Part shown: in pieces, positions 1 to 64,000 of the stretch
Layout of the letters: each line of letters begins with the position of its first letter
How positions within the stretch are numbered: the stretch's first letter is position 1
Virus record (IMG/VR): IMGVR_UViG_3300037067_007264
Span: 32,001-96,000 of that record
Origin: a virus
Lineage: Duplodnaviria > Caudoviricetes
Length of the DNA stretch: 64,000 bases
Reading direction: 5' to 3' (one strand)
Translations under genes and position numbers: made by a program
Notes under the pieces: generated by a model
The model's input: only the letters and a program-made list of their open reading frames with translations
Databases searched by the model: none
Told to the model about the DNA's origin: nothing

Positions 1-2
1 TC

Positions 3-863
3 TTCCTCCTCTTGAATAGATCGTACAGAACGATCGATCATGTCGAATCTTCGTTCCCTTATGTCACCTATGTTGATCTGGGGGCTACTCTGAAGTTCGA
101 ACGTTGGTACGTGAACTCGAGTTGCTTGAAGCCGTTCAACGGCACGTGGGTTGACGACTCCCATCCCAACCCTCTCGTGCACCGTGAACCCCATGGATAG
201 AGATCCCGGTGGATCCGCAGCGAGTACTGTCAGTTCAGTTCTTAATGGGAACTCTCCCATGAACTCTTGACTGAAAGCTCTATCTGCGTCCTCTGTGAAT
301 CTCCTCTGAGCCAGGGTGATCTCAGATCGATCACCCCCAATTGCAATATCAACCCCAGCTACAATTCCGATTGGAGGGGTCGAGAGTAAGGACAAATCCT
401 CACGGGTGATTAATCCAGTAGCTGGATCCACTCCGACAAGATCCCCAGGATGTAGTGGAACCCCACTATTGAACGAGGCCCCATCATCAAACGTTATCGC
501 GTCAACGGTGCGCCCCCGCAAACTATCTGGTCTCGAATGCCTGTCACCAAACCTAGGTTGATTATCCCTAACAACCTCGTACCTGCCACTCTCGTTTGGT
601 ACGAGATGAGATACCTGAAGTGGCATCCATACGTTAGCAGGTAATTGTAGAATACCCTTTCTCCTGATTAACTCTGCAACTGCTGGATTCTCAGGGCCAA
701 ACCCAAGGAAAGAGGCTGTGAGTATAGTTATTGGGTTATCCTGACTATCTGTAACCTCACAGTTTGTGAGCATAGGATCGTTTCGGATGAGTGCCCACTC
801 GGCGTATAGTTGGGTCCTATCGTTTGCAAGTAAGCTAGGGTACTCAATCCTCCACGTTGGCAT
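3..863 (-). CDS. Hypothetical protein with major-capsid-like segments (partial, runs off left edge)
   Basis: Translated by hand (absent from the ORF track): ATG at 863, MPTWRIEYPSLL..., open to the window edge. Contains GEFPLRTELTVLAADP...GFTVHERVGMGVVNPRAV and RVHVPTFELQSSPQINIGDIRERRFDMIDRS. GGTGTA motif 11 nt upstream. Confidence 0.75.
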   Translation of the reverse strand, partial: MPTWRIEYPSLLANDRTQLYAEWALIRNDPMLTNCEVTDSQDNPITILTASFLGFGPENPAVAELIRRKGILQLPANVWMPLQVSHLVPNESGRYEVVRDNQPRFGDRHSRPDSLRGRTVDAITFDDGASFNSGVPLHPGDLVGVDPATGLITREDLSLLSTPPIGIVAGVDIAIGGDRSEITLAQRRFTEDADRAFSQEFMGEFPLRTELTVLAADPPGSLSMGFTVHERVGMGVVNPRAVERLQATRVHVPTFELQSSPQINIGDIRERRFDMIDRSVRSIQEEE

Positions 864-874
864 GAACCACTTCT

Positions 875-886
875 TACACCGGTGTA
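875..886. promoter_or_regulatory. Palindromic double GGTGTA motif (TACACCGGTGTA) serving divergent genes
   Basis: Motif lies 11 nt from ATG 863(-) and 10 nt from ATG 897(+). Confidence 0.7.
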
Positions 887-896
887 GTGGTAACCC

Positions 897-1283
897 ATGC
901 CTCGGATTAAAGACCCCTGGAAAGCCCCAAAGGATGATAGTTGGATTGCAGTGGGAAGTAAGATAATCCCACTACCACCATCAAGGATTACCTCACTGTT
1001 CCCTGAAGGTCCTGATTGGGTGTGCAAGAACTTGCCTGAAAACCCCACACCTTATGATATGCCTGTGTTCATAATCACACGAATACAGACAGTAGCTAGT
1101 GGGAACAATTACATTCACTTTGAACGTGAAGGTAACTCTCGGATCACCATCACTCGTTGGGCAAAGGACATCTTAGATAAGTGGAGGCCAGCCCCAAAAC
1201 CACAAGTATTGCGTAGAAAGAAAGAGAAGATTGTTTCAGAGAGACCACCTCCGACGCGGTTTGAGCGGGAAGATGTAATCTAG
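897..1283 (+). CDS. Hypothetical protein, C-terminal tag PTRFEREDVI
   Basis: ORF, upstream GGTGTA, shared C-terminal motif. Confidence 0.85.
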   Translation: MPRIKDPWKAPKDDSWIAVGSKIIPLPPSRITSLFPEGPDWVCKNLPENPTPYDMPVFIITRIQTVASGNNYIHFEREGNSRITITRWAKDILDKWRPAPKPQVLRRKKEKIVSERPPPTRFEREDVI

Positions 1284-1642
1284 GATGCTAGTGATTGAGC
1301 TACTACAATGCAGCCTTCAACTTGATTTACAGAAGCTTGACAGTTTTCTAACCCGCCGATGAATCCAAAGAGGTTCAAGATCTCGGTGATAGCTGCAGGA
1401 TGAGGGAAGGATCCTTGAGTTGGGACTGACATAGAAATGTGTCGGTAAACTTCACTAGAGACAGGATCCTTCGTCAACGAGAAGACTATCCTGTAGTCCC
1501 CGAGTTGAAGAGTATGTTCTTTCGTATCTCCAGGAATCTTGGCAGCAGATCCTGGACGATAGAGGTTCTCGGGGCGTGATGCAAACTCTACTACTTTGGC
1601 AGCAGTACTCTTAGCGTAGTCATCAATGATCAGGATTCTCAT
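1280..1642 (-). CDS. Hypothetical protein
   Basis: 120-aa ORF; 4-nt convergent stop overlap; ATG abuts the upstream TAA. Confidence 0.75.
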   Translation of the reverse strand: MRILIIDDYAKSTAAKVVEFASRPENLYRPGSAAKIPGDTKEHTLQLGDYRIVFSLTKDPVSSEVYRHISMSVPTQGSFPHPAAITEILNLFGFIGGLENCQASVNQVEGCIVVAQSLAS

Positions 1643-1988
1643 TTAGATTACATCCTCGCGTAGGACACGGTGAAGTCTAGTCTCCTCCTCTGGGTGAAGG
1701 ATTACCCAAACATCTTCAACGAAAAATGTTCGACTTCCCCTTCTTAGACCGTAGGCTTAGCATGTCTTGGTTGACAACATCGGTGAATAACTTGACCCTA
1801 TGAAGGGTAACCAAGCTAGTTGAACACGGGTATCCGAGTATGTCCAGCAAGATTGCATAGTCTTCCTTGTGGATCCCAATTCCCGTAATGTCCTCTGGTT
1901 GGGTCTTCAGTATGGCCAAGATGACCTGCACTAGCCTCCTCCCTTTGCTAATGGTCGGCAAGTCGATAGGCGGAAGGTTAGTCATCAT
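1643..1988 (-). CDS. Hypothetical protein with +1 frameshift (programmed or indel) ending in tag ETRLHRVLREDVI
   Basis: The zero frame stops at TGA 1718-1716 after ATT TTT CGT. The +1 frame continues ...FVEDVWVILHPEEETRLHRVLREDVI to TAA 1645-1643, directly abutting the next ATG. Confidence 0.6.
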
Positions 1989-2733
1989 CCATCAGAATTC
2001 GTTCAAACCGGGTTCTTGGTTCCATTGGGATCTCAGAAGGTAGCCAATGTTTGCAAAAAGTCTCCGCGTCAAGTCTCCTGGGAGGTCCGTAATCTCTCCA
2101 GACCTGGTACTCTACCATAGCTGGATTGTAGGGAGTCCTCTCTATATTCCTTGGCTCGGTGGCCACAATGATTGCATAATCATTCCCGTTCTTTACCCAG
2201 GAACCAGTATCAACCCAATCTGGAGGGTTGAAGTCACTTACCGAGTCCTCATCATAGCTGGACAAGGCCCCCGCTGGCAGTTCGTCAACCATAAACACCC
2301 GTCGAGCCATTCCAGAGTAATCAAGACTTCTTCGGAGAGGGGCTAACATCGCCTGTGCAAGTGCCTGTCTTCCAGATGATGATTGGATGTACTCACTGAT
2401 GATGTTAGCCCTAACTTGAGGATCCATAGTAACCCCATTTGAATTAGGGGTTGATCCTAAGAGGTTATCCGAATGGAATGAGTATCTTCGATCAGTGGGT
2501 TGACCCCTCTGTATAGATTGCTGACGATTGTATAGCTCATGGAGGCTACCATCAAAGGTTGACTCCGCATCATCAACAAGCTGAACATCTAAGACGAAAG
2601 AACCATCATAGTAGTGTGTATAAGCTGTGAGCACGTTCCGGTCTTGGGCAAACCGGTGCCGATCAGCCCGAGCTTGAATCCGATGATCTAGTCCATCTCT
2701 ATACTGAAGACGCCAAAAGGCTCCGGCTGGCAT
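1978..2733 (-). CDS. Hypothetical protein with capsid-N-terminus-like segment and C-terminal tag TRFERILMDDD
   Basis: Segment IISEYIQSSSGRQALAQAMLAPLRRSLDYSGMARRVFMVDELPAGALSSYD; N-terminus resembles ORF 3..863. Confidence 0.8.
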   Translation of the reverse strand: MPAGAFWRLQYRDGLDHRIQARADRHRFAQDRNVLTAYTHYYDGSFVLDVQLVDDAESTFDGSLHELYNRQQSIQRGQPTDRRYSFHSDNLLGSTPNSNGVTMDPQVRANIISEYIQSSSGRQALAQAMLAPLRRSLDYSGMARRVFMVDELPAGALSSYDEDSVSDFNPPDWVDTGSWVKNGNDYAIIVATEPRNIERTPYNPAMVEYQVWRDYGPPRRLDAETFCKHWLPSEIPMEPRTRFERILMDDD

Positions 2734-2735
2734 TA

Positions 2736-3203
2736 CTACTGTCTCTTGAACCTAGGGTGGTACTCACCATCAGGCCAGAGTACTAACTCGGCCCACTCTC
2801 GTAGAGGACGAACAAAGGTTCCTTCAGTGCTCTCATACACCACAGCCTTCTCTTCTTTAGGGCCCTGTAGAAGAAGCGCTACTGAATATACAGTGTAGAG
2901 AGATCCCTTAAAGTGTTGGTAAGAGCCAGGAGAGGGTTTCCACCCTTCTTCAGCTTCCCCTCTCCAAATACATCGTAGTAGCTTTTCAGCCCTCTCTGTA
3001 TCCTCATCAGTAACTTGTATATGAGGTTCAACATCTGTGTAGAAGTTCAAAAACTTCGTTAGCAGAGGAGGATCAGAACCACATACCTGCTTGGCTCTCT
3101 TCTCAGCTTCAAGGATAGAAGACTCAGGGATCACTCCCGGTTGTTTACGAAGAGCGTAAGCAGCTAGTGTACGGTAAGGGTTGCTTATGCTAGGGGTAGC
3201 CAT
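2736..3203 (-). CDS. DUF1653-domain protein
   Basis: C-terminal GSYQHFKGSLYTV...VVYES...FVRP...PRF pattern typical of DUF1653. Confidence 0.75.
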   Translation of the reverse strand: MATPSISNPYRTLAAYALRKQPGVIPESSILEAEKRAKQVCGSDPPLLTKFLNFYTDVEPHIQVTDEDTERAEKLLRCIWRGEAEEGWKPSPGSYQHFKGSLYTVYSVALLLQGPKEEKAVVYESTEGTFVRPLREWAELVLWPDGEYHPRFKRQ

Positions 3204-3257
3204 TCCCCCCTAACTACACCGATGCCTACCCCTTATAGATTCGAGTGTGTAGTGCTT

Positions 3258-3361
3258 GTGCAGAGGGCTTTTCAGCCTTCTGCACCTAAATTAATTGACG
3301 GCCCTAGGAGACTCCCAACCCTTGAGGGGGGGCGGAGCTGGAAGTCCACTCTAGAACCGTC
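3258..3361 (-). ncRNA. Candidate structured RNA plus hairpin
   Basis: On the - strand GACGGUUCUAG pairs with CUAGGGCCGUC (3361-3297) using G-U pairs, followed by a second hairpin at 3285-3258; intergenic. Confidence 0.35.
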
Positions 3362-3427
3362 GAAGATTGAAAGATACCTCAAGAGTAGGCAGGAGTAAAC
3401 AACTTTCTACCCGGTGTATCAAAAAAG

Positions 3428-3943
3428 ATGGATTCAATACTGTTTTACTCCCCCAAGGAAACCCCATACGGGTGCTTCTCAAACTTTTCCAGGCATACTC
3501 TTGAGTTCGAGGATCGAACTTGGAGAACCTCTGAAGCTCCATTCCAAGCAATGAAGTTCTTTCCGCATAGAATGGACCTCGTTGATCAGATCCATAGGGC
3601 ACTAACCCCTACGGAAACAGCTATCATTGGTCGAGATCGGTCTAACCCACTGCGAGAAGATTGGGACAACCTACTTACAGAGGTACCCCTAGATGACAAT
3701 CTTGTGGACGATGGTCGTGGTCCCTCCAAGGTCCTTGAACGTGTCAAAGACTTGGTGATGTATCGCGTCGTGTTAGCCAAGTTTAGTCAAAATAAGGAGT
3801 GCCAAAGAATCCTTTTGAGCACTGGAGATCGCCCCATCATCGAGGATGCTATTCATGATCCTTACTGGGGTTGGGGTAGCTCTAAGACTGGAGTCAACCG
3901 ACTTGGAAAGATTCACATGGTTGTTCGTAGGGTTCTTAAATAA
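3428..3943 (+). CDS. NADAR family protein (YbiA-like)
   Basis: FSNF, W-x-TSE-x-x-FQAMKF, LREDW, KFSQN, LLSTGD, E-x4-D-x-YWG, G-x-N-x-LGK motifs. Confidence 0.92.
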   Translation: MDSILFYSPKETPYGCFSNFSRHTLEFEDRTWRTSEAPFQAMKFFPHRMDLVDQIHRALTPTETAIIGRDRSNPLREDWDNLLTEVPLDDNLVDDGRGPSKVLERVKDLVMYRVVLAKFSQNKECQRILLSTGDRPIIEDAIHDPYWGWGSSKTGVNRLGKIHMVVRRVLK

Positions 3944-4331
3944 CGTCAGGCCTTTCGAATCTGGTTGGGGCAGCTACCTCCACTAAGAACCCCTCTTGTT
4001 CAAAAGCCCACTTGAGCATGGTATAGGCTTCTTTGAGACCCGATCCCGTCATGGTCACTACTTGGGACCCGTTCTTGGCTCGAACCTCTTTCTGGGGTAC
4101 CAAGTAGACCTTGTTGACAAACCGCTTCCAACTTGTAGGAACTGGAACCTTGAACTCCCCAGTCGATTGTTCACCATATTCGGACGCAAATAAGAATAGA
4201 CAAGGGGCTGAATCACCCGTAATTATTATAGTTTCTCCAACGAGGTCCCTTCCAATTCGCACTAACTCCCCTTCGGCCAGACTCTTAGTCGGCTTTGGGC
4301 GATTCTGGGAATTGAAAAGAGGTGAAGCCAC
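3936..4331 (-). CDS. Hypothetical protein, C-terminal tag PTRFERPDVI
   Basis: ORF, upstream GGTGTA, shared motif. Confidence 0.85.
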   Translation of the reverse strand: MASPLFNSQNRPKPTKSLAEGELVRIGRDLVGETIIITGDSAPCLFLFASEYGEQSTGEFKVPVPTSWKRFVNKVYLVPQKEVRAKNGSQVVTMTGSGLKEAYTMLKWAFEQEGFLVEVAAPTRFERPDVI

Positions 4332-4476
4332 GAGCGGAGTCTACACCTTTTTGGCTCCATTGCAAAAACTTAGTGCAAACCGAGGACTTCTGGTGTAGTT
4401 CTCAACAAAACCTGGTCATAGCCAAACCAGATTTTGTGAGTGGTAGTTGAAGGTATAGAGTAATTTAGGAGGAACC

Positions 4477-4833
4477 ATGCCATTGAGTCGAGAAGCGCAA
4501 CAAGTTTCCAGTGATTTATCAGAAGCAGGCGAGGTATTTCGTGAGCGAAAGATCAGCGGTGCTCTTGACCCAGTTGCATTGACTATTGAAATAGCCAGAC
4601 TTATCGGGGAGGAGCGACGAGGGAGGGTGAGCACGACTGGATCAAGGACTCTCACTACGGGAACAGATCCAGTTTCTGTGGCTCGAACCCACCCGAGGGT
4701 TCCCTTTGCTCCAACCGCTGAACCCTTAGTTGAGACAGAACCAAAGCGGTCCCATAGGAAAAAGGAAGTCAAGGTTCCTGTAGCTCCAAGGTCAGAACCT
4801 AAGGCGAGGAAGAGACCCTCTCGTCGACGCTAA
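4477..4833 (+). CDS. Hypothetical protein with basic C-terminal tail
   Basis: Strong SD (AGGAGG) before ATG; hairpin after stop. Confidence 0.75.
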   Translation: MPLSREAQQVSSDLSEAGEVFRERKISGALDPVALTIEIARLIGEERRGRVSTTGSRTLTTGTDPVSVARTHPRVPFAPTAEPLVETEPKRSHRKKEVKVPVAPRSEPKARKRPSRRR

Positions 4834-4838
4834 GCTCT

Positions 4839-4878
4839 CAATTGGGTCAGGGGAAGTTGTGGTTCTCTGACCCAATTG
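4839..4878 (+). terminator. Putative intrinsic terminator hairpin
   Basis: caattgggtcagggga / ttctctgacccaattg stem followed by a T-rich tract. Confidence 0.55.
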
Positions 4879-4903
4879 TTCTTCTACTATAAGGGAACAG
4901 AAA

Positions 4904-5284
4904 GTGAGGATTCTTTTTCTAGATGATAATCCAGCTCGTCATAAGTTGATGGATAGAAGACATCCCTTAGACGAGATCCTACACGTTTATGACCTCGATG
5001 AATACAGAGAGGCTTTATCCAAGTATGATAGTTTTGACGTGATTAGCCTCGACTATGACCTGAACGACTTTACAGAGATCCATAATCATAGGAGTTATAT
5101 AGGTGATAGTGAAGGGAATGGGCGAGATGCTTGTGGTTACTTGATCAAGTTCCTCCACAAATCTCCAGAAGAGATTCTCATCCACTCATCCAATACAGAT
5201 GGATCTATTGAGATGATGCTATTTCTGTACAGTCGAGGGGTTGCAAGTAGGCGAGTTGTCTTCAATGATAACCCGGATCAGTAG
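4904..5284 (+). CDS. Cyclic-phosphate-processing receiver-like domain protein
   Basis: LFLDD...R, ISLDYDL, G-x-D, IHSSN-x-x-G signature. Confidence 0.75.
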   Translation: MRILFLDDNPARHKLMDRRHPLDEILHVYDLDEYREALSKYDSFDVISLDYDLNDFTEIHNHRSYIGDSEGNGRDACGYLIKFLHKSPEEILIHSSNTDGSIEMMLFLYSRGVASRRVVFNDNPDQ

Positions 5285-5517
5285 CTGTCTGACTTGAGTG
5301 GGGTCAAGCACTCACACTCTTTGCACAGGTAGTGACCATCTGATTCACAATTACCACTGGCGATACCATACTTGAAGTACTCACAGGGATTGAGGGTATC
5401 TCTGACACTTTGCTGTCCGACGATACACCCATCGTATAGAGGCAGGTAGACGGGTTTGGTTTGCTTCAAGTCATAGGGCATATGACTCTCGCTTAGGATT
5501 CTGTCGAACCGATTCAC
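5278..5517 (-). CDS. Small Cys-rich protein; N-terminal copy of the RFDRIL motif
   Basis: ORF starts (V/M)NRFDRILSE; C-x-S-D-G-H-x-x-C-x-x-C. Confidence 0.6.
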   Translation of the reverse strand: MNRFDRILSESHMPYDLKQTKPVYLPLYDGCIVGQQSVRDTLNPCEYFKYGIASGNCESDGHYLCKECECLTPLKSDSY

Positions 5518-5548
5518 CTAGATAGCATCCTCATATGGGGCCCTTTAA

Positions 5549-5839
5549 TTATTCTCGATTGTCATTACGCATCTCATCGATGCTGCAGACCCCATTCATC
5601 CACAAGACCCCTTGGATGAAGCATAGCCACCGTTCCGCCTTGCCATAGGTACCCTCACTCACTTGTTCTTCGATGATACTGCACATCCACAACACATGGG
5701 TGAGACTCACTATCCTGTTGTACTCTAGGCAATCCCTTTCGAGAGTGATCTTCATCTCTGTTGGGAACTTCGATGGGGTATACCCGACAAGAAGTTCCTT
5801 GTACCTCTGGCAAGCCGCTAAAATCTTTTCTGGAGTCAT
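5549..5839 (-). CDS. Hypothetical protein
   Basis: Start moved to MTPEK (GGTGTTA variant upstream); H-x-x-WMC and K-x-x-RWL-x-F-x-QG-x-LW pattern. Confidence 0.75.
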   Translation of the reverse strand: MTPEKILAACQRYKELLVGYTPSKFPTEMKITLERDCLEYNRIVSLTHVLWMCSIIEEQVSEGTYGKAERWLCFIQGVLWMNGVCSIDEMRNDNRE

Positions 5840-5858
5840 GATCAGGATAACACCGGAG

Positions 5859-7889
5859 TCACGAGACCAAGTCACCAAGCTCGTCGGAGAACTCCTCAAG
5901 GATGTCCACCACAGGATCCCCCTTCGACAGGGCTGGTGGGTGGGATGACAGGATACTTGTTGCTAGGTCATCTAACTCGGCATCATTCAAGTCCGAGGAA
6001 TTGGGTACTGGATCATCGCTCAAGTCGATGCTGTCAAAGTCAATCTCCTCGACCGGGTCCACCTTAGGGGGCTCACTCTTAGCCTGTTGTTTGGATTTCC
6101 TCTGTTGAACCTGCTCTTTGGTGATCCCAGGTGCTCCACCATGACCGTTTTCGCAGACGTCTCCGTGAATAGTCTTGAACTGAGGGTTCAGACAATCTTC
6201 ACAGAACAACCCGTTAAACTCGAGGGAGCGCTTTGAGTTGGTGAGCCTTTCAACGGAAGTTTTGGCTTCTTGGATGATCTCCAACAACAAGTCTCTGGTC
6301 TCTACTGGGTCATCAACTTCAGTGATGTCACTGACAAGAGACCGACTCAGAAGGAGTTGCCCTTTGATGTCCGTGGGTAAGCCAGGGACGTATGGGTTCT
6401 GATCTGCTGGGGCTAGAGGGGCAATGGCTCCAATGTCTTTGAGAAAGGTGTCTAAGCTCGAGTGGAGTCCCACTAGGTCTTCAGTGATAGTCTTATTGAG
6501 TGTAATGTCACCTAGGAGGGCTTCTATAGTAGCCCGAGCAATTGCTATGCGGTGTTCGTGAGACTTTTCTACTAGGAGGTCAATGGACCTTTCAAAAGCA
6601 ATCCTGAGGGAGTCCGCTAGTTTAGTCTTACCAGCTTCTGTCATCAGGTACCGGGCTATAATCTTGTCCTTAGCCTCCTTCATCTCTACAACATTGGAGA
6701 GTTCTGAATCTTTTGACGCCACAGGGATTTTGGAAAGATTCTCTTTCCACAGAGTTCTATTCTCTGGGCTGCTATCGATCTTAATCACATCGATTGGGAT
6801 CTCGGTGTGGAGGTCTATGATCCCAGTGGGCTTCGGAAGTGGAGGCGGATCCTGGGGTTCACTTCCGGACGGATCAGTGAGGTCTAGACCAGCGTCAAAA
6901 AGGTCCTGGGCTTCGTCCTGACCTTCGTAGGAGTCAGGGACTTCATCAACTGATGGTTCCGGTTCTGGTACAGGGGGTTCGACAGTAGTAGGTTGGGTGC
7001 TAACAACCTCAGGCACGTCAACAACCGGCTCTTCTACCTGAATTATTACATCCTCAAATGAAGGTTCCGGTTCGGGAGGTGTGGGTGGTTCGACGGGTGC
7101 TACCCTTTTGACCACGGTCAACTTAGGTGCTGGCTTTTCAGGTGCTGGTTTGGAGATGGCTTCCTGAAAGGTATCCGAGAACTTCTTGGGAGGAGGGTTC
7201 TCGAGATATCTAAGTACATCAGCTCGGACAGGATCACGTTGTTCTCGAGCGGCTTCCTCTTCGGCAAAGGTAATGGCTCTAGCAACAGTGGTAGCCGGAA
7301 TCTTGTTGTTGAATACCTTTATTCGGATCCCATCTGGGACGAGAGGGCTGTTCTTTACCATGACCAAGGCATCGGCAGTCTTGACTGTAATGCCTAACTG
7401 AGCAGCAACCTCTTTAGGACTCTCAATCTTGGGAGCATCTGCCTTTGGGCGTCCAGGTTTTCTCTTGAGTACAGACTCGTACTCACTTCTCCACAGGTCC
7501 CAGATGGCCGCTTTTCTTTCTGGCGTGAATTGTCGTCGATCCAAGTTTGACCTGATGAGATACAAGACTTCATCAGCTTCACTCTCGAAGTCTTCATGAA
7601 CTCTAACCGGAATCAGAGACTCTTTGATGAGTTCCCTAATATCCTTGAAGTTCTTAAACTTCTCGGCGAGGGTCCACAAGAACCCTGCATACCTTAAGTT
7701 GCCTGAGAGAATGGTTCCATCAGCCTTGATGATCAGTGGTTCTTGGATACCGTCTCTGGCAATGGATTCCCGAATTGCCAAAAAATTAGGATCGGCGGAT
7801 GGTTCAAGGAAGTACTTTAGGTTGAATGGGTGTGGGACTAAGTCCCCTACTTTTCTGAGTTCAATCTTATTCATGCTCACCAGTCCCAT
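5859..7889 (-). CDS. ParB/Srx N-terminal domain protein with long acidic/Pro-rich region and capsid-like helix
   Basis: L-x-PHP-x-N, ESI-x-x-DGI-x-EPL, ILSGNLR, SNL-x-RR, followed by an HTH-like segment (KEVAAQLGIT). Confidence 0.8.
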   Translation of the reverse strand: MGLVSMNKIELRKVGDLVPHPFNLKYFLEPSADPNFLAIRESIARDGIQEPLIIKADGTILSGNLRYAGFLWTLAEKFKNFKDIRELIKESLIPVRVHEDFESEADEVLYLIRSNLDRRQFTPERKAAIWDLWRSEYESVLKRKPGRPKADAPKIESPKEVAAQLGITVKTADALVMVKNSPLVPDGIRIKVFNNKIPATTVARAITFAEEEAAREQRDPVRADVLRYLENPPPKKFSDTFQEAISKPAPEKPAPKLTVVKRVAPVEPPTPPEPEPSFEDVIIQVEEPVVDVPEVVSTQPTTVEPPVPEPEPSVDEVPDSYEGQDEAQDLFDAGLDLTDPSGSEPQDPPPLPKPTGIIDLHTEIPIDVIKIDSSPENRTLWKENLSKIPVASKDSELSNVVEMKEAKDKIIARYLMTEAGKTKLADSLRIAFERSIDLLVEKSHEHRIAIARATIEALLGDITLNKTITEDLVGLHSSLDTFLKDIGAIAPLAPADQNPYVPGLPTDIKGQLLLSRSLVSDITEVDDPVETRDLLLEIIQEAKTSVERLTNSKRSLEFNGLFCEDCLNPQFKTIHGDVCENGHGGAPGITKEQVQQRKSKQQAKSEPPKVDPVEEIDFDSIDLSDDPVPNSSDLNDAELDDLATSILSSHPPALSKGDPVVDILEEFSDELGDLVS

Positions 7890-7934
7890 AATCTAGTTAC
7901 ACCACTATCCAAGTTGGTGTATAGTATCTGTGCA

Positions 7935-8240
7935 ATGAGTCACGTCTGGACATGGGTTCATGCCAACCCAGGATTTACTACCATCCTGCTACTCTCGGCT
8001 CTTATAGCTACATACATTTTGATATCCACTATCTCTAATCACATTCTTCTTGGGTGGAAAGCATTTTTCGCAAACTCTGCTCCACAAGAACCTGATGACG
8101 ATGATTCGGATGATGAGGGTTCTGATGACGAGAGGATACCTTCAGAGGAAACCCGTTCAGTTGACCTAGTTAGATCACCTCAATCTTCTACCGATACAGG
8201 CAAACACCCAACTCGGTTTGACAGGATCAATAACTCCTGA
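7935..8240 (+). CDS. Membrane protein, C-terminal tag PTRFDRINNS
   Basis: One hydrophobic helix, acidic linker, tag; GGTGTA upstream. Confidence 0.8.
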   Translation: MSHVWTWVHANPGFTTILLLSALIATYILISTISNHILLGWKAFFANSAPQEPDDDDSDDEGSDDERIPSEETRSVDLVRSPQSSTDTGKHPTRFDRINNS

Positions 8241-8258
8241 ATTGCTATCAGTTAACAA

Positions 8259-8480
8259 ATGCCAACGTGTATACTCTGTGGTCAGCCAGCGGACTACCTT
8301 CTGATCTATGACTTAGTGGAGCACCGCGTTGAGATAGTATTCTGCTCACCTCACCTGGAATCTATACACGCTGAGATGCCAGAGCAGGAAGAATCTGGCA
8401 AGTTAAAAGTGAGGGTTGAGAAAATCACCAACGACAGTATCGTACCCGGCCCTCGAGTGGCTAGATTCCCCTCACCCTAA
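8259..8480 (+). CDS. Small putative Zn-binding protein
   Basis: CxxC...CxxH. Confidence 0.65.
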   Translation: MPTCILCGQPADYLLIYDLVEHRVEIVFCSPHLESIHAEMPEQEESGKLKVRVEKITNDSIVPGPRVARFPSP

Positions 8481-9010
8481 GATTCTACAGGGTAGCAGAG
8501 AAGGCAACGGGTATCATAAGACTCTTCTCCCCCAATTAGTATTAGATCTTCTGACTGAACCTTTCGATGCGTTCTATTAGAAGCACCGCCGCAGATTGAA
8601 CACTTTGCTGTTAGTTTCAGGACTACGTCAGCATATGAGAGAAGGATAGGCATTACTCCAAATGGGAGCCCGCGGTAATCAAGATCCAAACCTGAAAGAG
8701 TGACATGGATTCCCATTCTAAGAAGCTTCAGGACCTGCTTCATAGCTGACTCATTAAGGAACTGAGCCTCATCCACAAATATTTGAGAAACCCCGTCTTC
8801 TTGTACATCTAACAAGTCCAGATCAGTCCAAAGAGCTGGGATCCTTGTACCCCTATGAGACTCTATGAACCCATCCTCATGTCGGGTATCCGTGATTGGT
8901 TTGTAAATCCCGCGTTCCTCTTCTGGCAGGGATCTCGCCATTGCAATCAGATTCTCTGTTTTTTCTGAAAACATGGGACCAGTTAGTACTCGTAGACGTC
9001 CGACTCTCAT
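8477..9010 (-). CDS. tdk: Thymidine kinase (type II)
   Basis: TGPMFS(E)KT, KP-x-x-DTR, VDEAQF, GLD-x-DYRG-x-PF, C-x-x-C...IGG-x-E-x-Y...C. Confidence 0.95.
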   Translation of the reverse strand: MRVGRLRVLTGPMFSEKTENLIAMARSLPEEERGIYKPITDTRHEDGFIESHRGTRIPALWTDLDLLDVQEDGVSQIFVDEAQFLNESAMKQVLKLLRMGIHVTLSGLDLDYRGLPFGVMPILLSYADVVLKLTAKCSICGGASNRTHRKVQSEDLILIGGEESYDTRCLLCYPVES

Positions 9011-9666
9011 TGTTCACTCCCAGTAGGCTCTGGATCTACACCTTTGGACTTGTCCTTATCCAAGATTTCTTTGACCAGATCAAGATAGGGATCAAATTGC
9101 CAATATAGGTCGAACCTACAAATATCCAGGCATAGTACGTCTTGGAAGAGCCCTTCTTTGTCCATCCCATTCCAAACATCCGCTCTCCGATCCCAAGACT
9201 TCTCTGATATGTACTTAGGCTTGTCCGTCTGATTCTGATAATGAAAGTCGGTGAGTCTTCGATCTTTTTTCAGAAAGTCTAATACCTTACCCATCGTCCA
9301 ATCGCAGTAGGGTATGACATAGATTCTCCCCTTGTATTGGCGAAATCCTACAGAAACATCAAAGTTGTAAGGGCTTCTATGAGAGCTGGTTGAATTGACT
9401 CGGTAGCAACGTTTGATGATCTGAGTTGCTACATGAGCTCGAGCTAAATCCCGCGTTGCCTCTTCTGAGCGTTCATAGTGGGAGCAACTCTCAAGAGCTC
9501 TCTTGAATAGATCAGTACCTTCTCGAACAGCCGACAGATGGGTACTGCTAAACTTCTTGAGGGTTTCCTTGACATTCTCAGTACCCTGCATTCGAACGTC
9601 GTGTACAATACCCCACAGGTCAACACCTTTACGTACTTTGTAGGCAGTGTAGATTTTACAACTCAA
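9007..9666 (-). CDS. Hypothetical protein
   Basis: 219-aa ORF coupled to tdk; Y-Q-N-Q-T-D-K-P...W-x-x-R-x-x-x-W. Confidence 0.8.
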   Translation of the reverse strand: MSCKIYTAYKVRKGVDLWGIVHDVRMQGTENVKETLKKFSSTHLSAVREGTDLFKRALESCSHYERSEEATRDLARAHVATQIIKRCYRVNSTSSHRSPYNFDVSVGFRQYKGRIYVIPYCDWTMGKVLDFLKKDRRLTDFHYQNQTDKPKYISEKSWDRRADVWNGMDKEGLFQDVLCLDICRFDLYWQFDPYLDLVKEILDKDKSKGVDPEPTGSEQ

Positions 9667-9691
9667 GGGGGACCAGACCTTTCGATGATGA

Positions 9692-9979
9692 TTAGGGTAT
9701 TGAGTAGTTCACCAACTTAAATACTCCACCCCGAGCAGAGGGGGACCAACCGGAGCTCAGGGCTTGACGTACGAGCTTGCGGACGGTCTCCGGTGTCACC
9801 TCATGCCCATGAGGTAGAGCCACGTGCAGGACTCGTCCTGGGGCATCTGTGGCCTCCTGCACGGTAAGAAAGATCTCTCGGTCGGAAGGGTTCGGTGTGA
9901 TTGGCCCATTTTTGATCATGAACCGGAACCGAACCCTATCGACCTCGAGACTTCTGCTTTTCTTTACTGGGATACCCAT
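9692..9979 (-). CDS. Hypothetical protein
   Basis: ORF with upstream GGTGTA. Confidence 0.75.
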   Translation of the reverse strand: MGIPVKKSRSLEVDRVRFRFMIKNGPITPNPSDREIFLTVQEATDAPGRVLHVALPHGHEVTPETVRKLVRQALSSGWSPSARGGVFKLVNYSIP

Positions 9980-10003
9980 AGAGGTACCCTACACCTTTTA
10001 GGG

Positions 10004-10990
10004 CTAACTGGCCTTCTTAATTGATTCAGCCGGATCCCGTCCAGAAGCAATTAGGGTTTCAACCTTTCGATATCGCTCGGCATCTACTGGTACAACCTGA
10101 CCATCTTGCAACTGGTAGTAGTTGGTCAGCTCTCCGTCCTCTTCCCCATCCATCATAAGGTAGGCGCAGTAAACATCACCTTCTCTGTAAGTCATCCCTT
10201 TGACGAAGAGCTCATACCTGCCCTTTACATAGTTCTGTTTATCCTCACGATTGGATCGAATCAACTTCTCGTTGTTCTTTTGAACAATCATGTCGGAGTT
10301 ATACCGAGTCACCGCATGCCCATTGACTTTGAAGTCACCCTTGTAGTGAGTCTTCTGACGAACTACAGTGAATGATTGAACTAGCACTCCACGCAAGTTT
10401 CCACTGGTGACTACTTGTGGGGGTTGCCGTAACTCAGAGACCCCAGCAACCTTACCCTTCTCGATCAGTTGACTGATGAGTGACTCAGCGGTTTCACAGA
10501 GTTCAATGAGTAGATTGGTTTGGGAAGCTCTTAGTTCCTTCTCTCTATTGAGGCTCTCTTCGATGTCCTTAAGATCCAACTCGGGCTCTTCCTTTTTGAG
10601 TTCCTTTTCTGGAGGTTGGACCAAAGCCATAATAGGTTTTACCCTGATTGAGTTAGCCCTCTTTTTCATGTAGGCTCTAGCTTCAATGGGGTCAATTGGG
10701 ATGGTGTCAATCAATAGGTCCTCGGACTGATCGACAGAAGATTCAGTGAGAGGTCCTTGAGCACTCAAGGCTAGATTCATCCAATGAGCCCAGCGAACGT
10801 AGTTGTTCCTTACTCGACTGCCCGCGGCTCGACTCGTATGGTTCTTGGCTACTGACTCACCCTGTTGAGTCATATGGTCTATGAAGCTTTTACAGAGCTC
10901 AGGAGTAACTCTCTGAGCGAAAAAGCTACCAGCAACTTGAGCAGCTTCACTATCCAAAGATGGATCTTTGGATGACGGATCTTTAGTCAT
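10004..10990 (-). CDS. Hypothetical protein
   Basis: 328-aa ORF, SD GAAGGAG. Confidence 0.85.
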   Translation of the reverse strand: MTKDPSSKDPSLDSEAAQVAGSFFAQRVTPELCKSFIDHMTQQGESVAKNHTSRAAGSRVRNNYVRWAHWMNLALSAQGPLTESSVDQSEDLLIDTIPIDPIEARAYMKKRANSIRVKPIMALVQPPEKELKKEEPELDLKDIEESLNREKELRASQTNLLIELCETAESLISQLIEKGKVAGVSELRQPPQVVTSGNLRGVLVQSFTVVRQKTHYKGDFKVNGHAVTRYNSDMIVQKNNEKLIRSNREDKQNYVKGRYELFVKGMTYREGDVYCAYLMMDGEEDGELTNYYQLQDGQVVPVDAERYRKVETLIASGRDPAESIKKAS

Positions 10991-11188
10991 AACTTACTCC
11001 TTCAATGCGTTGCAATGGCGAACTTCCGAGCGTCGGAAGCTTGAGTCAAGCTATGGCTACAGCGGTAGGCAGTAACTTGATTCAATGTCTTTATACCCCA
11101 AGGAGAAGGGTTGGACTACCACAAAGACACTAGGTTATTCATTAAGTTAAATGCACCATAATTAGATGCATCAATCCAAATTCTGAGA

Positions 11189-11563
11189 TTAGGCATCCAT
11201 CTCATGCACAGTCTCAGATAGGGACTTACTATTCAAAAACTCACATATGTTGTGTGTGCCGATTCCATTAGTGGAATTGAGTCGAATCTGATCTAACAAC
11301 TCAACTCCTTCCTCATCAAGTGATTCAAGACTACTTTTCACATTGTGGAGGGCTATCACCCACTTACCACCTATGTCTGAATCTCCTTTTTGACAGAACC
11401 TCTTACAAGCGATGAACCCCATAACAGGGTACCCAGGAAGCAATGGGTTGGTAGGGTTATCCGACCTCTCAAAGTGATCCCAAGCGAGAATCCTATCACC
11501 TGTATCCTGGACGTGTACTTGGAGGTCCCTGATCATAGCCACTAGATCAATCCATTCAGCCAT
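11189..11563 (-). CDS. Hypothetical protein
   Basis: Start moved to MAEWID using the GGTGTA motif. Confidence 0.7.
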   Translation of the reverse strand: MAEWIDLVAMIRDLQVHVQDTGDRILAWDHFERSDNPTNPLLPGYPVMGFIACKRFCQKGDSDIGGKWVIALHNVKSSLESLDEEGVELLDQIRLNSTNGIGTHNICEFLNSKSLSETVHEMDA

Positions 11564-11682
11564 ACCGTAGGCTACACCAGTCACCCCTAACCACACGTAG
11601 GCCTTGATAAATTCCTGATGGGTTCTATAGGGTAGGAGACGGCTTTCTAACCATCCCTCGGATAGGGTTTCGCCGACACACT

Positions 11683-12048
11683 ATGCCGGAAAATGATAGA
11701 AAAACAGACCCATCTGAGTTGGAGGCACCCAACTCAGGAGCCTTCAACGATTCAGAACTAAGCTCACTCGCGGGGAACACACTTCTACGAACGATATTAG
11801 CCGAACTTAAAGGAATCCGAGCAGACCTCTCAGCGTTAGGGGACATGCGAGCATTGGTCACAAGGGTATTGGACGGTCAGGTTCAGGTAATCACTGCGAT
11901 AAGTCAACAGAGTTCTAGGATAGTTCGACTGGAGCGTAGGTTTCTTGGCCTTCGCTGCATCGAGTCCGGTCAACAAGACTGTGATGATTGTGAAGATGAC
12001 GGACTCCCTCCTATGGGAGTGTCAGATTTAGCTAAGAAATCGTCTTAG
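11683..12048 (+). CDS. Hypothetical coiled-coil protein
   Basis: Heptad-like pattern in ORF. Confidence 0.65.
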   Translation: MPENDRKTDPSELEAPNSGAFNDSELSSLAGNTLLRTILAELKGIRADLSALGDMRALVTRVLDGQVQVITAISQQSSRIVRLERRFLGLRCIESGQQDCDDCEDDGLPPMGVSDLAKKSS

Positions 12049-12113
12049 AGCAGACCCTGGAGCCTAAATAAACTTGATTTGGAGGGGACCTTCCTGTCTA
12101 ATCGGACAGCTCC

Positions 12114-12644
12114 ATGCCATACGGTGATCTCAATCAAGACCAAGAATTACTAGTCAAGAGATTTGTCCAAGGTCAAGTGGTCCATGACCTTGGAGCTGGT
12201 GACCTCTATCTGTCCTGTGAGCTCCTACGACTGGGAGCCTCGAAGGTCATCGCTATCGATAAGAATCCAATCCAATTCAAAGATATACCAGCAGAGATTG
12301 AGTACCGTCTGACAACCTTCCAAAGTGTCCTGGATGATCCAATCCAGGTGGCTTTTCTCAGCTGGCCCCCCAACTTCGATACAGGGCTTGGTTCGATTCT
12401 AAGAAGATCCAAAGTAATCCTTTACTTGGGAAAGAACACGGATGGAACCGCGTGTGGAACTCCAGGGATGTTCCAGTATCTCCTAAGAAGGAAAGCAGAG
12501 TATCTTCCAGATCGTCACAACACTCTCATCTGCTACACGGACTTCATGAAGGTAGAGAGAGAGCCACTTCCAGAAGAAGAGGCTTGCTTGATGTCATACA
12601 CAGACCTAAGGTACCGTCTTTATGACCAAGTTGAACTAGCCTAG
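12114..12644 (+). CDS. Putative class I SAM-dependent methyltransferase
   Basis: VHDLGAGD motif I, GA-x-x-VIAID, FLSWP. Confidence 0.7.
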   Translation: MPYGDLNQDQELLVKRFVQGQVVHDLGAGDLYLSCELLRLGASKVIAIDKNPIQFKDIPAEIEYRLTTFQSVLDDPIQVAFLSWPPNFDTGLGSILRRSKVILYLGKNTDGTACGTPGMFQYLLRRKAEYLPDRHNTLICYTDFMKVEREPLPEEEACLMSYTDLRYRLYDQVELA

Positions 12645-12862
12645 AGCACTGGTTCTCGTTCGAACCGAGTCGGTGGTTTGATAACCATATCGGCATTAGA
12701 TATTTTACCTGAAGCCCCCGGATAATCCATCAAGGCATAGAGGTAAGCACCCAATTGCTTCCACTCATTCTTGTTGTAAGTTTCAGTACCTACGGCCTTT
12801 GTCCACAGGATGTGGAATAGTTGGTGAACGTTTCTTTGATTGGTGTCCATGTAGGTTCTCAT
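12641..12862 (-). CDS. Hypothetical protein, C-terminal tag PTRFEREPVL
   Basis: ORF and shared motif. Confidence 0.8.
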   Translation of the reverse strand: MRTYMDTNQRNVHQLFHILWTKAVGTETYNKNEWKQLGAYLYALMDYPGASGKISNADMVIKPPTRFEREPVL

Positions 12863-12945
12863 ACTACTGTTGACTACAGTAGTCAAGTAGTCTGTGTCTC
12901 TTTCAGAGATCCCAACGGACTAATGCTAAGCAAATTAATGACCCC

Positions 12946-13422
12946 TCAGGTCTCCTTTGGGGAATGGTCCCCATTCAGCACCCTATCGAATCGAGTGTTG
13001 GGCACTTCGTTTGGGTCGTTGGGGGCAGACTGAAACACGTAGGAGCTTTGAAGATCGGTCTGGGTCACTTCCCAATCGGCAAGCACCCAGACCTCTTCAT
13101 GGATGATTGCCACGAAGAAGATTTGATGGTTCCTCGCTGAGATATAGGCGGTCCCAGTCTTGTAGCTCTCAATGGGAAGATTAACTTCTAACTTGGATTT
13201 GAACCAGAGCAAGGTTTCCTTTGGAGGCCCAAAGAAGCTTGCATCATAGTCCCACTCATTGGCTGGTGGTTCTCCCCGAGCCCACACTTCAACATTTGGG
13301 TACTGCTTTGCTTGATCCTCAGCGTTGAACCCTCGCACCCTAAGCAACGCAAGAGTGTTCCTTCGTACCCACCACTGACCTGATTCCAGCACTGGGGAGA
13401 CATTATCTTGGGTCAAGGGCAT
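12946..13422 (-). CDS. Hypothetical protein (paralog of 13413..13874), tag TRFDRVL
   Basis: Similar GQWW/GQYW...LxRV and DWxxT/S segments. Confidence 0.85.
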   Translation of the reverse strand: MPLTQDNVSPVLESGQWWVRRNTLALLRVRGFNAEDQAKQYPNVEVWARGEPPANEWDYDASFFGPPKETLLWFKSKLEVNLPIESYKTGTAYISARNHQIFFVAIIHEEVWVLADWEVTQTDLQSSYVFQSAPNDPNEVPNTRFDRVLNGDHSPKET

Positions 13423-13874
13423 GGATCACCGTCTAGTACTCTCTCGAACCTAGTTGTAGGCTCGAGGTTTGGATCTATGGGGCCTCGTTGGTACAACTTA
13501 AACTGAGCAAGAACAGCTGGATCTTTTGAGATTACCCAATCGGAATACAAGGTCACAGTAGGACCTCCAACGACCACGAAAGAAAGCTCTCCTCCCTTGA
13601 ATGCGACGATATCCCCGGTTCGCAGAGTACCCCCAATATTAAGAGCATCAGGATCAATGACCATGGAGTAGTCTAATCGGTGACAGCCTCTAAAAGTCTC
13701 ATACCCGAGAAAGTGCCATGATTCACCTGGTTTCCCACCTACAACCCAAGTTTCAAATGTTAGCTGCCACTGGTTAACATCCACAGAGCTAACTCGAAAT
13801 AGGTACAGAGGAAAGGTACTCGCCCAATACTGCCCAACTTCTGCAGTTGGGGTAACATCCTTTACATTGAGCAT
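13413..13874 (-). CDS. Hypothetical protein (paralog of 12946..13422), tag TRFERVL
   Basis: As above. Confidence 0.85.
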   Translation of the reverse strand: MLNVKDVTPTAEVGQYWASTFPLYLFRVSSVDVNQWQLTFETWVVGGKPGESWHFLGYETFRGCHRLDYSMVIDPDALNIGGTLRTGDIVAFKGGELSFVVVGGPTVTLYSDWVISKDPAVLAQFKLYQRGPIDPNLEPTTRFERVLDGDPCP

Positions 13875-14251
13875 CAGTTCTCACCATCCAGGGTCTGCTT
13901 CAAGAGAGTCTGGTAGTTGGTCTCAATCAACTCGTCAGGGGCTTCTCGCAGAAGCTTCCACAGATTCCAGATATCTTCGCCGAGATCAGAAACTACATTC
14001 TCCTCAAGATCAAGGAAGCTATACTTGTCTAGGATCTCACCCTCTCTGTTCTTTCCGTGAACCCCAAGGAGTACCCCATCATCAACAAACAGGACGTAGA
14101 CTCCGAGGGGCCACTCAGGGGTCATCCCTGAGTTGTCTTTGACGGTCTCGAGTACGATAGTGGGTAATGCTACCAGCCTCTCTAAGTCGTTGAGAACAGC
14201 GCAGGCATGGAAGCCGAGTAGTCCGTCCGAGATTACCTCACCTGGCTTCAT
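13874..14251 (-). CDS. Hypothetical protein
   Basis: Start moved to MKPGE using GGTGTA. Confidence 0.75.
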   Translation of the reverse strand: MKPGEVISDGLLGFHACAVLNDLERLVALPTIVLETVKDNSGMTPEWPLGVYVLFVDDGVLLGVHGKNREGEILDKYSFLDLEENVVSDLGEDIWNLWKLLREAPDELIETNYQTLLKQTLDGEN

Positions 14252-14375
14252 ACGTCCTTGGTACACCAAAAAAAGTTCTTGACTGGTTTAGCCCAATGAA
14301 TTAGGGTACCGGCACCGTGAAGTGGATGACTTCCGGTTGGTTACTAAACCTTCCGAGAATCGAGTCATTCGAAAA

Positions 14376-14696
14376 ATGCAAAACATAACAATCGGCAGAT
14401 ACGATAACGATCCTGAAGCTCAGGGCTGCATCAAGCCCGAAGATGGTCGATGGCAATTAGTCATTGACAAGGATGGGTACCCGCACCTCTACGTTGAATC
14501 AACCCTCGAAGAGGATGACGGTACCAAGGTCAAAGGTATGTTCTTGGTTGAAGACATGCTCCCTGAGGGAATGACCGTAAGAGATCTCATGGATGGTGGG
14601 TGCTTTGGTGGGAAGCTCAGTCCTGAAGAGGAAGCTGAAGCCCAGCTCGAGTATGAAAAGAGTCGAGCTGTTAGTGGGATCCCCTGTCCGCGGTGA
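14376..14696 (+). CDS. Hypothetical protein
   Basis: ORF; probable start MQNIT. Confidence 0.7.
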   Translation: MQNITIGRYDNDPEAQGCIKPEDGRWQLVIDKDGYPHLYVESTLEEDDGTKVKGMFLVEDMLPEGMTVRDLMDGGCFGGKLSPEEEAEAQLEYEKSRAVSGIPCPR

Positions 14697-14706
14697 GACC
14701 CTAGGT

Positions 14707-15171
14707 TTAGAGTGCCGGAGGGGCACTCTTTGCCACTATGTCAAGAATCTTGTGGGCTTCGTTCTGATCAGAAACCCTGTCCTCAGCAGTGAGCTCTGGG
14801 TAGGGTGTATTCATCTGGCGTAGCCACCGCTCCACAACCTCTTTTGGCAGTGTTAGGGATCCATCTGGGTTCTTGGCACCTTTCCCAAATAAATGTCGCA
14901 TCCAGCGAGACCAGCAGTTATGAGCGTACTCAGCTAGATCTTCACGAACTACAAACAAGCTTCTTAGCTCGGCAATCTTGTTGTCGGCTGCTTGTTCGGT
15001 TTCATAGCACTTGCTGGCGGGAACAAAGTCCCTAAAGCACCCCATCTTGACAGAGTACCCACTCTGATCTGGTATGAAGTAGGATTCGAACTGCTTCTTG
15101 ACGAGATCACCTTCAACCTCGACAACGAACCATCTCTTTTCCCAAACAATGGACGACTTCTCAGGGATCAT
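14707..15171 (-). CDS. Hypothetical protein
   Basis: Start at MIPEK; E-x-LA...H-x-x-W...W-x-RQ-x-x-TPY-x-EL. Confidence 0.8.
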   Translation of the reverse strand: MIPEKSSIVWEKRWFVVEVEGDLVKKQFESYFIPDQSGYSVKMGCFRDFVPASKCYETEQAADNKIAELRSLFVVREDLAEYAHNCWSRWMRHLFGKGAKNPDGSLTLPKEVVERWLRQMNTPYPELTAEDRVSDQNEAHKILDIVAKSAPPAL

Positions 15172-15189
15172 GGTGTACCCTGTTACACC
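15172..15189. promoter_or_regulatory. Head-to-head double GGTGTA motif filling the whole 18-nt divergent spacer
   Basis: GGTGTA-CCCTGT-TACACC between CAT(15169-71) and ATG(15190). Confidence 0.75.
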
Positions 15190-15747
15190 ATGTCTTTCGA
15201 AAGAATTCAAGAACTTCGTGGTCAAAGAGACCTAAGTACTGAAGAAGAACAAGAACTCGAGCAACTTGTTGCTGAACGGATTTGGGAGTCTGTTAGGAAG
15301 ACTGTCAGGCCAACGTGTTGTGAGGCGGCACAAAAGTATCCTGTCATCACCTTCGATATAGACACTGGGTTTCTCACTAACCCAAAGGATTATGATTCAG
15401 ACAAGGTTGATGGGGATTGGAGGGTGCACTCCTCAAGTGAGCTCCTCAAGTGGTTCATGGATGGGACTCAGAGGTACTATATCAATCGACCCCCAGCGAG
15501 ATTCTGTCCCTACTGCGGAGAACCCCTACCAAAGATGGTTCGAAAGAAGGAACCCCCACCACCGCCTGTTCGTAGGATAATCGGAGATAGTGGTTACTGT
15601 GAGACCTGTAAAGAGAGGCTTCAAGCTTGTATCTGTGATCCTCCCGAAGTGGCGTTTGAACCTCTTATTGAAGAACCATTAAAAACTATCCAAACTGGCC
15701 GTCCACCTTTTGAGGTGCCAGATGAATTTACATCCCAAGGCTCTTAA
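15190..15747 (+). CDS. Hypothetical Cys-rich (Zn ribbon) protein
   Basis: CC, FCPYCG, CxxC-x5-CxC. Confidence 0.8.
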   Translation: MSFERIQELRGQRDLSTEEEQELEQLVAERIWESVRKTVRPTCCEAAQKYPVITFDIDTGFLTNPKDYDSDKVDGDWRVHSSSELLKWFMDGTQRYYINRPPARFCPYCGEPLPKMVRKKEPPPPPVRRIIGDSGYCETCKERLQACICDPPEVAFEPLIEEPLKTIQTGRPPFEVPDEFTSQGS

Positions 15748-16123
15748 GGACTCACCACTTCACGCATCTACTCATCCTGAACAACCAAATCCTACTACTT
15801 TGGATGAAGCTGTTAAAGCTATTGATGGTATGTTGAATGAAGAGACTCGGTTGTTCCTCAGTGTGGCTAATGAAAAGACAGCGGTCACTGAACTCCACCA
15901 CACCCTAGGTAGGTACCTGCGCAACAAGTGGGGTTTGTGGCAAGGATCACCACTTGCCAAGCATATGGAACAGGTTCACGGCGCTTCTCATGTTGACGAC
16001 ATGTCCAGCATGATCATCTCTGCCTATTGCCGACGTGGGATTCAAACTAGATTTCAGCGGGTACTATCAGAGGATTCGATAGTGGAGTGTAATCTGGAAG
16101 AAGCACCCTCAAGCCCAGGCTGA
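15722..16123 (+). CDS. DUF6794-like protein with TRFQRVL tag
   Basis: H-H-x-LG-x-x-LRN-x-WGLW...H-x-DDMS pattern. Confidence 0.7.
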   Translation: MNLHPKALKDSPLHASTHPEQPNPTTLDEAVKAIDGMLNEETRLFLSVANEKTAVTELHHTLGRYLRNKWGLWQGSPLAKHMEQVHGASHVDDMSSMIISAYCRRGIQTRFQRVLSEDSIVECNLEEAPSSPG

Positions 16124-16481
16124 GTCCTGCAGGTCCAAAACAAAAGTGCCATGCCGAGGGGTGATAGATCAAAGTTACCGTCCAAGGGATTATCATTCGA
16201 GACTGGTACCAAGTATAGACTTCGTATACCCAGGTCTGAATTCGATCATCACCTTCGGGAGCGGCCTGACGAAGAAACACAGTGGCGTCAAACATATCGG
16301 TTAGATCAAATGGAAGCCAGGCATTGTTTCTGAATGATCTCTCGTCCCTCAGTAGTACGCCGCACCTGGCCATTCCTTCACGTGATTCCATCTCCCATTC
16401 CTGTGGAATTGAAAAACGAACTGCCAAGGTATCTCGGAATTCAGCAGGATCTAAAGTGTTATCATCGATTCTCAGGAGCAT
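16047..16481 (-). CDS. Hypothetical protein
   Basis: ORF with upstream GGTGTA. Confidence 0.7.
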   Translation of the reverse strand: MLLRIDDNTLDPAEFRDTLAVRFSIPQEWEMESREGMARCGVLLRDERSFRNNAWLPFDLTDMFDATVFLRQAAPEGDDRIQTWVYEVYTWYQSRMIIPWTVTLIYHPSAWHFCFGPAGLSLGLRVLLPDYTPLSNPLIVPAEI

Positions 16482-16815
16482 TCTCTATGTTACACCGGAG
16501 AATACCTTGAGAGGGGTCATGTCCAATCTCGTCACAGAACATTCTAACGGCGGCTGCCCGAGCCTTTGAACCTTCTTCATACCCTTTCAGGTAAGACAGC
16601 TCCTCTGGGTGCCGGTGAGCGTGGGCCCCTGCCCCGTCTCTAAACCCACGCAGAAATAGGATCAACTTCTCTTGGTTGTCCCGAGTGCCGTAGGGGCCCT
16701 TAGTGGGTACTGGAGCAAAGACACTTTTGGTTGTTGAAGTCTTCACTTTTCTTTTTGGTCGAGGAGCTGGTACCTTCTCTGTAGTTCCAATCAGTAAACC
16801 CATCTTCTTTTCCAT
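16462..16815 (-). CDS. Hypothetical protein
   Basis: ORF in - strand operon. Confidence 0.7.
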   Translation of the reverse strand: MEKKMGLLIGTTEKVPAPRPKRKVKTSTTKSVFAPVPTKGPYGTRDNQEKLILFLRGFRDGAGAHAHRHPEELSYLKGYEEGSKARAAAVRMFCDEIGHDPSQGILRCNIENAPENR

Positions 16816-16818
16816 GAC

Positions 16819-17454
16819 CTACTCCCAGTATTCTTTCCAGGAATCTCCAAATGAATCCTTCAGGCGTTCAAGATAAGCATTTGTTTTGATCTTGGCCATG
16901 TGAATCTTGCCGTCGACTACGCCCTTTACCACTACGCCTTCCCTCACCCCATACTTCCCCTCACGAACATCAATGAATAACTGACCTGAGTACTTCCCCT
17001 TGAAGACAACTCTAGCGATATTGAAGCCCTGGAAGGCCCTAATGAACTCTTCTGGTGGGAGTAGGCTGCCATCAATCTGAACATCTAAGATGACCAGATC
17101 CATCTTGTCCCCCGGTTGGTGCATCCCGGCGAACGAGTTAGGGCCGAAGTACTCGGTGAACACCACAATCTCTTTGGCGGATCTGTAGGCACTCCTCAAA
17201 TAAGACTCCAACTTACCATCAGAGTCCCACAAGTTAGCCACTCCTGCTAACTCTGGGTGGGCCTTCTCAAACTTCTGATCTCCTCCATTGTTGAAGGGAA
17301 ATCGATCACGACGGGTACCATAGTCAACCCAACCCCACTCTGGCTGTGCAACCCAATGGAGGTTGGTCCCATCATACTTCTCAAAGGCTATGCACTTCTT
17401 GAGCGGGCAGTTGAGTGTACCTGGAATCTTCTGATAGGCTAAGGGCACCCTCAT
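16819..17454 (-). CDS. RNA ligase family (Rnl2-like nucleotidyltransferase domain)
   Basis: Motif I EKYDGTN, EYFG, D, EGVV, KIK. Confidence 0.85.
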   Translation of the reverse strand: MRVPLAYQKIPGTLNCPLKKCIAFEKYDGTNLHWVAQPEWGWVDYGTRRDRFPFNNGGDQKFEKAHPELAGVANLWDSDGKLESYLRSAYRSAKEIVVFTEYFGPNSFAGMHQPGDKMDLVILDVQIDGSLLPPEEFIRAFQGFNIARVVFKGKYSGQLFIDVREGKYGVREGVVVKGVVDGKIHMAKIKTNAYLERLKDSFGDSWKEYWE

Positions 17455-17753
17455 GTCGGGTTCTCGTAAGACACCAGCTTACCGTAGACGTTGCGAGTCC
17501 AACCATTGATGTGGCCGTTCGCATTTCCGATTTGAGCACCTTGGTTGGAGAGAGCTTTTACGTAGTGCAGGTAGTGGGCGCCACGGACCTTGGCCAGTAC
17601 GATGTCACCCACCTTACACTCCTCAAGTGTGCAGGGACTAATCGTAACCAGGACGCGGCTCTTGAGCTTGGGTAACATCGAGTTCCCGAACTCCCGATAG
17701 ATGACCGTTTCACCCTGTTGGAGCCTCCCAACCAATTCAGTATAACGACTCAT
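17451..17753 (-). CDS. S24/S26-like peptidase domain protein
   Basis: GNSMLP, GDIV, H-x-VK. Confidence 0.7.
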   Translation of the reverse strand: MSRYTELVGRLQQGETVIYREFGNSMLPKLKSRVLVTISPCTLEECKVGDIVLAKVRGAHYLHYVKALSNQGAQIGNANGHINGWTRNVYGKLVSYENPT

Positions 17754-18286
17754 CAGTTCCTAAATACGCAGGTGTTACCCGCCCCATCTTTTACTCGTCT
17801 TGCCCACGGAACCTCAAGCATCTCGGGAGAGACCCAAAGGAATGCGCAGAGGTTCATACCCTCGGGAACGGAGATGTTCTCAAGATACAGTTGCCATCGA
17901 GTGTCATCTTTCTCAACTTTGGTTCGTTTGAGTAAATCTGGATGACACCACCAAGCCCAATCTGAGGTTAAACTTGAAGTAATACACTTGGTGATATACT
18001 CACCAAACTCAACTTGAGCTTGTTTAGCATCGGTCTCCGTTTGATAGGTTCCAAGCCGTAGAGTTCTACCCCCGAACTCCAATACCTTCTTTCGAGGGAA
18101 GTGGATTCTCATGATCGTCCGTGGCTCAATCACGTCAGCACTCGGAGCCACACAGGGAGGTGTGGTGGCGGTTGGTATAGCTTTGACAACCGTATGAGTA
18201 CGTCCGTGAAGGTTACGTTGAGAGACAATCAGAACCACTAACGCTAGGACTGCTATCACCAAGAACACCCTATTGGAGGATCTCAT
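17753..18286 (-). CDS. Hypothetical protein with N-terminal signal/TM helix
   Basis: Hydrophobic N-terminus. Confidence 0.75.
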   Translation of the reverse strand: MRSSNRVFLVIAVLALVVLIVSQRNLHGRTHTVVKAIPTATTPPCVAPSADVIEPRTIMRIHFPRKKVLEFGGRTLRLGTYQTETDAKQAQVEFGEYITKCITSSLTSDWAWWCHPDLLKRTKVEKDDTRWQLYLENISVPEGMNLCAFLWVSPEMLEVPWARRVKDGAGNTCVFRN

Positions 18287-19332
18287 ATCACTTCATCTCT
18301 CTCGAACCTAGTCGGGGTTTTTGGCTCTGGGGTCTCGTTCCTAACTCGAACCTCGAAGTCAGCCATAACCTCTGCTTCCTTCATATAGTGCTCGAACCCA
18401 TTAGTCACTGCACTTTCATACGCTTCTTTGGCATAGTCGAACTCACCCGAGTGGATGAGCAGTCTCATCGCAGCCTTGACTCGAGGTCCCCAATGTGGGT
18501 TGTTTCGATTGGGGTCAGGCTTGTGCAATAAGATCCCTACCGAAGTTGGGGAAATGTGCTCATGAACTAGAAGTTCTTGAACAACCTCTTCTTGAGTGTT
18601 GCTCATGATATGGTGTGGTAGCACTCCAACCCTAAGAAGATACTTAGCAGTCTCACCAATATTGCAAGGTATCTCGAGACTCACAAAAGTTCGTATCCTG
18701 CTGTTTGGATCAATCTGCTTCCAATCAAGCTCTCCAGTACCGATGATATCATTGCGACATAGAGAGCCTACCCAGAGTGTATTGGTATACTTGTGACCAC
18801 AATTAGCAACGAACCAAGAACCAAAAGAGCGACTATCCTTTGGATTTGAAAGGGGTCTTCTCCACGGTTGTTTTCGAACTTCCCAGGGTCCGTTATCTCT
18901 AGCCCTATTCTGATTAGTGAGTATCACGATGTCACCCACCCTAACTCTGACTTCATCAATAATGTGCCAAGTACCCCTAAGAGATTGCTCGTTCTCATCT
19001 GAAACCAAAACCCGCGGGTTTGGCATTGGGTTTGGTTGGATGACAACTCGGAGGGCTAGCGACAAAGTCAAGCACATGGACCCCGCGAGGTTTAGGATCC
19101 CACTGTGATACTTGGGGGAAGGAAAGTTGACACCAAAGGGAATATGAACTGTGTTGATCCAAGGCCTAGTTGCTAGAAATAAGAGGGCAATACCAGCTAT
19201 TGCTAGGGAGAGGCTGGTGATGAGGTTCCTAACTCGGTTTCCCCAGAACATTCGACGAACGCAGAGTAACCAGCAGAAACCCATCCAGAACAGAAAAGAC
19301 AGGACCGCCCAACTGTCAAACAGTGGCTTCAT
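18283..19332 (-). CDS. Membrane protein with tail-fibre/virion-like domain, tag PTRFERDEVI
   Basis: About 3 TM helices; IDEVRVRVGDIVILTNQ...DNGPWEV...WRR segment; tag. Confidence 0.8.
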   Translation of the reverse strand: MKPLFDSWAVLSFLFWMGFCWLLCVRRMFWGNRVRNLITSLSLAIAGIALLFLATRPWINTVHIPFGVNFPSPKYHSGILNLAGSMCLTLSLALRVVIQPNPMPNPRVLVSDENEQSLRGTWHIIDEVRVRVGDIVILTNQNRARDNGPWEVRKQPWRRPLSNPKDSRSFGSWFVANCGHKYTNTLWVGSLCRNDIIGTGELDWKQIDPNSRIRTFVSLEIPCNIGETAKYLLRVGVLPHHIMSNTQEEVVQELLVHEHISPTSVGILLHKPDPNRNNPHWGPRVKAAMRLLIHSGEFDYAKEAYESAVTNGFEHYMKEAEVMADFEVRVRNETPEPKTPTRFERDEVI

Positions 19333-20138
19333 ATTACATCCTCGCGCTCAAACCGAGTTGGAGGTAGCTCCTCTTTTTTCTCAGTAGGTGGCTGTGATTG
19401 TTGAGTAGAACCCCTCTGTGTTTCCGGAGGGTTAGTTGTTACTCTTGGGGTTCTAGACCTCGTGGTAACTTCAGTGGTAGTTATATCTAACGTTAGCTCA
19501 CCAGACTCAATCATTCGCATGAACTCTTGGACTAATCGCCCCCAGTTCATGTGCTCAGCTGCACGATTTGAGGTTTCGAGCTCCTGCAGGGCACGAATCG
19601 TTTGAGGTCTTATACCAGAGACTAAGCTGAGATGCTGAAGATTTGATCTTCGGCTTTGGTCAAGTGCAATCATATCTCCAACGAACCCTAGATCTAAAAG
19701 AGTCTGGGCATCTCTGGCTATGGAAGTAGAGGCACTTGCAAACTGAGAAGCGTGTTCAGCAACACTGTTTACCGCCTGGGACACATCCCTGAAAGCTTGA
19801 GTCATCTGGTCTCCCAAGCTATCAAACAGATCGGAGAATGAGGACTCGATGTTTTGACGAGCCCTTGGTCTCTGTCGAGTTTGGAGTCTCCCACTAGAAG
19901 TCCTGTTGGGTGGAGGTTCCGGTGGTAAGGGTCTTATCTCAGATCTATCCACTCCACTACCGGGTATTGGTGGTTGTCCAGAAGCCACTCGAGCAGCATC
20001 CCCAGCAGCTCGTAGAGCACTCAGCCTTTGTCTCTCAATCTCATCCTTAGCTTTACTGTACTTATCCAGGAGATGGACAACGGCGGCTATACCGATGACT
20101 AACATCAGTACAACCGCCACTATTCCGAGGATTATCAT
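19329..20138 (-). CDS. Membrane-anchored protein, tag PTRFEREDVI
   Basis: N-terminal TM helix, disordered linkers, tag. Confidence 0.85.
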   Translation of the reverse strand: MIILGIVAVVLMLVIGIAAVVHLLDKYSKAKDEIERQRLSALRAAGDAARVASGQPPIPGSGVDRSEIRPLPPEPPPNRTSSGRLQTRQRPRARQNIESSFSDLFDSLGDQMTQAFRDVSQAVNSVAEHASQFASASTSIARDAQTLLDLGFVGDMIALDQSRRSNLQHLSLVSGIRPQTIRALQELETSNRAAEHMNWGRLVQEFMRMIESGELTLDITTTEVTTRSRTPRVTTNPPETQRGSTQQSQPPTEKKEELPPTRFEREDVI

Positions 20139-20149
20139 TCGTCTTCGCC

Positions 20150-21499
20150 CTAACTGGATGCTACTATTGTCTCAGCTAGTGTCAACAGATTCTCTCGAGT
20201 ATTGACCTCTGGGTTGTCCGTCACAAGCTCAAGGAGAGCTGTAAGAACTCTTCCGACAGTCGGTCCAGGGCCAATGCCCAAGTGGGTCATGACGTCGTTT
20301 CCGTTGATTGTGAGAACTTTGGTTGAGGTTGGCATAACCTCGGTGACTCTCATCTTTGCAATCTTGACTTCGAGTTCATTGATGAGATCTTCCTCTAATT
20401 GAACTCTAGCCGGTCCTTTGCCAAAGATATCGGCCCTAGCGAGGGTACACAAGCTGGCCACGTTATCCAAACCAACCCGGCGAACCCACCGACGGATAGT
20501 TGCCGATGACCACTCGGCACTGTACCGAATGAAGTGGTGTCTAACTAGGTGAACAATCCGTTCCTGATCTTCGTTGGACAGTTTCATTCTGGGTAGGATC
20601 TCGATGGCCATGTCGGCCCCGATGTTTTCATGATCATAGAAGGTGGCATCCCCATGTTCCGGATGCACTCCTTTTGACTTAGGTTTTCCAATATCATGAA
20701 ACAGGGCCCCCCATCGCAGGACAGGGTCTTCTTCGGGGCAGGCATCAAGAGTAGCAAGGCTGTGCTCCCAGACATCGAACCCATGGTACCGATTCTGGGT
20801 ACATTTGATCATGGGAGTCATCTCAGGTGCTGTGATACTCAACATCCCAGTATAATCCATAGCCCTAAAGGCATCTGAAGGCAGATGTGCAGTCATGATC
20901 TTGAACCACTCATCTCGAACCCGCTCGGCACTCACTTTTGAGTAGGTGTCCAGAGTTCGAGGGATAGCTTCATAGGTTTTGGAGTCAATCTCAAAACCCA
21001 AAGTGACCATGAACCTCAAGGCTCGTAAGCTGCGTAGGCCGTCTTCGGAGAACCTCTCCATTGGATCTCCAACAGCCCGAATAGTTCGACTTCTGATGTC
21101 AGATTGCCCGTTGAATGGGTCACAGAATGCATCCCCAATAGGGTCATAGGCGATGGCATTCATAGTGAAGTCTCGCCTAGCCAAGTCTTGGTCTATTCGA
21201 TCCAAAAATTGGATCTCATCAGGTCGACGACCATCCGAGTACACACCCTCACTTCGGAAGGTGGTTACCTCATAGGAGTCCCCATCAACCAATACTGTCA
21301 GGGTTCCGTGTTTGAGCCCAGTCTCCACTGAGCGGAATAACTTAGCAACCTGCTCTGGTCTAGCATTGGTTGTTACATCCCAATCATGAGGCTCTCGTCC
21401 CAGAATGGAATCACGCACAGCCCCTCCTACAAGCCAGCCTTGATAGCCAGCTCGAGAGAGTCTTCGACAAATTGAGATTACTTTTTCAGGAACTTCCAC
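20150..21499 (-). CDS. cca: CCA-adding tRNA nucleotidyltransferase (class II) with HD domain
   Basis: LVGGAVRD, DWD, EVTTFR, DLARRDFTMNA, RFSED-x-LR-x-LRA-x-RF, ERV-x-DE, H...HDIGK. Confidence 0.93.
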   Translation of the reverse strand: MEVPEKVISICRRLSRAGYQGWLVGGAVRDSILGREPHDWDVTTNARPEQVAKLFRSVETGLKHGTLTVLVDGDSYEVTTFRSEGVYSDGRRPDEIQFLDRIDQDLARRDFTMNAIAYDPIGDAFCDPFNGQSDIRSRTIRAVGDPMERFSEDGLRSLRALRFMVTLGFEIDSKTYEAIPRTLDTYSKVSAERVRDEWFKIMTAHLPSDAFRAMDYTGMLSITAPEMTPMIKCTQNRYHGFDVWEHSLATLDACPEEDPVLRWGALFHDIGKPKSKGVHPEHGDATFYDHENIGADMAIEILPRMKLSNEDQERIVHLVRHHFIRYSAEWSSATIRRWVRRVGLDNVASLCTLARADIFGKGPARVQLEEDLINELEVKIAKMRVTEVMPTSTKVLTINGNDVMTHLGIGPGPTVGRVLTALLELVTDNPEVNTRENLLTLAETIVASS

Positions 21500-21596
21500 A
21501 GTTAACCTACTACTCTGCTAATAGAATGGTACCTTAATAGAAATTGGGGTTCAGTGTACCATTGATGTCCTGAAAGAACTTCTAAAATATGCGAGT

Positions 21597-21938
21597 GTGA
21601 CTCGCGTACTCTTGGTCGAAGATGAGCCGGTTGTTCGGCGGCTATTCACAACCATCTTGTGCTCGGATGGATTTGAAGTGCGAACTACTGGCCTAATATC
21701 TGAGGCTAAGAAGTTGATGAGCGAGGAAACCTTCGACCTAATAGTATCCGACTACAGTCTTTCAGACGGTACCGCCGATGAGTTCTATGACTGGATCAAG
21801 AAGAACTATGCAGATCTATCCGGAAAGTTTATCCTAACAACTGGATGGCCTGAGAAGGAGGGTTTTCCTGTTATACTAGAAAAGCCTTTTCACATCAAAG
21901 ACTTAGAATCTTTGATTACGAAGGTCCTCGGAAGTTAG
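21597..21938 (+). CDS. Stand-alone response-regulator receiver (CheY-like)
   Basis: VLLVEDE, DLIVSD, TTG, KPF. Confidence 0.9.
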   Translation: MTRVLLVEDEPVVRRLFTTILCSDGFEVRTTGLISEAKKLMSEETFDLIVSDYSLSDGTADEFYDWIKKNYADLSGKFILTTGWPEKEGFPVILEKPFHIKDLESLITKVLGS

Positions 21939-21940
21939 TT

Positions 21941-22171
21941 CTACGACCACTCATACTCCAATTGAAGGACTTTGCGAACAAGAAGGGTTATGACCCTTCT
22001 TGCCTCTTCAGGTATACCTTCAGGAGGAGCCTCGGGCAGACTAGGGTCCCTCTCTCTAGCTTCCAACCATGCTTGTGGGAACTCAATCTGACTAATCTTC
22101 TTCAGTTCCTTGTCATTAGTTCCTACAACTACTACCGGGGTAACTTTCTTATTACGAGAAGCTTTGGACAT
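21941..22171 (-). CDS. Hypothetical protein
   Basis: Translationally coupled ORF. Confidence 0.65.
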   Translation of the reverse strand: MSKASRNKKVTPVVVVGTNDKELKKISQIEFPQAWLEARERDPSLPEAPPEGIPEEARRVITLLVRKVLQLEYEWS

Positions 22172-22803
22172 CAGCCACCCCTTGATGAAAATGCGATGGT
22201 TGAGAGCTTAAGTAATTTAGTGTGCTTGAGGATAGAGGTTACAAACCTGGGGGCCCCATCCAATCGAAGACACAACTCGTAGTATCGATTGAGATACTCT
22301 CGTTGAGATCTCTGCCAGGTCCACGGTTTTAGCTCTATGTCCATGGGTTCATGTTTAAGGTGCCAACCATCGAGCGGAACCATGAAGTACTTCCGTTCAG
22401 TGGCTAACATCTTGTCATCTACTTCTTTGATGATGGGGTGATTCAGGTCAACACCAAACTTTTTCGCTAGAACTTGGTTGATGTTGTGCTCAGCCTTCCT
22501 ATAGGCCTCCATCTCAGGCATCAGCTTGAGAGGTCTGGTCATATCCCCGACGTAGGGTTCTCCTGAATCGTGGAGTAAGAACCCAAATGCAAGCAGCAAG
22601 TTTTGGGTTAGCTCCTCAACGATATGACTGCCAACAACGCAATGTTGAGCTACAGAGTAGAATTCAGTTGAGTGCCCACCAAAGCGACAGATCTTTGCAG
22701 AAGATCCTGCGATGTCCTCAATGAAAATATCATCGGGGTGTGGATCGAACACGTAGAATCGACGACCTGTTAGGGTCTGAGACCAATCACCGTATCGAGT
22801 CAT
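22171..22803 (-). CDS. HD-domain 5'-deoxynucleotidase (YfbR-like phage type)
   Basis: IEDIA, CRFGGH, YSVAQH, LLHD-x-x-E-x-Y-x-GD-x-x-RP-x-K, D-x-x-x-L-x-x-E. Confidence 0.88.
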   Translation of the reverse strand: MTRYGDWSQTLTGRRFYVFDPHPDDIFIEDIAGSSAKICRFGGHSTEFYSVAQHCVVGSHIVEELTQNLLLAFGFLLHDSGEPYVGDMTRPLKLMPEMEAYRKAEHNINQVLAKKFGVDLNHPIIKEVDDKMLATERKYFMVPLDGWHLKHEPMDIELKPWTWQRSQREYLNRYYELCLRLDGAPRFVTSILKHTKLLKLSTIAFSSRGG

Positions 22804-22811
22804 CCCTAGAG

Positions 22812-23546
22812 CTACACCACCAGGTCAAGCTCTTTGACGAGTACCTGACGGATGTATCGATTGTTGGCATCAGTCAGGTCCGCCTTGATCTCACGCCAAG
22901 TCTTGGACCCCTCAAGAAGGACTTCGATCAACCGAGCCCCTTGTGGCATAGGTCTTTTCATTGCTCGTGACGTGAGACGAAGACCCTTCAGAACTCGGCT
23001 AGCTTCATCCACAATCTGCCTAGTAAATGCTCTGATCTCATGAGGGTTGTTGTGATAAGCAGCACCCTCTTCTGTCTTATACCTATCGATAACATCGAGA
23101 GCATGAGTCACTTCATGGATGAGGATGCTCTTGTTTGTGTTGATTATATCGTACTTACGAGTCTCATTCAGATCATTTGCATCAAGCCAAGGTGACAAGT
23201 AGATCACAATTGTGTTATCTCTACTGTCATAAACTCCACGAGTAATCTTGTCGTTAGTGGAGGCTTTACCAACTCTGATCTGAACCAGGAAGTCAATATC
23301 CTCCCCTTTGACATTCCTCAAGTTGATGACTTTGGATGCACAAATTGCGTTGGGTCTTACACTTGCTCCTAGGGTTGAACCAGGGTCAATACGGTGTTCT
23401 AAGAAGTCCAAGGCCTCCTCAGTAACCCTATTGGCTACTTCACCTACTTCGAGTACATTGAATGGAATCAGACGTCGACTAGCACGATCTTGATGAGCTA
23501 AGAAGCGCTGCTTGACTCGCTCTACTAGTTTGAGGTCTGAAGACAT
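22812..23546 (-). CDS. Putative zincin-like metallopeptidase (HExxH)
   Basis: LIHEVTHALD and downstream Y-x-N-x-P-x-E-x-x-A. Confidence 0.6.
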   Translation of the reverse strand: MSSDLKLVERVKQRFLAHQDRASRRLIPFNVLEVGEVANRVTEEALDFLEHRIDPGSTLGASVRPNAICASKVINLRNVKGEDIDFLVQIRVGKASTNDKITRGVYDSRDNTIVIYLSPWLDANDLNETRKYDIINTNKSILIHEVTHALDVIDRYKTEEGAAYHNNPHEIRAFTRQIVDEASRVLKGLRLTSRAMKRPMPQGARLIEVLLEGSKTWREIKADLTDANNRYIRQVLVKELDLVV

Positions 23547-23566
23547 ACAATCCCACTTAACATAAG

Positions 23567-24109
23567 TTAAGTATCTAGGAGCATCAGAGCAGAGAAGCTT
23601 CTTCTATCGATGGGTTTCGTTGGTTCCCCATCAGTGAAGAGCTTACCTAAGTACTCAATTGCCTCTTCAGCATGTTCAAAGATGTCTCCGCAGACGGCCG
23701 CATGCACCATCAGGTTGTCGACCATTCCAAAGTTCTCGATGAGCATCCCATCTTCTTTGACTCGAGTCTTGTATTCCGTCTTTGACTCGGTATAGCCGAC
23801 AACGTGGAGCTCAAGAGCTCTCCCATACCCTATTTCGAATGCGGTTCCGACATCCATTGAAGGTCCCCGGAAGGGGTTCATGTTGGCAAGCATGGCCCAA
23901 CATGACTTAATGAGCTTCACATTCGCATGGTAGATAAGGAACCCATTGTCCTCTTGCTCAAAAGGTTCAAGAAGTTTGACTTCGGAATCCAAGGGGAACA
24001 CCCCTTCGAGACCATTTTTCTGGCACATTTCTTTCAACCTGGCCGCTCGATCGGTCGCATCTGGATAGAATACGTCCGGGCCTGCGAGGTAGACGCGGTT
24101 GTAGGGCAT
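23567..24109 (-). CDS. Nucleoside 2-deoxyribosyltransferase family
   Basis: YLAGPDVF, FRG-x-S-x-D-x-GTAFE-x-GY, N-x-M; start set by GGTGTA. Confidence 0.9.
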   Translation of the reverse strand: MPYNRVYLAGPDVFYPDATDRAARLKEMCQKNGLEGVFPLDSEVKLLEPFEQEDNGFLIYHANVKLIKSCWAMLANMNPFRGPSMDVGTAFEIGYGRALELHVVGYTESKTEYKTRVKEDGMLIENFGMVDNLMVHAAVCGDIFEHAEEAIEYLGKLFTDGEPTKPIDRRSFSALMLLDT

Positions 24110-24275
24110 ACCCCTAATACACCAAAAGAACTTTTGTGATGAGATCTCACTCATTCGGGCGTAGTACGGATTATGGCCAAAACTACGATATAACCCACGA
24201 GAGATGAGGCTTCCTGGCTGGTGTGGGTAAGAAATAGCTAGTCCTTTCCTAGGTGTACCTAAGGAGGAGGCTTCT

Positions 24276-24500
24276 ATGTCCGCTTGCGTTCAAGTATCTA
24301 CCCTCAACACTCTGGTAGTCGTCGAAGATCCAGATCCGGCCCCCAAGGCCATTTTTGCTGTCACCAAAGATCGCGAGGGGAAGACAACCATCAGCCAGTA
24401 TGTTAGGATCAGCTGTCTTCCAGAGAAATTGCGAGAATCTGTCAGGAATTCAATATGGGATGGAGTATTACAAGAAAGATGTGGTGTGCCTTTGGGGTGA
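24276..24500 (+). CDS. Hypothetical protein
   Basis: GGTGTA and SD AGGAGG upstream. Confidence 0.65.
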   Translation: MSACVQVSTLNTLVVVEDPDPAPKAIFAVTKDREGKTTISQYVRISCLPEKLRESVRNSIWDGVLQERCGVPLG

Positions 24501-25453
24501 GTCTCATCATCATCTTGGCTGTTAGGTTGTTGATGGGTCACCCTCTACCAAGTTTGGTTTGTCTTCCGAGCCTGACTCTTGGAGGACTCCTTGTAGTATT
24601 CTATGCTCATACCATCTCTAGAAGAGGTTGGGGTTGGATCCTGTTCGCTGGAGTGATGAGCGCTGACTTATACCTATGGAAGTGGGTACGAATTCCAATA
24701 AAGGGTGAGTTAGCACTAGATTACTTAGGGAGCATCTTTCTTACTGGATCTTTACTGGCATACCTGGCGATAGCAAAGGAGGTTTCCTTCAAGAAAATCT
24801 TCTTCGGGTCTCTAGTTGCTGCCGATCTATACTCCATGGTTCATATAGTTTATGGTCCTAAAGGTAACCAAAGGATGGTCTTATCCTTTGGAGTTCTCTT
24901 ACTATTCCTCAGCAGCATTCCTTTTCTATACAACTTAGTTAGCATCAAGAGTGAGACTGAAGGTCCTCGCCTCAACTTCTTCACCAAGATTGGGTTAGGT
25001 ATCTTCAAGGTGATAGCTGGTACTCGATCCAGGTTATTTTGGTTGATGTCAACCCTATACTTTGCTGGGGTCATGGTTATAATCCAACCTGGTCACAAGC
25101 CTCCTTGGGCTTGGTGGGTTGGTGGGGTTACAACCTTCATGTACATAGTCTTCAACCTAGTGACCATGCGTCGGAATGATAAGGAGATTGGAGCTAATTT
25201 CTCGAGGCCTTCTCAGAGACAAGAGATGCCCCTGCCACCACTTCGACAGGATCCACATCCGGGTGGGGCTGATCGGGTAGCCTTTATGCAACCAGAGGTG
25301 AGGAACCGGACAATTGGGATTTACGTTGACGGGGTGAGGGTAGGAATGGCCCAACTTAGCCCAGAGCACCCAGACCCGATAGCGGATGTGCTTCCAGAAC
25401 TTGAACCCGATACTAGGCTTGCTCGAGTGCTGAGGGACAACTACCCGTTGTGA
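24455..25453 (+). CDS. Polytopic membrane protein, tag TRLARVLRDNYPL
   Basis: About 8 hydrophobic helices and a cytoplasmic tail. Confidence 0.85.
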   Translation: MGWSITRKMWCAFGVSLIIILAVRLLMGHPLPSLVCLPSLTLGGLLVVFYAHTISRRGWGWILFAGVMSADLYLWKWVRIPIKGELALDYLGSIFLTGSLLAYLAIAKEVSFKKIFFGSLVAADLYSMVHIVYGPKGNQRMVLSFGVLLLFLSSIPFLYNLVSIKSETEGPRLNFFTKIGLGIFKVIAGTRSRLFWLMSTLYFAGVMVIIQPGHKPPWAWWVGGVTTFMYIVFNLVTMRRNDKEIGANFSRPSQRQEMPLPPLRQDPHPGGADRVAFMQPEVRNRTIGIYVDGVRVGMAQLSPEHPDPIADVLPELEPDTRLARVLRDNYPL

Positions 25454-25875
25454 AACAGCTCAAAATCATTCTAACCCTAACTATAGCGAACCTGATCAGG
25501 ATCCTGATCTCTGTTGCGATGGGTAAGCATGTGAATCCCATCCTGATAGGTCTTAGTGTAGGAATCGTTGTACTTATCGGTGTCCTAATTGCTCTCAGGA
25601 TGAGAAGTATAGAAAAGGAGTTAGGTCAAAGACTAGAGAGCCTTGCTTCGTTTAGACGACTAGAGCGGGAATTGGATCACAGGATTGCTGGCCTTCATGC
25701 CTCCATACTGAACTCACCTACTCCTAATGTAACTCCGATATCAATGGTTAATGGTGTTTGGGTAGTAGAACCTCCAGTTTCAGATCCAGTAGTGAGCAAC
25801 CCAAAGGAACCAGAGCAATGTCCACCCCCTGAGAGCAGGTTTGCTAGAATACTCAAGGATAACTACCCACTGTGA
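25450..25875 (+). CDS. Membrane protein, tag SRFARILKDNYPL
   Basis: 2 TM helices; tail matches the previous gene. Confidence 0.85.
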   Translation: MKQLKIILTLTIANLIRILISVAMGKHVNPILIGLSVGIVVLIGVLIALRMRSIEKELGQRLESLASFRRLERELDHRIAGLHASILNSPTPNVTPISMVNGVWVVEPPVSDPVVSNPKEPEQCPPPESRFARILKDNYPL

Positions 25876-26087
25876 GACCACTTTGGCACGACTCTTTGCC
25901 TCAAAAGAGGCCCTCCTAGCCGGAGGCTTTAGCGAGTGATCATGATCCTCGCTTTTGGTCGAAAGAATGAGACCAATTAGATCAAGAACTTGAGTCCTGA
26001 TTTAGGATCTCCGACCCGTAGGCCAGAGACTCCTTCAAGAGAATAAATCTAACCTGAGTGAAAGTCAACTTCTTTTGAGTCAAAGCC

Positions 26088-26300
26088 TTGGCACGAGAAC
26101 GAATTGAAGCTCACCAAACTAAGTATGGGCCAGCGGTTATCACCGTTACTGGGTACTCAAGGGTAATGTCCAAGGTTTGGGAAGCCCTGCTACCTTACAA
26201 GGATATGTACTACGTCAGGCTCAAGTATGACCGAGGATTACATCGTTACGTGATAGTGGATATCAACTACCCACTGATCAGAACCTTGAGTCTCGAGTAG
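26088..26300 (+). CDS. Hypothetical protein
   Basis: Short ORF, TTG start. Confidence 0.45.
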   Translation: MARERIEAHQTKYGPAVITVTGYSRVMSKVWEALLPYKDMYYVRLKYDRGLHRYVIVDINYPLIRTLSLE

Positions 26301-26697
26301 TGGCTCTCTCAGCCTTGAACAAGATCTCAATTTGTTTCTTATCCACACCTTCAGTTCGCCACTTGGGAAATGGCATCTCAGCCTTCTTGGACCACCACCG
26401 CTTCCGGTAACCACGGAACCCAGGAACAGCCTCTTCGATGGTGCAGGCAACGGCCCCGCCCTTACGGCAAATGCCCCAGCCCCTTCCCTCTCGACGGATG
26501 ACTCGGGTCACTGGGGAGTAACCCCTCAGCTTGCCCCAGGATACAATATAGAGACGTTCTCCAGGTTCGATCGAAGGCTTGGCCCCGCCTACGAAGAAGG
26601 CCCACTCCTCGCCGCTCGGGGGCTCCTCAGCGGCATCCCCTTCACCCACCCAGAAAGCCCAAATGGCTTTAGGGACAGTCACTACTAGATCAGACAT
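26278..26697 (-). CDS. Hypothetical protein (possibly ASCH/PUA-like)
   Basis: DLVVTVPK...W...GERLYIV...G-x-LRGY; GTAGTA motif upstream. Confidence 0.7.
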   Translation of the reverse strand: MSDLVVTVPKAIWAFWVGEGDAAEEPPSGEEWAFFVGGAKPSIEPGERLYIVSWGKLRGYSPVTRVIRREGRGWGICRKGGAVACTIEEAVPGFRGYRKRWWSKKAEMPFPKWRTEGVDKKQIEILFKAERATTRDSRF

Positions 26698-26749
26698 ACC
26701 AAAGGTAATACTACAAGCTTATTAGTGTAGCTGTCAAACATAATCCTAC

Positions 26750-28204
26750 ACCAAGCCCTACTACCTAAAGGTTGCAGTCAACCTCAAATAAGTAATGGAT
26801 TGTTGTACGCCCATCAAACCAGAACCACACTTGGGAGAAACCTGATAAGCATTCAACAAGCCCTGGTCAATAATCTTCTTGTTGGACTTTTCTAGTGGGT
26901 GCGAGTTCAAACCATAAGCTGCAAGTTGAAGCTGGAGTGTAACTCAGAGCAGAGGCTTGCCTTGAACGCTTTGGTTACAGCCTACCAAGGAGCTCTGAAC
27001 TTCGCTTCTAAAACTGCTTTTGATCTTGGTAAGACATCTAGTGCCTCCAAGATCCAAAAGACTACCTACCACGAGATACGGGCCAAATGGGGTACGTTAC
27101 CAACTACAATGATCTGTGGGGTTGCCCGTCAAGTTGGCTCTATTTACAAGACACTGTGGACACGAGCTAAGCAACATAAAGATAATCTGAAGAAGGGTTG
27201 GACAAGGAAACAGTACAAGGGATTGAATCGAGCCCCTATCTTCAAGTCAAAGACGGCTACCCTTTTCTACCGTAATGACTACTCTTGGTCAAAAGACCAC
27301 ATAGTAAGTGTTACCACTCTTAACGGTCGAATCAAATTAAAGTACTCAGGGTATCAGAAGCATTTAGATCTCATCAAGTCAGGGTCTCATTGTGGAGCCG
27401 CTCGTCTCTGGTATGACAAGACTTCTAAGCAATGGTATTTGATTGTATCAATTGAACTTCAGAGTCCTGATGTTGATTTCTCATCACTTTGGAAAGTCAA
27501 GGGGATCGATGTTGGTCAGAGAAACCTTCTTGTGTCAGTCGACTCAGAGGGTCAGGTAGTATTCAAGAAAGGAGGACTAGTAAAAGCAAAGTGTAGACAC
27601 TACGCCAAGGTTAGATCTGGTTTACAGGAGAAAGGCACCCGCAGCGCCAAACGAGCATTAGTTCGTTTGAGTATGAGGGAGAGACGGTTTAGATCCGACG
27701 TGAACCATAAGCTTGCTTTGAGTGTATTAGAGCCATCCACTCTCATCGGGGTAGAAGACTTGACAGGAATCAGAGAGAGGTTGAGGAGAAGAACCGGGAA
27801 GCGGGCCTCTGAAAAGCAAAGACAAGCGAACCGGGACTCGAGTTCTTGGAGTTATGCCGAGCTACAATGGTTCATAACTTACAAATCATTCTTCTTTGAC
27901 TCCATTGTAGTAGCGGTAGATCCGAGGAACACCTCTAAGGGGTGTTCCAAGTGCGGGCATATCAGTGATGGAAACCGTCCTAATGGATCTGTTCTCTTCA
28001 GGTGTCAGGCTTGCGGAAGGGTGGTTCATAGTGATAAAAATGGAGGAGATAGCATTCTCCAAAGAACAGTGGTCAAGAGACAAGATCTCTTGGTTATGGG
28101 GTGTTTATCAATCACCCCTAAAGTGTCGAATGTTGATGGTAGCTCAGCTACCGGAGTTCAGGTACAACAAGTCAATCTTCGGAATGACCTGAATTGATGA
28201 TGAC
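26750..28204 (+). mobile_element. IS1341-like (tnpB-only) IS200/IS605 element; ends approximate
   Basis: tnpB without tnpA; possible right end ...GATGAC at 28204; left end not resolved. Confidence 0.5.
26899..28197 (+). CDS. tnpB: TnpB RNA-guided endonuclease (IS200/IS605 family)
   Basis: RuvC-I GIDVG, RuvC-II IGVEDL, W-x-Y-x-x-L, TSKGCSKCG...CQACG Zn finger, RuvC-III D-x-N. Confidence 0.93.
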   Translation: MRVQTISCKLKLECNSEQRLALNALVTAYQGALNFASKTAFDLGKTSSASKIQKTTYHEIRAKWGTLPTTMICGVARQVGSIYKTLWTRAKQHKDNLKKGWTRKQYKGLNRAPIFKSKTATLFYRNDYSWSKDHIVSVTTLNGRIKLKYSGYQKHLDLIKSGSHCGAARLWYDKTSKQWYLIVSIELQSPDVDFSSLWKVKGIDVGQRNLLVSVDSEGQVVFKKGGLVKAKCRHYAKVRSGLQEKGTRSAKRALVRLSMRERRFRSDVNHKLALSVLEPSTLIGVEDLTGIRERLRRRTGKRASEKQRQANRDSSSWSYAELQWFITYKSFFFDSIVVAVDPRNTSKGCSKCGHISDGNRPNGSVLFRCQACGRVVHSDKNGGDSILQRTVVKRQDLLVMGCLSITPKVSNVDGSSATGVQVQQVNLRNDLN

Positions 28205-28395
28205 TATTCGTAATTATTCGCGGCAATCCACTCAGCGGCCATATGACCTAGTTCGGCCTCCAATTGCTTGAGAACTTCTCCGGCTTGTGGGGACGGTCGG
28301 TTACCCTCCTCGTCGGAACCCGTTCGGATCAAGTTTCGGATCTTTACCACTGACTTGGCCTTTTCAACAATCGTAACCCTGTCTTGACGTTCCAT
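28204..28395 (-). CDS. Hypothetical protein
   Basis: Start MERQD set by GGTGTA. Confidence 0.65.
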   Translation of the reverse strand: MERQDRVTIVEKAKSVVKIRNLIRTGSDEEGNRPSPQAGEVLKQLEAELGHMAAEWIAANNYE

Positions 28396-28422
28396 AGTGG
28401 TCGATGATACACCAAAAGGCCG

Positions 28423-29070
28423 ATGCAAGACATTATTGAAGCCAGAAAGAGCCTCCGAGATCTGGTTGCCCCGTTCAAAAGAGTTCTACTAAGCTATCAG
28501 TTAGAGGAAAGGCTTGGTGTTGAAACTGGTACTCGCTTGGATGAGGATGCTTTTCAAGTATTTATTGAGATCACTATCTCACCAGCCAGTGATTACCCAT
28601 CTGTTGTGTTCAAGGAAGAACTTGCAACAGTTAGAGTACTTGCTCCAAGTAGAGTTGAGGCTATTGCAGAAGTCTACTCACAAGTTGAGAAGTTGTGCCC
28701 CAAGTGGCGTAGAGACTTGGAGATTGACCTAGCTTTCTCTAAGACTATTGGACAGCAAGTTCGAATTATCAGAGAGCTATTGGAGTATGTCATCAATCAA
28801 GATGATACTTGTAGAAAACTCGGTTTAGGCCTCGAAAGGGAGGAAGTGTTTCTTCAGCCTGGGGAGACCTTGGACGTTGTTGGCCATGAGCCCGGCAAGT
28901 TGATTGTTCAACAGGGAGAAAATCAATTCAATATCTACTACTGGAAGTTCACCAATTACGTTACTCAATATGATAAGTCCGGTGGCCCTGGTATAAGGAT
29001 TCCTACTCCCTACCTCGAGTTCACCAACGGCTATGTACCGTGGGTGCTCGGTGTAGATGAGTACTTATGA
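28423..29070 (+). CDS. Hypothetical protein
   Basis: 215-aa ORF. Confidence 0.8.
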   Translation: MQDIIEARKSLRDLVAPFKRVLLSYQLEERLGVETGTRLDEDAFQVFIEITISPASDYPSVVFKEELATVRVLAPSRVEAIAEVYSQVEKLCPKWRRDLEIDLAFSKTIGQQVRIIRELLEYVINQDDTCRKLGLGLEREEVFLQPGETLDVVGHEPGKLIVQQGENQFNIYYWKFTNYVTQYDKSGGPGIRIPTPYLEFTNGYVPWVLGVDEYL

Positions 29071-29282
29071 TAGAAGACTTCCAGCTTGAGGAGATCTGCA
29101 AATCAGTAGTCAACAACGAAGAGAACCACTTCGCAGTGTCCCTTCACAAAAGAGGGAAGACAGGGGTGCCCCGCCTTTTAATGCAGGTAATGCGTCAATT
29201 ACCGAAGAGTGAGATCAGCAATGATATGCTCATCAGGATTTACCAAACCTTGGTGAAGGTTATGGATAGCACTAGTAATTAG
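29067..29282 (+). CDS. Hypothetical protein
   Basis: ATGA-coupled ORF. Confidence 0.65.
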   Translation: MIEDFQLEEICKSVVNNEENHFAVSLHKRGKTGVPRLLMQVMRQLPKSEISNDMLIRIYQTLVKVMDSTSN

Positions 29283-29977
29283 TGAGCAGTCCCGATTCTA
29301 ATCTCCTCAGCTATTGCTATAGCAGCAGCTTTTGGATCTTGGGCATCTCGAATGGGTCGACCGATAACGATCAGCTTAGCCCCGTCAAGGACAGCTTGAG
29401 AGGGAGTCCCTACACGCTTTTGGTCACCTACTGAGGATCCTACTGGGCGAACTCCGGGAACTAAGTAGAAAGCTCCTGGCATCACCTGACTCAGAGACTT
29501 AACTTCATGAGGAGAGCAAACGAATCCTCGTATGCCACAATCGTATCCAAATGCACCGAGGCTTCCAACACGATTCAAGATGCTGTGACTTGGGTTGAAG
29601 TCCAACTCCTTGTAGTCCTCATCGGACATCGAAGTCAGGACCGTGACCATCAGGAGTGTGATCCCAAATGGTTCGGCTGCTTTTACAGCTTTCTCTAGAG
29701 AACCCCTTTGTTGTGCGTGGATCGTCATGAACTTGACACCCCGGTCACCACCAGTCTTGACCGCCCGTTCCACTGTTTCTGGGATGTCGTGGAGCTTGAG
29801 ATCGAGAATGATGGGGTTGGTTGTCAACTCCATGAATGTTCGTCCTGTCTTTATGAAAAGTTCGAGTCCGACTTTGAAGGCACCCACATAGGGCTCGAGG
29901 GTTGTAATCAACCTCTCCGCTGTGTTGGCATCCGGGACATCTAGGGCGAAGGCAATGTATCCGTAGGGTTGAGTCAT
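29279..29977 (-). CDS. pyrF: Orotidine-5'-phosphate decarboxylase
   Basis: ALD, KVGLELF, ILDLKLHDIPETV, VTVLTS, VCS, VPGVRP, DQKR, VIGRPI. Confidence 0.97.
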   Translation of the reverse strand: MTQPYGYIAFALDVPDANTAERLITTLEPYVGAFKVGLELFIKTGRTFMELTTNPIILDLKLHDIPETVERAVKTGGDRGVKFMTIHAQQRGSLEKAVKAAEPFGITLLMVTVLTSMSDEDYKELDFNPSHSILNRVGSLGAFGYDCGIRGFVCSPHEVKSLSQVMPGAFYLVPGVRPVGSSVGDQKRVGTPSQAVLDGAKLIVIGRPIRDAQDPKAAAIAIAEEIRIGTAH

Positions 29978-30017
29978 GAAGATAGCCTTTACAACAAGTC
30001 TAGTGTAAAAGCAATAG

Positions 30018-30596
30018 TCACGCTGCTTTGACCTCAGGTGGGCGTCGATATTGACGGTTACTGTACTCGTCAGCCTGTCCCTTCTTGTATGGAATGTGAA
30101 ATGCTTTCACAAGCATCTTGAACAAATCCTCCGCACCAAAGGCACAGAATGAAGGGCTTAAACACAGACCTATTCCGACACAGTCTCGAAGGTAAAGACT
30201 GAGATCTACCTCTTGAGGCTCGAAGACAGTATTGGTAGTTAGCCAATCGGAACCTGAGTTCCAGAACTTCTGCCCGTGATTACAGCTCCCGTGGGAGACT
30301 CCTTTTTGGTTTCTGATCCAAAGGTACTTCCCTCGAGTTCGCCACTTCACGTAAGAGACCCAGGTCCCACACTCAAAGATGTTGATATCCGTATCGGTCA
30401 GATCTGAATGCTCATCAACGTTTACGAGAAGATTGGCCCCAGACTTGTTGATACTGGGGAGTAGCTGCTGGTGATTCATCACAGCTCGAATTGGTATGTC
30501 CCCACGTCGAAGGAGAAGTTTGGACAATGTCTTCTCAGCTGCGTCCAAGTCATTCCAGAAATCTATGTCAATTGAGAGATAGGTTTTTAGGGTCAT
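30018..30596 (-). CDS. Putative arginase/deacetylase-fold (UPF0489-like) protein
   Basis: LSIDIDFW, HQ, N-x-D-x-H-x-D, G-x-W, C-x-SP. Confidence 0.6.
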   Translation of the reverse strand: MTLKTYLSIDIDFWNDLDAAEKTLSKLLLRRGDIPIRAVMNHQQLLPSINKSGANLLVNVDEHSDLTDTDINIFECGTWVSYVKWRTRGKYLWIRNQKGVSHGSCNHGQKFWNSGSDWLTTNTVFEPQEVDLSLYLRDCVGIGLCLSPSFCAFGAEDLFKMLVKAFHIPYKKGQADEYSNRQYRRPPEVKAA

Positions 30597-30973
30597 TGGG
30601 TGGAGTGGTTACGCAAGGTTGGTGGAGTACTATCGGAAACTCTGACAGGTGGGCCTATTGGTGTTGAGGGTTCTTCAAATATCTCGTGAGGGTCAGAATG
30701 GTGGATAACCTCTGGTCGATCAAAGTCTGGTGCTGTCCCATCAAGAGCCTCGTTTGCAGCCGCTAATGATAGCTCAGGACGGGTTGACCCTAGCATATCC
30801 ACGAAGAAACTTGCCAGGTCGAATGAGTCATACCCCTGAATTAGGACTTCACCCCCGATGTCGGTCCAATGTACTACTTTTTCGCTGTCCACGGAGAAGG
30901 TCTCATTTTGAACAGTGAGTCCCCTCATGATAGCTCGGATTACTACTAAGACGGCTTCCGATTTGTAGGCCAC
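30593..30973 (-). CDS. Hypothetical protein
   Basis: Coupled ORF. Confidence 0.7.
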   Translation of the reverse strand: MAYKSEAVLVVIRAIMRGLTVQNETFSVDSEKVVHWTDIGGEVLIQGYDSFDLASFFVDMLGSTRPELSLAAANEALDGTAPDFDRPEVIHHSDPHEIFEEPSTPIGPPVRVSDSTPPTLRNHSTQ

Positions 30974-31023
30974 AGAGGTTCCTAACTTATTACACTGAGT
31001 AGCTCGTTGTTCTACAGTGAAAC

Positions 31024-31272
31024 TTATTGGGTTTCAACAGGAGCTCGATAACGCTGTGGTAGCTCGAGAGGGGCTCGCCGAATGTAGTCCAGGGCTCGCT
31101 TAGTTGTTTCGGACTCTTGTTGAACTCCATCAATAAAGATAGCTCTGAATGTCTGAGAACCTCTTGAGGCAATGTGAACTGAAACTCTGTCCGATCTGAC
31201 CCTGAGAATCTTAGCCGCTGTCCTGAGGGTTTTTCGGTTATCCCATACCGTGAGTATGAGTTCGATGTCCAT
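31024..31272 (-). CDS. Hypothetical protein (domain shared with 31278..31754)
   Basis: VSVHIA...RAIFIDG vs VTIHIA...QSIFVDS. Confidence 0.7.
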   Translation of the reverse strand: MDIELILTVWDNRKTLRTAAKILRVRSDRVSVHIASRGSQTFRAIFIDGVQQESETTKRALDYIRRAPLELPQRYRAPVETQ

Positions 31273-31277
31273 GATCT

Positions 31278-31754
31278 TCAGATAGCCTCAAGCTTCAAGT
31301 TGGAAGGTACCTGACCCTCTGTAATTACTTCCAGGAACTCCGACCAAGGGATGAATCGCAAGGCATTAGAAACTGCCCTGCCACGTCGGAGATGGCTATC
31401 AACGAAAATGGATTGGTAGAAGTACCCGTTGCACAAGGCAATGTGAATGGTTACCTTACTAGGGTCTTCATTGATGATAGCCGCAAGTTGTTCGACAAGT
31501 TCTGGCTTATCCTCATGTGAGATGATCAGGTCCTGATTACAAAACCTCAAGGCATCCAGTGGGGTCTCTACCAAACCCTCCAACCCACGACCTGACCTGA
31601 TAGCCTCAATCTTTGCCAGAAAAACAGAAACTGTCGCTGGTATTGTCCTTCTTAAGTCACTGTCGACTTGTGCGATACCCGAATCATCAGATTGATGACT
31701 CAAAGGTAACTTCTCTGCATTAGGATTTGTTTGTCTGAGACTTGAGTTTTCCAT
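31278..31754 (-). CDS. Hypothetical protein
   Basis: ORF; paralogous C-terminal domain. Confidence 0.75.
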   Translation of the reverse strand: MENSSLRQTNPNAEKLPLSHQSDDSGIAQVDSDLRRTIPATVSVFLAKIEAIRSGRGLEGLVETPLDALRFCNQDLIISHEDKPELVEQLAAIINEDPSKVTIHIALCNGYFYQSIFVDSHLRRGRAVSNALRFIPWSEFLEVITEGQVPSNLKLEAI

Positions 31755-31765
31755 AACATTGAATA

Positions 31766-31969
31766 TTACGTGTGAGGGTCCCCATTCTCAGTATTTCCTC
31801 TAAGATTCTGACTTAGCTTCTTCCTCTTAGCTCGTAACTCATCGATTCTAGAGGTTTTTAATTCCTTTCTGGCTGACTTAAGAGCCTTCCTGGCAGCCTT
31901 GTACCCCTTTTTGGCGGCCACATATCGTTCATGTGCTGGCATCAATTCTGGACTCTCAGGGGTTTTCAT
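31766..31969 (-). CDS. Small basic coiled-coil protein
   Basis: K/R/A-rich ORF. Confidence 0.55.
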   Translation of the reverse strand: MKTPESPELMPAHERYVAAKKGYKAARKALKSARKELKTSRIDELRAKRKKLSQNLRGNTENGDPHT

Positions 31970-32034
31970 CGGAACTCTTGATAATAAGCACCAAATCAAC
32001 CACAGTTCAATAGGCTTTCGGTGTACTAGCTTGT

Positions 32035-32526
32035 ATGCAAGATACGAAAGAGGAGCAAAGCATAGAAGAGTATTGGGGTTTGTTCAGGGATAGCCTGCCT
32101 GGAGCAGAGTCCTCAGTAGAGGCAATCTATCGTATTTTGGAGATTCTGTGTCGGCAGGTTGACGCCTTCTCAGGTTGTGATGAACGAAAAGGGAGGTATC
32201 CGCAGCTAGTTACCTCCCGTACTCGGAACCTACCTAGTTGGAAGCTCACCTTGACCTACTGGAATCACACTCAGGATGAGGCCGTGATTCTAACCTCAAC
32301 TGGTCAAGTGTACTCAACCGTAGTTGCAGACTTATTCAATCAGGTAACCTCAGCCCTGAAAAAAGAGACTGCAAAACGGATCGCATGGGTGGATGATACT
32401 GAGAGGGAGTTGGCTGCCCTGAAGAAAAACCTTCATATCTCAGAGAAGTTCTGCAGTCTCCTCGGAACTTATGTCCCTGAACAACAGAGCCTACCCATTG
32501 GGAGTATGGCTAAAGAGCTTACCTGA
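32035..32526 (+). CDS. Hypothetical protein, N-terminal motif SIEEYWGLFR
   Basis: GGTGTA 9 nt upstream; motif. Confidence 0.8.
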   Translation: MQDTKEEQSIEEYWGLFRDSLPGAESSVEAIYRILEILCRQVDAFSGCDERKGRYPQLVTSRTRNLPSWKLTLTYWNHTQDEAVILTSTGQVYSTVVADLFNQVTSALKKETAKRIAWVDDTERELAALKKNLHISEKFCSLLGTYVPEQQSLPIGSMAKELT

Positions 32527-32806
32527 CGGCTTCGAAGAGGGTCAGTTCCCCTTCGGGGAACCCGATATGGCAGTCCTCTTCTGGGCTCCCCACGGGCTCG
32601 TAGTCGTAATCTAGGTTGCCAAGCATCCAGAACCCTCCTTCAGCCCTCTGGCACCTTATCAGCGAGATGGGGCAGTTGAATCCAGGGTCGTCTGGGTTGT
32701 AGAGGTGAAGATGGGCCCAAACGATGAGCCCATCTTTGAGGTCTTTCTCTTTTAGTAACCGTCCGCGCTTGTACCAAATCTTGCCAAGCTTCTCACGATT
32801 TGACAT
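32519..32806 (-). CDS. Hypothetical protein
   Basis: ORF. Confidence 0.7.
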   Translation of the reverse strand: MSNREKLGKIWYKRGRLLKEKDLKDGLIVWAHLHLYNPDDPGFNCPISLIRCQRAEGGFWMLGNLDYDYEPVGSPEEDCHIGFPEGELTLFEAVR

Positions 32807-32873
32807 ACTGACTACCCGGATAGCACCCTTTTAGTGTAAACTTTGGTGAGGATTCGAAACCCCGAGCGTAATA

Positions 32874-33107
32874 CTACTCAATCTGAACTAGGACTTCGAG
32901 AGGTAACTTCGCCTCCTTGAGAACCCAGATTGAACCTTCCGTACCGCCAACTTGTCTTTGGTCCTCAAACCAAAGACAAGTAGCTTGCTCTACTCCATTC
33001 TCAGCCACTATTTTGGAGACCACCATATCAGGACCCTCATCAGTATTGAGGTTAACTCTGTCCCCAACTTTTATGGGTACCTCTTCATCATTGTCTATGT
33101 TTGCCAT
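32874..33107 (-). CDS. YodC/DUF2158-like protein
   Basis: GD-x-V-x-L...GP-x-M-x-V...C-x-WF. Confidence 0.75.
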   Translation of the reverse strand: MANIDNDEEVPIKVGDRVNLNTDEGPDMVVSKIVAENGVEQATCLWFEDQRQVGGTEGSIWVLKEAKLPLEVLVQIE

Positions 33108-33118
33108 GGATTCCCATC

Positions 33119-33706
33119 CTATCTCTTGCCTGATGCTTGTTGAACAACTTGATCAAACGGGGGTAGTGCAGCGGGAGCCTCTCGAGGGGATAGGGAGGGG
33201 GCTGAATCGGAGTGTACTATTACCCCTACCTGAGCCTGTACCCCATCACTCTGGGCTGCTGGCTTCCTTACAACAGCATCTTCCCGTTGGACAGAGGAAA
33301 TCTCTGGAGTCCTCGAGAAGTACCCAGTTTCGGTACCCTTCTTTTTTCGTATCAAGGGTACCAACTGCGGGCCGGCTAAAGGAAGCGGAGTCTCTGGGGG
33401 GCTCGCCGTGCTTGCTATGCTTGCTATGCTTTGGGTTACTTCACCTTTTGTGACCCCAATATAGGCTCTGATGAATGCTTGTAGGTCGTTGTGGTTAGTC
33501 TCAGTATCCTTCGAAAGTTCGTTGAGCCTAGAGGATAAGACCTCGTATGTAGCTTTAGTGGCCGTCGTATCCGGTGGCTTGAACCAACTCGCTGCTGCAG
33601 TTAGAATGGCAGCGGTACCTAAAATGAAACCCCTAGCCGACAGAACCTGGGACAAGATCTTGAAAGCTTTGGATGTTGGGGGCTCAGAAGGATTTTCGTC
33701 GGCCAT
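33119..33706 (-). CDS. Hypothetical membrane-anchored protein
   Basis: One TM helix and coiled coil. Confidence 0.75.
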   Translation of the reverse strand: MADENPSEPPTSKAFKILSQVLSARGFILGTAAILTAAASWFKPPDTTATKATYEVLSSRLNELSKDTETNHNDLQAFIRAYIGVTKGEVTQSIASIASTASPPETPLPLAGPQLVPLIRKKKGTETGYFSRTPEISSVQREDAVVRKPAAQSDGVQAQVGVIVHSDSAPSLSPREAPAALPPFDQVVQQASGKR

Positions 33707-33785
33707 GATGTTTCATGACACCGGTAAACTGAGAAAAGTATTGAGAAAAGGATCTCTTGCACGTAATACTGATTAGGAGTTCTAA

Positions 33786-34007
33786 ATGAGCAGTAGGCCA
33801 GGGAAATTTGAAGGAGAACCGGGTTATGTTCCGGAGTTCTGGGCTAGAGCAATGGAAGGCTTTGCGGACAATCATGAAGAAGGAGTACTCAGCTTCACTA
33901 TCACTGAAGAGGACGCTAGGAAGTACCCTGAGTTGGTTGTGGGTCACAAGTTGCTGTTGACCGAGTCCACTGACGGATTCGTATTCTCTAGGATCGTCAA
34001 ATGCTGA
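33786..34007 (+). CDS. Hypothetical protein
   Basis: SD AGGAG; PGKFEGE...E-x-x-x-GFV. Confidence 0.75.
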   Translation: MSSRPGKFEGEPGYVPEFWARAMEGFADNHEEGVLSFTITEEDARKYPELVVGHKLLLTESTDGFVFSRIVKC

Positions 34008-34210
34008 ATCTTAGGATAAGAACATTCAAGATATTCTTCCAACGCAGTGACAATACTAAGTTTTTTCGGGTTGTAAGGGAGATCTACTCCGAAAACGCTT
34101 GTCTCTTCGCCGAAAGGGTTGGTCTAGAAGAGGGGGCTATTCCACTATGGCCCTTCGTCGATATCAGTCCTTGGAGGCACAAAAGAGACAGAAGATCGAA
34201 AAATAGTTGA
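34001..34210 (+). CDS. Hypothetical protein
   Basis: Overlapping coupled ORF. Confidence 0.5.
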   Translation: MLNLRIRTFKIFFQRSDNTKFFRVVREIYSENACLFAERVGLEEGAIPLWPFVDISPWRHKRDRRSKNS

Positions 34211-34260
34211 GCTTCATCTCTCTCATCCGTAATAGTGAGTGCAGTTACTAGGAACACCCA

Positions 34261-34509
34261 ATGCAATACGAGGATACAATCAAACCAGAGCCTCTAAACG
34301 AATGTGAATTTCGTTGTGGGTTTAGTATAGCTCGCATTGTATCCCCAAGTGTTTTCGACCGAATCCCCTCCAAGTCTAACTCACTCCGGATGGGTTTCAT
34401 TGCTTACCATTCGATCGCAACAGGAACCTTCTCCTCTGTTGAGGAGCTGGCCGCGGCCGACTTTGCCGAAAGTCTCAACCTAACCCCACCTACTACCAAG
34501 TCTGGATAA
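34261..34509 (+). CDS. Hypothetical protein
   Basis: ORF. Confidence 0.6.
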   Translation: MQYEDTIKPEPLNECEFRCGFSIARIVSPSVFDRIPSKSNSLRMGFIAYHSIATGTFSSVEELAAADFAESLNLTPPTTKSG

Positions 34510-34511
34510 TC

Positions 34512-35045
34512 ATGTCTGACCCGAAGTTTGAAGTTGATGAACCTGTAAACGTAATTGGTGATGAGCAAGTGTTCCCAGGAACTGTGCTCGGTATCCAGTT
34601 CAACGTACCCGTCTGGTGGTACATTATCGGATTGGATGACCCGATTGAATCAGACTATGGACCTCAAAAAGGTCTGTTCGTTCCAGAATCCTGTTTGGAG
34701 GAGTGCCAAGAAGAGGATTCCGAACCCGTCATCATCGAGAGTGAGTGGTCAACAGTTGGGTCCTACGTTTACGTTTGCAATCAAGAGCAGGTAGACCAAG
34801 GACACCCCACGGCCATTGACGTCGAAGTACGACTTGTCCACGATGACGAGGGTAGGATCTACATTCAGACCGTTGATGAAATTGACGGAACCTCATTATG
34901 GGATGATATCCCATACTTTACCCAAAGTGATGCCCTCATTATGGCTAAAGAGGTAATCTCCGAGAGTCACGAAGCTGAACCAACGGAGAACGCGGCGGCC
35001 TACCTAGCACGTGTTATGGCTGAAGAGCAGGCTGAGTCCCACTGA
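34512..35045 (+). CDS. Acidic hypothetical protein (N-terminal SH3/KOW-like segment)
   Basis: PKFEVDEPV...G-x-V...W-x-Y. Confidence 0.75.
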   Translation: MSDPKFEVDEPVNVIGDEQVFPGTVLGIQFNVPVWWYIIGLDDPIESDYGPQKGLFVPESCLEECQEEDSEPVIIESEWSTVGSYVYVCNQEQVDQGHPTAIDVEVRLVHDDEGRIYIQTVDEIDGTSLWDDIPYFTQSDALIMAKEVISESHEAEPTENAAAYLARVMAEEQAESH

Positions 35046-35445
35046 CAGCTTCCCAGTCAATCCCGAACTCCTTACGTAACTCCTGAACTCGATGGGCTGG
35101 AAACTCCAGCCCTTGATGTGGGTAGAACTCATTGGCCTGACGATGAACCAGACACAAGAAGGTCTGCTTGGTGTAGACAAATCCAGCTAGAGCCATTTCT
35201 TCTTTAGTGGCCGAGCGGGAACCCATCCCATAGGGAACTGAACTGAAGAATAGGGCCATTGCGTACTGATCGTCCAGGTCGAGGAGGATTGCAATATGCT
35301 CTCCCCGTTCATCTTGGTGGATCACAACGTTTCCAACGAGAACCTCACCACATCCAGCGGGATCCAAATTGACAACTCGAGCTCTAAAGGGGATTGAACC
35401 CCCTCGCTTTCTATAAGCGGGTCTTCCTCGGGCCATGACAAACAC
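35014..35445 (-). CDS. Hypothetical protein
   Basis: ORF. Confidence 0.75.
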   Translation of the reverse strand: MFVMARGRPAYRKRGGSIPFRARVVNLDPAGCGEVLVGNVVIHQDERGEHIAILLDLDDQYAMALFFSSVPYGMGSRSATKEEMALAGFVYTKQTFLCLVHRQANEFYPHQGLEFPAHRVQELRKEFGIDWEAVSGTQPALQP

Positions 35446-35589
35446 CTTCTAAGTGATACACTTCTTACAAGTAACTTCAATAGAATTGATTCCGATTAGG
35501 TGTCCAGAAACTTTAGTGAGCTTCACGCAGGTGATTCGTAGTACTTGAGGAACCATGCACGCATTGAAAATCAATAGAGATCACTGGAT

Positions 35590-35834
35590 CGGACGACCCC
35601 CAGCTGAGGCTCAACGAGTTGAGCGGTGGACTGGGAAGCGGTGGATACCGGACGACGGACGACCAGGTCTGGCTTTCAGTGGGGTTATCTTTGACGGAAA
35701 CCCTAAATGCGAAATCCCGACCCCGATAGCTTGGACGTCAGGGTGCGAATGCCACCTGATATCTGCAAGCGGGTGCCCTTCAAGTATCGCCGCTCGGTAT
35801 ACGGCCAAGCGATTTGGCTGTAGCAACGGGGATA
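35590..35834 (+). ncRNA. Candidate large structured RNA
   Basis: Several G-U-containing stems on the + strand; GC-rich; the overlapping ORF has an atypical composition; CGTAGTA motif upstream. Confidence 0.4.
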
Positions 35835-35950
35835 AAATGATTAGACTTCATCTCCGTTTAGTAGCAAAATCCCAGAAGGTGTCAAGGGGACTTCATGGAA
35901 AATAGAACTAGGAACAATCCAGACAAGGATAATCCGTAGAGGGCTGACGC

Positions 35951-36664
35951 ATGATCATCTACTGTATCATTGCTGGTTTGGCCTTAGTTGGACTTGTTAT
36001 CGGACAGAACAAGCTTGACATCCGGAGGAGATCTGGGGCATTCATTCTAGACGATGGGGGTGAGCGGTGGGTTGTAGACTTCACCATCGGGATGATGTAC
36101 TATCGATACTTCTACAAGGTTCCACATCCGACTGATAGATACTTAGGTCTGGACTATGAGATTCGACTAACTCATCCACTAATATGGAGAGGATGCGGAG
36201 TTACAGTAGAGCCTCCAGAAACCCATCTTTGGGAGATGAGGCTCACGAAAGAATCCCACGACCTAGCTCATAGGGGTGCAGTTGATCGGCTCCTCAATCC
36301 ATCTGGGTTGTCTGAGAAGTCTCGTAACCGAGTTAGTAAAGAGATTCAAATTGACCTCCTCGAGCTCGGTCCAGAGCCCACTTGGAAACCAGTTCCACCT
36401 TGGTTGATTGGGGTCTTAGAGTCTCGCCACAAGGTGTTTCTTCGGTATCCTTTAGCTTACGAAGAAGGAATCTATCAAAACCACCCTGGTAGGGTAGAGG
36501 ACATCAAACGTTACCTCACCCGAGATGGGAGCCCCACATGTTCCAATGGCTCAAAAGGTGGTTCACAATCCAAGAGGTACCTAAAGATATACGGTACTGC
36601 GAGTTCGACTGCAGGAAGACGAGTTGCACCGAAGAGGAGAGACTCACGTGTTCTCGTCGGTTAA
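35951..36664 (+). CDS. Hypothetical membrane-anchored protein
   Basis: N-terminal TM helix. Confidence 0.75.
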   Translation: MIIYCIIAGLALVGLVIGQNKLDIRRRSGAFILDDGGERWVVDFTIGMMYYRYFYKVPHPTDRYLGLDYEIRLTHPLIWRGCGVTVEPPETHLWEMRLTKESHDLAHRGAVDRLLNPSGLSEKSRNRVSKEIQIDLLELGPEPTWKPVPPWLIGVLESRHKVFLRYPLAYEEGIYQNHPGRVEDIKRYLTRDGSPTCSNGSKGGSQSKRYLKIYGTASSTAGRRVAPKRRDSRVLVG

Positions 36665-36723
36665 ACCTGGAAGAGCTGGAAGCTCAGAGTCAAAGGGGAT
36701 CCCCGGAAGATGAACACGGATAA
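36538..36723 (+). CDS. Small Cys-containing protein
   Basis: CEFDCRK-x-x-C...C-x-RRL. Confidence 0.6.
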   Translation: MFQWLKRWFTIQEVPKDIRYCEFDCRKTSCTEEERLTCSRRLNLEELEAQSQRGSPEDEHG

Positions 36724-37009
36724 GGTAGCTCAAAGGATGACCACCACTTGTTTCCACGATGGGGCCGTCTATGTCGAATCGAATGGCCTCACCGTTTGGG
36801 TCAACGAACAAGGCAAGTGTGTTGCTAGGTTTGGCCAACACTTCAGGGAATTCCTCATGGATTCAACAACTCCCGAAGTGGTCAAACACGCAAACTCAAC
36901 CCCTACGTTGACCGACTGGAATGACTTCGTCACCGTTGTCGAGAGTTACTGCAAGGTCAAGATGGGTGCTGAACATCGCCCTCGGTACATCAGGGCTTGG
37001 TCCCCATGA
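36710..37009 (+). CDS. Hypothetical protein
   Basis: ORF in + operon. Confidence 0.7.
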   Translation: MNTDKVAQRMTTTCFHDGAVYVESNGLTVWVNEQGKCVARFGQHFREFLMDSTTPEVVKHANSTPTLTDWNDFVTVVESYCKVKMGAEHRPRYIRAWSP

Positions 37010-37245
37010 AGTGTCCTTATTGCCTTCAGGACCCCGATAAGCATTCCCCAGGATGTCCAAACCTGTGTACCCTAGATGATGCCCACTGGGCCATTTCAAT
37101 CTACCACCTAGGTCGTGATCGGAGTGTTATGGGACTCCCCTGTCCGGCCGATGCGTCACCCACCTACAAACTAGGATATCACTTTGGAGAGCTCCTAACC
37201 GGGAAGTCTCAAAATCTTAGTGAGGATCCTGGCCCTGGTACGTAA
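37006..37245 (+). CDS. Small Zn-binding protein
   Basis: CxxC...HxxxC. Confidence 0.65.
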   Translation: MKCPYCLQDPDKHSPGCPNLCTLDDAHWAISIYHLGRDRSVMGLPCPADASPTYKLGYHFGELLTGKSQNLSEDPGPGT

Positions 37246-37253
37246 TACTAGGC

Positions 37254-37688
37254 ATGTACACAAGCCCACTTCATCAAGGTTACCTAGACGCCCTTTACGG
37301 GAAAGATCAAGACCCTGAGCAGACTTGTTCTGAATACGAAGAGGGTTACATTGTAGGCCTATGTGACAGGGATGAACTAGCCGCTGGCACGCAACCTCCG
37401 AAGTTCCTCGGCTGCTATCGGGAAGATGACTTACCCATTAAGAGAGGTCAGGAAGTGATCATCCCCAAGGGTACGATGGTCAAGGTTGTAGGGAAGCCAG
37501 CAAAGCCTGCTGGGAGGACTTACAAGATCACAGTAGCTCACGTGAATAGTGGGAACACCTTCTATGTTAAAGGGAGCGCTTTCCGGAAAGAATACATCCG
37601 TCCAACTTCACCTAAGGTTGTATGGCCTGGCACTGGTGGCTACTGGGCAGAAGCCGACCTGAACGACATACTCAAGGCCAACCCATGA
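37254..37688 (+). CDS. Hypothetical protein
   Basis: CGTAATA motif upstream. Confidence 0.75.
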   Translation: MYTSPLHQGYLDALYGKDQDPEQTCSEYEEGYIVGLCDRDELAAGTQPPKFLGCYREDDLPIKRGQEVIIPKGTMVKVVGKPAKPAGRTYKITVAHVNSGNTFYVKGSAFRKEYIRPTSPKVVWPGTGGYWAEADLNDILKANP

Positions 37689-37721
37689 CAGGGCCCGTTA
37701 TCTCCGGTGTAAGCCTAATGG

Positions 37722-38003
37722 ATGTCCATTGATCCATTCACCGGTGAATTCGAAAGTCGCCGAGAGGCAAAACTAACCATCTCAAGGGTCATTACGGACA
37801 GGGGGCCAGACGTTTGCGTGCATCTCTTATCAGCTGATGGTACTGAAGTTGCTGTACTCTCACTTTTGCATGCATCACACTTTGTATCACCTGGGGGTAC
37901 TCGAGAGGCCGTAGCAAGATGGTTGGGTGAGATGAACAACACCAAGCCACCAAAGATTCCGGTGGAACCTCCAACGAGATTTGAGCGCGAGGAAGTGATC
38001 TAG
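37722..38003 (+). CDS. Hypothetical protein, tag PTRFEREEVI
   Basis: GGTGTA upstream; tag. Confidence 0.85.
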   Translation: MSIDPFTGEFESRREAKLTISRVITDRGPDVCVHLLSADGTEVAVLSLLHASHFVSPGGTREAVARWLGEMNNTKPPKIPVEPPTRFEREEVI

Positions 38004-38329
38004 ATCACCGGGTTTCGTTCAAAGCGGGTTGGAGCTATTACTTTCGGTTCTTCCACTGATGCACTCTCGTTGACAATAGGGTCACCCGTCCTGGGTGACC
38101 CATCTCTTTGATATTGAACATTATTGACTACTATGTAAGCTGCATCATCTGCCGCAGCTTCAACGGCGTCTTCGGTAGCAAGTTCACCTAGTACTCGTTC
38201 CTGTATTAGGGTCAAGTATACAGCCAGAGACCTCTGTGTGACGTCATAGACATCCTCAGGATCAAAACCCTCTTCCAGGAGGGTATCGACCATATCTTCG
38301 GCAATGGCTGAGATGTCTCGAGCGGGCAC
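38000..38329 (-). CDS. Hypothetical protein, tag PTRFERNPVI
   Basis: Tag; converges on the previous gene. Confidence 0.85.
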   Translation of the reverse strand: MPARDISAIAEDMVDTLLEEGFDPEDVYDVTQRSLAVYLTLIQERVLGELATEDAVEAAADDAAYIVVNNVQYQRDGSPRTGDPIVNESASVEEPKVIAPTRFERNPVI

Positions 38330-38338
38330 CGGGACAGG

Positions 38339-39196
38339 TTACACTAAGTTCCGTATCGGTTCAAGTCGTACCTTGAGCTTTTTTACGACCTTAGTCTGCA
38401 ATTGGCGTACCCTCTCGCGGGAGACCCCGAGTTGAGTACCTAGTTCCTTGAGGCTCACAACCTCTTCCGGATCCTTCATGAGACGATCCGTCACGATTCT
38501 AATCTCGCGTGGGGTTAGGGAGGACATAGCTTCTTTCACGGATTCTTGGTAGAGAGCTTGAAGCTCATGGTCCACCACATAATCATCCTGTCTCTGCAGG
38601 TCAGAGGACAGACTGTCTCCAATCTCCAAGTGGCTACCATCTTTGCTCCTATGGGAGTCCATCGACAAGGACAAGTCCCTCTTATCGGTAGCCTGCATGA
38701 ATTGTTGAACCTTCTTCAGAGGGAGATTCATGCTCTTTACTAATGCCTGTTCAACCTCACTTGGAGTCGTGTAAGTGTTCTGAGCTCGGACCTTCTCCTT
38801 ATGAAACTTGAAGAAGTCCTTTGATCGAAACTTCACTAAAGAGTTGGTCTCGTTTTGGTACTTGACCACATGTTTGAATAGGTAGGCTCGAATCCAATAC
38901 ACGGCAAATGTGACGAATCGGTTACCACTATCTGGATCGTAACGACTGTCAATAGCCATAAGGAGGCCAAGGTTACCCTCGCTGATCAGCTCCTCTATTG
39001 GAATTGGGTATCGCTTAAACTGAAGGGCAACCGCGGTCACATATCGTAGAGAAGCGTTAATGATCTTTGCTCGAGCTGCATAGTCTCCTTTGTCCCTCCA
39101 AGCCTTGTACAGACGAATCTCCTCTTCTCTTGAGAGTACAGGGATCGACTTCACATAGGTGATGTAGTCAGATATCGTCTTATCAATATGGAACAT
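38339..39196 (-). CDS. RNA polymerase sigma-70 family factor (RpoH/RpoD-like)
   Basis: Region 1.2 LSREEE, region 2 ELISEGNLGLL-x-A...YDP...RF-x-TFA-x-YWIR, region 4 L-x-ELG-x-x-LGVSRERVRQ. Confidence 0.93.
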   Translation of the reverse strand: MFHIDKTISDYITYVKSIPVLSREEEIRLYKAWRDKGDYAARAKIINASLRYVTAVALQFKRYPIPIEELISEGNLGLLMAIDSRYDPDSGNRFVTFAVYWIRAYLFKHVVKYQNETNSLVKFRSKDFFKFHKEKVRAQNTYTTPSEVEQALVKSMNLPLKKVQQFMQATDKRDLSLSMDSHRSKDGSHLEIGDSLSSDLQRQDDYVVDHELQALYQESVKEAMSSLTPREIRIVTDRLMKDPEEVVSLKELGTQLGVSRERVRQLQTKVVKKLKVRLEPIRNLV

Positions 39197-39249
39197 GGGT
39201 GGCTACTAACTATACCTCAATAGAAGATAAGAGGGGGACTATAAGCAGA

Positions 39250-39792
39250 CTATCGATTCCTTGTGTTGAACTCAAGGAGGTCCATCCTCGCTCTTAGTTC
39301 TTGATTATCGCTCTCGAGTCTCGCTATTCGACCCAGTAGTTCACTGAGGGTATAGGTCAGCCTCACATTATTTTCATACACGATACTCTGAAGTTGATTG
39401 AAATCATTGTTACCTGATATGTCAAGGTGGTGGATGGAATCCCAAGAACCCATACCCCCACTCGAGACAAGTAAGGGTCCACCACCAGATAGACCATTGC
39501 CGATGTTTTCTGGTGCAGGGCCGATCTGAACTCCAGTAGGTTCAACTTGAAGAGGCCTTAATGAAGAAGAATCGATGCGTATGGACCCACTATCATCCCC
39601 GTAGAATGTTGGATGTAACACCTCGGATGTAGGAGGACCAAGTATTCCAGATGGATAGTTCCTATGAGTCATCAAGTCCCATTCCTCTTCACGAAGTTTG
39701 GAAATCTTGAGAAGCTCATCCCGAAGACTGCTGATGGACGGCTTTGGTGCAGGCCTGATAGCCGCCCAGTACTCTTCTAAGTCGTCTTCCAT
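39250..39792 (-). CDS. Hypothetical protein, N-terminal motif DDLEEYWAAIRP
   Basis: Start set by GGTGTA; motif; C-terminal coiled coil. Confidence 0.8.
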   Translation of the reverse strand: MEDDLEEYWAAIRPAPKPSISSLRDELLKISKLREEEWDLMTHRNYPSGILGPPTSEVLHPTFYGDDSGSIRIDSSSLRPLQVEPTGVQIGPAPENIGNGLSGGGPLLVSSGGMGSWDSIHHLDISGNNDFNQLQSIVYENNVRLTYTLSELLGRIARLESDNQELRARMDLLEFNTRNR

Positions 39793-39859
39793 TGAGGTAT
39801 CGGTTACACCGAAGTTCAATGTCTTGCGTTTTTCAATGGTTCGGTGTAACTGGTAGCCA

Positions 39860-40555
39860 GTGTTCAAGAAAGACGTTAGGGAGATTGATACCCTGGATGT
39901 TGACGAGAGTGGTCACCTGAAGACCGCACTCGAAGCCCTTCGATTACTAATCATTGAAAAGCTTGAGTCAGGTCAAAGAACTCGATTCGCTTCAGTGGCT
40001 AGCTTGTGTGATGTAGCTCAATCGCTAATGAGATCTGAAGCGAACCCACGAGTCCCAAAGAGTAGGAAAGTTGCCTATATGGAGGATTATGAGGGTGCTG
40101 AGGGTGAGTATACCCCAAACGTTGTTGGAGATGTCCAATTCATGGGTCAACCAGTAATGTACCCGGATCCTAGGTACCAAAAAAGGAACATGGGTATTCA
40201 GATGGATGCCCTTTCCCAAGTTAACATAGAGAATCAGCGGTCTCAATGGGCTGCAGCTGAAGCTCAAGAACTTCGAGACTTGCTATCTGTTCGTGAAGTT
40301 ATAGGGGCATCTAGTAATAAAGATCTACTCGATGCCAGAGTAGCTAAGTTATTCAAGAACATAGGAGAGAGAACTGAAAATGGTAACCTGGTACATTCCG
40401 AGCTTTCACGGGGATCTTCAACTGGAGGCTCTAAGTCCAACAGAGACATCCCTTCGAATGTACAGCCTGTCCAATGTGGAACTGAGGGTAATGGAATCCT
40501 TCAGGAAGAAGGCTCTGAGAGGCGGGATACTATTCAAGCCTTGGGCGACAGCTGA
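39860..40555 (+). CDS. Hypothetical protein
   Basis: GGTGTA upstream. Confidence 0.75.
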   Translation: MFKKDVREIDTLDVDESGHLKTALEALRLLIIEKLESGQRTRFASVASLCDVAQSLMRSEANPRVPKSRKVAYMEDYEGAEGEYTPNVVGDVQFMGQPVMYPDPRYQKRNMGIQMDALSQVNIENQRSQWAAAEAQELRDLLSVREVIGASSNKDLLDARVAKLFKNIGERTENGNLVHSELSRGSSTGGSKSNRDIPSNVQPVQCGTEGNGILQEEGSERRDTIQALGDS

Positions 40556-41168
40556 TAGCTTCCCTCCCATTTCGGAGTCCATATGTAGGACGGACCAGGG
40601 AATGACAGTTCGACTCCAGGCCTCTATCACCAAGGTAGCCAAGCACATAACTTCCAGACTGAAGCCCAGTCGAAGTCAGATCTCGGTAGTGAAGCTATCC
40701 AATGGTAATCTTCAGGAGTATAGGATCGATCCAACTCCTTCTGTAGCGGTAGCCTATCGAAGACCCTCTGTGACAGAGTCCATTGAGGAGTACTGGGAGG
40801 CTATCAAGTTGCCGGCGCTTACCGTGGCAGCTACGACAGTTGCCGTACCGGATAGAGGTTGTCCCGTTCCTGAATTTGCCAAGGCTGAGATTCGAGCTAC
40901 AAGGGTTCTAGAGGCATTCTTGGACCCAGGACAGATGGAGGACTTCCGACGGACAAATCAATTCATTACCATTGGTCAGGATACCGGCCATCGATACCTA
41001 CTTACCTCACGGATGAAGGTGAATAAGGGAGCCTTGTTTGACCTGGATCTTGATCGGTCCATTTGTGTACATGATTGGGAGGTACCAGCAGCTGAAGAGC
41101 TTTTGGGTCTCCACTTGTTCCTATCACTCCCAGGTTGGGAGAGTTGGATGCTCGAACTACCGGAGTGA
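40380..41168 (+). CDS. Hypothetical protein with internal SIEEYWEAIK motif
   Basis: 262-aa ORF. Confidence 0.8.
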   Translation: MVTWYIPSFHGDLQLEALSPTETSLRMYSLSNVELRVMESFRKKALRGGILFKPWATADSFPPISESICRTDQGMTVRLQASITKVAKHITSRLKPSRSQISVVKLSNGNLQEYRIDPTPSVAVAYRRPSVTESIEEYWEAIKLPALTVAATTVAVPDRGCPVPEFAKAEIRATRVLEAFLDPGQMEDFRRTNQFITIGQDTGHRYLLTSRMKVNKGALFDLDLDRSICVHDWEVPAAEELLGLHLFLSLPGWESWMLELPE

Positions 41169-41170
41169 TT

Positions 41171-41773
41171 ATGCTTCCAACATCAGTCACCATTGGGCTA
41201 CTTCTGTTAGTTACTTTTACTCTTGGCTACTTGATTGGCCATAAGAAGGGGTTGCGCGAAGGAATCAAACTTAGAGAGGCTTTCAATAAGCCCCCTCCGC
41301 CCCCACCAAAGGAGGATACAGCTACCGCTTCTTCGGTTCCCTCTCTTGAGGTATCAGACCCAGATCGAATATTCGTTGACAAGTATAGTGTTTACAGAGG
41401 GGGAGTGATCTTCCGAGGGGGTCTGGAAATAGCTATCATTGATGAATCATCCCCCTTTGAGTTTGATAAGCTTCATGGTGTGCAGGAACTAAGTAGTGAC
41501 TTTGAACACTGTCGTAGGTTGAGTCGGCTATGGTTCGAAAAGTTTGGGGTTGATGCTGGGGTAGCTCTCTGTAATAGAGCGTACTTTGTCTCAAAGTCCG
41601 GTTTATTCTGGAAAGGTGACTTCATTCTCGGCAGGTTGGGTTCTCAATTTGAATTCGAAAAACTTAGTGGAAGCCCTGAGTTTTATCTGAAACCAGGACC
41701 GGAAGACGTAGAGATCTGTGAGAAGTTGTCCCTAGCCTGGAAGGCAGAATTCTTACCACCAACTGCTGCTTAG
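41171..41773 (+). CDS. Membrane-anchored protein with an internal two-fold repeat
   Basis: TM helix; FEFDKLHG...C-x-x-LS-x-x-W repeated as FEFEKLSG...CEKLS-x-x-W. Confidence 0.8.
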   Translation: MLPTSVTIGLLLLVTFTLGYLIGHKKGLREGIKLREAFNKPPPPPPKEDTATASSVPSLEVSDPDRIFVDKYSVYRGGVIFRGGLEIAIIDESSPFEFDKLHGVQELSSDFEHCRRLSRLWFEKFGVDAGVALCNRAYFVSKSGLFWKGDFILGRLGSQFEFEKLSGSPEFYLKPGPEDVEICEKLSLAWKAEFLPPTAA

Positions 41774-42192
41774 ATCACATCTTCTCTTTCGAACCTTGTC
41801 GGATGGGGCTCCTTGAACCACCACGCGGGATTTACACTCTTCTCTGGTTGATGCTCAACTAGAGCAGCAGCGATCTGGGTCTCCATATAGAACATCACCA
41901 CCTTGGACGGCCAAGCTGGCATTGGTTCAATAGCTCTGAGAATGTGCTCGTTACGAAGTCCAAAGTCAGTCAGTAACCTAGCCGTAGTGGGAACCACTTC
42001 AAGCCAGAATTGACTCTTACCCTCGACTTCACGACATAGAAACATGGTGTGCCATCTTCTACCGTCGTAGACATCATCTTGATGTTCTACCCAGACTCTT
42101 CTGTCCCAATCGAATAGATGCTTAGGCTTCAACGCCATGAGATCTCTTGATTGGAGCCTAGTGACTGGCATCCAGATGATATCAGATGACAT
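41770..42192 (-). CDS. Hypothetical protein, tag PTRFEREDVI
   Basis: GGTGTA upstream; tag. Confidence 0.85.
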   Translation of the reverse strand: MSSDIIWMPVTRLQSRDLMALKPKHLFDWDRRVWVEHQDDVYDGRRWHTMFLCREVEGKSQFWLEVVPTTARLLTDFGLRNEHILRAIEPMPAWPSKVVMFYMETQIAAALVEHQPEKSVNPAWWFKEPHPTRFEREDVI

Positions 42193-42235
42193 GGCTTCCA
42201 ATACACCGAGTCACGGGGTATACTAGCTTGAGCAG

Positions 42236-42547
42236 ATGCTAGAGTTCAAAGTAAATACTCCTGATTCTAAACTTTTGGAAGACCTAGTTGAGAGTGAGAA
42301 GCTCAGCGAAGAGGAGGGGGAGGCCTTTTCCCGAATGCTAAGCGACCTCAAGGCTAGGAAGTTTCAGAAGCTGACTCCACGTCAGCGTGACTGGGTCGAA
42401 GGGGTCCACAAGCGACTTGGGTTAGATCCAGGGGCAGAGAATCTGGTCAGTTCGGGTCAACTTAGGGTTACCGAGGAAGAGCGGGCTAGCCTCAAGGGGT
42501 TTCTTGGTACCCTGGGTCCAAAAAGACTAAGGCCACCAGGTCGATAA
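42236..42547 (+). CDS. Hypothetical protein
   Basis: ORF. Confidence 0.75.
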   Translation: MLEFKVNTPDSKLLEDLVESEKLSEEEGEAFSRMLSDLKARKFQKLTPRQRDWVEGVHKRLGLDPGAENLVSSGQLRVTEEERASLKGFLGTLGPKRLRPPGR

Positions 42548-42751
42548 TCTTTATTTCAGGGCTCTGTAATAACTCTTCTGAGGGTGGATCCTTATTTCAA
42601 TTTTTGCCATCAGATTGAAATAACGGAGGTTGGCCTGTTGTTCAACTGTGAGTAAACATGGGTATAATCGAACCCTTGTAGGTAAATGAGGGCTGCAAAC
42701 TATTTCGACAAAATAGTTGAGTTTTGCTGCTCCTATGCGTAGTACTGCATC

Positions 42752-43822
42752 ATGCAATCTTGTTATCTCGCGGGGCCAGGGACAGTCGACAGGGTTAACA
42801 TCCTACGGGAGGGTACTGATGGGGCAGAGATGAAAGTTGTTCCAGCAAATCCAGTAGTTGTAGAGCTGGTCAAAGAGCGCTATTGTTTCGTGGCCAGCAG
42901 AGACGTTCTATTTGAAGACCCTGAAGCTGCTGGTTTGGAAGCTGAACGGCTTCGAGTTGCAGATATGGAAGCCAGACGTAGACGACAGAAAGAGATTCAA
43001 CAGATGATCAACGCAATGGATAACCAAGGTACGGGTGGGGATACTCAGACACAGGCACCGAATCTCGTTCTGGTGGAAGCCCCTCAAGAGGAGGTAACTC
43101 TTGAAGTGGAAGAGCAAGAAGTCATAGACATAGAGCCGGAGCTTCCGAAATCTAGTCTTGACTTGAGTGAAGAGGACAACGGATCCAACCCCGCCAGTCC
43201 TGTGAACTTCTTGAAGAACATTCAACGGGTGATCGGGAATGAAACCCTATCATTGGAAGAGGTTCACTCAAGGTTGAAGGCTGCTAAGTTGATGCCAGCC
43301 GCTAATAACCCGATCCACTATATCAAGTTTGTCATGTCTCAGGATCGAATCTTATTTGAGCGCCCAACTCGAATGAGTGTTTGCTTGACAGCAGAGAGCC
43401 CTTACTTGGCAACCACTTGGAACCCGGCGAAGGTTTCTACTAAGAAGTCTTCCAAGTCAAAAATTGAAAGTCAAACGCAAACACTTCCACTTGGAACTGT
43501 CAAGAAGAAGCCGGTAAAGAAGCCAGTTGAGCAGAAACCGTTGAAGATCAACCCAGTCTTCTTGACTTGGTTAGGTAATCCGATCACTCAGACGGTTTCG
43601 GACAAAGCTAATTTTGATGGGGAGAAGATGCGGTTACTCGAGCAACAGAAGGGTAACTCCTGGACCTGCGAGATCTTCTTGGTTGATCTGAAGCTATCCT
43701 TCACTGGGGAATCCAAGATGCGGCACCATGCCCGACACAAGGCAGAGGTAGCTATGAAAGAATCCATCAACGAGCTCAACATTCTAGTTCATAACGCTAC
43801 TCATCTAGAAGAAGATGCCTAA
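42752..43822 (+). CDS. Hypothetical protein with putative winged-helix domain
   Basis: Domain shared with 44442..45266; CGTAGTA upstream. Confidence 0.8.
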   Translation: MQSCYLAGPGTVDRVNILREGTDGAEMKVVPANPVVVELVKERYCFVASRDVLFEDPEAAGLEAERLRVADMEARRRRQKEIQQMINAMDNQGTGGDTQTQAPNLVLVEAPQEEVTLEVEEQEVIDIEPELPKSSLDLSEEDNGSNPASPVNFLKNIQRVIGNETLSLEEVHSRLKAAKLMPAANNPIHYIKFVMSQDRILFERPTRMSVCLTAESPYLATTWNPAKVSTKKSSKSKIESQTQTLPLGTVKKKPVKKPVEQKPLKINPVFLTWLGNPITQTVSDKANFDGEKMRLLEQQKGNSWTCEIFLVDLKLSFTGESKMRHHARHKAEVAMKESINELNILVHNATHLEEDA

Positions 43823-44411
43823 GTCCCGTTGGGTGGTCATCGGACCCACTCTTGTCAAGGTACTGAGCGGTAGAAAACGTAAGTTCGTTCAATGCCGTTG
43901 CAAGTGTGGGACTGTCCGATACGTTCAGGAAGTCTCCATCAACTCAAACCGCAGTAAATCCTGTGGTTGTATCTCAAGGGAGAAGAGCGCCAGTAGACCT
44001 GTACGTCATGGATACTCCAGGCGTAATCGGTCCCCAGAGTATAGAATATGGTCTTCGATGTTATCCAGGTGTCGGAATCAAAACGATGCCAACTGGCCTC
44101 GGTATGGTGGGGTTGGGATCACTGTCTGTGAGAGGTGGTACCAATTCGAGAACTTCATCAAAGACATGGGAAAAAGGCCCACCGATAAGCGACTGGGACG
44201 CAAGAATGTCACCAAGGGGTATACTAAGAAAAATACCCTCTGGGTGACAATGGAAGAGAGCGCAAATAACCGGCGCAAGTCCTGTTTGATTACCTTCAAA
44301 GGGGTTCGGATGACGGCAGCAAGGTGGGGGAGGAAGTTTGGCATTCCGTCAAGTACGATAACCAACAGGATACTCCGTGGAAAACAGGGTAAGAGAGCTT
44401 TATTTGGGTAG
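43815..44411 (+). CDS. Phage HNH-type (homing) endonuclease
   Basis: CxCxCG, SKSCGC, Y-x-x-W-x-x-M-x-x-RC, YGG-x-GI-x-VCERW-x-x-F-x-NF-x-x-DMG, N-x-x-W-x-T...NNRR. Confidence 0.85.
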   Translation: MPKSRWVVIGPTLVKVLSGRKRKFVQCRCKCGTVRYVQEVSINSNRSKSCGCISREKSASRPVRHGYSRRNRSPEYRIWSSMLSRCRNQNDANWPRYGGVGITVCERWYQFENFIKDMGKRPTDKRLGRKNVTKGYTKKNTLWVTMEESANNRRKSCLITFKGVRMTAARWGRKFGIPSSTITNRILRGKQGKRALFG

Positions 44412-44441
44412 AGTCGCTATGCTGGTGTACTGACTTGGACG

Positions 44442-45266
44442 ATGCCAAAAAAAACCGTCCGAGCCTATCTCAGTGAGCGAGAGTATATGCAATTCAACAT
44501 CCTAGCAGCCAAAAGAGGTCTTAGCCGTACTCTATTGACACTAAGAGTAATCCAAGAGTACTTAGTGTCTCAAGCGCGAGTTGAGCGTTACATGGTAGAC
44601 CCCGTTGCGGTTCCTGTAGAAACTAAGACGATCAAGATCAATACTCGGCAGTATGCCAGGTTGAAGAAGCTTCAAGTTGATGTACCAGGGTGCTCATGTG
44701 AAGTTCTCGAAGTTGAAGACGTCAAGAACATAATGCTGACCTACCCACTGAGTCGCGAAGCTGACGTTCTGAAGTTCTTAGCTGACTGCCCCAAGGGCTC
44801 GAGAAAGGAGTCCAAGGTCTTTAAGAAAATGGACCCAACTGCAACTCCAGGACTGAAGGCTGCTAGGCGTAAGAAAGAGGAGAGTGAGGGAGCTACCATC
44901 CACTCTCGAATCATCATGGCAGCTGAGAAGATCCTGATGGGGAGTCCTTTGCCGTTCGAAGACTTGTACTCTCAACTCAAGGCTCTAAAAAGAATTCCCG
45001 GTGGGTTTAACCCAAAGCCAATCCTCAGGAGACTACTAAAGGAGAGCCAGTTGTTTGACCTGAGCTCCGATGACACCTACTCTATTAGAGTTGAGTGCCA
45101 AGAAGAGTCGACTCCAGAACCAGAGGACCCAACACCAAACCCGGCTTCAGAAGCGGTTATTGAAGCTCCTCCAATATCTGAAACCCGGATTGAGGTAACC
45201 CCGAGTAAACCTGAGGGTTCAATCCCAAAAGTTCCAGTCCACTTTCCAAGATGGTCAGGAAGTTGA
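44442..45266 (+). CDS. Putative DNA-binding protein (RHH-like N-terminus plus winged-helix-like domain)
   Basis: KKTVRAYLS...AAKRGLSRT...IQEYL; shared domain. Confidence 0.7.
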   Translation: MPKKTVRAYLSEREYMQFNILAAKRGLSRTLLTLRVIQEYLVSQARVERYMVDPVAVPVETKTIKINTRQYARLKKLQVDVPGCSCEVLEVEDVKNIMLTYPLSREADVLKFLADCPKGSRKESKVFKKMDPTATPGLKAARRKKEESEGATIHSRIIMAAEKILMGSPLPFEDLYSQLKALKRIPGGFNPKPILRRLLKESQLFDLSSDDTYSIRVECQEESTPEPEDPTPNPASEAVIEAPPISETRIEVTPSKPEGSIPKVPVHFPRWSGS

Positions 45267-45307
45267 TAAACTTGACTCTTGCTAGGTAACATGCCTAAAA
45301 GGCAAAC

Positions 45308-45838
45308 ATGTCTAGCAGACTGAGAGCTCTTGAATCCGATATCACTACACTCAACGTTGATGTAATTGTCAATGCTGCCAACGAAGTTATGCTTGGAGGC
45401 GGCGGGGTAGACCACGCAATCCATGCTGTAGCAGGGCCAGGGCTTCTGGAAGCCTGTAAGAGGGTCGTTGAGGTAAGTCCTGGAGTCAGGTGCCCAACTG
45501 GGGAAGCTCGCATCACACCGGCCTTTAGCCTGCCTTGCAGGTATGTTATTCACACGGTTGGACCCATCTGGAAAGGTGGGTTCAACAAAGAGGCTGAGCT
45601 TCTCACTTCTTGCTACCGAGAGAGCTTGAAGCTCGCAGCTCAATTCGGAACCTCGGTTGCCTTTCCAAGCATCAGCGCCGGGGCCTATGGTTACCCAACG
45701 GATAAGGCTTGTGAGATAGCTGTACGAGAATGCAAAGCATTCCTGAAAACTGACAGAACTCTCAATGATGTGATTCTAGTTTCATACGAGTCACCGATGA
45801 TCTTCGATATCCTCACGAAGATGATCCAATACCTCTAG
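45308..45838 (+). CDS. Macrodomain ADP-ribose hydrolase (MacroD/YmdB-like)
   Basis: DIT, IVNAAN-x-x-x-LGGGGVD-x-AIH, HTVGP, AFPSISAGAYGYP. Confidence 0.95.
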   Translation: MSSRLRALESDITTLNVDVIVNAANEVMLGGGGVDHAIHAVAGPGLLEACKRVVEVSPGVRCPTGEARITPAFSLPCRYVIHTVGPIWKGGFNKEAELLTSCYRESLKLAAQFGTSVAFPSISAGAYGYPTDKACEIAVRECKAFLKTDRTLNDVILVSYESPMIFDILTKMIQYL

Positions 45839-46260
45839 ATTACATCCTCACGCTCGAACCGAGTCGGTGGTAGGGGTGCATCAGGTTCCTTGTGTACACC
45901 TAAGGATTCGGCACGAAGTCTCTTCACAACTTCCTGATCGACAGTTATCCCATTTAGGACCATTGTCTCGAGAATCTCTTCCATAGTCTGAGGGTAATCT
46001 GCAATATTACCCTCAGAGCGAGGCCTAGCAAGAACTACTCTGGTAAAAGGGTTGTAAGCTGGTGATCTAAACTCTCCAATGCGATTCTGGAGGAAGACTT
46101 GAAGGTCCTGCATGAGAGAGGAGCAATTAGCATTGTTCCAAGGTCCAGGACCAAACTCACTACAAGGAAACCCCGTTACATGTACCAATTGACTTTGATC
46201 CTCGAGGCCGCCTGATTCAGAATCTGGAATTAGCCTAATCTGAACTTCGAGGTATGGCAT
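45835..46260 (-). CDS. Hypothetical protein, tag PTRFEREDVI
   Basis: Start MPYLE next to the upstream stop; tag. Confidence 0.85.
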   Translation of the reverse strand: MPYLEVQIRLIPDSESGGLEDQSQLVHVTGFPCSEFGPGPWNNANCSSLMQDLQVFLQNRIGEFRSPAYNPFTRVVLARPRSEGNIADYPQTMEEILETMVLNGITVDQEVVKRLRAESLGVHKEPDAPLPPTRFEREDVI

Positions 46261-46261
46261 A

Positions 46262-46753
46262 TCACAGTACCGGATCCCTCTCGAATCGAGTCGGGGGTAA
46301 GTTTTCTGATGGAGTATCTCCTTCCACACATTGTTGAAGGAAGTTACTGGCTTTCGCCACAGAAGCATCGACCCCAGCAAACCACTTTTTGCTATCTATC
46401 CCGTTCGATTTGAACTCATCCCTCATACTACTGATAGCTATAATGAGATCCCCAAGGTGGTTGACTAAACCAGAAATAATGGCGTCATCCTCTGGAAAAG
46501 ACCTCACTGATGACATTCCCAATTGAGATCGTAGCCATTGCTCGTACAGGAAACCTTGCTCGAGAGCCGCCTGACGGAAGTCTAATGAGCAAGCATAGTT
46601 CTGCCCCAGGGTTCGAGGGTTGGCGTAGTAAATAGCATCGAGAGCCTGATTTATGAGGTTGCCGCCAATGTCCACAGAGATATCTTCGGATACCCCAAAT
46701 TCCTTTAGGGTATCCTTCATGTGAACAAGTAGTGTGTCAATTGAGTGAGGCAT
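46262..46753 (-). CDS. Hypothetical protein, tag PTRFERDPVL
   Basis: Tag. Confidence 0.85.
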   Translation of the reverse strand: MPHSIDTLLVHMKDTLKEFGVSEDISVDIGGNLINQALDAIYYANPRTLGQNYACSLDFRQAALEQGFLYEQWLRSQLGMSSVRSFPEDDAIISGLVNHLGDLIIAISSMRDEFKSNGIDSKKWFAGVDASVAKASNFLQQCVEGDTPSENLPPTRFERDPVL

Positions 46754-47115
46754 TACAGAACCGGATTTCTTTCAAATCTAGTTGGTCGTGAGATACTATT
46801 CGGGAGAAAATTCATGGCAGCTTGTTCTACATGAGACCTTTCTATAATGTATTGAGCTAGATGTACATGGGCTTCTTCAACGGATTTTTCTAAGGAGGTT
46901 TCTTTTCCACTAGCTGTGAAGGAACACCCGTAAGTTCCGCAATACCACTCATAGGGTTTCGGATTGTCAATGTCAGCCAGATCCCTGAAGATAGACATGT
47001 TGTATCCTCCACGGGTCGTGTACCAATAGATCCCTGGTCGTGATGGTTCGTTGGGTCTTCGAGACACCCTGATCCCCAAGAGAATCAACTCAAGATCCTT
47101 TTCCTCAGTTGGCAT
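46753..47115 (-). CDS. Hypothetical protein, tag PTRFERNPVL
   Basis: GGTGTA upstream; tag. Confidence 0.85.
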   Translation of the reverse strand: MPTEEKDLELILLGIRVSRRPNEPSRPGIYWYTTRGGYNMSIFRDLADIDNPKPYEWYCGTYGCSFTASGKETSLEKSVEEAHVHLAQYIIERSHVEQAAMNFLPNSISRPTRFERNPVL

Positions 47116-47203
47116 AGGCTCCAGTTACACCAAAATAGCTTGTAAAGTCAACTCTTCGGTGTACTATGCGACAGGCCAACCCTAAGCCGGCCAAGTGTAA
47201 GGC

Positions 47204-47701
47204 TTGGGTAAAGTAGCTGACACCGACGATATCGAGTCATTCTGGGATGGGCTGAGGCCTCCACGGGATCCGAGTACATTCACCAATGTAGCTGTCGAGA
47301 GTGTCAACTTAGAAAACCCTGTCGATGAGGAATCAATTCCTTATGTGACTCGTTACACCGTTGATTATGGTGACAACTCTCCCCTTGAGATAGAGGAGTC
47401 TAGTGCCTCCTTCACCACTATTGCCGAGGGTAATATCATCACGGACCCACCCTACTCTTCTCACTTGAGTGGCACGGACAGATCAAACAGGAGTCTCTTT
47501 AGAGAGATCGTTTACGCAACGGAAAGACTCCGCCAGTTACTAGGGTCAGCTGGAATAACCTATAACTTCACCAGACTGATAGATGGAATTGATATTAGAG
47601 CTCAGGATCTTAGTATTGGACCTGAAGATCCACGTTTAGGTTACTACCGAGAGATGACTGTTCTCATGGCCAATTCTGAGGATACCAATGCCAGAAGATA
47701 A
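47204..47701 (+). CDS. Hypothetical protein, N-terminal motif DDIESFWDGLRP
   Basis: Motif. Confidence 0.8.
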   Translation: MGKVADTDDIESFWDGLRPPRDPSTFTNVAVESVNLENPVDEESIPYVTRYTVDYGDNSPLEIEESSASFTTIAEGNIITDPPYSSHLSGTDRSNRSLFREIVYATERLRQLLGSAGITYNFTRLIDGIDIRAQDLSIGPEDPRLGYYREMTVLMANSEDTNARR

Positions 47702-49196
47702 TGAAGTTGAATCCTATTGGGACCATCGGGAAGGTATTCGGACTCCTCCGACTCAAGAGTCTCGAGACCAATGGAACCCTAGTGGGCAACAGATATTCAA
47801 CATCCTGACTCGAGTGTTTGCAGATCCTCCCGCCGAGTATATCAGCCAGACTGAGAACGCTAACCTGATCATCACCCATCTAACTCGACAGTACAGGACT
47901 ACAGGTAACTACCCTGACTATGAAACAGTGCGTAATACATTTGAGACGAGAATAGAACCTGGTTGTGTTCTACTCTTAGATCGCATTGTACATAGTAACT
48001 TGTATAGTCGTACCCTGACTAGTGGAGAGTTGTGGGAGTACATGAGGAGGATGTATTCAAGTACCCCTACTTCTCGCATCCCTGAGGTAGATAGACAGAT
48101 CAGTGACTATGTCCTTGAGTATTGCAGGGAACACCATGCCTACCCATCGATAGCTATCATGCGTGGGTACTTCATTTCGAGCATGAGAATTCAGGAACGA
48201 ATTCAGGACTTGATTGTTCGTGTAGGGGGCCTCGATGGTGATATCCCATCTCCAAGCCTACCCCAAGAAGTGACGGCGCTTCAAGAAGAGGGTGAGTCCC
48301 AGAGTCAAGTTATCCTGGATATGCGTAGATTGGCTCTGCTACTGAGCAACCTTCAAGAACTCATCGACAGAGTTGGGGACGATGACCACATTGATTCGAT
48401 CATCACCGAGGTGTTCACTTGGGTTGAAGCTCAAGGTACTGCCCACAACATGCGTACTAGTTGGTGGCAAGACACCCTTCACAACTTCGAGGTTACCTAC
48501 CATATTCGTCGAGGGAGTGTTCATCGACAAGGGACTCATGCTCACGACAGTACTGCTGCAGACCGTAGGATTCTAGCATACACTGAACAGTACATGGGGA
48601 TGGTTGGGCATCTACCGAGCCAGGACGAGACTCGAAGATACTTCACAAGCGAGAATGATGGTCATGCTATAACAAGGTTGTCAGAAATAAACAGGAACGA
48701 AGTACCCCAGCATGAGAGACGCATGGATGCTGGTACCATGTTCCTAGGCCATAACATAGCAGACCTAGAGTTACCGGAGAGACGTTCCGACGATGAGCGG
48801 GAGTATGACACTCGTATCAACCTCAGGCGGGTTGCCCTGCTGCTCAATGGGATCATTGAGACATCCGATAATATGTCAGAACCCCTCAACAGGCGGGTGC
48901 TCAGTAACTTACAGACATCTCTTGATGAGTTAGGGGGTAGAACTTTCAACCATTATGGGGATGAGGACTGGAGGAGGACAACCCTACATAACTTCCGAGT
49001 GGAGTTCCTACCCATGAGTGCTCCGGGCACGTTCCCTCGTCCAGAGGAACTTTATCCAACTGAGAGACATGCCTACCCACCACCTAGGGATCCAATGACG
49101 ACCAGACCTCAGACCAGACCTCAAGAAAGGGTTGCTGAGGACAATAGGGTAGATGGGCCTGCTGAAGATGACTCTGTATCGATAACCAATGACTGA
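47688..49196 (+). CDS. Repeat-containing protein, N-terminal motif EVESYWD
   Basis: Three I-x-x-Y/H...Y/H-P helical repeats and two RR-x-ALLL...TLHNF repeats. Confidence 0.85.
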   Translation: MPEDNEVESYWDHREGIRTPPTQESRDQWNPSGQQIFNILTRVFADPPAEYISQTENANLIITHLTRQYRTTGNYPDYETVRNTFETRIEPGCVLLLDRIVHSNLYSRTLTSGELWEYMRRMYSSTPTSRIPEVDRQISDYVLEYCREHHAYPSIAIMRGYFISSMRIQERIQDLIVRVGGLDGDIPSPSLPQEVTALQEEGESQSQVILDMRRLALLLSNLQELIDRVGDDDHIDSIITEVFTWVEAQGTAHNMRTSWWQDTLHNFEVTYHIRRGSVHRQGTHAHDSTAADRRILAYTEQYMGMVGHLPSQDETRRYFTSENDGHAITRLSEINRNEVPQHERRMDAGTMFLGHNIADLELPERRSDDEREYDTRINLRRVALLLNGIIETSDNMSEPLNRRVLSNLQTSLDELGGRTFNHYGDEDWRRTTLHNFRVEFLPMSAPGTFPRPEELYPTERHAYPPPRDPMTTRPQTRPQERVAEDNRVDGPAEDDSVSITND

Positions 49197-49395
49197 ATCT
49201 GAAGACAGCATCGAGTCCTATTGGGAGGTAGTTCGTCCTCACTTGATAGAGAGAGCTCGTCAACGAAGGGCTGCTCTACTCAAGAATATTCTAGGGGAAC
49301 ATCCGATAAAAACCTACAAGATCATCAAGGAATGGAACACATGTGAGTCCATCAGAGAGTTAAATTTGTCAGATGGCTACTACAAGAAGTGGTGA
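49189..49395 (+). CDS. Small protein, N-terminal motif SIESYWEVVRP
   Basis: Motif. Confidence 0.75.
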   Translation: MTESEDSIESYWEVVRPHLIERARQRRAALLKNILGEHPIKTYKIIKEWNTCESIRELNLSDGYYKKW

Positions 49396-49436
49396 CATAG
49401 AATCATATTGGGAGGTAGTTCGTCCTCACTTGATAG
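49219..49436 (+). repeat. 31-nt exact direct repeat (49219-49249 and 49406-49436)
   Basis: tattgggaggtagttcgtcctcacttgatag in two adjacent genes, encoding YWEVVRPHLI. Confidence 0.9.
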
Positions 49437-49705
49437 TCGAAAGCTCCATCAACTCCATGGTATTGCTGAAGGCTTTGATGAGGGTTAGCCGAAGAGTTTT
49501 GGTGCCAACCTTTGCGGCTGACCTGAAGATCCGCGAGTATATCTCGACGGTATTCAACACCTTCGGGGTCGAGGTCAGGTTTGAAACGATCCGGGAGCAC
49601 TTCCGTGGGGTACTAACTGAGTATGACTTCGAAAAGCCATCTGAAAACTTGGAGGTGCTCAAACGTCTTGACGAGATCTCCCGCATGTGGCCGGATGTGC
49701 TTTGA
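49373..49705 (+). CDS. Hypothetical protein, N-terminal motif DIESYWEVVRP
   Basis: Motif; helical repeat like those in 47688..49196. Confidence 0.8.
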   Translation: MATTRSGDIESYWEVVRPHLIVESSINSMVLLKALMRVSRRVLVPTFAADLKIREYISTVFNTFGVEVRFETIREHFRGVLTEYDFEKPSENLEVLKRLDEISRMWPDVL

Positions 49706-50055
49706 TGACTGATGACATCGAGTCCTACTGGGAAGGCCTACGCCCGCCGCGTAAACCAGGGAAGGATCCGCCCAAGGGCAGTGTCTGTGACCATATCGAT
49801 CCGACCAAGATCGAAGGTTACCACATTTCAGAAGATGCTCTGTACCTGCTCGAGGATCCAGTGGATGGGGCTACTGCCTCTGACTACCAGGGAGAGTCCT
49901 GCGTAGTGTTCAGACCCAGGTGGTACAAGCTGCACCGGTGGGTCTGGTGGCTGTTCATCACTGGAGGGTTACTCTCCTCATACGAGTGGACCTTTACAGT
50001 GATAGACCTGAAGGTACATAAAGCCTATCGCCGAAGGAGAGAGTGGCCTGGCTAG
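49705..50055 (+). CDS. Hypothetical protein, N-terminal motif DDIESYWEGLRP
   Basis: TGATG coupling; motif. Confidence 0.8.
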   Translation: MTDDIESYWEGLRPPRKPGKDPPKGSVCDHIDPTKIEGYHISEDALYLLEDPVDGATASDYQGESCVVFRPRWYKLHRWVWWLFITGGLLSSYEWTFTVIDLKVHKAYRRRREWPG

Positions 50056-50187
50056 AGGTTTACTCCACGTATCTTGAGCCTCTCGGCTCTGAACTATTAG
50101 CCAAAATCAACATACCCTCTTGGAATCCTCTGCAATAGGCTACCGGGCCAGTTATACCTAGTTCGAGATTCGGTGTAACTACATTCT

Positions 50188-50637
50188 ATGCCAACAATCG
50201 AAGTCGGTGAGTTTGATAAGGTATTCGTGGTAAGGCGCACGGAAACTCAGTTACCAAAGGGTTTTCAACAGGTAGTTGAGGTATCTGAGGATGACTTGTT
50301 AGTTTTTGTTCAACAAGGACACCTGATGACTGATACCCCAATAGGTAAACCTGCTCGGGGTGCACCCAAGGCTCGAGTATTCATCGGGGGTGACCAGATT
50401 GGTGTCCTGAACAAGGTTCGAGTGGAAGCCGATAGTGATAACCCACTTCCAATAATGGAGTTCTCCATTATCAGCCCTTTGGTTGAAGGACTCACAGAGA
50501 GCACTAGAAATTCTGTTCAAAAGAGTCTCGACAATTTGAAGAAGTTGTTACCGTTGGCAACTATCCATGAGATGGGTTTCAAGGGCGTTGAGCTCGCCAC
50601 CCACGGAAGGGACTTGACCCTTGAGTCTGTACCCTGA
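50188..50637 (+). CDS. Hypothetical protein
   Basis: GGTGTA 10 nt upstream. Confidence 0.8.
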   Translation: MPTIEVGEFDKVFVVRRTETQLPKGFQQVVEVSEDDLLVFVQQGHLMTDTPIGKPARGAPKARVFIGGDQIGVLNKVRVEADSDNPLPIMEFSIISPLVEGLTESTRNSVQKSLDNLKKLLPLATIHEMGFKGVELATHGRDLTLESVP

Positions 50638-51103
50638 GGATAAGTCTGAGCCTTTCATCTCGGTGAGAGGTTTGGTCTACAAGGGCAAGGGAGAACTGCC
50701 TCCTGAGAAGGCTCTTGTTGTGATCGTATTTGGGAAGCCCAAGGTCTTGATGTATATCGGGCCTGGACTCGACTTCATTTATGAAGATGGTTACATGCAG
50801 AACCACTTCGAAGAAGATGTGGAGATTCATATCCCATCTGACGGTCTCTATATCTGGACTGGGCAGGTGGTGGAGCGTACCAGCTTCGCAGAAGACGAGG
50901 TAGAGTATTGGATTGAGGGGTCCTTCGAGCCAGCCTCAAGATCGCAGTGGGACAAGTATCTGGAAGGTACTCCACCTTGGGATACTAGCTTGTACTTAGT
51001 TGATTCACGCATTAGGGATCTACTTCTCGAGGAGTGCGAGGAGGATCACACTAAGGCCAAGCACTGGCCTCCAGATAGGTTCCACCGAGAAGAAGTGATC
51101 TGA
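50621..51103 (+). CDS. Hypothetical protein, variant tag PDRFHREEVI
   Basis: Tag variant. Confidence 0.8.
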   Translation: MSLYPEDKSEPFISVRGLVYKGKGELPPEKALVVIVFGKPKVLMYIGPGLDFIYEDGYMQNHFEEDVEIHIPSDGLYIWTGQVVERTSFAEDEVEYWIEGSFEPASRSQWDKYLEGTPPWDTSLYLVDSRIRDLLLEECEEDHTKAKHWPPDRFHREEVI

Positions 51104-51125
51104 CACCTTCGGTGTAGTCTGTCTC

Positions 51126-51845
51126 ATGGCTGATGTTGATGTAGAATCTATGAGGGCTGCCTTCGAGGAACTCGACCGCATTCCGTTTAGTTTTAAGGGT
51201 AAGTGCACTCAGGCCCGACTCATGGACGAGAACGATCCTGATGGTGCTGTAGCGCTAACGGATGATAAGGGTGTCGCTTATGTGATGATGCCTCGAGAGG
51301 TCTACGAGGATATCCTCGAGTACAATAAGAATCGGGCTAAGGACACAGTAGAAGACAGTTTCACTCAGAATACTAAGATCAGGTCAGAAGATGACTATGA
51401 TCTGACAGTTCATCGAGCAACAAAGCAAGATGCTGAAGACATCCATGCTTTTGGGATTACTATCCCTGAGATCAAGGTCAGCTCTCAAGTAGAGTTCATG
51501 AGCAAGGAGGAGCTCGAAGTCACACTTGAGAATCCCTGGGCTGTTGTTTTCTTCGCATGTGATAAGAAAGGAACTATTCAAGGCTTCTGCTTGGGGCAGA
51601 CGGGTGACCCAGATCACTGTGACGACCCGACTCAAGCTTGCCTTGTATACCTTGCTGTGGCTGAGGAGTGGAGGGGATCAAGCCTAGCGGTCAAGTTGTA
51701 CCAGGATGTCGTGGGCGAGCTCAAGAAGCGAGGTGTGACCTACCTCTATGCTTGGGCATGCCCAACGAGTGGGGCAGCAAAGTTCTTTGCTAAACAAGGG
51801 TTAGTACCAGGAAGAACTTGTGTTTGGATGGATACTAAGCTCTAA
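51126..51845 (+). CDS. GNAT-family acetyltransferase (C-terminal domain)
   Basis: YLAV-x-x-x-WRG-x-x-LA-x-x-L, A-x-x-FF-x-K-x-G. Confidence 0.85.
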   Translation: MADVDVESMRAAFEELDRIPFSFKGKCTQARLMDENDPDGAVALTDDKGVAYVMMPREVYEDILEYNKNRAKDTVEDSFTQNTKIRSEDDYDLTVHRATKQDAEDIHAFGITIPEIKVSSQVEFMSKEELEVTLENPWAVVFFACDKKGTIQGFCLGQTGDPDHCDDPTQACLVYLAVAEEWRGSSLAVKLYQDVVGELKKRGVTYLYAWACPTSGAAKFFAKQGLVPGRTCVWMDTKL

Positions 51846-52180
51846 CCCTGATTCCAAAGTGTCGTAGCTGTTGCACAGTCCACGTCGGTACACAGGTAAG
51901 TAGCTACAGCCATCACGTCATGCACCCAGAACTTGCCTGGCTCGTTCTGGTGAAGATCTGTGACGTAGGGGCCTTCATCCTGACCGGTACCCTCCTCCAT
52001 AATTACCATTGCAATACGGGAGGTCTTACCACACTTCACACACTTGGTAGTCTCAGAGAACGGGCCCTGGTAACTGTTCTTGAGTCCCTTGGTTCCGTAG
52101 ACCACGGATACCATTGGGCTCTTGTTGGCATTGAGTATCCTTCGAACTACTCTTTGAGCCGGATCAGACGAAAGCTTCAT
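51842..52180 (-). CDS. Hypothetical Zn-binding protein
   Basis: CxxC...HD...YLC-x-x-x-x-C...WNQ. Confidence 0.75.
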   Translation of the reverse strand: MKLSSDPAQRVVRRILNANKSPMVSVVYGTKGLKNSYQGPFSETTKCVKCGKTSRIAMVIMEEGTGQDEGPYVTDLHQNEPGKFWVHDVMAVATYLCTDVDCATATTLWNQG

Positions 52181-52247
52181 AGAGAAGATTGGTCAAAAGA
52201 GGATTAGCTACAGGACTGTCAATTCAAGTTCAAGTCCTCTATTCGAG

Positions 52248-52499
52248 TCATATGCTGCAATTTTCCCAACCAAGACCGTCAATCAACTCTAGGGCTGCCT
52301 TTGCATCCCGAACTTGCTTCACCGTTGGAGTCTGTTCGCACCCGGCGGTCTCCGCCCAAGCATCCCTCCCAATGGCCATATCAGCAAAAGGTACGAGAGC
52401 ATCCCTAGCCGCCAACAGAGCACGCTCGGTAGTGCGAAGGGAGGTGATCCTTCTTGGATCTACTGGCTTTGGTTTTTTGGAGAACATGGGTTCTTCCAC
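52248..52499 (-). CDS. Hypothetical protein
   Basis: ORF in - operon. Confidence 0.6.
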   Translation of the reverse strand: MEEPMFSKKPKPVDPRRITSLRTTERALLAARDALVPFADMAIGRDAWAETAGCEQTPTVKQVRDAKAALELIDGLGWENCSI

Positions 52500-52687
52500 C
52501 CCTCCTGTTGCCGTATTTGCATGATCTGATTTATTGAAAGGTTGGTGCTATCCCACCCTTGTTCCTGGCAGTACTTCTGGACGAAAGCATGACGGCCTTC
52601 GATCGTAGCCTTCATATCGTCAGCATCAGCCTGAGTTCCGGTAGTGATTGCAACTCCAAGGTTTCCTGGTAGCTTCACAACTGGCAT
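52460..52687 (-). CDS. Hypothetical protein
   Basis: SD GAGGA. Confidence 0.7.
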   Translation of the reverse strand: MPVVKLPGNLGVAITTGTQADADDMKATIEGRHAFVQKYCQEQGWDSTNLSINQIMQIRQQEGWKNPCSPKNQSQ

Positions 52688-52689
52688 TT

Positions 52690-53031
52690 TTAGTTCCTCT
52701 TGTTGGTAAACGTCCCATCGTTTCCACTACCAAGGATCCCACCTCTGCTGAACTTTGCATTCCGAGGGGGTCCTTCAATATTCCCATTCTCGATGGAACC
52801 CTGAACAATGAGCTCAGCTGCCTCAATCATTGAGAGACCGGTGGCCCAAGGTGGGTTAGCATTGTCGACACACCACTCTTGAAGCTTGAACTGGTTTTCA
52901 TCACTCATGCGGCTAGCTTTGAAGTGAGGTACCCGCATGGGAAGCTTCTTACCTGTGAGGGACTCGAGAGCTTCCTTGAAATAATTGATAGGAGAGAGTC
53001 CCCTTCGCTTGCTAGTCTTTTTCTTCATCAT
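52690..53031 (-). CDS. Hypothetical protein
   Basis: ORF in - operon. Confidence 0.7.
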   Translation of the reverse strand: MMKKKTSKRRGLSPINYFKEALESLTGKKLPMRVPHFKASRMSDENQFKLQEWCVDNANPPWATGLSMIEAAELIVQGSIENGNIEGPPRNAKFSRGGILGSGNDGTFTNKRN

Positions 53032-53590
53032 CTGGCCCTTTGCCGGGGAACATCTGAAGAGCTATTCGGAGTTGCTCTTCAGTCAGATCTTGAAGGGTCA
53101 CTGCGAAGCGGGTCCCCTTACCAATCTTGTTGTAGCAGTTGATCCCACCCTTGTATCTTGGGAAGTCCTCGTGGAGTTTCTCGATGGCCTGAAAGCGAGC
53201 GGTCTCCTCTTCCTTGAGAGTCTCCCTTCGCTGAATGGCCCTCTTCACCCAATCCTGTTGTCGCTTGACTTCGACCATGAGCTCATCTTCCAAGTTTGGA
53301 AGATCTTCCTCAATGGTTGTTCCGCGATAGAGTATATCTCCATCTCGAGAAATTCGAATGGTTTCGAAGATGAACAGCAACTTCGATGGTTTGTCACCAG
53401 GTTCATTCTGCTCACGAATCTCGAGAGCCCTATACAACTCAGGGTCTTTCACCACGAGTATGTACCAGTACCAATTGATGGCTAGTTCCGATTCAGTGCC
53501 TAGTCCAGCGAGCTTGGCCTGGATCAAGAATAGGGCATCTTTCGCTCGAACAGCAACTTCTCTTGTTGAGTAGCCTTTTGGGGTATCCAT
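53012..53590 (-). CDS. Hypothetical protein
   Basis: 192-aa ORF. Confidence 0.8.
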   Translation of the reverse strand: MDTPKGYSTREVAVRAKDALFLIQAKLAGLGTESELAINWYWYILVVKDPELYRALEIREQNEPGDKPSKLLFIFETIRISRDGDILYRGTTIEEDLPNLEDELMVEVKRQQDWVKRAIQRRETLKEEETARFQAIEKLHEDFPRYKGGINCYNKIGKGTRFAVTLQDLTEEQLRIALQMFPGKGPDDEEKD

Positions 53591-53716
53591 TAGTGAGTCC
53601 TTGGCATAGATCCATCCTATATCAGGTTTCTAACACTCTGCGCACCTGATATTACGAACGAACTCACTGATTCTCACTAGAATAATTCAGAAACTAATCA
53701 CCGGCCCTAGGTTCAA

Positions 53717-54376
53717 CTAATCTTCGAACTCGAGTCCAGCAACTTGATTGTCCTGAATATCTACTCTTATCGGCTTCTTGCAGAGGATCACATTCTTGGG
53801 AGCGACCCATACGGCAAAGGAATTGCGGAGGGTGGTTTCTAAGGCCCCAAGGCCTCCAAGAACCTCAGGAGGTAGGTCAATTCCTGGTAGCTCACTGAGG
53901 AAGCTGTACTGGGCAACCCAGGGGAGGTCAACCAAAGAGCTCCACGCACACTCGTAGATGGATTCGGCAAGGGGGGTTATCCTGCTGGACCACAGGGAGT
54001 CTAACAAGGTGTTGTTCAAGGATTTGGTAATTGAATTGAGCAGCCTGTCAGAGAGTGAAAGCCAATAGATAGGCGATAACTCTATGGAATCTCGTAGAGC
54101 GTGGGTAAAGATCTGTATCCGACCGAGGCTCTTGTAGAAGGCTCGGCACTTCTCTGGGTTGGAAAACCACTTGACCTCGTATCCGGTGATGTCACTGACG
54201 TGAATAGCCCCGTTGTTTGGTAAGTTATCAATCAGATCGTGGATAGCTTCAGTGGCAAAGTCCACGTTGGTCTCAGTAGAAGTGGCGAATCTGAAGAAGT
54301 CTTGCCTGAAAGTGGCCAAGCGGCTGGCTTGTTGAGAGGTCAAAGAGTCAAGCTTCTTGGTGAACTCGTAGTACAT
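53717..54376 (-). CDS. Hypothetical protein (possibly DUF6745-like)
   Basis: Repetitive S/L/W helical region; W...F-x-x-E...W...C-x-KP. Confidence 0.7.
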   Translation of the reverse strand: MYYEFTKKLDSLTSQQASRLATFRQDFFRFATSTETNVDFATEAIHDLIDNLPNNGAIHVSDITGYEVKWFSNPEKCRAFYKSLGRIQIFTHALRDSIELSPIYWLSLSDRLLNSITKSLNNTLLDSLWSSRITPLAESIYECAWSSLVDLPWVAQYSFLSELPGIDLPPEVLGGLGALETTLRNSFAVWVAPKNVILCKKPIRVDIQDNQVAGLEFED

Positions 54377-54445
54377 TGGGAGCACCCTACACCGAGTGTG
54401 ACAGTTTTGTCACCAAAAGATTGACAATCTGGTGTACACTGCTTC

Positions 54446-54607
54446 ATGCCATTGACTGTCCGAAATCTTCTTGACCACCCAGAACGTAGGTCTGAACTAT
54501 ACCCTGAGCCGGATAATTGTGTTGAGTGTGGGCAACCGATCTCGGAGTTTGTCACTGGGCATGAGCCGATTGGCAAGAAACCCGCTCAAGAGCCAGAGGA
54601 AACGTGA
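54446..54607 (+). CDS. Small CxxC protein
   Basis: Hand-translated MPLTVRNLLDHP...CVECG; GGTGTA upstream; coupled to the next gene. Confidence 0.55.
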   Translation: MPLTVRNLLDHPERRSELYPEPDNCVECGQPISEFVTGHEPIGKKPAQEPEET

Positions 54608-55140
54608 TCTACCTCATCCCGCCGGTACCGACTCAAGAACCCAAGTGGCGTATTCGAGCTGAATCAACCAAGCTATCCAGTTCCTTTATCCTCCGTGATG
54701 AAGTAGCGAAGATTTTTTCTGATAATGGGGTTCCAGTCATCCCATTAGGTAAGCCCCCAAGTGGTGCCACCGAAGAAGCTTTGGTTGCTGCCATGGACGA
54801 GATAGACACTCGTCACATTAAACTGAGTAGACGGTTACTCAGCGAGCTGAGGTTCGAACTCCTAGGGGCTAGGTCTAGGATCCAATGGCCCCAAGTAATA
54901 ATAGACTGCCGCCGAGCAGCAGTAGATGTTGTAGAGGCTCAGAATCGATACGAAGAGTTGCATGAGAAGGTAATGGAGTACGCCATGGATCAGTTAGGTC
55001 TCAATGAGCTAACCTGTATCCTAGTTGAAGGCCTTCACGAGTGTATCAAGAGCCCAACCCGGCAGTGCTTGTACGATGATGAAGAGGATCCTAGCCACGA
55101 TGATTGCCTCGTGTGCGGAGAGCCTGAAGAGCGGAAATGA
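54604..55140 (+). CDS. Hypothetical protein with C-terminal Cys cluster
   Basis: C-x-x-SP-x-x-x-C-x-Y...D-x-C-x-x-CG-x-P-x-ERK. Confidence 0.8.
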   Translation: MIYLIPPVPTQEPKWRIRAESTKLSSSFILRDEVAKIFSDNGVPVIPLGKPPSGATEEALVAAMDEIDTRHIKLSRRLLSELRFELLGARSRIQWPQVIIDCRRAAVDVVEAQNRYEELHEKVMEYAMDQLGLNELTCILVEGLHECIKSPTRQCLYDDEEDPSHDDCLVCGEPEERK

Positions 55141-55614
55141 TTAGAAGGCCCCTAGATCCTCAAGTGATGTGAGTTGGGCTAGGATCTTGTTCTTGTATCT
55201 CGGGTCGTAGGTGACTTCCATGGCTCCAGAAGTCCAAGGAGGAAGCTCAAAGGTATCCGCTTCCTCTATTGAATCAAACTCGCACTCGAGGGTAACTAGT
55301 CCATCCAAGGTATCGAGATAAGTGTCTATTTCAAGAGACTTATTTTGGTACCCGACGGTCATCCTAAGTTTTCTTAGTGAGTGAGTAACCTGGGGCCAGA
55401 GTGAATCAAAGACCCAAGAGGGTATCTGCGAGTTCCACTCAGGTCTCTCGATGTCCCCATCACCCTTCACAGTCATCATGAAGGTATTGTCCTGCCTGCG
55501 TAGCCTGAGCTCTGGGTCCCCTGTTAGGAGGTATCCTTGCTCAATCAATGAGGAATGACCGTGAAGTTCTCCCGGAACAAACCTCAATCTCCACTTACGT
55601 TCGATTTCTGACAT
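55141..55614 (-). CDS. CYTH (triphosphate tunnel) domain protein
   Basis: EIERKW, QGYL, R-x-R, T-x-K, K-x-R, E-x-D, E-x-EF, EVT-x-D-x-RY-x-N. Confidence 0.93.
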   Translation of the reverse strand: MSEIERKWRLRFVPGELHGHSSLIEQGYLLTGDPELRLRRQDNTFMMTVKGDGDIERPEWNSQIPSWVFDSLWPQVTHSLRKLRMTVGYQNKSLEIDTYLDTLDGLVTLECEFDSIEEADTFELPPWTSGAMEVTYDPRYKNKILAQLTSLEDLGAF

Positions 55615-55949
55615 CCCGATCTTAGTACACCGGAATGGTAGAACTCAGTCGCATTGAAGACTGATTGGTCTTCTACTTCAGGGATTGGATCATAAATAGT
55701 ATGATCCCCAGCGGACTCATACTTCTCCTCGAGCTCAGCCATGCTCATGACGATTGCAGGACCTCGAGGAACCTGAATAAGCCGGACCTTGGTTGTTTCA
55801 GCCGATCCATACATCTTGAGGCATTGAACCCAAAGTCTCGGGTAAGGTTCTCGCTCGGCTCCCTTAAGCTTCAGAAAGATCCCATGTCTGAACCAAGTAG
55901 GTGGGAAGTAGCGTGTTGAAGTGTCGACTCTCAGGTCTACTCGGATCAT
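55584..55949 (-). CDS. Hypothetical protein
   Basis: SD AGAGGA. Confidence 0.65.
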   Translation of the reverse strand: MIRVDLRVDTSTRYFPPTWFRHGIFLKLKGAEREPYPRLWVQCLKMYGSAETTKVRLIQVPRGPAIVMSMAELEEKYESAGDHTIYDPIPEVEDQSVFNATEFYHSGVLRSGCQKSNVSGD

Positions 55950-55988
55950 GCTCTGATCCCTATCCTCTTTTGAGCTCTTCGTCTACCC

Positions 55989-56246
55989 TCAAACTGGGAC
56001 CCGTGGGGTTATCTCACTACCAACGAAGACTTCTCGGTCTAGGAGTCGAGGTTCTTCAGACACACCCAACCCATTGGCCAACTCCTGTTCGATGGTGTTC
56101 TGATCCTCTTCGGACAAGGCTCGCCAATGAGAATCCAATCGTTCGACAAACTTGGACTCCTCTTCTTGTGAGAGGCTTCCTCCCGCTTCTGCGCGAGCCA
56201 GGTGCAACTCAATCATTTCTCGACGGTAGTTTTCCAAGTGGGACAC
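55989..56246 (-). CDS. Hypothetical protein
   Basis: GTG start set by GGTGTA. Confidence 0.65.
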   Translation of the reverse strand: MSHLENYRREMIELHLARAEAGGSLSQEEESKFVERLDSHWRALSEEDQNTIEQELANGLGVSEEPRLLDREVFVGSEITPRVPV

Positions 56247-56400
56247 TTCAGTCCTTACTACACCCCAAAAGGTGAAACCCACCAGGGAACTACTACTGGT
56301 GGGTTTCTCTTGCAGTCGTTTGTTTCAATCACCCAAAAAGAAAGCTTGAGACTAATAGTTACATGGTAAGCCCTAGGGAGTCAATCCTTCAACTTGATAA

Positions 56401-56429
56401 TTGACACGATTTGGAGGATGATGTAGGAT
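56401..56429 (+). promoter_or_regulatory. Host sigma-70-type promoter
   Basis: TTGACA-N17-TAGGAT. Confidence 0.65.
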
Positions 56430-56435
56430 ATAGTT

Positions 56436-56537
56436 CTGTGTGGTGATGTCCTAGCATTTCACCACACATCTTGTGGACTGAGCTGAGCAGGTTAGACGGC
56501 CCTGGGTTTGAGCATAGCCCGGGGCCGTTCCCTTTTG
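56436..56537 (+). ncRNA. Candidate ~100-nt small RNA (hairpin plus terminator)
   Basis: Downstream of the promoter; stems tgtgtggtga/tcaccacaca and acggccctgggt/gcccggggccgt with a T-tract. Confidence 0.5.
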
Positions 56538-56559
56538 TCTTATGTGGTGTACTTAGAAG

Positions 56560-56757
56560 ATGGAGGCTCTTATGAGCATTATCTTTTCTTCTGAATGCAA
56601 AGCTAGTTTTGAACCTGAACCTGAGTTGGGGGAGCCAAGACGAAAAGCACGAAGGAAAGGGAGGCCTCGAAAGGGAGAAGACAAAGATCTTAAGTCTTCA
56701 ATTCGTTCGACTGCAGGAAGACTCGATGAGTTTGATGACGAGGATGAAGGCTACTAA
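56560..56757 (+). CDS. Small protein with basic and acidic tracts
   Basis: GGTGTA upstream. Confidence 0.6.
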   Translation: MEALMSIIFSSECKASFEPEPELGEPRRKARRKGRPRKGEDKDLKSSIRSTAGRLDEFDDEDEGY

Positions 56758-56807
56758 GTTCTCCTGAGGGTCATGAAGAGTGTTCTTATGAACACTCTTC
56801 AAGTACC

Positions 56808-57482
56808 ATGACTGAATTCAGAATCTACTACCCCACGGGTCTGATAGCTCAAATAGACTACTCACCCTCTCCGTTTCACTTCAACCTAATTCAGCCCTTG
56901 AGTAACCCTGGATTATTGGTCAACGGAGATCCAGGAGCCTACCCTCTTCAGAACCAGGCCCTTGATAAAGGTACCATTGAAGCTCTCATCACTCTTGGGG
57001 CTCCCGGATCCAATCGTTCAGTGGTCTTCTTGGTTGATCAATGGCCGAGTCCTACAAAGTACGTTGGTATTGCCTTGGACGATCTCAACCGTCCCTTAGC
57101 CTACTTATCAGTTGATGGTATAGGAACCATCCTTGGAGAAGGTCTTCCAAGTGGAGCTGCTAATGCCCAGGGAAGTCAACTCAAAGTTCGACTTTCGTAC
57201 GACCTGAGTAGTCCTATATTCATGGGTGCAACTGCAGTACTACAAATTGGGGATATGGAACAAGAGCTTTGGGCGGTAGAGCCTGGGGTTGCCCCGGGTC
57301 TATTCCAACCCCAGTTCTTGGTGATTGGTTACCAAGTCCTTTCAAACTACTTGACCTTCAATGGTACCATCACCTGGGCGCAAACTTGTGATAAGGTAGA
57401 CATAATTCCAGAGACTCCTGCAGAGCAAGAGGAGACTTCCACAGTTGGAATGCTTGATCAGCCCCTAGACTTCCCGATGTAA
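56808..57482 (+). CDS. Hypothetical beta-rich protein (possibly LamG/ConA-like)
   Basis: GTIEA...FNGTI pattern. Confidence 0.7.
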   Translation: MTEFRIYYPTGLIAQIDYSPSPFHFNLIQPLSNPGLLVNGDPGAYPLQNQALDKGTIEALITLGAPGSNRSVVFLVDQWPSPTKYVGIALDDLNRPLAYLSVDGIGTILGEGLPSGAANAQGSQLKVRLSYDLSSPIFMGATAVLQIGDMEQELWAVEPGVAPGLFQPQFLVIGYQVLSNYLTFNGTITWAQTCDKVDIIPETPAEQEETSTVGMLDQPLDFPM

Positions 57483-57501
57483 TCTTGGTGTACTTCTTCT
57501 A

Positions 57502-57783
57502 GTGCTCACCTTCGTTGTTCATTGCAAACGGTCAGCATACGATGTCTATATCGGTCGACCAGGGCCTTGGGGTAATCCATTCTCCCATCAGGAAGGCACT
57601 TTGGCCAAGTTCAAGGTAGCCGATCGGGACGAAGCAATCGACCGGTACGAGGCCTGGGTCAGATCCCAGCCCGAGTTTGTCCAACGAATCAAACGAGAAC
57701 TTAAAAGCAAGATTCTCGGGTGTTTCTGCATTCCGAACAGATGCCACGGGGAAGTTCTTGCGAGAATTGCTAACGAAGGCTAA
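57502..57783 (+). CDS. DUF4326 domain protein
   Basis: VVHCK...YDVYIGR...WGNPF...LGC-x-C-x-P-x-x-CHG-x-VL. Confidence 0.9.
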   Translation: MLTFVVHCKRSAYDVYIGRPGPWGNPFSHQEGTLAKFKVADRDEAIDRYEAWVRSQPEFVQRIKRELKSKILGCFCIPNRCHGEVLARIANEG

Positions 57784-57792
57784 AGTCTCGGG

Positions 57793-58020
57793 GTGGATAT
57801 AAATGAAAACCTCAAGAAGCAACGTGAGCTTACCGCTAAACTTCTAGCTGAGCCTCTCGAAGGTGAGCCTCTCGAGTTGCTTGAGCTTGGTATTGAACTG
57901 GCTAGGTTAGTGACAACAGCAGATCAACACCTATCCGATGATGGAGACTACCCTGAAGCTTGGCTTAGTAAACCTAAACCACCAGCCCCCGATCCTTGGT
58001 GTGGGGGATCGGAGACGTAA
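57793..58020 (+). CDS. Hypothetical protein
   Basis: ORF. Confidence 0.65.
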   Translation: MDINENLKKQRELTAKLLAEPLEGEPLELLELGIELARLVTTADQHLSDDGDYPEAWLSKPKPPAPDPWCGGSET

Positions 58021-58042
58021 TGAAAGAGACGAGTGACTGCTA

Positions 58043-58297
58043 ATGGAAGACAAAGAAGTAGAGATCTCATTAGATAGAAAAACTGAGATCATCTTTAGGA
58101 TGATGCAGAAGTGGGCACCTCGCTCGAGTGAAACGCTGGCCCAGGTGTTCCCAAATTGTGATTGGCCTGAGTCGATCCATAATTGCAACCTACAAGAGTT
58201 CCTAACCACGGTCTTCAATGATAACCCGAAGGCGATCACTGAGAGAGGCATACCTTCAGCCGAAGCCTATGTGGGGGAGGTTAGGAAACTTTTCTAG
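58043..58297 (+). CDS. Hypothetical protein
   Basis: ORF. Confidence 0.65.
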   Translation: MEDKEVEISLDRKTEIIFRMMQKWAPRSSETLAQVFPNCDWPESIHNCNLQEFLTTVFNDNPKAITERGIPSAEAYVGEVRKLF

Positions 58298-58509
58298 GGA
58301 ATACCCTAGGAGAACCTTAGGCTGGCTATTGACATTCCTCATAAATTATGGTGCTATACGAGATTAGTAACCACTCGGATAGCTATGGGCGCTAGGTCAA
58401 AGAACACTTATAGTGTTAGGGCAACAGTTCAGGGTCAGTTTCGAGATCGGCAGATTGGGGTCCTTGGCGGGAAACCCTAAACGAAGCTGTCTTATCTTTT
58501 GTAGAGAAG

Positions 58510-58704
58510 TTGAAGAAACAAGGACAGGCAGATCGAATCCTGAAGTATCCAATGGTAGCTCGCAGGGCAACTATTGAGGATCAAATAGGGCATAACCTAC
58601 CAATAGATGGTAACGGGGTTATTTACCGGCGCGATCTAAGTTTACAAGCTGGAATCTCATCCTTGCTCATAGCCCAAGGGTTGAACCTACCGGAGAATCA
58701 ATGA
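58510..58704 (+). CDS. Hypothetical protein
   Basis: Coupled to the next gene. Confidence 0.5.
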   Translation: MKKQGQADRILKYPMVARRATIEDQIGHNLPIDGNGVIYRRDLSLQAGISSLLIAQGLNLPENQ

Positions 58705-59381
58705 AGCACGTTCAGAAGATGCCTAAGTGGACATTCTGCGGGAAGCCCGTATCAAATATGGGTTCTGTCGTAGGTGTTGGAGAGGTAAGTCTGGAAGATC
58801 CAGACCTCTGTAAACTCTGTAAGAAGGGCATAATATCACTAGAGACTCCTAAGTCCACTAACCCCAACTTGAAGCATGTCCCTCGGACAGCTAATCGATC
58901 CTTCTGTGGTAAGCTCCTCACAAGGGTAAAGAATCCTGTGAGTAAAGAAGAGGTCAATATGGAAGATCCAGACCTTTGTGGAACCTGTCGTCGAGGCGTA
59001 GGGGCTCCGAGCTTCTTCAAGATCTTACTTGTCTGGAGGCCTGAGAGACACGAGGAGGGGCTCTCTCGAGTCATTGAGGCACCTCGAGGGGTCAACCTAT
59101 TCGCCAATGGTGTGGAGGTGGCCAGCATCATTGCCTATCGGGTACCAAGATCAGAATCAATTGAAGGACCTGAAAGCCCTCGATATGAAGGTTGGGTATG
59201 GAGTGCAGGAACTGAACCCTCTGAAAAGTTACCCTTCAAACTCCCCAGGGTCAACACTTGCAACCATCCAGTGGCAGACCTAGAGGTGGCCAAGGCCAAG
59301 TGTAAGGCTTGGGTAAAGAGGAAGCTCGAAGAAGCTCGAGAATCCTCCTCAGTTCAAAACTCTACCGTTGATGATGTCTAG
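58701..59381 (+). CDS. Protein with two H/C Zn-finger-like repeats plus a domain shared with 60206..60517
   Basis: KHV...FCGK...EDPDLCxxC twice. Confidence 0.8.
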   Translation: MKHVQKMPKWTFCGKPVSNMGSVVGVGEVSLEDPDLCKLCKKGIISLETPKSTNPNLKHVPRTANRSFCGKLLTRVKNPVSKEEVNMEDPDLCGTCRRGVGAPSFFKILLVWRPERHEEGLSRVIEAPRGVNLFANGVEVASIIAYRVPRSESIEGPESPRYEGWVWSAGTEPSEKLPFKLPRVNTCNHPVADLEVAKAKCKAWVKRKLEEARESSSVQNSTVDDV

Positions 59382-59382
59382 C

Positions 59383-59550
59383 TTACGGGTTAGACACAGT
59401 GGGGTCAGGTTCCTCTCCGTGGCCCTCACACTTACGGCAGGCTGGTTGTTGAGGGTCCCACTCATGCGATGGGTATGGGTTGACGTAATCAGGGTCTTCT
59501 GGGTGAGGCTCTATTCCAGATCCACCACAGTGTTCGCAGTCACCAACCAT
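59383..59550 (-). CDS. Small CxxCxGxG Zn-finger protein
   Basis: CEHCGGSG...CRKCEGHG. Confidence 0.65.
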   Translation of the reverse strand: MVGDCEHCGGSGIEPHPEDPDYVNPYPSHEWDPQQPACRKCEGHGEEPDPTVSNP

Positions 59551-59839
59551 GCTCAGATCCTCCCATCTTAAATAAGCGAGGTGAGGTGGGGGGTCATGAC
59601 TTCCCCCCACCCTTACCGAACCGCCAATAAGCGGCCACCTCTACGGATTTCCAGACCGGTTCTTACCAACACCTGAACTGCCACGGGTACCTGCAGTCAA
59701 GAGCCATCGGTACTGAACTGAGACACACGGACCATCCAGCTTCCGAGTAAGCGGGTGCAGGACTGAGGGCATCTCATGACCACGACACTACCAGACGAAA
59801 ACAGACCCTGTCAAGACAGATTTGGTGTACCCTAGGCTA

Positions 59840-60172
59840 ATGACCCCTAGGACGATTGACCTTGTTGGCGGACCGGACAAATTCCAAGAAGAATTGGAAG
59901 ATCTGATCCGATTGTCAATGCCCCTTGAGAGGCGGTACCCGCTGGTACTTCAGTTCTTAGGGGACCCTTGGGATTATGAAGTCTACGTTTGGGAAGAACC
60001 CCTATGGAATGGTACCCCCAGAGGAGACATCATTCATTGTTGCTGGACCAAATGTAGGTTAGAAGTGGCCCATCGCAAGGATACTCCTCAAGATCAGGTA
60101 TACAATGGGGAGCTGGTCAAGACCTACGGGGAGCCAGCCCAGCTCAGGGTTACGTTATTCACGGAAACTTGA
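59840..60172 (+). CDS. Hypothetical protein
   Basis: Start set by GGTGTA. Confidence 0.7.
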   Translation: MTPRTIDLVGGPDKFQEELEDLIRLSMPLERRYPLVLQFLGDPWDYEVYVWEEPLWNGTPRGDIIHCCWTKCRLEVAHRKDTPQDQVYNGELVKTYGEPAQLRVTLFTET

Positions 60173-60205
60173 TGAGACCTTAGTCTCTCACACGTAGTAC
60201 TGACC

Positions 60206-60517
60206 ATGGCAAAGAAGAAGTATCGCCTTACTTGGAGTAGAGAGCCAAATGAACAGGGTTTGGCCAGCGTCAGTCAAGGACCTCGAGGTGCTGTCCTCAA
60301 GGTCAATGGTGTTCGAGTTGGTCATGTATATGCTAACAGCATAGGTTTCCACGACTACAAGGGTTGGTATTGGGTAGCTCGTCACGGGGGCGCCGATGGT
60401 GACCCAACCATCCCTGAGATCCCCCTCAAGAACACCTGCAATACTCCAACCAAAGAGCTTGAAGACGCCAAGAAGGCGTGCGAAGCCTATGTTCGAGGGG
60501 TCTTAGATAAGGCCTGA
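60206..60517 (+). CDS. Hypothetical protein (paralog of the 58701 C-terminal domain)
   Basis: W...E-x-GL...PRG...NG...GW-x-W...NTC...LE-x-AK-x-x-C. Confidence 0.8.
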   Translation: MAKKKYRLTWSREPNEQGLASVSQGPRGAVLKVNGVRVGHVYANSIGFHDYKGWYWVARHGGADGDPTIPEIPLKNTCNTPTKELEDAKKACEAYVRGVLDKA

Positions 60518-60723
60518 CAGGATCCTCCAAAGGCATTGTCCTCCAAGAGACTATGGAAGCCTATCGAGTGATAGGCTTCCGAACAAGCCTCATAGTTGAT
60601 CCACTTCACATAGAGGTGGTTGCATTTGATACAAGTAACGGCCCCTGGACGTCCTGTCCACCGAAAGTTGCAAGAAACACACTGGTAGTGGGCGTCACGG
60701 AAGTCCACCTGCTTGTTCGGCAT
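60487..60723 (-). CDS. Small Zn-ribbon protein
   Basis: CxxC...CxxC. Confidence 0.65.
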   Translation of the reverse strand: MPNKQVDFRDAHYQCVSCNFRWTGRPGAVTCIKCNHLYVKWINYEACSEAYHSIGFHSLLEDNAFGGSCQALSKTPRT

Positions 60724-60746
60724 AACTACCCGTTCTCACAAGCAGT

Positions 60747-61001
60747 TCAATCGTTCCAGGGGTGGCCGTTGGTGACCTCTTCGAGGAGCTTCGTGTAGTA
60801 AGCAATCTGAGCCTCAAGTCCTTGAATGGAGCACCCCTTGTGATGCTTGTCACCGTCTATCGAGATCTGCACGTTGGTCTTCCCGCACTCCCTACACTTC
60901 GGGTAGAACCTTCTATGAGTGAAGGCATCATCCAACCGACACTGCATCTTGCCGATTCTCTGTCGGAGGCGGTACTTGACGGGAGTGTGATTGGCCTTCA
61001 T
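60747..61001 (-). CDS. Hypothetical Zn-binding protein
   Basis: CGTAGTA upstream; CxxC...HxxxC. Confidence 0.7.
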   Translation of the reverse strand: MKANHTPVKYRLRQRIGKMQCRLDDAFTHRRFYPKCRECGKTNVQISIDGDKHHKGCSIQGLEAQIAYYTKLLEEVTNGHPWND

Positions 61002-61009
61002 GCACAGTA

Positions 61010-61237
61010 CTACGTTTGAGCGGGTGGGATCTCTTCAGTATCCGGGAGTTTTATTTGAAGGTCCTTGTCCGGATGGTAGAGGGAGTAGTCTACTCCAGTG
61101 GCTATCTTAATACTCCCGTTCGGTTGAGGGGTGACCTCCGAGACTCTTTCCCATCCAAAGTAAGTGCAGATACTGATACCTACCATGTCACCTACCTTGA
61201 TGTCCTTAGCCTTTACGTCGAGGGTCTTGTCGTTCAT
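61010..61237 (-). CDS. Hypothetical protein (SH3/KOW-like)
   Basis: AKDIKVGD; SD AAAGGA. Confidence 0.7.
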   Translation of the reverse strand: MNDKTLDVKAKDIKVGDMVGISICTYFGWERVSEVTPQPNGSIKIATGVDYSLYHPDKDLQIKLPDTEEIPPAQT

Positions 61238-61249
61238 TGCGGTTCCTTT

Positions 61250-61392
61250 GAAGTCATAGATCTAGCTGAGGTAACTAGCCGGTAGATTCGAACTACCTAC
61301 GACTAGCCAGTCGTATTCCAGATTCGAACTGGTTGGGTGATCAAGCCCTATCCCCTATGGAAACCAGTTACCTCAGCTAGATCTATGACTTC
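61250..61392 (-). ncRNA. 27-bp perfect inverted repeat enclosing two tRNA-like T-arms
   Basis: Arms 61250-61276 and 61366-61392; - strand internal hairpins CCAG-TTCGAAT-CTGG, TACGACT-GGCT-AGTCGTA, GGTAG-TTCGAAT-CTACC. Confidence 0.65.
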
Positions 61393-61508
61393 TTGTTAGT
61401 CTCTTTCAGGCCTTCCTTTACCTCAGCCTTGTTGTTCTGGCGGCGAGCCTTCTTGGAGCCAACCTTGGCCTCCTCGCGGGTAAACCAACGGGAGGTGGTG
61501 CCCTTCAT
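61383..61508 (-). CDS. 41-aa basic peptide
   Basis: Hand-translated MKGTTSRWFTREEAKVGSKKARRQ...; ATG directly after the upstream stop. Confidence 0.55.
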   Translation of the reverse strand: MKGTTSRWFTREEAKVGSKKARRQNNKAEVKEGLKETNKKS

Positions 61509-61509
61509 C

Positions 61510-62043
61510 TCAGTCTTTACTTTTGCGCGTAGTGCCACGTTTTTGGGCTTTCTTCTCGAACAACTTTGGAAAGTTCTGCTGAATTAGGTTAGCATCCCGT
61601 TCGAGATCTTCAAGGTTAGCAGAACTCCTCAGGAACGGGATGATCCCAGTATTGTCACTACTGAGGAAGTCGAACACGAAACACCCTGAGAACTCCCCGT
61701 TGTGTTGATCTCGATGTAGTCGAAGGACTGGGATTTCGTGAAGCTTTCCCTTAGAAGCTACAATCGAGAGGGTCCGTCCATCTTTTGAGATGAGAGGTTT
61801 GACCCCACGTGTGACAAGCTCACCTACAAGCTTCCCAAGGTAGACTCGAATCTTGTCTTCCATGCTAGCCACCTTGGATTCAGAGTCCAAAGCCCTTTGA
61901 ATAGCTTCCTCCAAAGATGCCTTGATTCGTTGCTTGTTGGCATCGTACTGAGAGACACCGCACTTGGAGGAGATGAAGGTTTGCATGAACCCGAAGTCCA
62001 TGAGAATTTGAGATGCCTTGGAGGCTACTTGTTTTGAGTTCAT
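61510..62043 (-). CDS. Hypothetical protein
   Basis: CGTAGTA upstream. Confidence 0.8.
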   Translation of the reverse strand: MNSKQVASKASQILMDFGFMQTFISSKCGVSQYDANKQRIKASLEEAIQRALDSESKVASMEDKIRVYLGKLVGELVTRGVKPLISKDGRTLSIVASKGKLHEIPVLRLHRDQHNGEFSGCFVFDFLSSDNTGIIPFLRSSANLEDLERDANLIQQNFPKLFEKKAQKRGTTRKSKD

Positions 62044-62093
62044 TCTGTTTAGTACTACGTTTGAGGGGTTAGGATCTCACAACTTTTTTCAAG

Positions 62094-62300
62094 TTACCCC
62101 TCTTCGGGGGTTTCATAGGTATCCTCGAGTGCACTATCAATAGCTCGCTCCGCTTTCAGACAGGCTTCTTCGGTAGCCTCAAGTTCTTCTTCGGTCACTT
62201 GACCTAAACAAGCCAACTGGAGGGCTCGAGTTCTCTCCCGTCTCCTCTCATCCCATGCGTTACGGGCTAGGACCAATTGATGATAGGCCTCTTGATTCAT
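62094..62300 (-). CDS. Hypothetical helical protein
   Basis: CGTAGTA upstream. Confidence 0.7.
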   Translation of the reverse strand: MNQEAYHQLVLARNAWDERRRERTRALQLACLGQVTEEELEATEEACLKAERAIDSALEDTYETPEEG

Positions 62301-62392
62301 ACCCTATACTACGGATGAGTTCGATGAATCTCACCACATTTCAACAGGCCGACTTTACTTGTGGTAAGAATCTGGTGTAATACCACAGTCTC

Positions 62393-62941
62393 ATGATCAT
62401 TACGCGTAAAGAGGGTCACGAATACTGGGCTACGCCTGACCCTTGGGATCCGGCTCTGTACTCTGACTATGTCATTGTCAGAAACTCGACGTCCTCATTG
62501 TTCCTGGTCGACGGTGGACGTGAACTAGGACCCTCGAATCAATGTGAGGAGTGGCAGTTTACCCTACTTGGGATTACTGGGAGTGAGGTAGAGCCAGAGG
62601 TTGGAGAGCGGTTTGGTTTCACGGTTGTCCAAGAGCGAGTCTATCCCGTCTGTTGCGAGTACGGTCAGAATCTTTACTGGAGATGGCCCTCCCCGAGCAC
62701 CAGGCGGTGTTCAGGAGTTCCAGAGCCCGGATGGTACACTGGCATAGCCTGTACTTCCTACAGTGTCTGGCAGCCAACCAACGGCATCTGTCCAGGTTGT
62801 GGGGAGCCTCTTCCAGAACCTGGGATTGGGGAGCAAGTCCGAGGGCGTCAGCATCTCATCGGTCTCCTGAAGGGACACCTTCAACTGATTCCAAGGTCAA
62901 GCTACCCAACTCGATTTGATCGAATACTCAAACAACCTTAG
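62393..62941 (+). CDS. Hypothetical protein, tag PTRFDRILKQP
   Basis: GGTGTA upstream; CC...CPGCG; tag. Confidence 0.85.
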   Translation: MIITRKEGHEYWATPDPWDPALYSDYVIVRNSTSSLFLVDGGRELGPSNQCEEWQFTLLGITGSEVEPEVGERFGFTVVQERVYPVCCEYGQNLYWRWPSPSTRRCSGVPEPGWYTGIACTSYSVWQPTNGICPGCGEPLPEPGIGEQVRGRQHLIGLLKGHLQLIPRSSYPTRFDRILKQP

Positions 62942-62949
62942 GTACTTAG

Positions 62950-63225
62950 ATGAGAATCCCCATTCATATTGTTGGAATTAATGAGACCAAAAATATGGAA
63001 GTGACCCATACCATTGGGCATGGGGGTGCTGGCCAAGTAGTCTATCATGGATCTCGTTACTGCCTTGACTTAGAGCTTCCTGACGGAACGGTCATCACAA
63101 TCGATGTAGGCCACCAGACTCTAAATCAAATGTGCCAAATCTCAGAAGAATTCCTACTAAGGGAGAAGGCCAAGTTCAATCAACCCCCGCCGACTAGGTT
63201 CGAGCGTATTTTGATTGGTGACTAA
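62950..63225 (+). CDS. Hypothetical protein, tag PTRFERILIGD
   Basis: Tag. Confidence 0.85.
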   Translation: MRIPIHIVGINETKNMEVTHTIGHGGAGQVVYHGSRYCLDLELPDGTVITIDVGHQTLNQMCQISEEFLLREKAKFNQPPPTRFERILIGD

Positions 63226-63267
63226 CCCCTGGGATACCATTGAATTCAATATGTATGCCATTTATGT

Positions 63268-63975
63268 ATGGCATCCCACAGAAAACTGAAGTTTCTCAAG
63301 TTTCGAGTTGAGGTTCGTAGCCCTGATGCGTACTATTGTATTGAAAGAGGAACCAGTATGTCAAACGGGGGCAATCTTTTATCGATTCCGAGTGACCGTG
63401 GAGTAGGGAGAGTGGTTTTGAATACCAACGTAACGGTTGGTAACTTTGTGATCCACGTTCAGACGGAAGAAGTAAAGCCAAAGAAGCTGATTGTTACCTA
63501 CGTTTTATACGAGGGTCAGGTCATTGACCGAGTAGAGCGTGGGTACACTGCTCACGAGGACAAGCCAAACCTTAGAGAGCTTATCTCAAAGGTGGCGGAG
63601 GCTCAGCACAGTAAGAAGATTAGGGAGGTCCCGGGTATTTGGGAAGGGTTCAGCAAGAACCTAAAGATATCGATCAAGCCTCCCAAGAGAACCACCTTGA
63701 GACCTGTTCCGATGCCAGTAGCCCCGAAGCTGGATGCAGCCAAGGCTTTGGAGTTGTTCGAGCTAGGGCTAACCCTGTACAAGGAAGATCCTCTGAAAGC
63801 TCAGGAGGCGTGGGAAGAAGCTGCTCACCTCGACCCCGACAATAAAGTCTACCGGGTCAACCTGAAGAAGCTGAGAGACCTGGCCCATGGGGTGTTGATC
63901 AACGACAAGAAGTCCGGTTGCTTCTCAGCATGCTTCAAGCCATCAACGACTCTCAGGTTGGTCAAGGCTGGGTAA
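63268..63975 (+). CDS. Protein with N-x-N...HVQTE domain and C-terminal TPR
   Basis: NTNV...IHVQTEE...G-x-VI...AQH; TPR-like LFELGL...AWEEA-x-x-LDPDN-x-x-YRVNL. Confidence 0.75.
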   Translation: MASHRKLKFLKFRVEVRSPDAYYCIERGTSMSNGGNLLSIPSDRGVGRVVLNTNVTVGNFVIHVQTEEVKPKKLIVTYVLYEGQVIDRVERGYTAHEDKPNLRELISKVAEAQHSKKIREVPGIWEGFSKNLKISIKPPKRTTLRPVPMPVAPKLDAAKALELFELGLTLYKEDPLKAQEAWEEAAHLDPDNKVYRVNLKKLRDLAHGVLINDKKSGCFSACFKPSTTLRLVKAG

Positions 63976-64000
63976 CCTCACCTAACGGACCCAAATTTTC

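Follow-up and report, generated by a model that had tools for sequence, protein, structure and literature searches.

Domain-sized pieces of a major capsid protein in accessory proteins of a huge phage, putative capsid mimics

Pieces of a major capsid protein (MCP) are built into accessory proteins encoded at one end of a 64,000-nucleotide stretch of huge-phage DNA (the window). Sequence and profile comparisons establish that ORFs A and B, the nearby protein E and, more weakly, ORF C carry old, domain-sized modules derived from the MCP of their own phage clade. These modules are kept by selection in proteins encoded far from the head genes, and they are gained and lost as cassettes. We tentatively read the proteins as putative non-assembling capsid mimics that would compete for a partner able to bind the capsid protein, probably a capsid sensor of the host.

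Capsid-derived modules in ORFs A and B

The window is part of a 145-kb fragment from a phage of ~500 kb. The 289-aa, phage-G-type HK97 MCP of the clade is not encoded on this fragment, and the genuine MCP of a complete 512,571-bp relative (L012:1480-2349, minus strand, 289 aa) served as the reference. The clade MCP is of the phage G gp27 type (PDB 6wkk match, E 5.8e-62), in agreement with the original prediction that the pieces resemble the MCP of a group of huge environmental phages, and it is common to >590 viral contigs at >90% identity. The peptides on which that prediction was built were all found in place. The features of the window, all on the minus strand, are as follows.

3..863, minus: ORF A, residues 1-287 of 341 (ORF list)
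639..863, minus: A residues 1-75, N-terminal beta-alpha-beta-beta-alpha domain in a ferredoxin-like arrangement (AlphaFold, pLDDT 70-87)
120..272, minus: A residues 198-248, similar to MCP 238-288, C-terminal P-domain strands (sequence and profile comparison)
3..119, minus: A residues 249-287, continuing to ~300 outside the window, similar to MCP 82-140, E-loop return strand and spine helix (sequence and profile comparison)
1978..2733, minus: ORF B, 251 aa, ending ..PRTRFERILMDDD (ORF list)
2509..2733, minus: B residues 1-75, N-terminal domain with predicted topology as in A (AlphaFold)
2245..2424, minus: B residues 104-163, similar to MCP 2-61, which spans the N-arm helices plus the first strand of the P-domain (sequence and profile comparison)
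2023..2226, minus: B residues 170-237, small domain rich in beta structure, resembling Tudor/DUF1653 in fold only (pLDDT 62-83)
1981..2019, minus: C-terminal tag of B, P-R-T-R-F-E-R-I-L-M-D-D-D (synonymous codon variation)
5859..7889, minus: ORF C, 676 aa, N-terminal domain putatively ParB-like, PTRFER tag absent (PHROG profiles)
6597..6692, minus: C residues 400-431, 32-aa cassette with a helix like that of the MCP N-arm (MCP 4-30; profile search and ortholog comparison)

ORF A runs 162 nt past the start of the window; the full gene (L001:9838-10863, minus strand) encodes 341 aa with a ..RRTRFERI.. tail at its C-terminal end. PHROG 2522, annotated 'major head protein', matched both A (E 5.9e-9) and B (E 6.8e-8). 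Against the genuine MCP, with per-genome E values, A aligned to residues 238-289 (54% identity, E 1.7e-12) and to residues 84-139 (44% identity, E 2.4e-7), and B to residues 5-63 (47% identity, E 1.2e-13). Profile-profile comparison by hhalign (E 2.7e-15 for A against the MCP) paired A 198-249 with MCP 238-288, A 246-300 with MCP 82-140 and B 103-163 with MCP 2-61 (E 5.9e-24), each with high column confidence. The C-terminal MCP piece of A may extend upstream to residue 145 (MCP 198-237), the column confidence for residues 145-197 being moderate. The pieces align both to the relative's MCP and to the HK97 profile, and their assignment to the N-terminal, C-terminal and middle segments of an HK97-fold MCP is confirmed by PHROG 2522, by the MCP alignments and by profile-profile E values down to 5.9e-24. 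They are larger and more organised than the 'epitopes' originally envisaged, being modules at the level of domains: the N-arm with the first P-domain strand in one case, P-domain strands with the spine helix in the other.

As had been proposed for the ORF at the window edge, the C-terminal piece precedes the middle piece in A. The two are joined directly at a shared R-V junction, and the permuted order is best explained as the junction between two tandem MCP copies. The A family comprises 15 members with identity down to 35%, on contigs of up to 512 kb, and has a dN/dS of 0.08-0.24. Its best-conserved part is the N-terminal domain (residues 1-75); because some members have lost one MCP piece, the permuted module is not essential to the family. 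The B family comprises 10 members with identity down to 49%; its piece has a dN/dS of 0.22 and includes residues that are invariant between the B family and MCPs. A region-limited word search using this piece found the B family only. The gene order B-A-E is kept in three related contigs (L005, L006 and L007).

A and B had also been proposed to share an N-terminal W-R-x-x-Y module. Their AlphaFold models do have the same beta-alpha-beta-beta-alpha topology over residues 1-75, and the two domains match some of the same ferredoxin-like PDB chains, but sequence likeness between them was not significant by BLAST or hhalign. Fold searches with the A and B models described flanking domains only (Z <= 7.1), and the best match of A residues 1-75 (Z 7.1) reflects a common arrangement only. 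Residues 170-237 of B matched 3be3_B (Z 6.6, rmsd 2.7, 64 aligned); this domain showed no sequence likeness to the neighbouring DUF1653 protein.

Together A and B do not cover the MCP colinearly and in full: B corresponds to MCP 2-61 only and A to 238-288 followed by 82-140, and neither contains the first half of the A-domain. Their MCP-like parts were not confidently folded in the AlphaFold models (pLDDT 43 for A, with a long helix predicted at 266-297; pLDDT 56 for B), which are too poor in these parts for comparison with capsid structures. The ESM Atlas model of P0068, the most complete permuted relative, has a pLDDT of 0.32. Prediction of a complex between A 190-341 and B 100-251 scored 0.17 against a mark of 0.32, in a run without controls and with A 145-189, possibly MCP-like, cut off. 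Four fusion proteins (P0055, P0073, P0124 and P0156) hold B-type and A-type pieces in one chain.

Cassettes, repertoire and selection

The tentative ParB-like assignment of ORF C rests on residues 7-172 (PHROG 4715, E 1.4e-8; PHROG 620, E 8.1e-5); Pfam gave no family for C at E 0.1. The suggested capsid-like helix of C is the best non-B match of the N-arm profile among the six-frame ORFs of the 145-kb contig, but the match is weaker than those of A and B (contig-wide E 0.004; next 0.39); it is stronger in one C ortholog. The cassette that contains it also occurs in L097; the C ortholog of the 512-kb relative (L098) lacks precisely this stretch. Protein E, encoded just outside the window, has a similar cassette, of 92 aa and holding MCP 224-254, which some orthologs share and another cleanly lacks. 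The description of the segments as grafted therefore suits C and E, in which the MCP-like stretch is an in-frame cassette that one ortholog is cleanly without.

The pieces are 44-57% identical to all clade MCPs, whereas these are 76-99% identical among themselves. A recent duplication of the resident MCP was rejected because the pieces are far more diverged than the clade MCPs are from each other, and there was no sign of gene conversion between pieces and MCP. Values of dN/dS were 0.09-0.22 for the pieces and 0.04-0.24 over every segment, and no MCP-piece ORF contained a frame break. Fragmentary coverage of the MCP in rearranged order might be expected if an MCP gene had been duplicated and its copy were decaying, with the remnants falling by chance within ORFs. 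Such debris is already refuted by the selection and conservation data, namely full-length orthologs conserved down to 35-50% identity, low dN/dS in every segment and intact frames, and we give it practically no credence.

Each carrier protein covers only 10-35% of the MCP. The 512-kb relative encodes at least eight piece proteins that cover every MCP region, with two copies of the N-arm and three each of the E-loop region and the A-domain. Given these overlaps, and other subsets elsewhere, the idea that one MCP gene was divided among three genes complementing each other (A, B and one for an A-domain protein) was rejected as a full account. Among six complete relatives with MCPs 93-100% identical, the piece set differs in each; the five besides the 512-kb relative (MCP 93-99% identical) carry one to four pieces each, in differing sets. 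An exhaustive search placed the permuted A-type module in 26 of the 149 top representative protein clusters. No piece was detectable in phage G or in LR745208.1, a close relative with an MCP 84% identical. In the cultured phage Tunturi_5, a 29-residue stretch of gp172 shares 79% identity with the phage's own MCP; as judged from this alignment, gp172 is an independent, younger capture of an MCP piece. Stand-alone copies of domains of other kinds, such as the DnaB N-terminal domain, also occur in large phage genomes.

A C-terminal tag and the genomic setting

The peptide that ends ORF B is widespread. On the 145-kb contig the PTRFER motif occurs in 38 copies, 33 of them <=25 residues from an ORF end, and in the 512-kb relative the tag is found on 53 of 727 ORFs (~7% of proteins). 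It is one terminal peptide on many unrelated proteins, selected at the protein level, since synonymous codons vary freely; a DNA-level regulatory motif was rejected as its cause, both arginines using all six codons. The tag is enriched in piece proteins (4/8 versus 53/727, P 0.0014; in a second count, 3/4 versus 34/260, P 0.0075). Nearly all tagged genes fall in the 0-300 kb half, where there are no head genes, and one PTRFER-tagged protein of the relative also holds a UvsX-like recombinase piece. Neighbouring genes include NADAR and cREC domains, which have been classed with counter-defence (PMC7824862). In the 512-kb relative the true MCP gene lies at 403.6-404.4 kb, downstream of a 210-aa ORF and a Gln-rich ORF and beside candidate scaffold and decoration genes. 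B and A lie at 221-224 kb, outside the head module and ~180 kb from it.

These data bear on an explanation that involves no capsid at all, in which MCP helices and strands captured by recombination were exapted as linkers or oligomerisation modules. The age and divergence of the pieces, their position between unrelated ferredoxin-like, Tudor-like and ParB-like domains, their dispensability in some orthologs and the other stand-alone domain copies of large phage genomes would all suit such building blocks. However, it is capture of the MCP in particular that recurs, in several lineages and with several tag types, the MCP-invariant residues have been retained and the association with the tag is significant; we consider this explanation unlikely.

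The main rival of the mimic reading is docking to the capsid or scaffold. Here the pieces would imitate subunit-linking or scaffold-binding elements, and their carriers, the ParB-like protein among them, would be recruited to procapsids or act as assembly helpers or caps. In HK97-type shells the parts that match these pieces make inter-subunit and scaffold contacts. Docking also agrees with purifying selection that keeps the residues most conserved in MCPs, with pieces unfolded in monomer models, as expected of partner-needing elements, and with the fusion proteins, which suggest that A and B pieces complete one P-domain. The genes nevertheless lie ~180 kb from the head module, and the repertoire varies at 93-99% MCP identity and is absent from LR745208.1 and phage G. 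A tag on ~7% of all proteins would be many for packaged cargo; the three separate A-domain pieces have no obvious docking role, nor would capsid docking explain the UvsX-like piece. We regard docking as somewhat improbable, and the balance leans towards mimicry or decoy over a fixed structural role.

A third possibility is that the pieces are weapons against co-infecting huge phages, poison subunits that spoil competitor head assembly in a dominant-negative manner. One inhibitor could reach many rivals, given an MCP >90% identical across >590 contigs, and satellite-encoded capsid-redirecting proteins offer a precedent. Yet the phage's own heads would also be hit unless expression were strictly timed. 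Because the resident MCP is 93-99% identical to those of its relatives, this idea is disfavoured and appears very unlikely.

Putative capsid mimics and known systems

In the mimic reading, the A and B pair would form a split, A-domain-poor 'mini-MCP', incapable of building a shell. It would display the surface of unassembled MCP and so rival the MCP for a normal MCP-binding partner. The likeliest partner would be a host capsid-sensing defence protein, with the pieces as decoys or blockers, a strategy that would be favoured because the highly constrained MCP cannot easily mutate away from sensors.

Several observations are consistent with this competition, which we hold to be possible and favour tentatively. 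Piece sets differ among genomes with near-identical MCPs, cassettes come and go inside orthologs, and the modules are under selection with MCP-invariant residues kept in the B family. The true MCP gene is distant from A and B, tagged genes lie almost all outside the half that holds the head genes, the tag is enriched on piece proteins and the UvsX-like piece also sits on a tagged protein. Neighbours of counter-defence class (NADAR, cREC), the independent capture in Tunturi_5, the eight or more pieces that span all MCP regions in the 512-kb relative, the permuted module in 26 clusters and the A-type/B-type fusions point in the same direction, and bacterial immunity does sense capsids (PMC9712102; PMC13581612). 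Against this, a decoy would be expected to stay near the MCP in sequence, yet identity to the MCP is only 44-57% and gene conversion has left no trace in the pieces. Copying the trigger might set a sensor off instead of blocking it, monomer models do not fold the MCP-like parts with confidence, one piece is gone from some members of the A family, and LR745208.1 and phage G lack a detectable piece. Slightly more doubtful is the fuller proposal of a putative fast-turning, tag-addressed set of non-assembling capsid-domain mimics, the split, permuted 'mini-MCP' of A and B included. It would be a self-mimicry counter-defence against host capsid sensors, in which a single reader of the common C-terminal tag would deliver or time the effectors.

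If the proteins are mimics, a phage that copies domains of its own most conserved protein would follow a counter-defence principle as yet undescribed for phages, and the hosts of this very widespread huge-phage clade would be expected to have capsid-sensing immunity. If they instead dock on shell or scaffold, they would represent a new way of loading cargo into very large heads. Under either reading, the HK97 fold has been cut and re-joined in a natural experiment, as seen in the permuted P-domain module and the rearranged fusions, and gp172 of the cultured phage Tunturi_5 offers an experimental route.

Literature searches on capsid decoys or fragments in jumbo phages, the tag, permuted HK97 proteins and Tunturi_5 returned no description of MCP-piece proteins, and no phage-encoded capsid decoy was described in the literature searched. 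The premise of a decoy is supplied by capsid-triggered immunity (CapRel SJ46, STAND receptors and Gol/Lit), in which hosts recognise MCPs or as little as a short peptide of one; in T4 this is the Gol peptide of gp23, which acts with Lit and EF-Tu. CapRel SJ46 senses an MCP (PMC9712102) and STAND receptors sense core phage proteins (PMC13581612).

Close known counterparts are the phage G gp27 MCP (PDB 6wkk; PHROG 2522) and the clade's own 289-aa MCP, to defined parts of which the A, B, C and E pieces are homologous. Unlike these proteins, the pieces are partial, permuted in A, set amid unrelated domains far from the head genes and mostly accompanied by a C-terminal tag. SaPI CpmB and the PICI MCP homolog Ccm are satellite proteins that imitate capsid or scaffold parts and interfere with head assembly. 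They are encoded by satellites against a helper phage, whereas the present pieces come from the phage's own genome and would also have the phage's MCP as a target. Encapsulin cargo-loading peptides and the T4 capsid targeting sequence are short terminal tags read by an HK97-fold shell or core. The PTRFER tag resembles them as a short terminal tag common to unrelated proteins, but it has no sequence likeness to them and the tagged genes are not beside a shell gene. Finally, the MCP of Bordetella phage BPP-1 has the HK97 (Johnson) fold in a non-circularly permuted topology (PMC3863775), which shows that natural proteins can carry the elements of the HK97 fold in a different order along the chain. 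The BPP-1 protein is complete and shell-forming, whereas A is a partial accessory derivative in which the E-loop strand and spine helix come after the C-terminal strands.

The genuine capsid gene and capsid-like pieces in A, B and C

The 145,487-bp IMG/VR virus contig that supplied the window (32001-96000) is 28% complete by CheckV, and its matches to PHROG 2522 number only three, all partial. In G001, a closely related complete genome of 512,571 bp with terminal repeats, the orthologs of ORFs A, B and C are 78%, 76% and 68% identical, respectively, and PHROG 2522 is represented by a single full-length 289-aa gene (403.6-404.4 kb). Its product resembles gp27, the capsid protein of phage G, whose structure has been solved (6wkk; match at E 5.8e-62), and is 75-84% identical to the major capsid proteins (MCPs) of two other huge-phage records, 48% to that of Tunturi_5, a cultured phage (PP885688.1) of Tunturiibacter psychrotolerans X4BP1, and 38.5% to that of phage G. 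Relatives of this MCP were found on more than 590 viral contigs; the best 80 are more than 90% identical, and many of those contigs are 300-530 kb long. The true MCP gene is missing from the window's contig simply because the part of the genome bearing it is not included.

Upstream of the true MCP gene, on the DNA stretch L012, lie a 210-aa ORF (L012:2381-3013:-) and a Gln-rich 218-aa ORF (L012:3140-3796:-), which from their position are candidate decoration and scaffold proteins. Directly after the very conserved MCP gene, two relatives carry an ORF with LAGLIDADG-like motifs recognized by eye (L012:426-1394:- and L009:10784-12685:+), which may encode a homing endonuclease.

The original prediction assigned an N-terminal MCP segment to B, and this segment is present: residues 103-163 correspond to MCP 2-61, comprising the N-arm helices and first P-domain strand, at 47% identity and a per-genome E of 1.2e-13; comparing profiles gave E 5.9e-24, with column confidence at its highest. 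ORF A, which runs off the window edge, had been read as carrying the C-terminal segment ahead of the middle one, and its full gene confirms this order.

L001:9838-10863, minus strand: full gene of ORF A, 341 aa, extending past the window start

Residues 198-249 match MCP 238-288 (C-terminal P-domain strands) and are directly abutted by residues 246-300, which match MCP 82-140 (E-loop return strand and spine helix). An R-V common to both pieces matches the MCP's final residues as well as MCP 85-86, the trace that a junction of two tandem MCP copies would be expected to leave. Residues 145-197 aligned on MCP 198-237 as a possible extension, with moderate confidence only. The MCP-N-arm-like helix claimed for the ParB-like C (residues 405-432) fared less well: when the N-arm profile was compared with every six-frame ORF of the contig it was the top non-B match (E 0.004; next 0.39), but it is weaker than the pieces in A and B.

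A permuted family, and gains and losses of pieces

With residues 195-300 of A as the HMMER query, a set of 1.84 billion representative proteins yielded 222 clusters (E <= 0.001), the best 149 of which were classified. Among these 149, 48 were full MCPs, 26 shared A's order of C-terminal then middle piece, and 75 had single pieces, some being just MCP genes truncated at contig ends. The permuted module is a family in its own right. Individual proteins have MCP 125-284 followed by MCP 84-115 (P0068) and MCP 222-279 fused directly to MCP 8-57 (P0124), the latter join bearing the signature of tandem duplication. B-type and A-type pieces are united within a single chain in P0055, which shares the TRFERIL tail, and likewise in P0073, a complete gene on a 43.7-kb contig. 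Proteins found fused in one genome and separate in another usually cooperate, and on that reasoning A and B probably work as a pair; combined, they provide the N-arm plus almost all of the P-domain, with little of the A-domain.

The description of the pieces as grafted proved literal for C and for a fourth protein, E.

L001:7705-8856 (contig 29705-30856; 1.1 kb ahead of the window start), minus strand: protein E, 383 aa, tail ..SRFERDIGI

The C helix sits in a 32-residue stretch present on the window's contig and in L097, where it is more MCP-like, and E contains an MCP 224-254-like segment (53% identity, E 0.003-0.006) within a 92-residue stretch present in three genomes. Both stretches are cleanly missing from the G001 orthologs, that of C aligning well otherwise. 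The second piece is absent from certain members of the A family, and in others an insertion separates the two pieces.

The A family reaches down to 35% identity and the B family to 49%, on contigs of up to 512 kb, and three other contigs keep B, A and E in that order. Values of dN/dS were 0.09-0.22 for MCP-like segments and 0.04-0.24 for other segments, and several residues are invariant across the B family and MCPs alike. A and B are genuine genes under selection; that the pieces are debris, the explanation ranked last, is highly improbable.

At least eight G001 proteins contain MCP pieces, jointly covering every part of the MCP: the N-arm twice, the E-loop region and the A-domain three times each, and the C-terminal strands once. 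Five more complete genomes, with MCPs 93-99% identical to that of G001, carry one to four pieces each in differing sets; none was detectable in a 485-kb record (MCP 84% identical) or in phage G. The phenomenon is general yet variable across genomes. Pieces were confirmed in a 407,078-bp genome. Literature searches found no description of piece proteins of this kind. Identity to clade MCPs is 41-58% for the pieces of A, B, E and D, and the C-terminal piece of A and the A-domain piece are nearer to MCPs of the clade than to that of phage G; the pieces are therefore old paralogs rather than recent copies. Tunturi_5 has one piece, 79% identical over 29 residues to the E-loop strand and helix start of its own MCP, and this is an independent, younger capture.

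L106:931-1224, minus strand: Tunturi_5 gp172, 97 aa, with the MCP near-copy at its C-terminal end

At its N-terminus gp172 has a twin-arginine-like signal (T-R-R-Q-F-F-R, then a hydrophobic stretch); an exported or membrane-anchored capsid piece would be odd.

The C-terminal tag and associated domains

The 145-kb contig has 33 ORFs that close with P-T-R-F-E/D-R followed by 4-25 residues (38 motif copies in total). One subtype of the tag reads ..R-[EDN]-x-V-[IL]-stop, the other ..R-I-L-x-x-D-D; examples in the window are given below.

Window 897-1283, plus strand: tagged ORF
Window 3936-4331, minus strand: tagged ORF
Window 7914-8240, plus strand: tagged ORF

The Arg, Thr, Phe and Glu codons of the tag vary freely and synonymously, so the peptide is the level of selection. 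In G001 the tag is borne by 53/727 ORFs, all except one within 0-300 kb, at a distance from the head genes. The tag is overrepresented among piece proteins both in G001 (4/8, P 0.0014) and on the window's contig (3/4, P 0.0075). Homologous permuted proteins of other lineages have different short tails that are likewise aromatic-acidic, among them R-T-x-W-E-R-L-L, G-Y-F-E-E and S-R-W-E-E-I; the combination of piece plus tag therefore outlasts any single tag. Adjoining E is a classic AAA ATPase with a long poly-Asp/Glu tail (L001:6442-7662:-, contig 28442-29662; PF00004, E 1.3e-12), and we can only guess that it is a reader or unfoldase of tagged proteins.

Not all such pieces derive from the capsid. 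A tagged (PTRFER) 219-aa G001 protein (L122:3766-4425:-) contains residues 50-127 of the genome's own UvsX-like recombinase (L129:18581-19816:-), and an untagged 175-aa protein (L119:1246-1773:-) corresponds to the N-terminal 150 residues of a DnaB-like helicase.

The N-terminal module proposed to be common to A and B held in predicted topology, both starting with a beta-alpha-beta-beta-alpha domain (ferredoxin-like only as a common arrangement), but their sequence likeness was not significant. The small C-terminal beta domain of B (window 2023-2226, minus strand) has a predicted fold of Tudor/DUF1653 type (3be3_B, Z 6.6) and also resembles CarD and UvrD C-terminal domains (Z 5-6), all within the common-arrangement range; no sequence likeness to the adjoining DUF1653 gene was found. 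Three genes are interleaved with B and C.

Window 2736-3203, minus strand: DUF1653 protein, E 2e-10
Window 3428-3943, plus strand: NADAR domain protein, E 1.4e-28
Window 4904-5284, plus strand: cREC_REC receiver-type domain, E 6.8e-11

NADAR and cRec have been treated as jumbo-phage counter-defence parts tied to NAD/ADP-ribose conflict systems (PMC7824862).

Possible roles of the pieces

In monomer models the MCP pieces were unfolded when alone. The HK97 elements found as pieces normally contact neighbouring subunits or scaffold. Docking of the pieces to shell or scaffold was ranked second and is rather unlikely; their use as exapted modules, ranked third, is doubtful, and their action as a poison against rivals, ranked fourth, is very unlikely.

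Several features would be expected of accessory genes in an arms race more than of fixed components of the shell: the location far from the head genes, the link to a tag borne by about 7% of proteins, the fast turnover of pieces beside a near-invariant MCP, their recurrent independent origin and the existence of a non-capsid (UvsX) piece. For these reasons mimicry was ranked first, and we tentatively propose that the pieces are putative mimics of unassembled MCP directed at a host sensor. Against such decoys, the pieces diverge 50% from the MCP, and an MCP copy risks triggering the sensor instead of blocking it. Capsid sensing, to which the mimicry reading appeals, is itself established (PMC9712102, PMC13581612).

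Follow-up and report, generated by a model that had tools for sequence, protein, structure and literature searches.

A short C-terminal peptide on many unrelated proteins of phage-G-like huge phages is probably a portable address tag

About one in six of the small genes in the 64,000-nucleotide stretch analysed here (the window), which lies within a 145-kb piece of a huge, phage-G-like virus, ends in a shared peptide, P-T-R-F-E-R..., on proteins that are otherwise unrelated. The core of this tag is P-[TS]-R-F-[ED]-R; in class A it leads into x-x-V-[IL] and a stop codon, and class B has [IV]-L there, with a short acidic extension after it. We think it probable, for the explanation as a whole and not for any named reader, that the peptide is a portable address tag, a short linear motif with one common reader. 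In a clade of phage-G-like huge phages, many accessory proteins, small, fast-evolving and unrelated to one another, carry the tag at the C-terminus behind a Pro/Glu-rich linker; a single reader, co-evolving with the tag, would bind all copies and gather the tagged proteins at a single machine, where they would serve as clients or, as adaptors, deliver further proteins. A literature search found no paper describing this tag.

The tag occurs far above chance. Six-frame translation of the window yields 17 copies of TRF[ED]R, against a mean of 0.16 and a maximum of 2 in 100 shuffles, and these lie nearly always within 20 residues of a stop; the whole 145-kb contig has 34, nearly all within 40 residues of the stop and in long ORFs. 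Of 33 matches to [TS]R[FL][ED]R in called ORFs, 28 sit no more than 20 residues from the C-terminus (binomial p 4e-19). The observation behind the original prediction is confirmed: each of the 22 ORFs it listed carries the motif at the coordinates given, 12 in class A (…P-[TD]-R-F-[EH]-R-x-x-V-[IL]-stop), nine in class B (…[TS]-R-[FL]-x-R-[IV]-[LN] plus a short tail) and one hybrid.

Near the start of the window is a 128-aa class A ORF (897..1283, plus strand; …PPTRFEREDVI-stop), whose tag is retained in the orthologues of G001, G003 and G005 and which matched no Pfam family above cut-off. The hybrid tag (1643..1756, minus; …TRLHRVLREDVI-stop) is probably the 3' piece of a frameshift-split gene with 1716-1988 as the 5' piece, because in the 512-kb relative the orthologue is a single 113-aa ORF whose N-terminal part matches window positions 1716-1988. 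Then come a 251-aa class B ORF (1978..2733, minus; …PRTRFERILMDDD-stop), with a body segment resembling a major capsid protein (phrog_2522, E 7e-8, residues 106-162), and a 131-aa class A ORF (3936..4331, minus; …APTRFERPDVI-stop). The tag of a 108-aa ORF with one predicted TM segment (7914..8240, plus; …HPTRFDRINNS-stop) is invariant among orthologues of 32-52% identity. An 81-aa class A ORF (12641..12886, minus; …PPTRFEREPVL-stop) is followed by two class B paralogues of 158 aa (12946..13422, minus; …NTRFDRVLNGDHSPKET-stop) and 153 aa (13413..13874, minus; …TTRFERVLDGDPCP-stop). The least certain member is a possible tagged ORF of 137 aa that overlaps other ORFs (15710..16123, plus; …TRFQRVL plus 18 further residues).

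Class A tags also end a 349-aa ORF with three predicted TM segments (18283..19332, minus; …TPTRFERDEVI-stop), which weakly matched virion or decoration families, and a 269-aa ORF with an N-terminal TM anchor (19329..20138, minus; …PPTRFEREDVI-stop). A polytopic membrane ORF of 332 aa (24455..25453, plus; …DTRLARVLRDNYPL-stop) and a membrane ORF of 141 aa (25450..25875, plus; …ESRFARILKDNYPL-stop) are also tagged. Hydropathy bears out the five predicted membrane members (7914, 18283, 19329, 24455 and 25450); these probably expose the tag in the cytoplasm. As predicted, none of the recognisable enzymes is tagged. Two class A ORFs of 93 aa (37722..38003, plus; …PPTRFEREEVI-stop) and 109 aa (38000..38329, minus; …APTRFERNPVI-stop) converge with overlapping stop codons; convergent orientation is frequent among tagged genes. 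Further class A members are a 143-aa ORF (41770..42201, minus; …HPTRFEREDVI-stop), an ORF of up to 181 aa (45835..46380, minus; …PPTRFEREDVI-stop) that converges with a Macro-domain gene (45308-45838), and ORFs of 163 aa (46262..46753, minus; …PPTRFERDPVL-stop) and 120 aa (46753..47115, minus; …RPTRFERNPVL-stop). A 160-aa ORF (50621..51103, plus) has a variant class A tag (…PPDRFHREEVI-stop), and class B tags end two ORFs of 182 aa (62393..62941, plus; …YPTRFDRILKQP-stop) and 91 aa (62950..63225, plus; …PPTRFERILIGD-stop).

Selection works on the tag as a peptide. All six Arg codons occur, at both Arg positions; Phe and Glu codons are mixed (TTT/TTC, GAA/GAG) and T is written with four codons. 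Compared with G003, orthologues are 72.5% identical in the tag, 39% in the 20-residue linker and 51.5% in the body; compared with G001, the values are 87.5%, 62.5% and 67%. This synonymous spread, with the tag held while linker and body diverge, bears out the predicted conservation at the peptide level. It is hardly credible that the motif is instead a repeat at the DNA level, serving as a regulatory site or as the end of a mobile element, or that it marks the conserved terminus of a single family of paralogues. The TTCGAA within the R-F-E-R codons is palindromic, tagged genes are often convergent and the tagged proteins include two paralogue pairs, but synonymous sites vary freely, AGR/CGN switches included, reverse-read pattern controls gave 0 matches versus 36 and 61, the tag is conserved above the flanking protein sequence, and blastp found no relative among the rest for 33 of the 35 bodies. 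The codon data already refute the DNA-repeat reading.

The tag is also modular. Blastp among 35 tag-stripped bodies returned two matching pairs only, so the bodies are unrelated as had been claimed, and no confident family was found for the 30 tagged proteins tested. The Pro-rich linker described earlier is likewise real: Pro is 2.2-fold enriched before the tag and occupies position -1 in 48 of 59 class A tags. Class A is exchanged for class B between paralogues. Other proteins carry a sister N-terminal tag, D-I-E-[ES]-[YF]-W-x-x-h-R-P (also written D-I-E-S-Y-W-x-x-h-R-P). The same body type is found with either tag (the body of 50621..51103 is 34% identical to a paralogue bearing the N-terminal one instead), the two never occur together on one protein, and their distribution across genomes is the same. 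The N-terminal tag is probably another address used by the system to which the C-terminal one belongs.

The 145-kb contig aligns collinearly with the 110-256 kb interval of a 512-kb genome, which is complete and carries about 55 tagged ORFs, and its capsid protein matches gp27 of phage G. Every true match in a search of 185,579 genomes lay on a contig that had been binned into a MAG and was either 413-571 kb long or phage-like. Where capsid proteins are 93-98% identical, genomes differ in their TRF[ED]R counts, which are 61, 25, 14, 11, 5 or background, and no tags were found in LR745208.1, a relative with an 84% identical capsid protein. The tag shifts in concert across the genome: in a related phage whose capsid protein is 93% identical, the entire tag set has become T-x-W-[ED]-R-[LI], a version also seen as T-x-W-E-R-L-L, and G018 has 27 T-x-W-[ED]-R-[ILFM] sites (control 3) on at least 23 ORFs. 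Because the set shifts genome-wide in a phage with a near-identical capsid protein, we infer one co-evolving reader. The single partner of the original prediction is likely on this ground, and for its identity we offer candidates. Counted against the address-tag explanation, 44 genes of the complete genome have the same presence/absence pattern across genomes.

A host reader would fit the concerted shift equally well, because GC content spans 49 to 58% among these phages (49% in G001, 55% in G018, 58% in G006) and the shift tracks that difference. The tag would then bind a host hub (a chaperone, protease, polymerase or membrane machine) and differ because hosts differ. R-F-x-R-I-L also weakly resembles generic chaperone-binding peptides. 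However, the 185,579 genomes yielded no host protein bearing the motif, and the most conserved tagged genes adjoin a phage AAA ATPase, which points to a phage partner; we regard a host hub as rather unlikely.

Capsid loading, one of the roles first proposed, is weakened by the comparison of capsid proteins and strikes us as improbable. The tag would bind the procapsid interior or scaffold, and its carriers would be packaged and then injected along with the DNA, in parallel to the T4 internal-protein capsid targeting sequence and encapsulin cargo-loading peptides, where one short terminal peptide likewise serves several unrelated proteins. The encapsulin peptide, which is C-terminal and whose shell has the HK97 fold, shares the design of a terminal peptide behind a flexible linker, whereas the T4 signal is N-terminal and cleaved. 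Segments resembling capsid protein occur in two tagged proteins, one tagged protein weakly matches a virion protein, and phage G has four small ORFs bearing a cousin motif directly downstream of its capsid gene. Against this, capsid proteins 93-98% identical accompany 61, 14, 5 or 0 tags, or a shifted tag; five tagged proteins are predicted membrane proteins; the tagged genes lie in an accessory arm distant from the head module; and at least 50 different cargo species would be unprecedented.

Docking on a phage AAA+ machine, absent from the roles originally listed, appears to be the best lead, and the best candidate readers are two such machines, a Cdc48/YjoB-like classic AAA ATPase and a phage ClpX; what is left of the odds is shared by a site on the capsid or scaffold, a host hub and some reader not seen here. 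The gene of the ATPase lies 2.3 kb beyond the window (contig 28442-29662). Its product (PF00004, 48.7 bits) is Cdc48/p97-like by sequence and fold and YjoB-like overall, with an N-domain predicted to be mixed alpha/beta and not an MIT bundle. Tentatively, it may read the tag through this domain. It occurs in G001, G002, G003, G005, G006, G007 and G018, was not found in LR745208.1, and sits within the most conserved (oldest) cluster of tagged genes. A tagged ORF directly adjoins it in G000, G001, G003, G006, G007 and G018 (background chance 0.04 in G006, 0.03 in G007 and 0.07 in G018), and in G016 tagged ORFs lie within 1.5 kb. The adjacency in the first five of these genomes is, however, largely one inherited gene cluster, leaving about two to three independent observations. 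Further points against this reader are that a few T-L-W-[DE]-R tags occur in G019, which lacks a close homologue of the ATPase; G011 and G012 have the ATPase without enrichment of TRFER or T-x-W-E-R; the G002 ATPase groups with that of G018, yet G002 tags are TRFER; the pore loop lacks an aromatic residue; and Walker B reads E-D instead of D-E. Known AAA+ tethers, namely the SspB XB tail and other N-domain ligands (of the ClpX zinc-binding domain, p97 and Vps4), are likewise short terminal peptides after a flexible linker, portable between unrelated proteins, and these phages have their own AAA+ machines with separate N-domains, one encoded amid the tagged genes. Unlike the LRVVK and MIM motifs, to which it is unrelated in sequence, the tag has at least 50 carriers in one genome.

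For ClpX, an unlikely reader in our estimation, the tag would be a degron or tether recognised by the pore or the zinc-binding N-domain, with host ClpP docked via the LGF loop, and tagged proteins would be degraded on a timer or used as adaptors. ClpX of the complete relative has a C4 zinc finger, an intein, AAA_2 and a D2-small domain, while an intein-free homologue keeps the GYVG and LGF (IGF-type) loops, the latter for ClpP docking, and has lost the RKH loop; ClpP was not found in five genomes (G000, G001, G002, LR745208.1 and Tunturi_5). All 6 complete genomes of the capsid clade have ClpX, the tagless LR745208.1 and Tunturi_5 lack it, and in G019 a tagged 71-aa ORF abuts it. But it is core to the clade whether TRFER tags are many, few, shifted or none, its zinc-finger region is near-identical between tag-rich and tag-poor genomes, tagged genes flank it at 1 of 13 loci, and 125 genes share the pattern of presence in G006 and absence from LR745208.1. 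Class A resembles ClpX C-terminal degrons (ssrA-type C-motif 1, MuA-type C-motif 2) in having basic residues before a nonpolar V-[IL]-COOH, yet known degrons are shorter and less specific than its conserved part, P-T-R-F-E-R. In class B, acidic tails that vary from 3 to about 40 residues bury the motif, which speaks against recognition of a free C-terminus; the PDZ-type or free-carboxylate ligand once suggested accordingly suits class A and not class B.

An adaptor role for the tagged proteins, although conjectural, has parallels elsewhere. Poxvirus ankyrin/PRANC F-box-like and SOCS/BC-box proteins are variable binders that plug into one degradation or remodelling machine via a shared C-terminal element, and they too number dozens per genome and expand and contract between relatives. 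Their modules are folded domains that bind parts of host ubiquitin ligases, whereas the tag is a peptide of 9-12 residues in a bacterial virus. The algal pyrenoid Rubisco-binding motif and the encapsulation peptides of bacterial microcompartments are short, often at the extreme C-terminus, and lead to one hub or compartment. We know of no compartment or condensate scaffold in these phages, unlike in those systems. Their motifs nevertheless occur on soluble and membrane proteins alike, as the tag does, and microcompartment peptides sit at either terminus, matching the two tags seen here.

The original prediction, made on the window alone, held that a short peptide motif closes many phage proteins, and every ORF on which it was based is present. 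Twelve window ORFs end in P-[TD]-R-F-[EH]-R-x-x-V-[IL]-stop (class A), nine have [TS]-R-[FL]-x-R-[IV]-[LN] ahead of a short tail (class B), and one hybrid, at 1643-1756 with the terminus TRLHRVLREDVI, links the two kinds of ending. The ending of the hybrid stands, but a relative has its orthologue as one ORF of 113 aa, so that the hybrid is probably the 3' part of a gene broken by a frameshift. Membership of the ORF at 15710-16123 is doubtful. Translated in all six frames, the window contains TRF[ED]R 17 times; the shuffled control proposed with the prediction gave a mean of 0.16 and a maximum of 2 in 100 shuffles. The window represents bases 32001-96000 of one 145,487-bp contig, in which the strict motif occurs 34 times, nearly always within 40 residues of the stop of a long ORF. 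Among called ORFs, 28 of 33 occurrences of [TS]R[FL][ED]R are no more than 20 residues from the C-terminus (p 4e-19), and tagged ORFs make up about 16% of the ORFs in the window and 11-16% of those in the contig.

The contig is collinear, in inverted orientation and with about 80% protein identity, with 110-256 kb of IMGVR_UViG_3300028654_000001 (G001), a complete genome of 512,571 bp with terminal repeats whose 289-aa major capsid protein matches phrog_2522 and phage G gp27 (6wkk, E 6e-62). About 55 of the 787 ORFs of G001 are tagged; apart from two at 287-289 kb, these all lie in an accessory arm that starts at 480 kb, crosses the genome ends and reaches 250 kb. Two further relatives, G002 (a 228-kb fragment) and G003 (71 kb), have 48 and 16 tagged ORFs, respectively. 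A megablast search with 20 kb of the window found no match among GenBank phages. At least 591 contigs in IMG/VR belong to the capsid clade; the best 80 matches have identities of 91% or more.

We built a consensus from 114 tags of four genomes. Its core consists of T or S, an invariant R, F, mostly E, and a second invariant R, with P at -1 in 48 of 59 class A tags and often R or P at -2. Class A tags continue as [ED]-[DPE]-V-[IVL]-stop, and the terminus is V-[ILV]-COOH in 59/59; class B tags continue with [IVL]-L and then a tail of variable length (median 5 residues, up to about 40) that is 36% Asp+Glu, versus a background of 12%. The tag stands 4-20 residues from the stop and is preceded by a flexible linker. 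The Pro-rich character predicted for this linker was borne out by a 2.2-fold enrichment of Pro in the 19 residues before the tag, where Glu is enriched 1.5-fold.

Synonymous codon variation had been taken as a sign that the tag is conserved at the peptide level, and the variation proved to be extensive: all six Arg codons are used at both Arg positions, switches between AGR and CGN included, wobble positions are mixed, and the Phe, Glu and Thr codons are mixed as well. Reversed-pattern controls gave 0 matches where the forward pattern gave 36 or 61. Between orthologues, the ten-residue tag, the preceding 20 residues and the body are conserved at 72.5, 39 and 51.5% in the comparison with G003, and at 87.5, 62.5 and 67% in that with G001; in one membrane protein PTRFDRINNS is unchanged while body identity drops to 32%. 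With the tag better kept than linker and body, and the codons free, selection must act on the peptide. The bodies are mostly unrelated, as had been claimed, and not one family: once stripped of their tags, only two of 35 pair by blastp. A paralogous family or a DNA repeat as the source of the tag was ruled out by these unpaired bodies, the six Arg codons and the mixed wobble positions. For 30 tagged proteins from four genomes we found no confident Pfam or PHROG family, their sole matches being capsid-like segments in two, a weak virion-like stretch in one and a sub-threshold RecA/KaiC-like P-loop in one orthologue pair. Membrane segments are predicted in five tagged proteins of the window, the same number as first proposed. 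The tag is also modular, with class A on one paralogue and class B on another, and the body of the C-tagged ORF at 50621-51103 is 34% identical to a paralogue that starts with a sister tag at its N-terminus.

This N-terminal tag, [DE]-D-[IL]-E-[ES]-[YF]-W-x-x-h-R-P, is found on 11 other proteins of the contig, at window 32035-50055 and contig-wide (for example at 47204, 47688, 49189, 49373, 49687, 32035 and 39250-39867). Besides the 11 copies in the contig we counted 16 in G001, 10 in G002, 4 in G003, 3 in the related genome G006, and 0 in the related genome G007, the comparison phage LR745208.1 and phage G. The N-terminal and C-terminal tags have the same distribution across genomes and never occur on one protein. 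A Met-Pro start was seen in 14 of 32 tagged proteins versus 20 of 218 others (p 5e-6), with the same trend in G001, G002 and G003. GGTGTA lies 10-13 nt ahead of the start codon of many genes, which lack an obvious Shine-Dalgarno sequence; we considered the promoter-like GTGTA motif as the mark of a shared regulatory class and rejected it, since its association was weak and inconsistent across genomes (31% vs 13% in the contig, 15% vs 11% and 6% vs 11% in two relatives).

Within the capsid clade, the TRF[ED]R pattern was counted 61 times in G001, 25 in G016 (435 kb), 14 in G006 (407 kb), 11 in G009, 7 in G014 and 5 in G007, with controls of 0-1 for these genomes, and at background in G011, G012, G018, G019 and G020. 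The capsid proteins of G006 and G007 are 98% and 95% identical to that of G001. A scan of related contigs, which had also been proposed, placed the motif at C-termini in 10 of 14 cases in G006 (p 2e-8) and 4 of 8 in G007. In G018 (437 kb), P-T-x-W-[ED]-R-[LI]-L with an acidic tail was found on at least 23 ORFs (pattern count 27 versus 3 in the control), and a few T-L-W-[DE]-R sites occur in G019. LR745208.1, with a capsid protein 84% identical, had neither tags nor any other enriched terminal k-mer, and a second comparison phage, Tunturi_5, had no TRFER pattern matches. If a single binding partner, or reader, co-evolves with the tag, unrelated proteins would be expected to switch from R-F to x-W together, and the genome-wide change fits such a reader.

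Forty-four G001 genes are common to G006, G007 and G018 and missing from LR745208.1, and among them is one for a 406-aa AAA ATPase, encoded on the minus strand at contig 28442-29662 (L002:10442-11662), 2.3 kb upstream of the window. It has a single, classic AAA domain (PF00004, 48.7 bits) with the R-x-G-R motif and second-region-of-homology (SRH) arginine fingers conserved; its closest PDB matches are Cdc48/p97 (E 2e-16), and its fold resembles those of proteasomal Rpt, FtsH, Bcs1 and spastin (Z 13-14). The only full-length structural match is YjoB of B. subtilis, a putative substrate-specific chaperone (PMC9565160). An alpha/beta N-domain of 190 residues, for which AlphaFold gives a mixed alpha/beta fold at 30-165 (pLDDT about 65-79), precedes the AAA domain, and the protein ends in a poly-Asp/Glu tail of about 40 residues; a long tail of this kind is present in most genomes. 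The docking of MIM peptides on the MIT domains of Vps4 and spastin likewise involves a classic-clade AAA domain with SRH arginines, but MIT is a three-helix bundle, whereas the N-domain here is predicted to be mixed alpha/beta.

The AAA gene lies in the middle of the oldest and most conserved cluster of tagged genes. Four of its six nearest contig genes are tagged, and the run of tagged genes extends into the window, where it comprises 897-1283 and 1978-2733. The AAA gene directly adjoins a tagged ORF in the contig and in G001, G003, G006, G007 and G018; for G006, G007 and G018, which are tag-poor or have the shifted tag, the background chance of this adjacency is 0.04, 0.03 and 0.07, and the neighbour in G018 is a non-homologous protein with the shifted tag. 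Three tagged ORFs flank the gene in G016. We tentatively regard the AAA ATPase as the best single candidate for the reader. However, the adjacency is largely that of one inherited cluster, the pore loop has no aromatic residue, G019 has a few tags without a close homologue of the ATPase, and G011 and G012 have the ATPase without TRFER or T-x-W-E-R tags. A conserved 99-aa gene follows the AAA gene, and its paralogue in the window (42236-42547) adjoins a tagged gene.

Alternatively, the phage ClpX may read the tag, with docking on the host ClpP. ClpX of G001 has zinc finger, AAA_2 and D2-small domains and an intein, and no ClpP was found in the five genomes searched. An intein-free homologue lacks the RKH loop and keeps GYVG and the LGF loop, so that ClpX could dock on host ClpP. 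Yet ClpX is core to the clade (6/6 complete genomes) irrespective of tag content, tag-rich and tag-poor genomes have nearly the same zinc-finger segment in it, and only 1 of 13 ClpX loci is flanked by tagged genes. Its presence/absence was discarded as a discriminator, the same pattern being shared by 125 genes with one outgroup and by 44 with three ingroups. C-terminal ClpX degrons of the ssrA or MuA type need a ClpP-docking ClpX, and such a ClpX is encoded by the complete relative and all the complete clade genomes; the free C-terminus is uniform in class A, but class B has variable tails. These tails speak against a PDZ domain, of phage or host, as the general reader, although such a domain may read a free hydrophobic C-terminus. 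A tether of the SspB XB type would bind the N-terminal zinc-binding domain of ClpX; a complex prediction with two copies of this domain and an alignment of 59 class A tails scored 0.00, in a run without controls that counts neither for nor against binding.

The 145-kb contig has no ClpX gene; that of G001, at 277071-281715 (L111, outside the contig), is interrupted by a Hint/LAGLIDADG intein. In 5/5 loci fetched by homology, the gene before ClpX has an invariant HELGH and a later Glu, and its product looks like a zincin-type peptidase. The AlphaFold model of this protein (pLDDT 49.8) was too poor for use, a profile search against the PDB gave no match, and its Atlas neighbours Peptidase_MA_2, ATLF and M90 reached a TM of only 0.35-0.43. 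A J-domain protein follows ClpX in G009, and another is encoded at contig 4939-6258 (-). ClpX/ClpA in some jumbo phages have been noted only as possible translocases (Iyer et al., 2021, PMC7824862).

The tag may instead be a packaging signal for loading proteins into the capsid. Two tagged proteins, at window 1978-2733 (-) and contig 31838-32863 (-), hold capsid-protein-like segments that match distinct regions of the major capsid protein that the phage itself encodes (phrog_2522, E 7e-8 and 4e-12), and relatives including G006, G007 and G018 keep capsid-like tagged proteins. In Bacillus phage G (JN638751.1), a cousin motif, C-terminal …[IL]-x-Y-W-K-E-N-D-R-Y-L-A-K-I-L-K…, is found on 24 ORFs at 26.1-33.1 kb and 352-371 kb, with carriers that comprise the tandem paralogues gp444-gp474 of about 200 aa and four small ORFs that closely follow the capsid gene; the motif is loosely similar to the N-terminal and C-terminal tags joined. 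Against packaging, the carriers include membrane proteins, the head genes are distant from the tagged ones, and tag content is decoupled from capsid sequence, since genomes whose capsid proteins are 93-98% identical have many, few, shifted or no tags. The capsid targeting sequence of T4 is an N-terminal leader of ~10 residues removed by the prohead protease, whereas the tag is C-terminal. Encapsulin cargo-loading peptides have the same design as the tag, C-terminal after a flexible linker, but their cargo genes adjoin the HK97-fold shell gene, whereas the tagged genes are in the accessory arm and the tag does not track the capsid.

A host hub protein may also read the tag. In 185,579 prokaryote genomes no host protein with a class A tag was found, the real matches being phage-like contigs and the rest chance matches in short ORFs. 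The matches outside viral collections fall on huge phage-like contigs that had been assigned to MAGs of Acidobacteriota and 'delta proteobacterium', among them contigs of 413-571 kb with genuine tagged genes (L175-L177 and L181; Microflora Danica), and a 5-kb tagged fragment was binned into an Omnitrophota MAG. Such contigs are probably mis-binned phage, or weak hints of a host.

Returning to a phage-encoded reader, the tags could form a private protein-addressing system with a lineage-specific code, in which tagged binders serve as adaptors to a phage AAA+ unfoldase, a reading we consider unlikely as a whole. Dozens of fast-evolving small binders would have a docking peptide in common, either TRFER at the C-terminus or IESYW at the N-terminus. 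As interchangeable adaptors they would deliver proteins of the host or of rival phages to the unfoldase, which would be either the Cdc48/YjoB-like ATPase or a ClpX that acts together with host ClpP. Tag and reader would co-evolve, leaving each phage lineage with its own code. In bacterial viruses, such a system would correspond to the F-box/PRANC adaptor families. Several known systems use a portable address peptide at a protein terminus; the instance, the scale, the two-ended design and the lineage-specific code appear undescribed, and literature searches for TRFER and for tags in huge, jumbo or mega-phages found no description of this tag or a comparable system. A multi-omics preprint on phage G (10.1101/2024.12.16.628780) reports ClpP and ClpX in particles and no tags. 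Huge phages have hundreds of small genes of unknown function, and a tag on 7-16% would group such orphans into one functional system, with a peptide usable as bait as a direct experimental handle. Should a phage unfoldase prove to be the reader, this would add a new way in which viruses organise takeover or counter-defence proteins, and it could yield an orthogonal tag/reader pair for engineering.

Several other genes were seen. A 432-aa TnpB/Cas12f-like ORF (OrfB_IS605 and a Cas12f1-like TNB domain) lies at window 26899-28197 (+), and the contig also encodes a nicotinamide phosphoribosyltransferase, a PurA/PurZ-like adenylosuccinate synthetase, a CCA-adding enzyme and an Acb1/2H-phosphoesterase-like protein. 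At window 45308-45838 (+) there is a well-conserved Macro-domain protein (E 5e-42), and the stop of its gene overlaps that of a convergent tagged gene.

Follow-up and report, generated by a model that had tools for sequence, protein, structure and literature searches.

Small proteins of an uncultured huge phage carry near their N termini a short conserved motif that is probably a portable docking (address) tag of a kind undescribed so far. The motif was found in a 64,000-nucleotide stretch of viral DNA (the window), which is part of a 145-kb record that is itself a fragment of an approximately 0.5-Mb phage and only about 28% complete. The core of this N-tag, or EYW tag, is a pattern of 13 residues, D-I-E-S-Y-W-x-x-h-R-P-x-R, followed by a floppy linker, and it occurs at the N termini of 12 small proteins of the 145-kb fragment. 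In G001, a complete relative of 512 kb, there are approximately 23 N-terminal copies together with 46 copies of a second, C-terminal tag, TRFER. The reading as a portable docking tag follows from the unrelatedness of the carriers, the conservation of the tag, its modularity, its shape, and its distribution. Huge phages are rich in small orphan genes that offer no handle for study, and a shared tag supplies one. It marks approximately 20 to 70 proteins per genome that would have to meet the same partner, and a single 13-residue peptide could therefore reveal an undescribed pathway of sorting, packaging, or timed degradation.

Tagged genes of the window

A preliminary description of the window had listed eight motif sites, and all eight were found where it had placed them. 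The motif is N-terminal in seven of the genes (32035, 39792 on the minus strand, 47204, 47688, 49189, 49373, and 49687) and internal in the eighth. The R-P pair that it had included in the motif is missing from the copies at 32035 (YWGLFRDS) and 47688 (YWDHREG). The tagged genes and the TRFER genes beside them are as follows.

32035..32526, plus strand: 163-aa carrier; tag variant SIEEYWGLFRDS, codons 32059-32097, without R-P
39250..39792, minus strand: carrier of about 180 aa; starts MEDDLEEYWAAIRP at the ATG at 39792
40380..41168, plus strand: 262-aa two-domain protein; internal tag SIEEYWEAIKLP at residue 134, codons 40779-40817
45835..47115, minus strand: three TRFER-tagged genes (45835-46380, 46262-46753, and 46753-47115), the context of the tagged run
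47204..47701, plus strand: 165-aa carrier; DDIESFWDGLRPPR; opens the five-gene tagged run
47688..49196, plus strand: 502-aa carrier; EVESYWDHREG, without R-P; body with an internal duplication
49189..49395, plus strand: 68-aa carrier; DSIESYWEVVRPH
49373..49705, plus strand: 110-aa carrier; GDIESYWEVVRPH
49687..50055, plus strand: carrier of about 116 aa; MTDDIESYWEGLRPPR; hydrophobic segment near the C terminus

The arrangement described earlier, in which a run of five tagged genes on the plus strand (47.2-50.1 kb) is divergent from three TRFER genes on the minus strand (45.8-47.1 kb), was recovered. The start of the 39.8-kb gene is the ATG at 39792 (MEDDLEEYW...), and its orthologues in two relatives begin MEDDFEEYW or MEDDFEDYW. 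For the 49687 gene, the ATG at 49705 (MTDDIESYW) is the probable start, and the hydrophobic segment of its product is probably membrane-spanning. Orthologues of the 32035 gene in G001 and G003 retain IEEYW, and the G001 counterpart of the 49189 gene is truncated. Searches of the eight window carriers against Pfam and PHROGs found no family; for the 502-aa carrier, which matched neither, the ESM Atlas also gave no usable match. The three TRFER genes matched no Pfam family.

Conservation of the motif as a peptide

The motif was matched 8 times in the window, compared with 0.45 matches expected when each protein was shuffled, and 7 times at N termini, compared with 0.08 expected; in G001, 25 matches were found versus 2.9 expected by shuffling. 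Chance can be excluded because the shuffles give far fewer matches. Copies lie mainly within the first 30 residues. Across 40 N-terminal copies from four genomes, the consensus is [DE]-D-[ILV]-E-[SE]-[YF]-W-[DE]-x-[ILV]-R-P-x-R, located 3 to 10 residues from the probable start in 39 of them. The tryptophan is present in all 40 copies and the glutamate after the first hydrophobic residue in 36, while the first arginine, the proline, and the second arginine are found in 34, 25, and 27 copies, respectively.

The residue after I-E is S in 18 of the 40 copies and E or D in the other 22. This alternation at one position could be explained if an enzyme such as a kinase docked on the tag or modified it, with S as the phosphorylatable residue and E or D as its mimics. 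S-x-x-[DE] matches the sites of acidophilic kinases, and a weak protein-kinase-like gene is present in G001 (240283-241326). However, the kinase match of this gene scores under the Pfam cut-off, no linkage of the gene to the tags was seen, and it is W, not S, that is invariant, all of which makes such a site very improbable.

The codons of the motif vary synonymously from copy to copy, which indicates that selection acts on the peptide and that the motif is not a DNA repeat. The sole exception is a 30-nt identical stretch at the 5' ends of the 49189 and 49373 genes. Among orthologues, 60% of the tag is invariant, compared with 37% of the bodies (Fisher p = 2e-5). Genes with the same tag are clustered (p = 0.002), so local duplication of 5' ends contributes to the spread. 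Together with the 30 identical nucleotides and a TTCGGTGTA motif upstream of several tagged genes (18 nt 5' of the ATG in the 32035 gene), the clustering could also mean that there is no address function at all, the tag being a favoured 5' gene end that local duplication and gene conversion have propagated and that persists for the sake of expression or as a generic N-terminal cap. Against this stand the synonymous codon variation, the invariant W and conserved hydrophobic stripe over 40 copies, the conservation of the tag in excess of that of the bodies, the conservation of an internal copy, and the disappearance of YW from an orthologue in G007, a genome without the tag system. We regard the chance that the tag lacks an address function as remote.

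Modularity of the tag

Once the tag is masked, the carriers comprise seven orthologous triplets, approximately 20 singletons, and a single pair of paralogues from within one genome. This bears out the earlier proposal that unrelated proteins share a second addressing motif, which acts at the peptide level. A genome-wide motif search found copies throughout the 145-kb record and in its relatives. The motif is thus not confined to recent tandem paralogues, as its carriers are unrelated, its spread is wide, and it appears on a domain family that seems to predate it. The last of these points comes from G001 gene 36243-36740, which consists of the tag (residues 1 to 19), a length-variable linker (residues 20 to 48), and a DUF7448 domain. 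Of the best 120 among approximately 500 DUF7448 homologues, only the closest 10 have the tag and linker; judged by these homologues, the domain family existed before the tag was joined to it. When the DUF7448 carrier was compared with the PDB by Foldseek, no match fell below E = 0.04.

The tag is modular, with the order tag, linker, body, and the linker is variable in both length and sequence. AlphaFold2 predicted for a tagged carrier a low-confidence helix at residues 6 to 15, a pLDDT below 50 at residues 19 to 42, and a pLDDT above 90 for the domain. In the 40380-41168 gene, the internal tag is located in a variable linker joining two conserved halves; three genomes retain IE[ED]YW despite variation in the surrounding linker, and the G001 counterpart has no start codon near the internal tag. 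These alignments indicate that a position in an internal linker is likewise compatible with the function of the tag. The AlphaFold2 model of this protein, built on an alignment of three sequences, had a pLDDT of 33 and is therefore unusable.

We propose that the tag is a short helix of amphipathic character: one face bears the hydrophobic stripe [ILV]..[YF]W..[ILV], the opposite face is acidic, and R-P-x-R forms the cap. A disordered, variable Pro/Glu-rich linker joins it to small accessory proteins that are otherwise unrelated to one another. A single common partner would read the tag, and all carriers would then share one place or one fate.

A similar order of amphipathic helix, flexible linker, and unrelated cargo is found in encapsulin cargo-loading peptides and bacterial microcompartment encapsulation peptides. 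Such tags are read by the shell protein of the compartment, and those of encapsulins are C-terminal. The EYW tag differs in being N-terminal and in that no compartment is known here. An encapsulin cargo peptide was rejected on the position of the tag and because the sole HK97-fold shell gene found is that of the phage major capsid protein.

Distribution of the tag and its relation to TRFER

The tag was seen only within a phage group in which TRFER tags and a phage ClpX are likewise present. The N-tag, the C-tag, and ClpX occur together in G001 and G005; G006 and G007 have the C-tag and ClpX without the N-tag; G008 has ClpX and no N-terminal tag; and all three are absent from LR745208.1 and from Tunturi_5, the tag-free nearest cultured relative. 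In G007, the orthologue of one tagged protein reads ..LEECRRDLRR.. where tagged genomes have ..IEEYWxDLRR.., and by this alignment YW has been lost in a genome outside the tagged lineage. The C-terminal TRFER tag was present before the N-tag, which originated in a single huge-phage sub-lineage as an additional class of tag. With the two classes borne by different sets of proteins and one distribution nested within the other, the system would be seen here acquiring a second ligand. In sequence, the EYW tag is unlike both the C-terminal P-[ST]-R-[FY]-[DE]-R tags and the N-terminal MNRYDIALGKKPPP.

A tblastn search of GenBank phages with tag peptides gave no match, and a region-restricted protein search with the tag returned only the query's own cluster. 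In motif scans of metagenome and genome collections, chance matches predominated, and the true ones were limited to a small number of contigs from this clade. A full-text literature search for TRFER and phage yielded nothing relevant.

The preliminary description had suggested that the N-tag might be the complementary partner of TRFER, with the acidic N-terminal helix binding the Arg-rich C-terminal tag and thereby pairing the two protein sets. The two tags are on separate proteins within the same genome arms, no protein of the window carries both (as had been stated), the first half of the N-tag is opposite in charge, and G001 has five neighbouring EYW-TRFER gene pairs, four of them divergent. 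However, five adjacent pairs compared with 3.2 expected is no enrichment (p = 0.21), and the suspected mutual exclusivity is not significant, with 1.6 double-tagged proteins expected and none arising by chance approximately one time in five. The numbers of N-tags and TRFER tags are also unequal (23 versus 46 in G001 and 0 versus 7 in G006), from which it follows that TRFER works without the N-tag, and generic tags are unable to give specific pairs. We give very little credence to the pairing.

ClpX as a candidate reader

If the motif is a docking tag, the leading specific candidate for its reader is the phage's own ClpX unfoldase, a possible but tentative assignment. The tag would bind the N-terminal zinc domain of ClpX or an adaptor, as a tether or a degron, and ClpX together with host ClpP would then unfold or remove the tagged accessory proteins on schedule. 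The ClpX of G001 scores 442 bits, compared with an NCBIfam equivalog cut-off of 359, and retains the zinc finger, GYVG, and an IGF-like MGF loop, with RKH changed to KAG; ClpX was also found in G005 to G008, the gene of G006 being free of an intein. The ClpX N-domain docks short peptides in disordered tails or linkers, including the SspB XB tail, lambda O, MuA, UmuD, and the FtsZ linker (PMC3983244). Like the tag, these signals are short, sit in disordered termini or linkers, and occur on proteins unrelated to one another, and they comprise N- and C-terminal classes that are both read by one AAA+ hub (PMC3983244); this phage clade encodes its own ClpX. The tag, a helix followed by a disordered, variable linker, has the unstructured terminus or linker characteristic of a ClpX signal. 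Flynn et al. reportedly distinguished five E. coli ClpX signal classes in 2003. The EYW motif is not known to fit any of these, and its likeness to the SspB XB tail is limited to a loose R-P..R and hydrophobic resemblance.

Unlike in known ClpX systems, the phage has no ClpP (none was found in G001), and some ClpX-bearing relatives lack the N-tag. The prohead protease Peptidase_S78 was also looked for and was absent. No ClpX gene was found on the window's own 145-kb record (about 28% complete), and no zinc-domain change that tracks the tag was seen among the ClpX-bearing relatives. The phyletic link between tag and ClpX is weak because 72 other G001 genes, some of them from the head module, match the ClpX presence/absence pattern and the two ClpX-less phages have just 33 and 117 proteins in common with G001. 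Approximately 43 G001 genes follow the presence/absence pattern of the N-tag, and 10 pattern-sharing genes scanned against Pfam included no peptide-binding family. A complex prediction that paired two copies of the ClpX zinc domain, with Zn, and residues 1 to 40 of a tagged protein speaks neither for nor against binding, its score being 0.02 and the mark 0.32.

A broader scheme, which we consider unlikely, is one of orthogonal addressing in huge phages, in which an older C-terminal TRFER tag and a younger EYW helix would both be read by a re-wired ClpX (RKH to KAG), setting the lifetime or remodelling of approximately 9% of the proteome, mostly fast-evolving accessory and anti-defence proteins. 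Should the reader be the phage ClpX, the tags would constitute a natural orthogonal degradation system; should it be the capsid, the tag would be a general cargo-loading signal. Either could be used as a tool.

Capsid loading as a possible alternative, and genomic location

In the capsid alternative, the second of the two leading candidates although by itself rather unlikely, the N-terminal helix would bind the scaffold or inner capsid, and diverse accessory (e.g., anti-defence) proteins would be packed in the head and injected with the DNA. The logic, an analogy that the preliminary description had already drawn, is that of the internal proteins of T4, which are diverse and defence-countering and have only a short N-terminal targeting sequence in common (PMC3012670). 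Like the tag, the T4 CTS (IPI, IPII, IPIII, and Alt) is the only element common to diverse, fast-evolving accessory or defence-countering proteins (PMC3012670). The tag-linker-cargo layout is compatible with loading, huge capsids offer room for cargo, and among the TRFER carriers, a parallel set, a few include pieces of the major capsid protein and one has a Tad2-like anti-defence domain. However, the EYW tag has no sequence likeness to the T4 CTS, lies 3 to 10 residues in from the start and once within a linker, and has no conserved protease site at its end. The T4 prohead-protease cleavage site is [LI]-x-E. The consensus ends in R-P-x-R, its sole [ILV]-E-[SE] is at the start of the helix, and [ILV]-x-E occurs only in E-E variants. 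The conserved internal copy, at residue 134 of 262, appears to function from a linker, and with TRFER included, approximately 9% of all genes would need packaging.

The location of the tagged genes also argues against loading. The tags of G001, which has 769 proteins, fall within 0-290 kb and 500-512 kb. Its head module occupies 403-418 kb, so that all tagged genes lie in accessory arms at least 100 kb away from the portal-protease-scaffold-capsid module. The capsid protein has 289 aa, and the scaffold candidate 479. One third of the tagged genes (6 of 19 in G001) have an upstream motif that is absent from the head module. A YGGTGTA motif is present approximately 10 nt 5' of the start codons of about 97 G001 genes, all outside the head module.

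The N-terminal motif is a conserved, modular peptide

The N-terminal motif is a real, modular unit at the peptide level, and we consider it, with some confidence, to be an address (docking) tag. All eight sites in the preliminary description were recovered in a six-frame scan of the window, in which the C-terminal TRFER motif, another peptide label carried by a separate protein set, proved equally real. Seven copies of the N-terminal tag (N-tag) are no more than 16 residues away from an upstream stop, and one more is internal to the gene at 40380-41168. Per-protein shuffling predicted 0.45 matches in the window against the 8 observed (0.08 against 7 for N-terminal matches) and 2.9 against 25 in G001, a complete relative. 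The codons of the motif vary synonymously among copies (e.g., GAC ATC GAG TCC TAC TGG and GAT ATC GAG TCA TTC TGG), and therefore it is the peptide that is conserved and not a DNA repeat. The sole exception, in the neighboring genes 49189 and 49373, is the trace of a recent local duplication or gene conversion that spread the tag:

Window 49189-49260 and 49373-49450: 5' ends sharing 30 identical nucleotides, TAT TGG GAG GTA GTT CGT CCT CAC TTG ATA

The consensus of 40 N-terminal copies from four genomes is [DE]-D-[ILV]-E-[SE]-[YF]-W-[DE]-x-[ILV]-R-P-x-R, in which W never varies. Its hydrophobic residues are spaced i, i+3/4, i+7, which would gather them on a single helix face with acidic residues opposite. 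At tag position +2 (the S of I-E-S-Y-W), 18 of the 40 copies across all genomes have S and the other 22 have an acidic residue, E or D; judged from sequence, this alternation resembles that of a residue that can be phosphorylated and the mimics of its phosphorylated state. S-x-x-[DE] is the type of site that acidophilic kinases use.

The record containing the window is 145,487 bp long (the window being bases 32001-96000) and is estimated to be 28% complete, so the phage genome would be ~0.5 Mb. Relatives were sought in IMG/VR with a degenerate DNA pattern for D-I-E-x-Y-W-xxx-R-P; the two found, each retrieved whole, were G001 (512,571 bp, with terminal repeats; 17 looser pattern matches versus 1 in a reversed-pattern control) and G003 (a 71-kb fragment; 6 pattern matches versus 0).

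Unrelated proteins carry the tag

The possibility that the motif is confined to recent tandem paralogs does not hold, since BLASTP with the 12 tag residues masked, run on carriers from three genomes, yielded seven orthologous triplets, ~20 singletons, and one within-genome paralog pair, the masked carriers being otherwise unrelated. Within the seven triplets, 52 of 87 tag columns were invariant versus 593 of 1617 in the bodies (Fisher p = 2e-5). Pfam and PHROGs scans of the eight window carriers found no family; among 26 carriers scanned, one had helix-turn-helix repeats and one had DUF7448. The DUF7448 carrier (G001 36243-36740) has ~500 homologs, of which the ten closest (51-100% identity, 153-169 aa) are tagged, nine in full and one in shortened form, with a Pro/Glu-rich linker of variable length after the tag; the remaining 110 of the best 120 (106-268 aa, most 115-145) begin at the domain. 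In the AlphaFold2 model of this family, residues 6-15 form a helix (pLDDT ~55) and residues 19-42 are disordered, whereas the beta domain is predicted with confidence.

The internal copy, in the 262-aa product of 40380-41168, sits in 3/3 genomes in a variable linker that joins two well-conserved halves of the protein, and no start codon was found near it in G001; a free N-terminus is therefore unnecessary. The tagged product of window 49687-50055 has a hydrophobic, probably membrane-spanning segment, WVWWLFITGGLLSSYEWTFTVI, near its C-terminus, and for this reason at least one carrier is probably a membrane protein. Two untagged genes sit among the tagged ones:

Window 38339-39196, minus strand: sigma-70 family factor (regions 2 and 4)
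Window 45308-45838, plus strand: Macro-domain protein (E = 5e-42)

Relation to the TRFER tag

One of the two roles first suggested for the N-tag was that of a complementary partner of TRFER, and no window protein had been seen with both tags. No double-tagged protein was found, but because 1.6 were expected, zero would arise by chance about one time in five, and exclusivity as a rule does not follow. Among the 548 genes in the tag-bearing arms of G001 (19 N-tag, 46 TRFER), same-tag neighbors were enriched (N-tag p = 0.002, TRFER p = 0.008), whereas mixed pairs were not (5 versus 3.2 expected, p = 0.21), which argues against the N-tag as the partner of TRFER and makes such pairing very improbable.

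R-P-x-R occurs in both tags. TRFER proteins include a RecA-like ATPase, a Tad2-like anti-defense domain, and proteins with capsid-protein pieces. In G001 and the window their tails take two forms, ...PTRFER[ED][EDP]V[IL]-stop, in which precisely four residues follow the R, and ...(Y-x-G-P-R-)PTRFERIL followed by 2-6 mostly acidic residues. The gene for a TRFER-tagged RecA/DnaB_C-like 219-aa protein adjoins that of a 981-aa AAA+ ATPase (G001 291481-294426) split by an intein that contains a LAGLIDADG domain.

Distribution of the tags and candidate readers

Over the full 145 kb of the record, the motif matches 12 times at an N-terminus and 3 times internally, and ~26 TRFER tails are present. G001 has 46 TRFER tails and ~23 N-terminal carriers (19 called, one F-for-L variant, and three small uncalled open reading frames orthologous to the window's 49.2-50.1 kb trio). 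In phage T4, the internal proteins counter defenses and differ widely, a capsid-targeting sequence being all that they have in common (PMC3012670); the N-tag carriers follow the same logic of diverse proteins with one tag, which favors capsid loading. However, the N-tag lacks a T4-like protease site, and G001 genes with either tag are confined to 0-290 kb or 500-512 kb, with none in the 290-500 kb arm that encodes the terminase, portal, head-maturation protease, 479-aa scaffold candidate, and 289-aa capsid protein. We regard capsid loading as rather unlikely.

In metagenome and genome collections, most matches were chance ones away from the N-terminus; the true ones were a few short contigs (two samples), the G001 source contig, and a contig of 6.6 kb that had been binned with an Omnitrophota MAG. 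The motif was found neither in GenBank phages nor in the papers located by literature search.

ClpX, a candidate for the shared partner (reader) that would recognize the tag, is encoded by G001, and relatives were found in five more huge-phage records:

G001 277071-279446, minus strand: ClpX (442 bits as ClpX equivalog), with an intein in the P-loop

Four of these records (G005-G008) were compared; the fifth, G004, has a ClpX fragment identical to that of G005. Two ClpX-less phages, traced via the capsid protein, were also included: LR745208.1 (485 kb) and Tunturi_5, a cultured phage of Tunturiibacter (309 kb).

Table. ClpX and tag counts in the genomes compared
G001: ClpX present; C-tags 48; N-tags 19+
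G005: ClpX present; C-tags 8-14; N-tags 4-5
G006: ClpX present; C-tags 7; N-tags 0
G007: ClpX present; C-tags 4; N-tags 0
G008 (43% complete): ClpX present; C-tags 0; N-tags 0
LR745208.1: ClpX absent; C-tags 0; N-tags 0
Tunturi_5: ClpX absent; C-tags 0; N-tags 0

By these counts the N-tag set is nested in the C-tag set and the C-tag set in the ClpX set; the N-tag is a second ligand class inside a wider huge-phage tagging system. An orthologue of a tagged protein in G007 reads LEECRRDLRR in place of the IEEYWxDLRR of tagged genomes. The phyletic link between tags and ClpX is weak, because 72 other G001 genes, head genes included, share the pattern and the ClpX-less phages are distant (33 and 117 proteins in common with G001). 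The G001 ClpX keeps the zinc finger, GYVG, and an IGF-like MGF loop, with KAG replacing the pore-entry RKH loop; no ClpP was found in G001. Short peptides located in disordered tails and linkers of unrelated proteins dock on the N-domain of ClpX (PMC3983244). Phage G, which has a related capsid protein, encodes both ClpX and ClpP, and mass spectrometry of its particles detected the two (PMC12484599). ClpX or an adaptor is our tentative candidate for the reader, itself doubtful; another hub is slightly less probable, on a par with capsid loading. The ClpX genes of G006 and G008 are the same gene without the intein.

Tunturi_5 (PP885688.1), from Finnish soil with an Acidobacteriota host, is, judged by its capsid protein (48% identity), the closest relative in culture; this and the Omnitrophota-binned contig are weak and conflicting hints of the host.

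A motif upstream of genes

Upstream of ~97 G001 genes, the motif TTCGGTGTA (YGGTGTA in its looser form) stops ~10 nt short of the start codon. In the window it occurs at these places:

Window 32017, 47155, 50169, and 51108, plus strand: TTCGGTGTA
Window 39813, minus strand: TTCGGTGTA

It is absent from the G001 head module, where genes show AGGAG-type ribosome sites. Across the G001 genome it shows an 8-12 fold enrichment ahead of genes, and it could serve as a phage promoter that gives near-leaderless transcripts.
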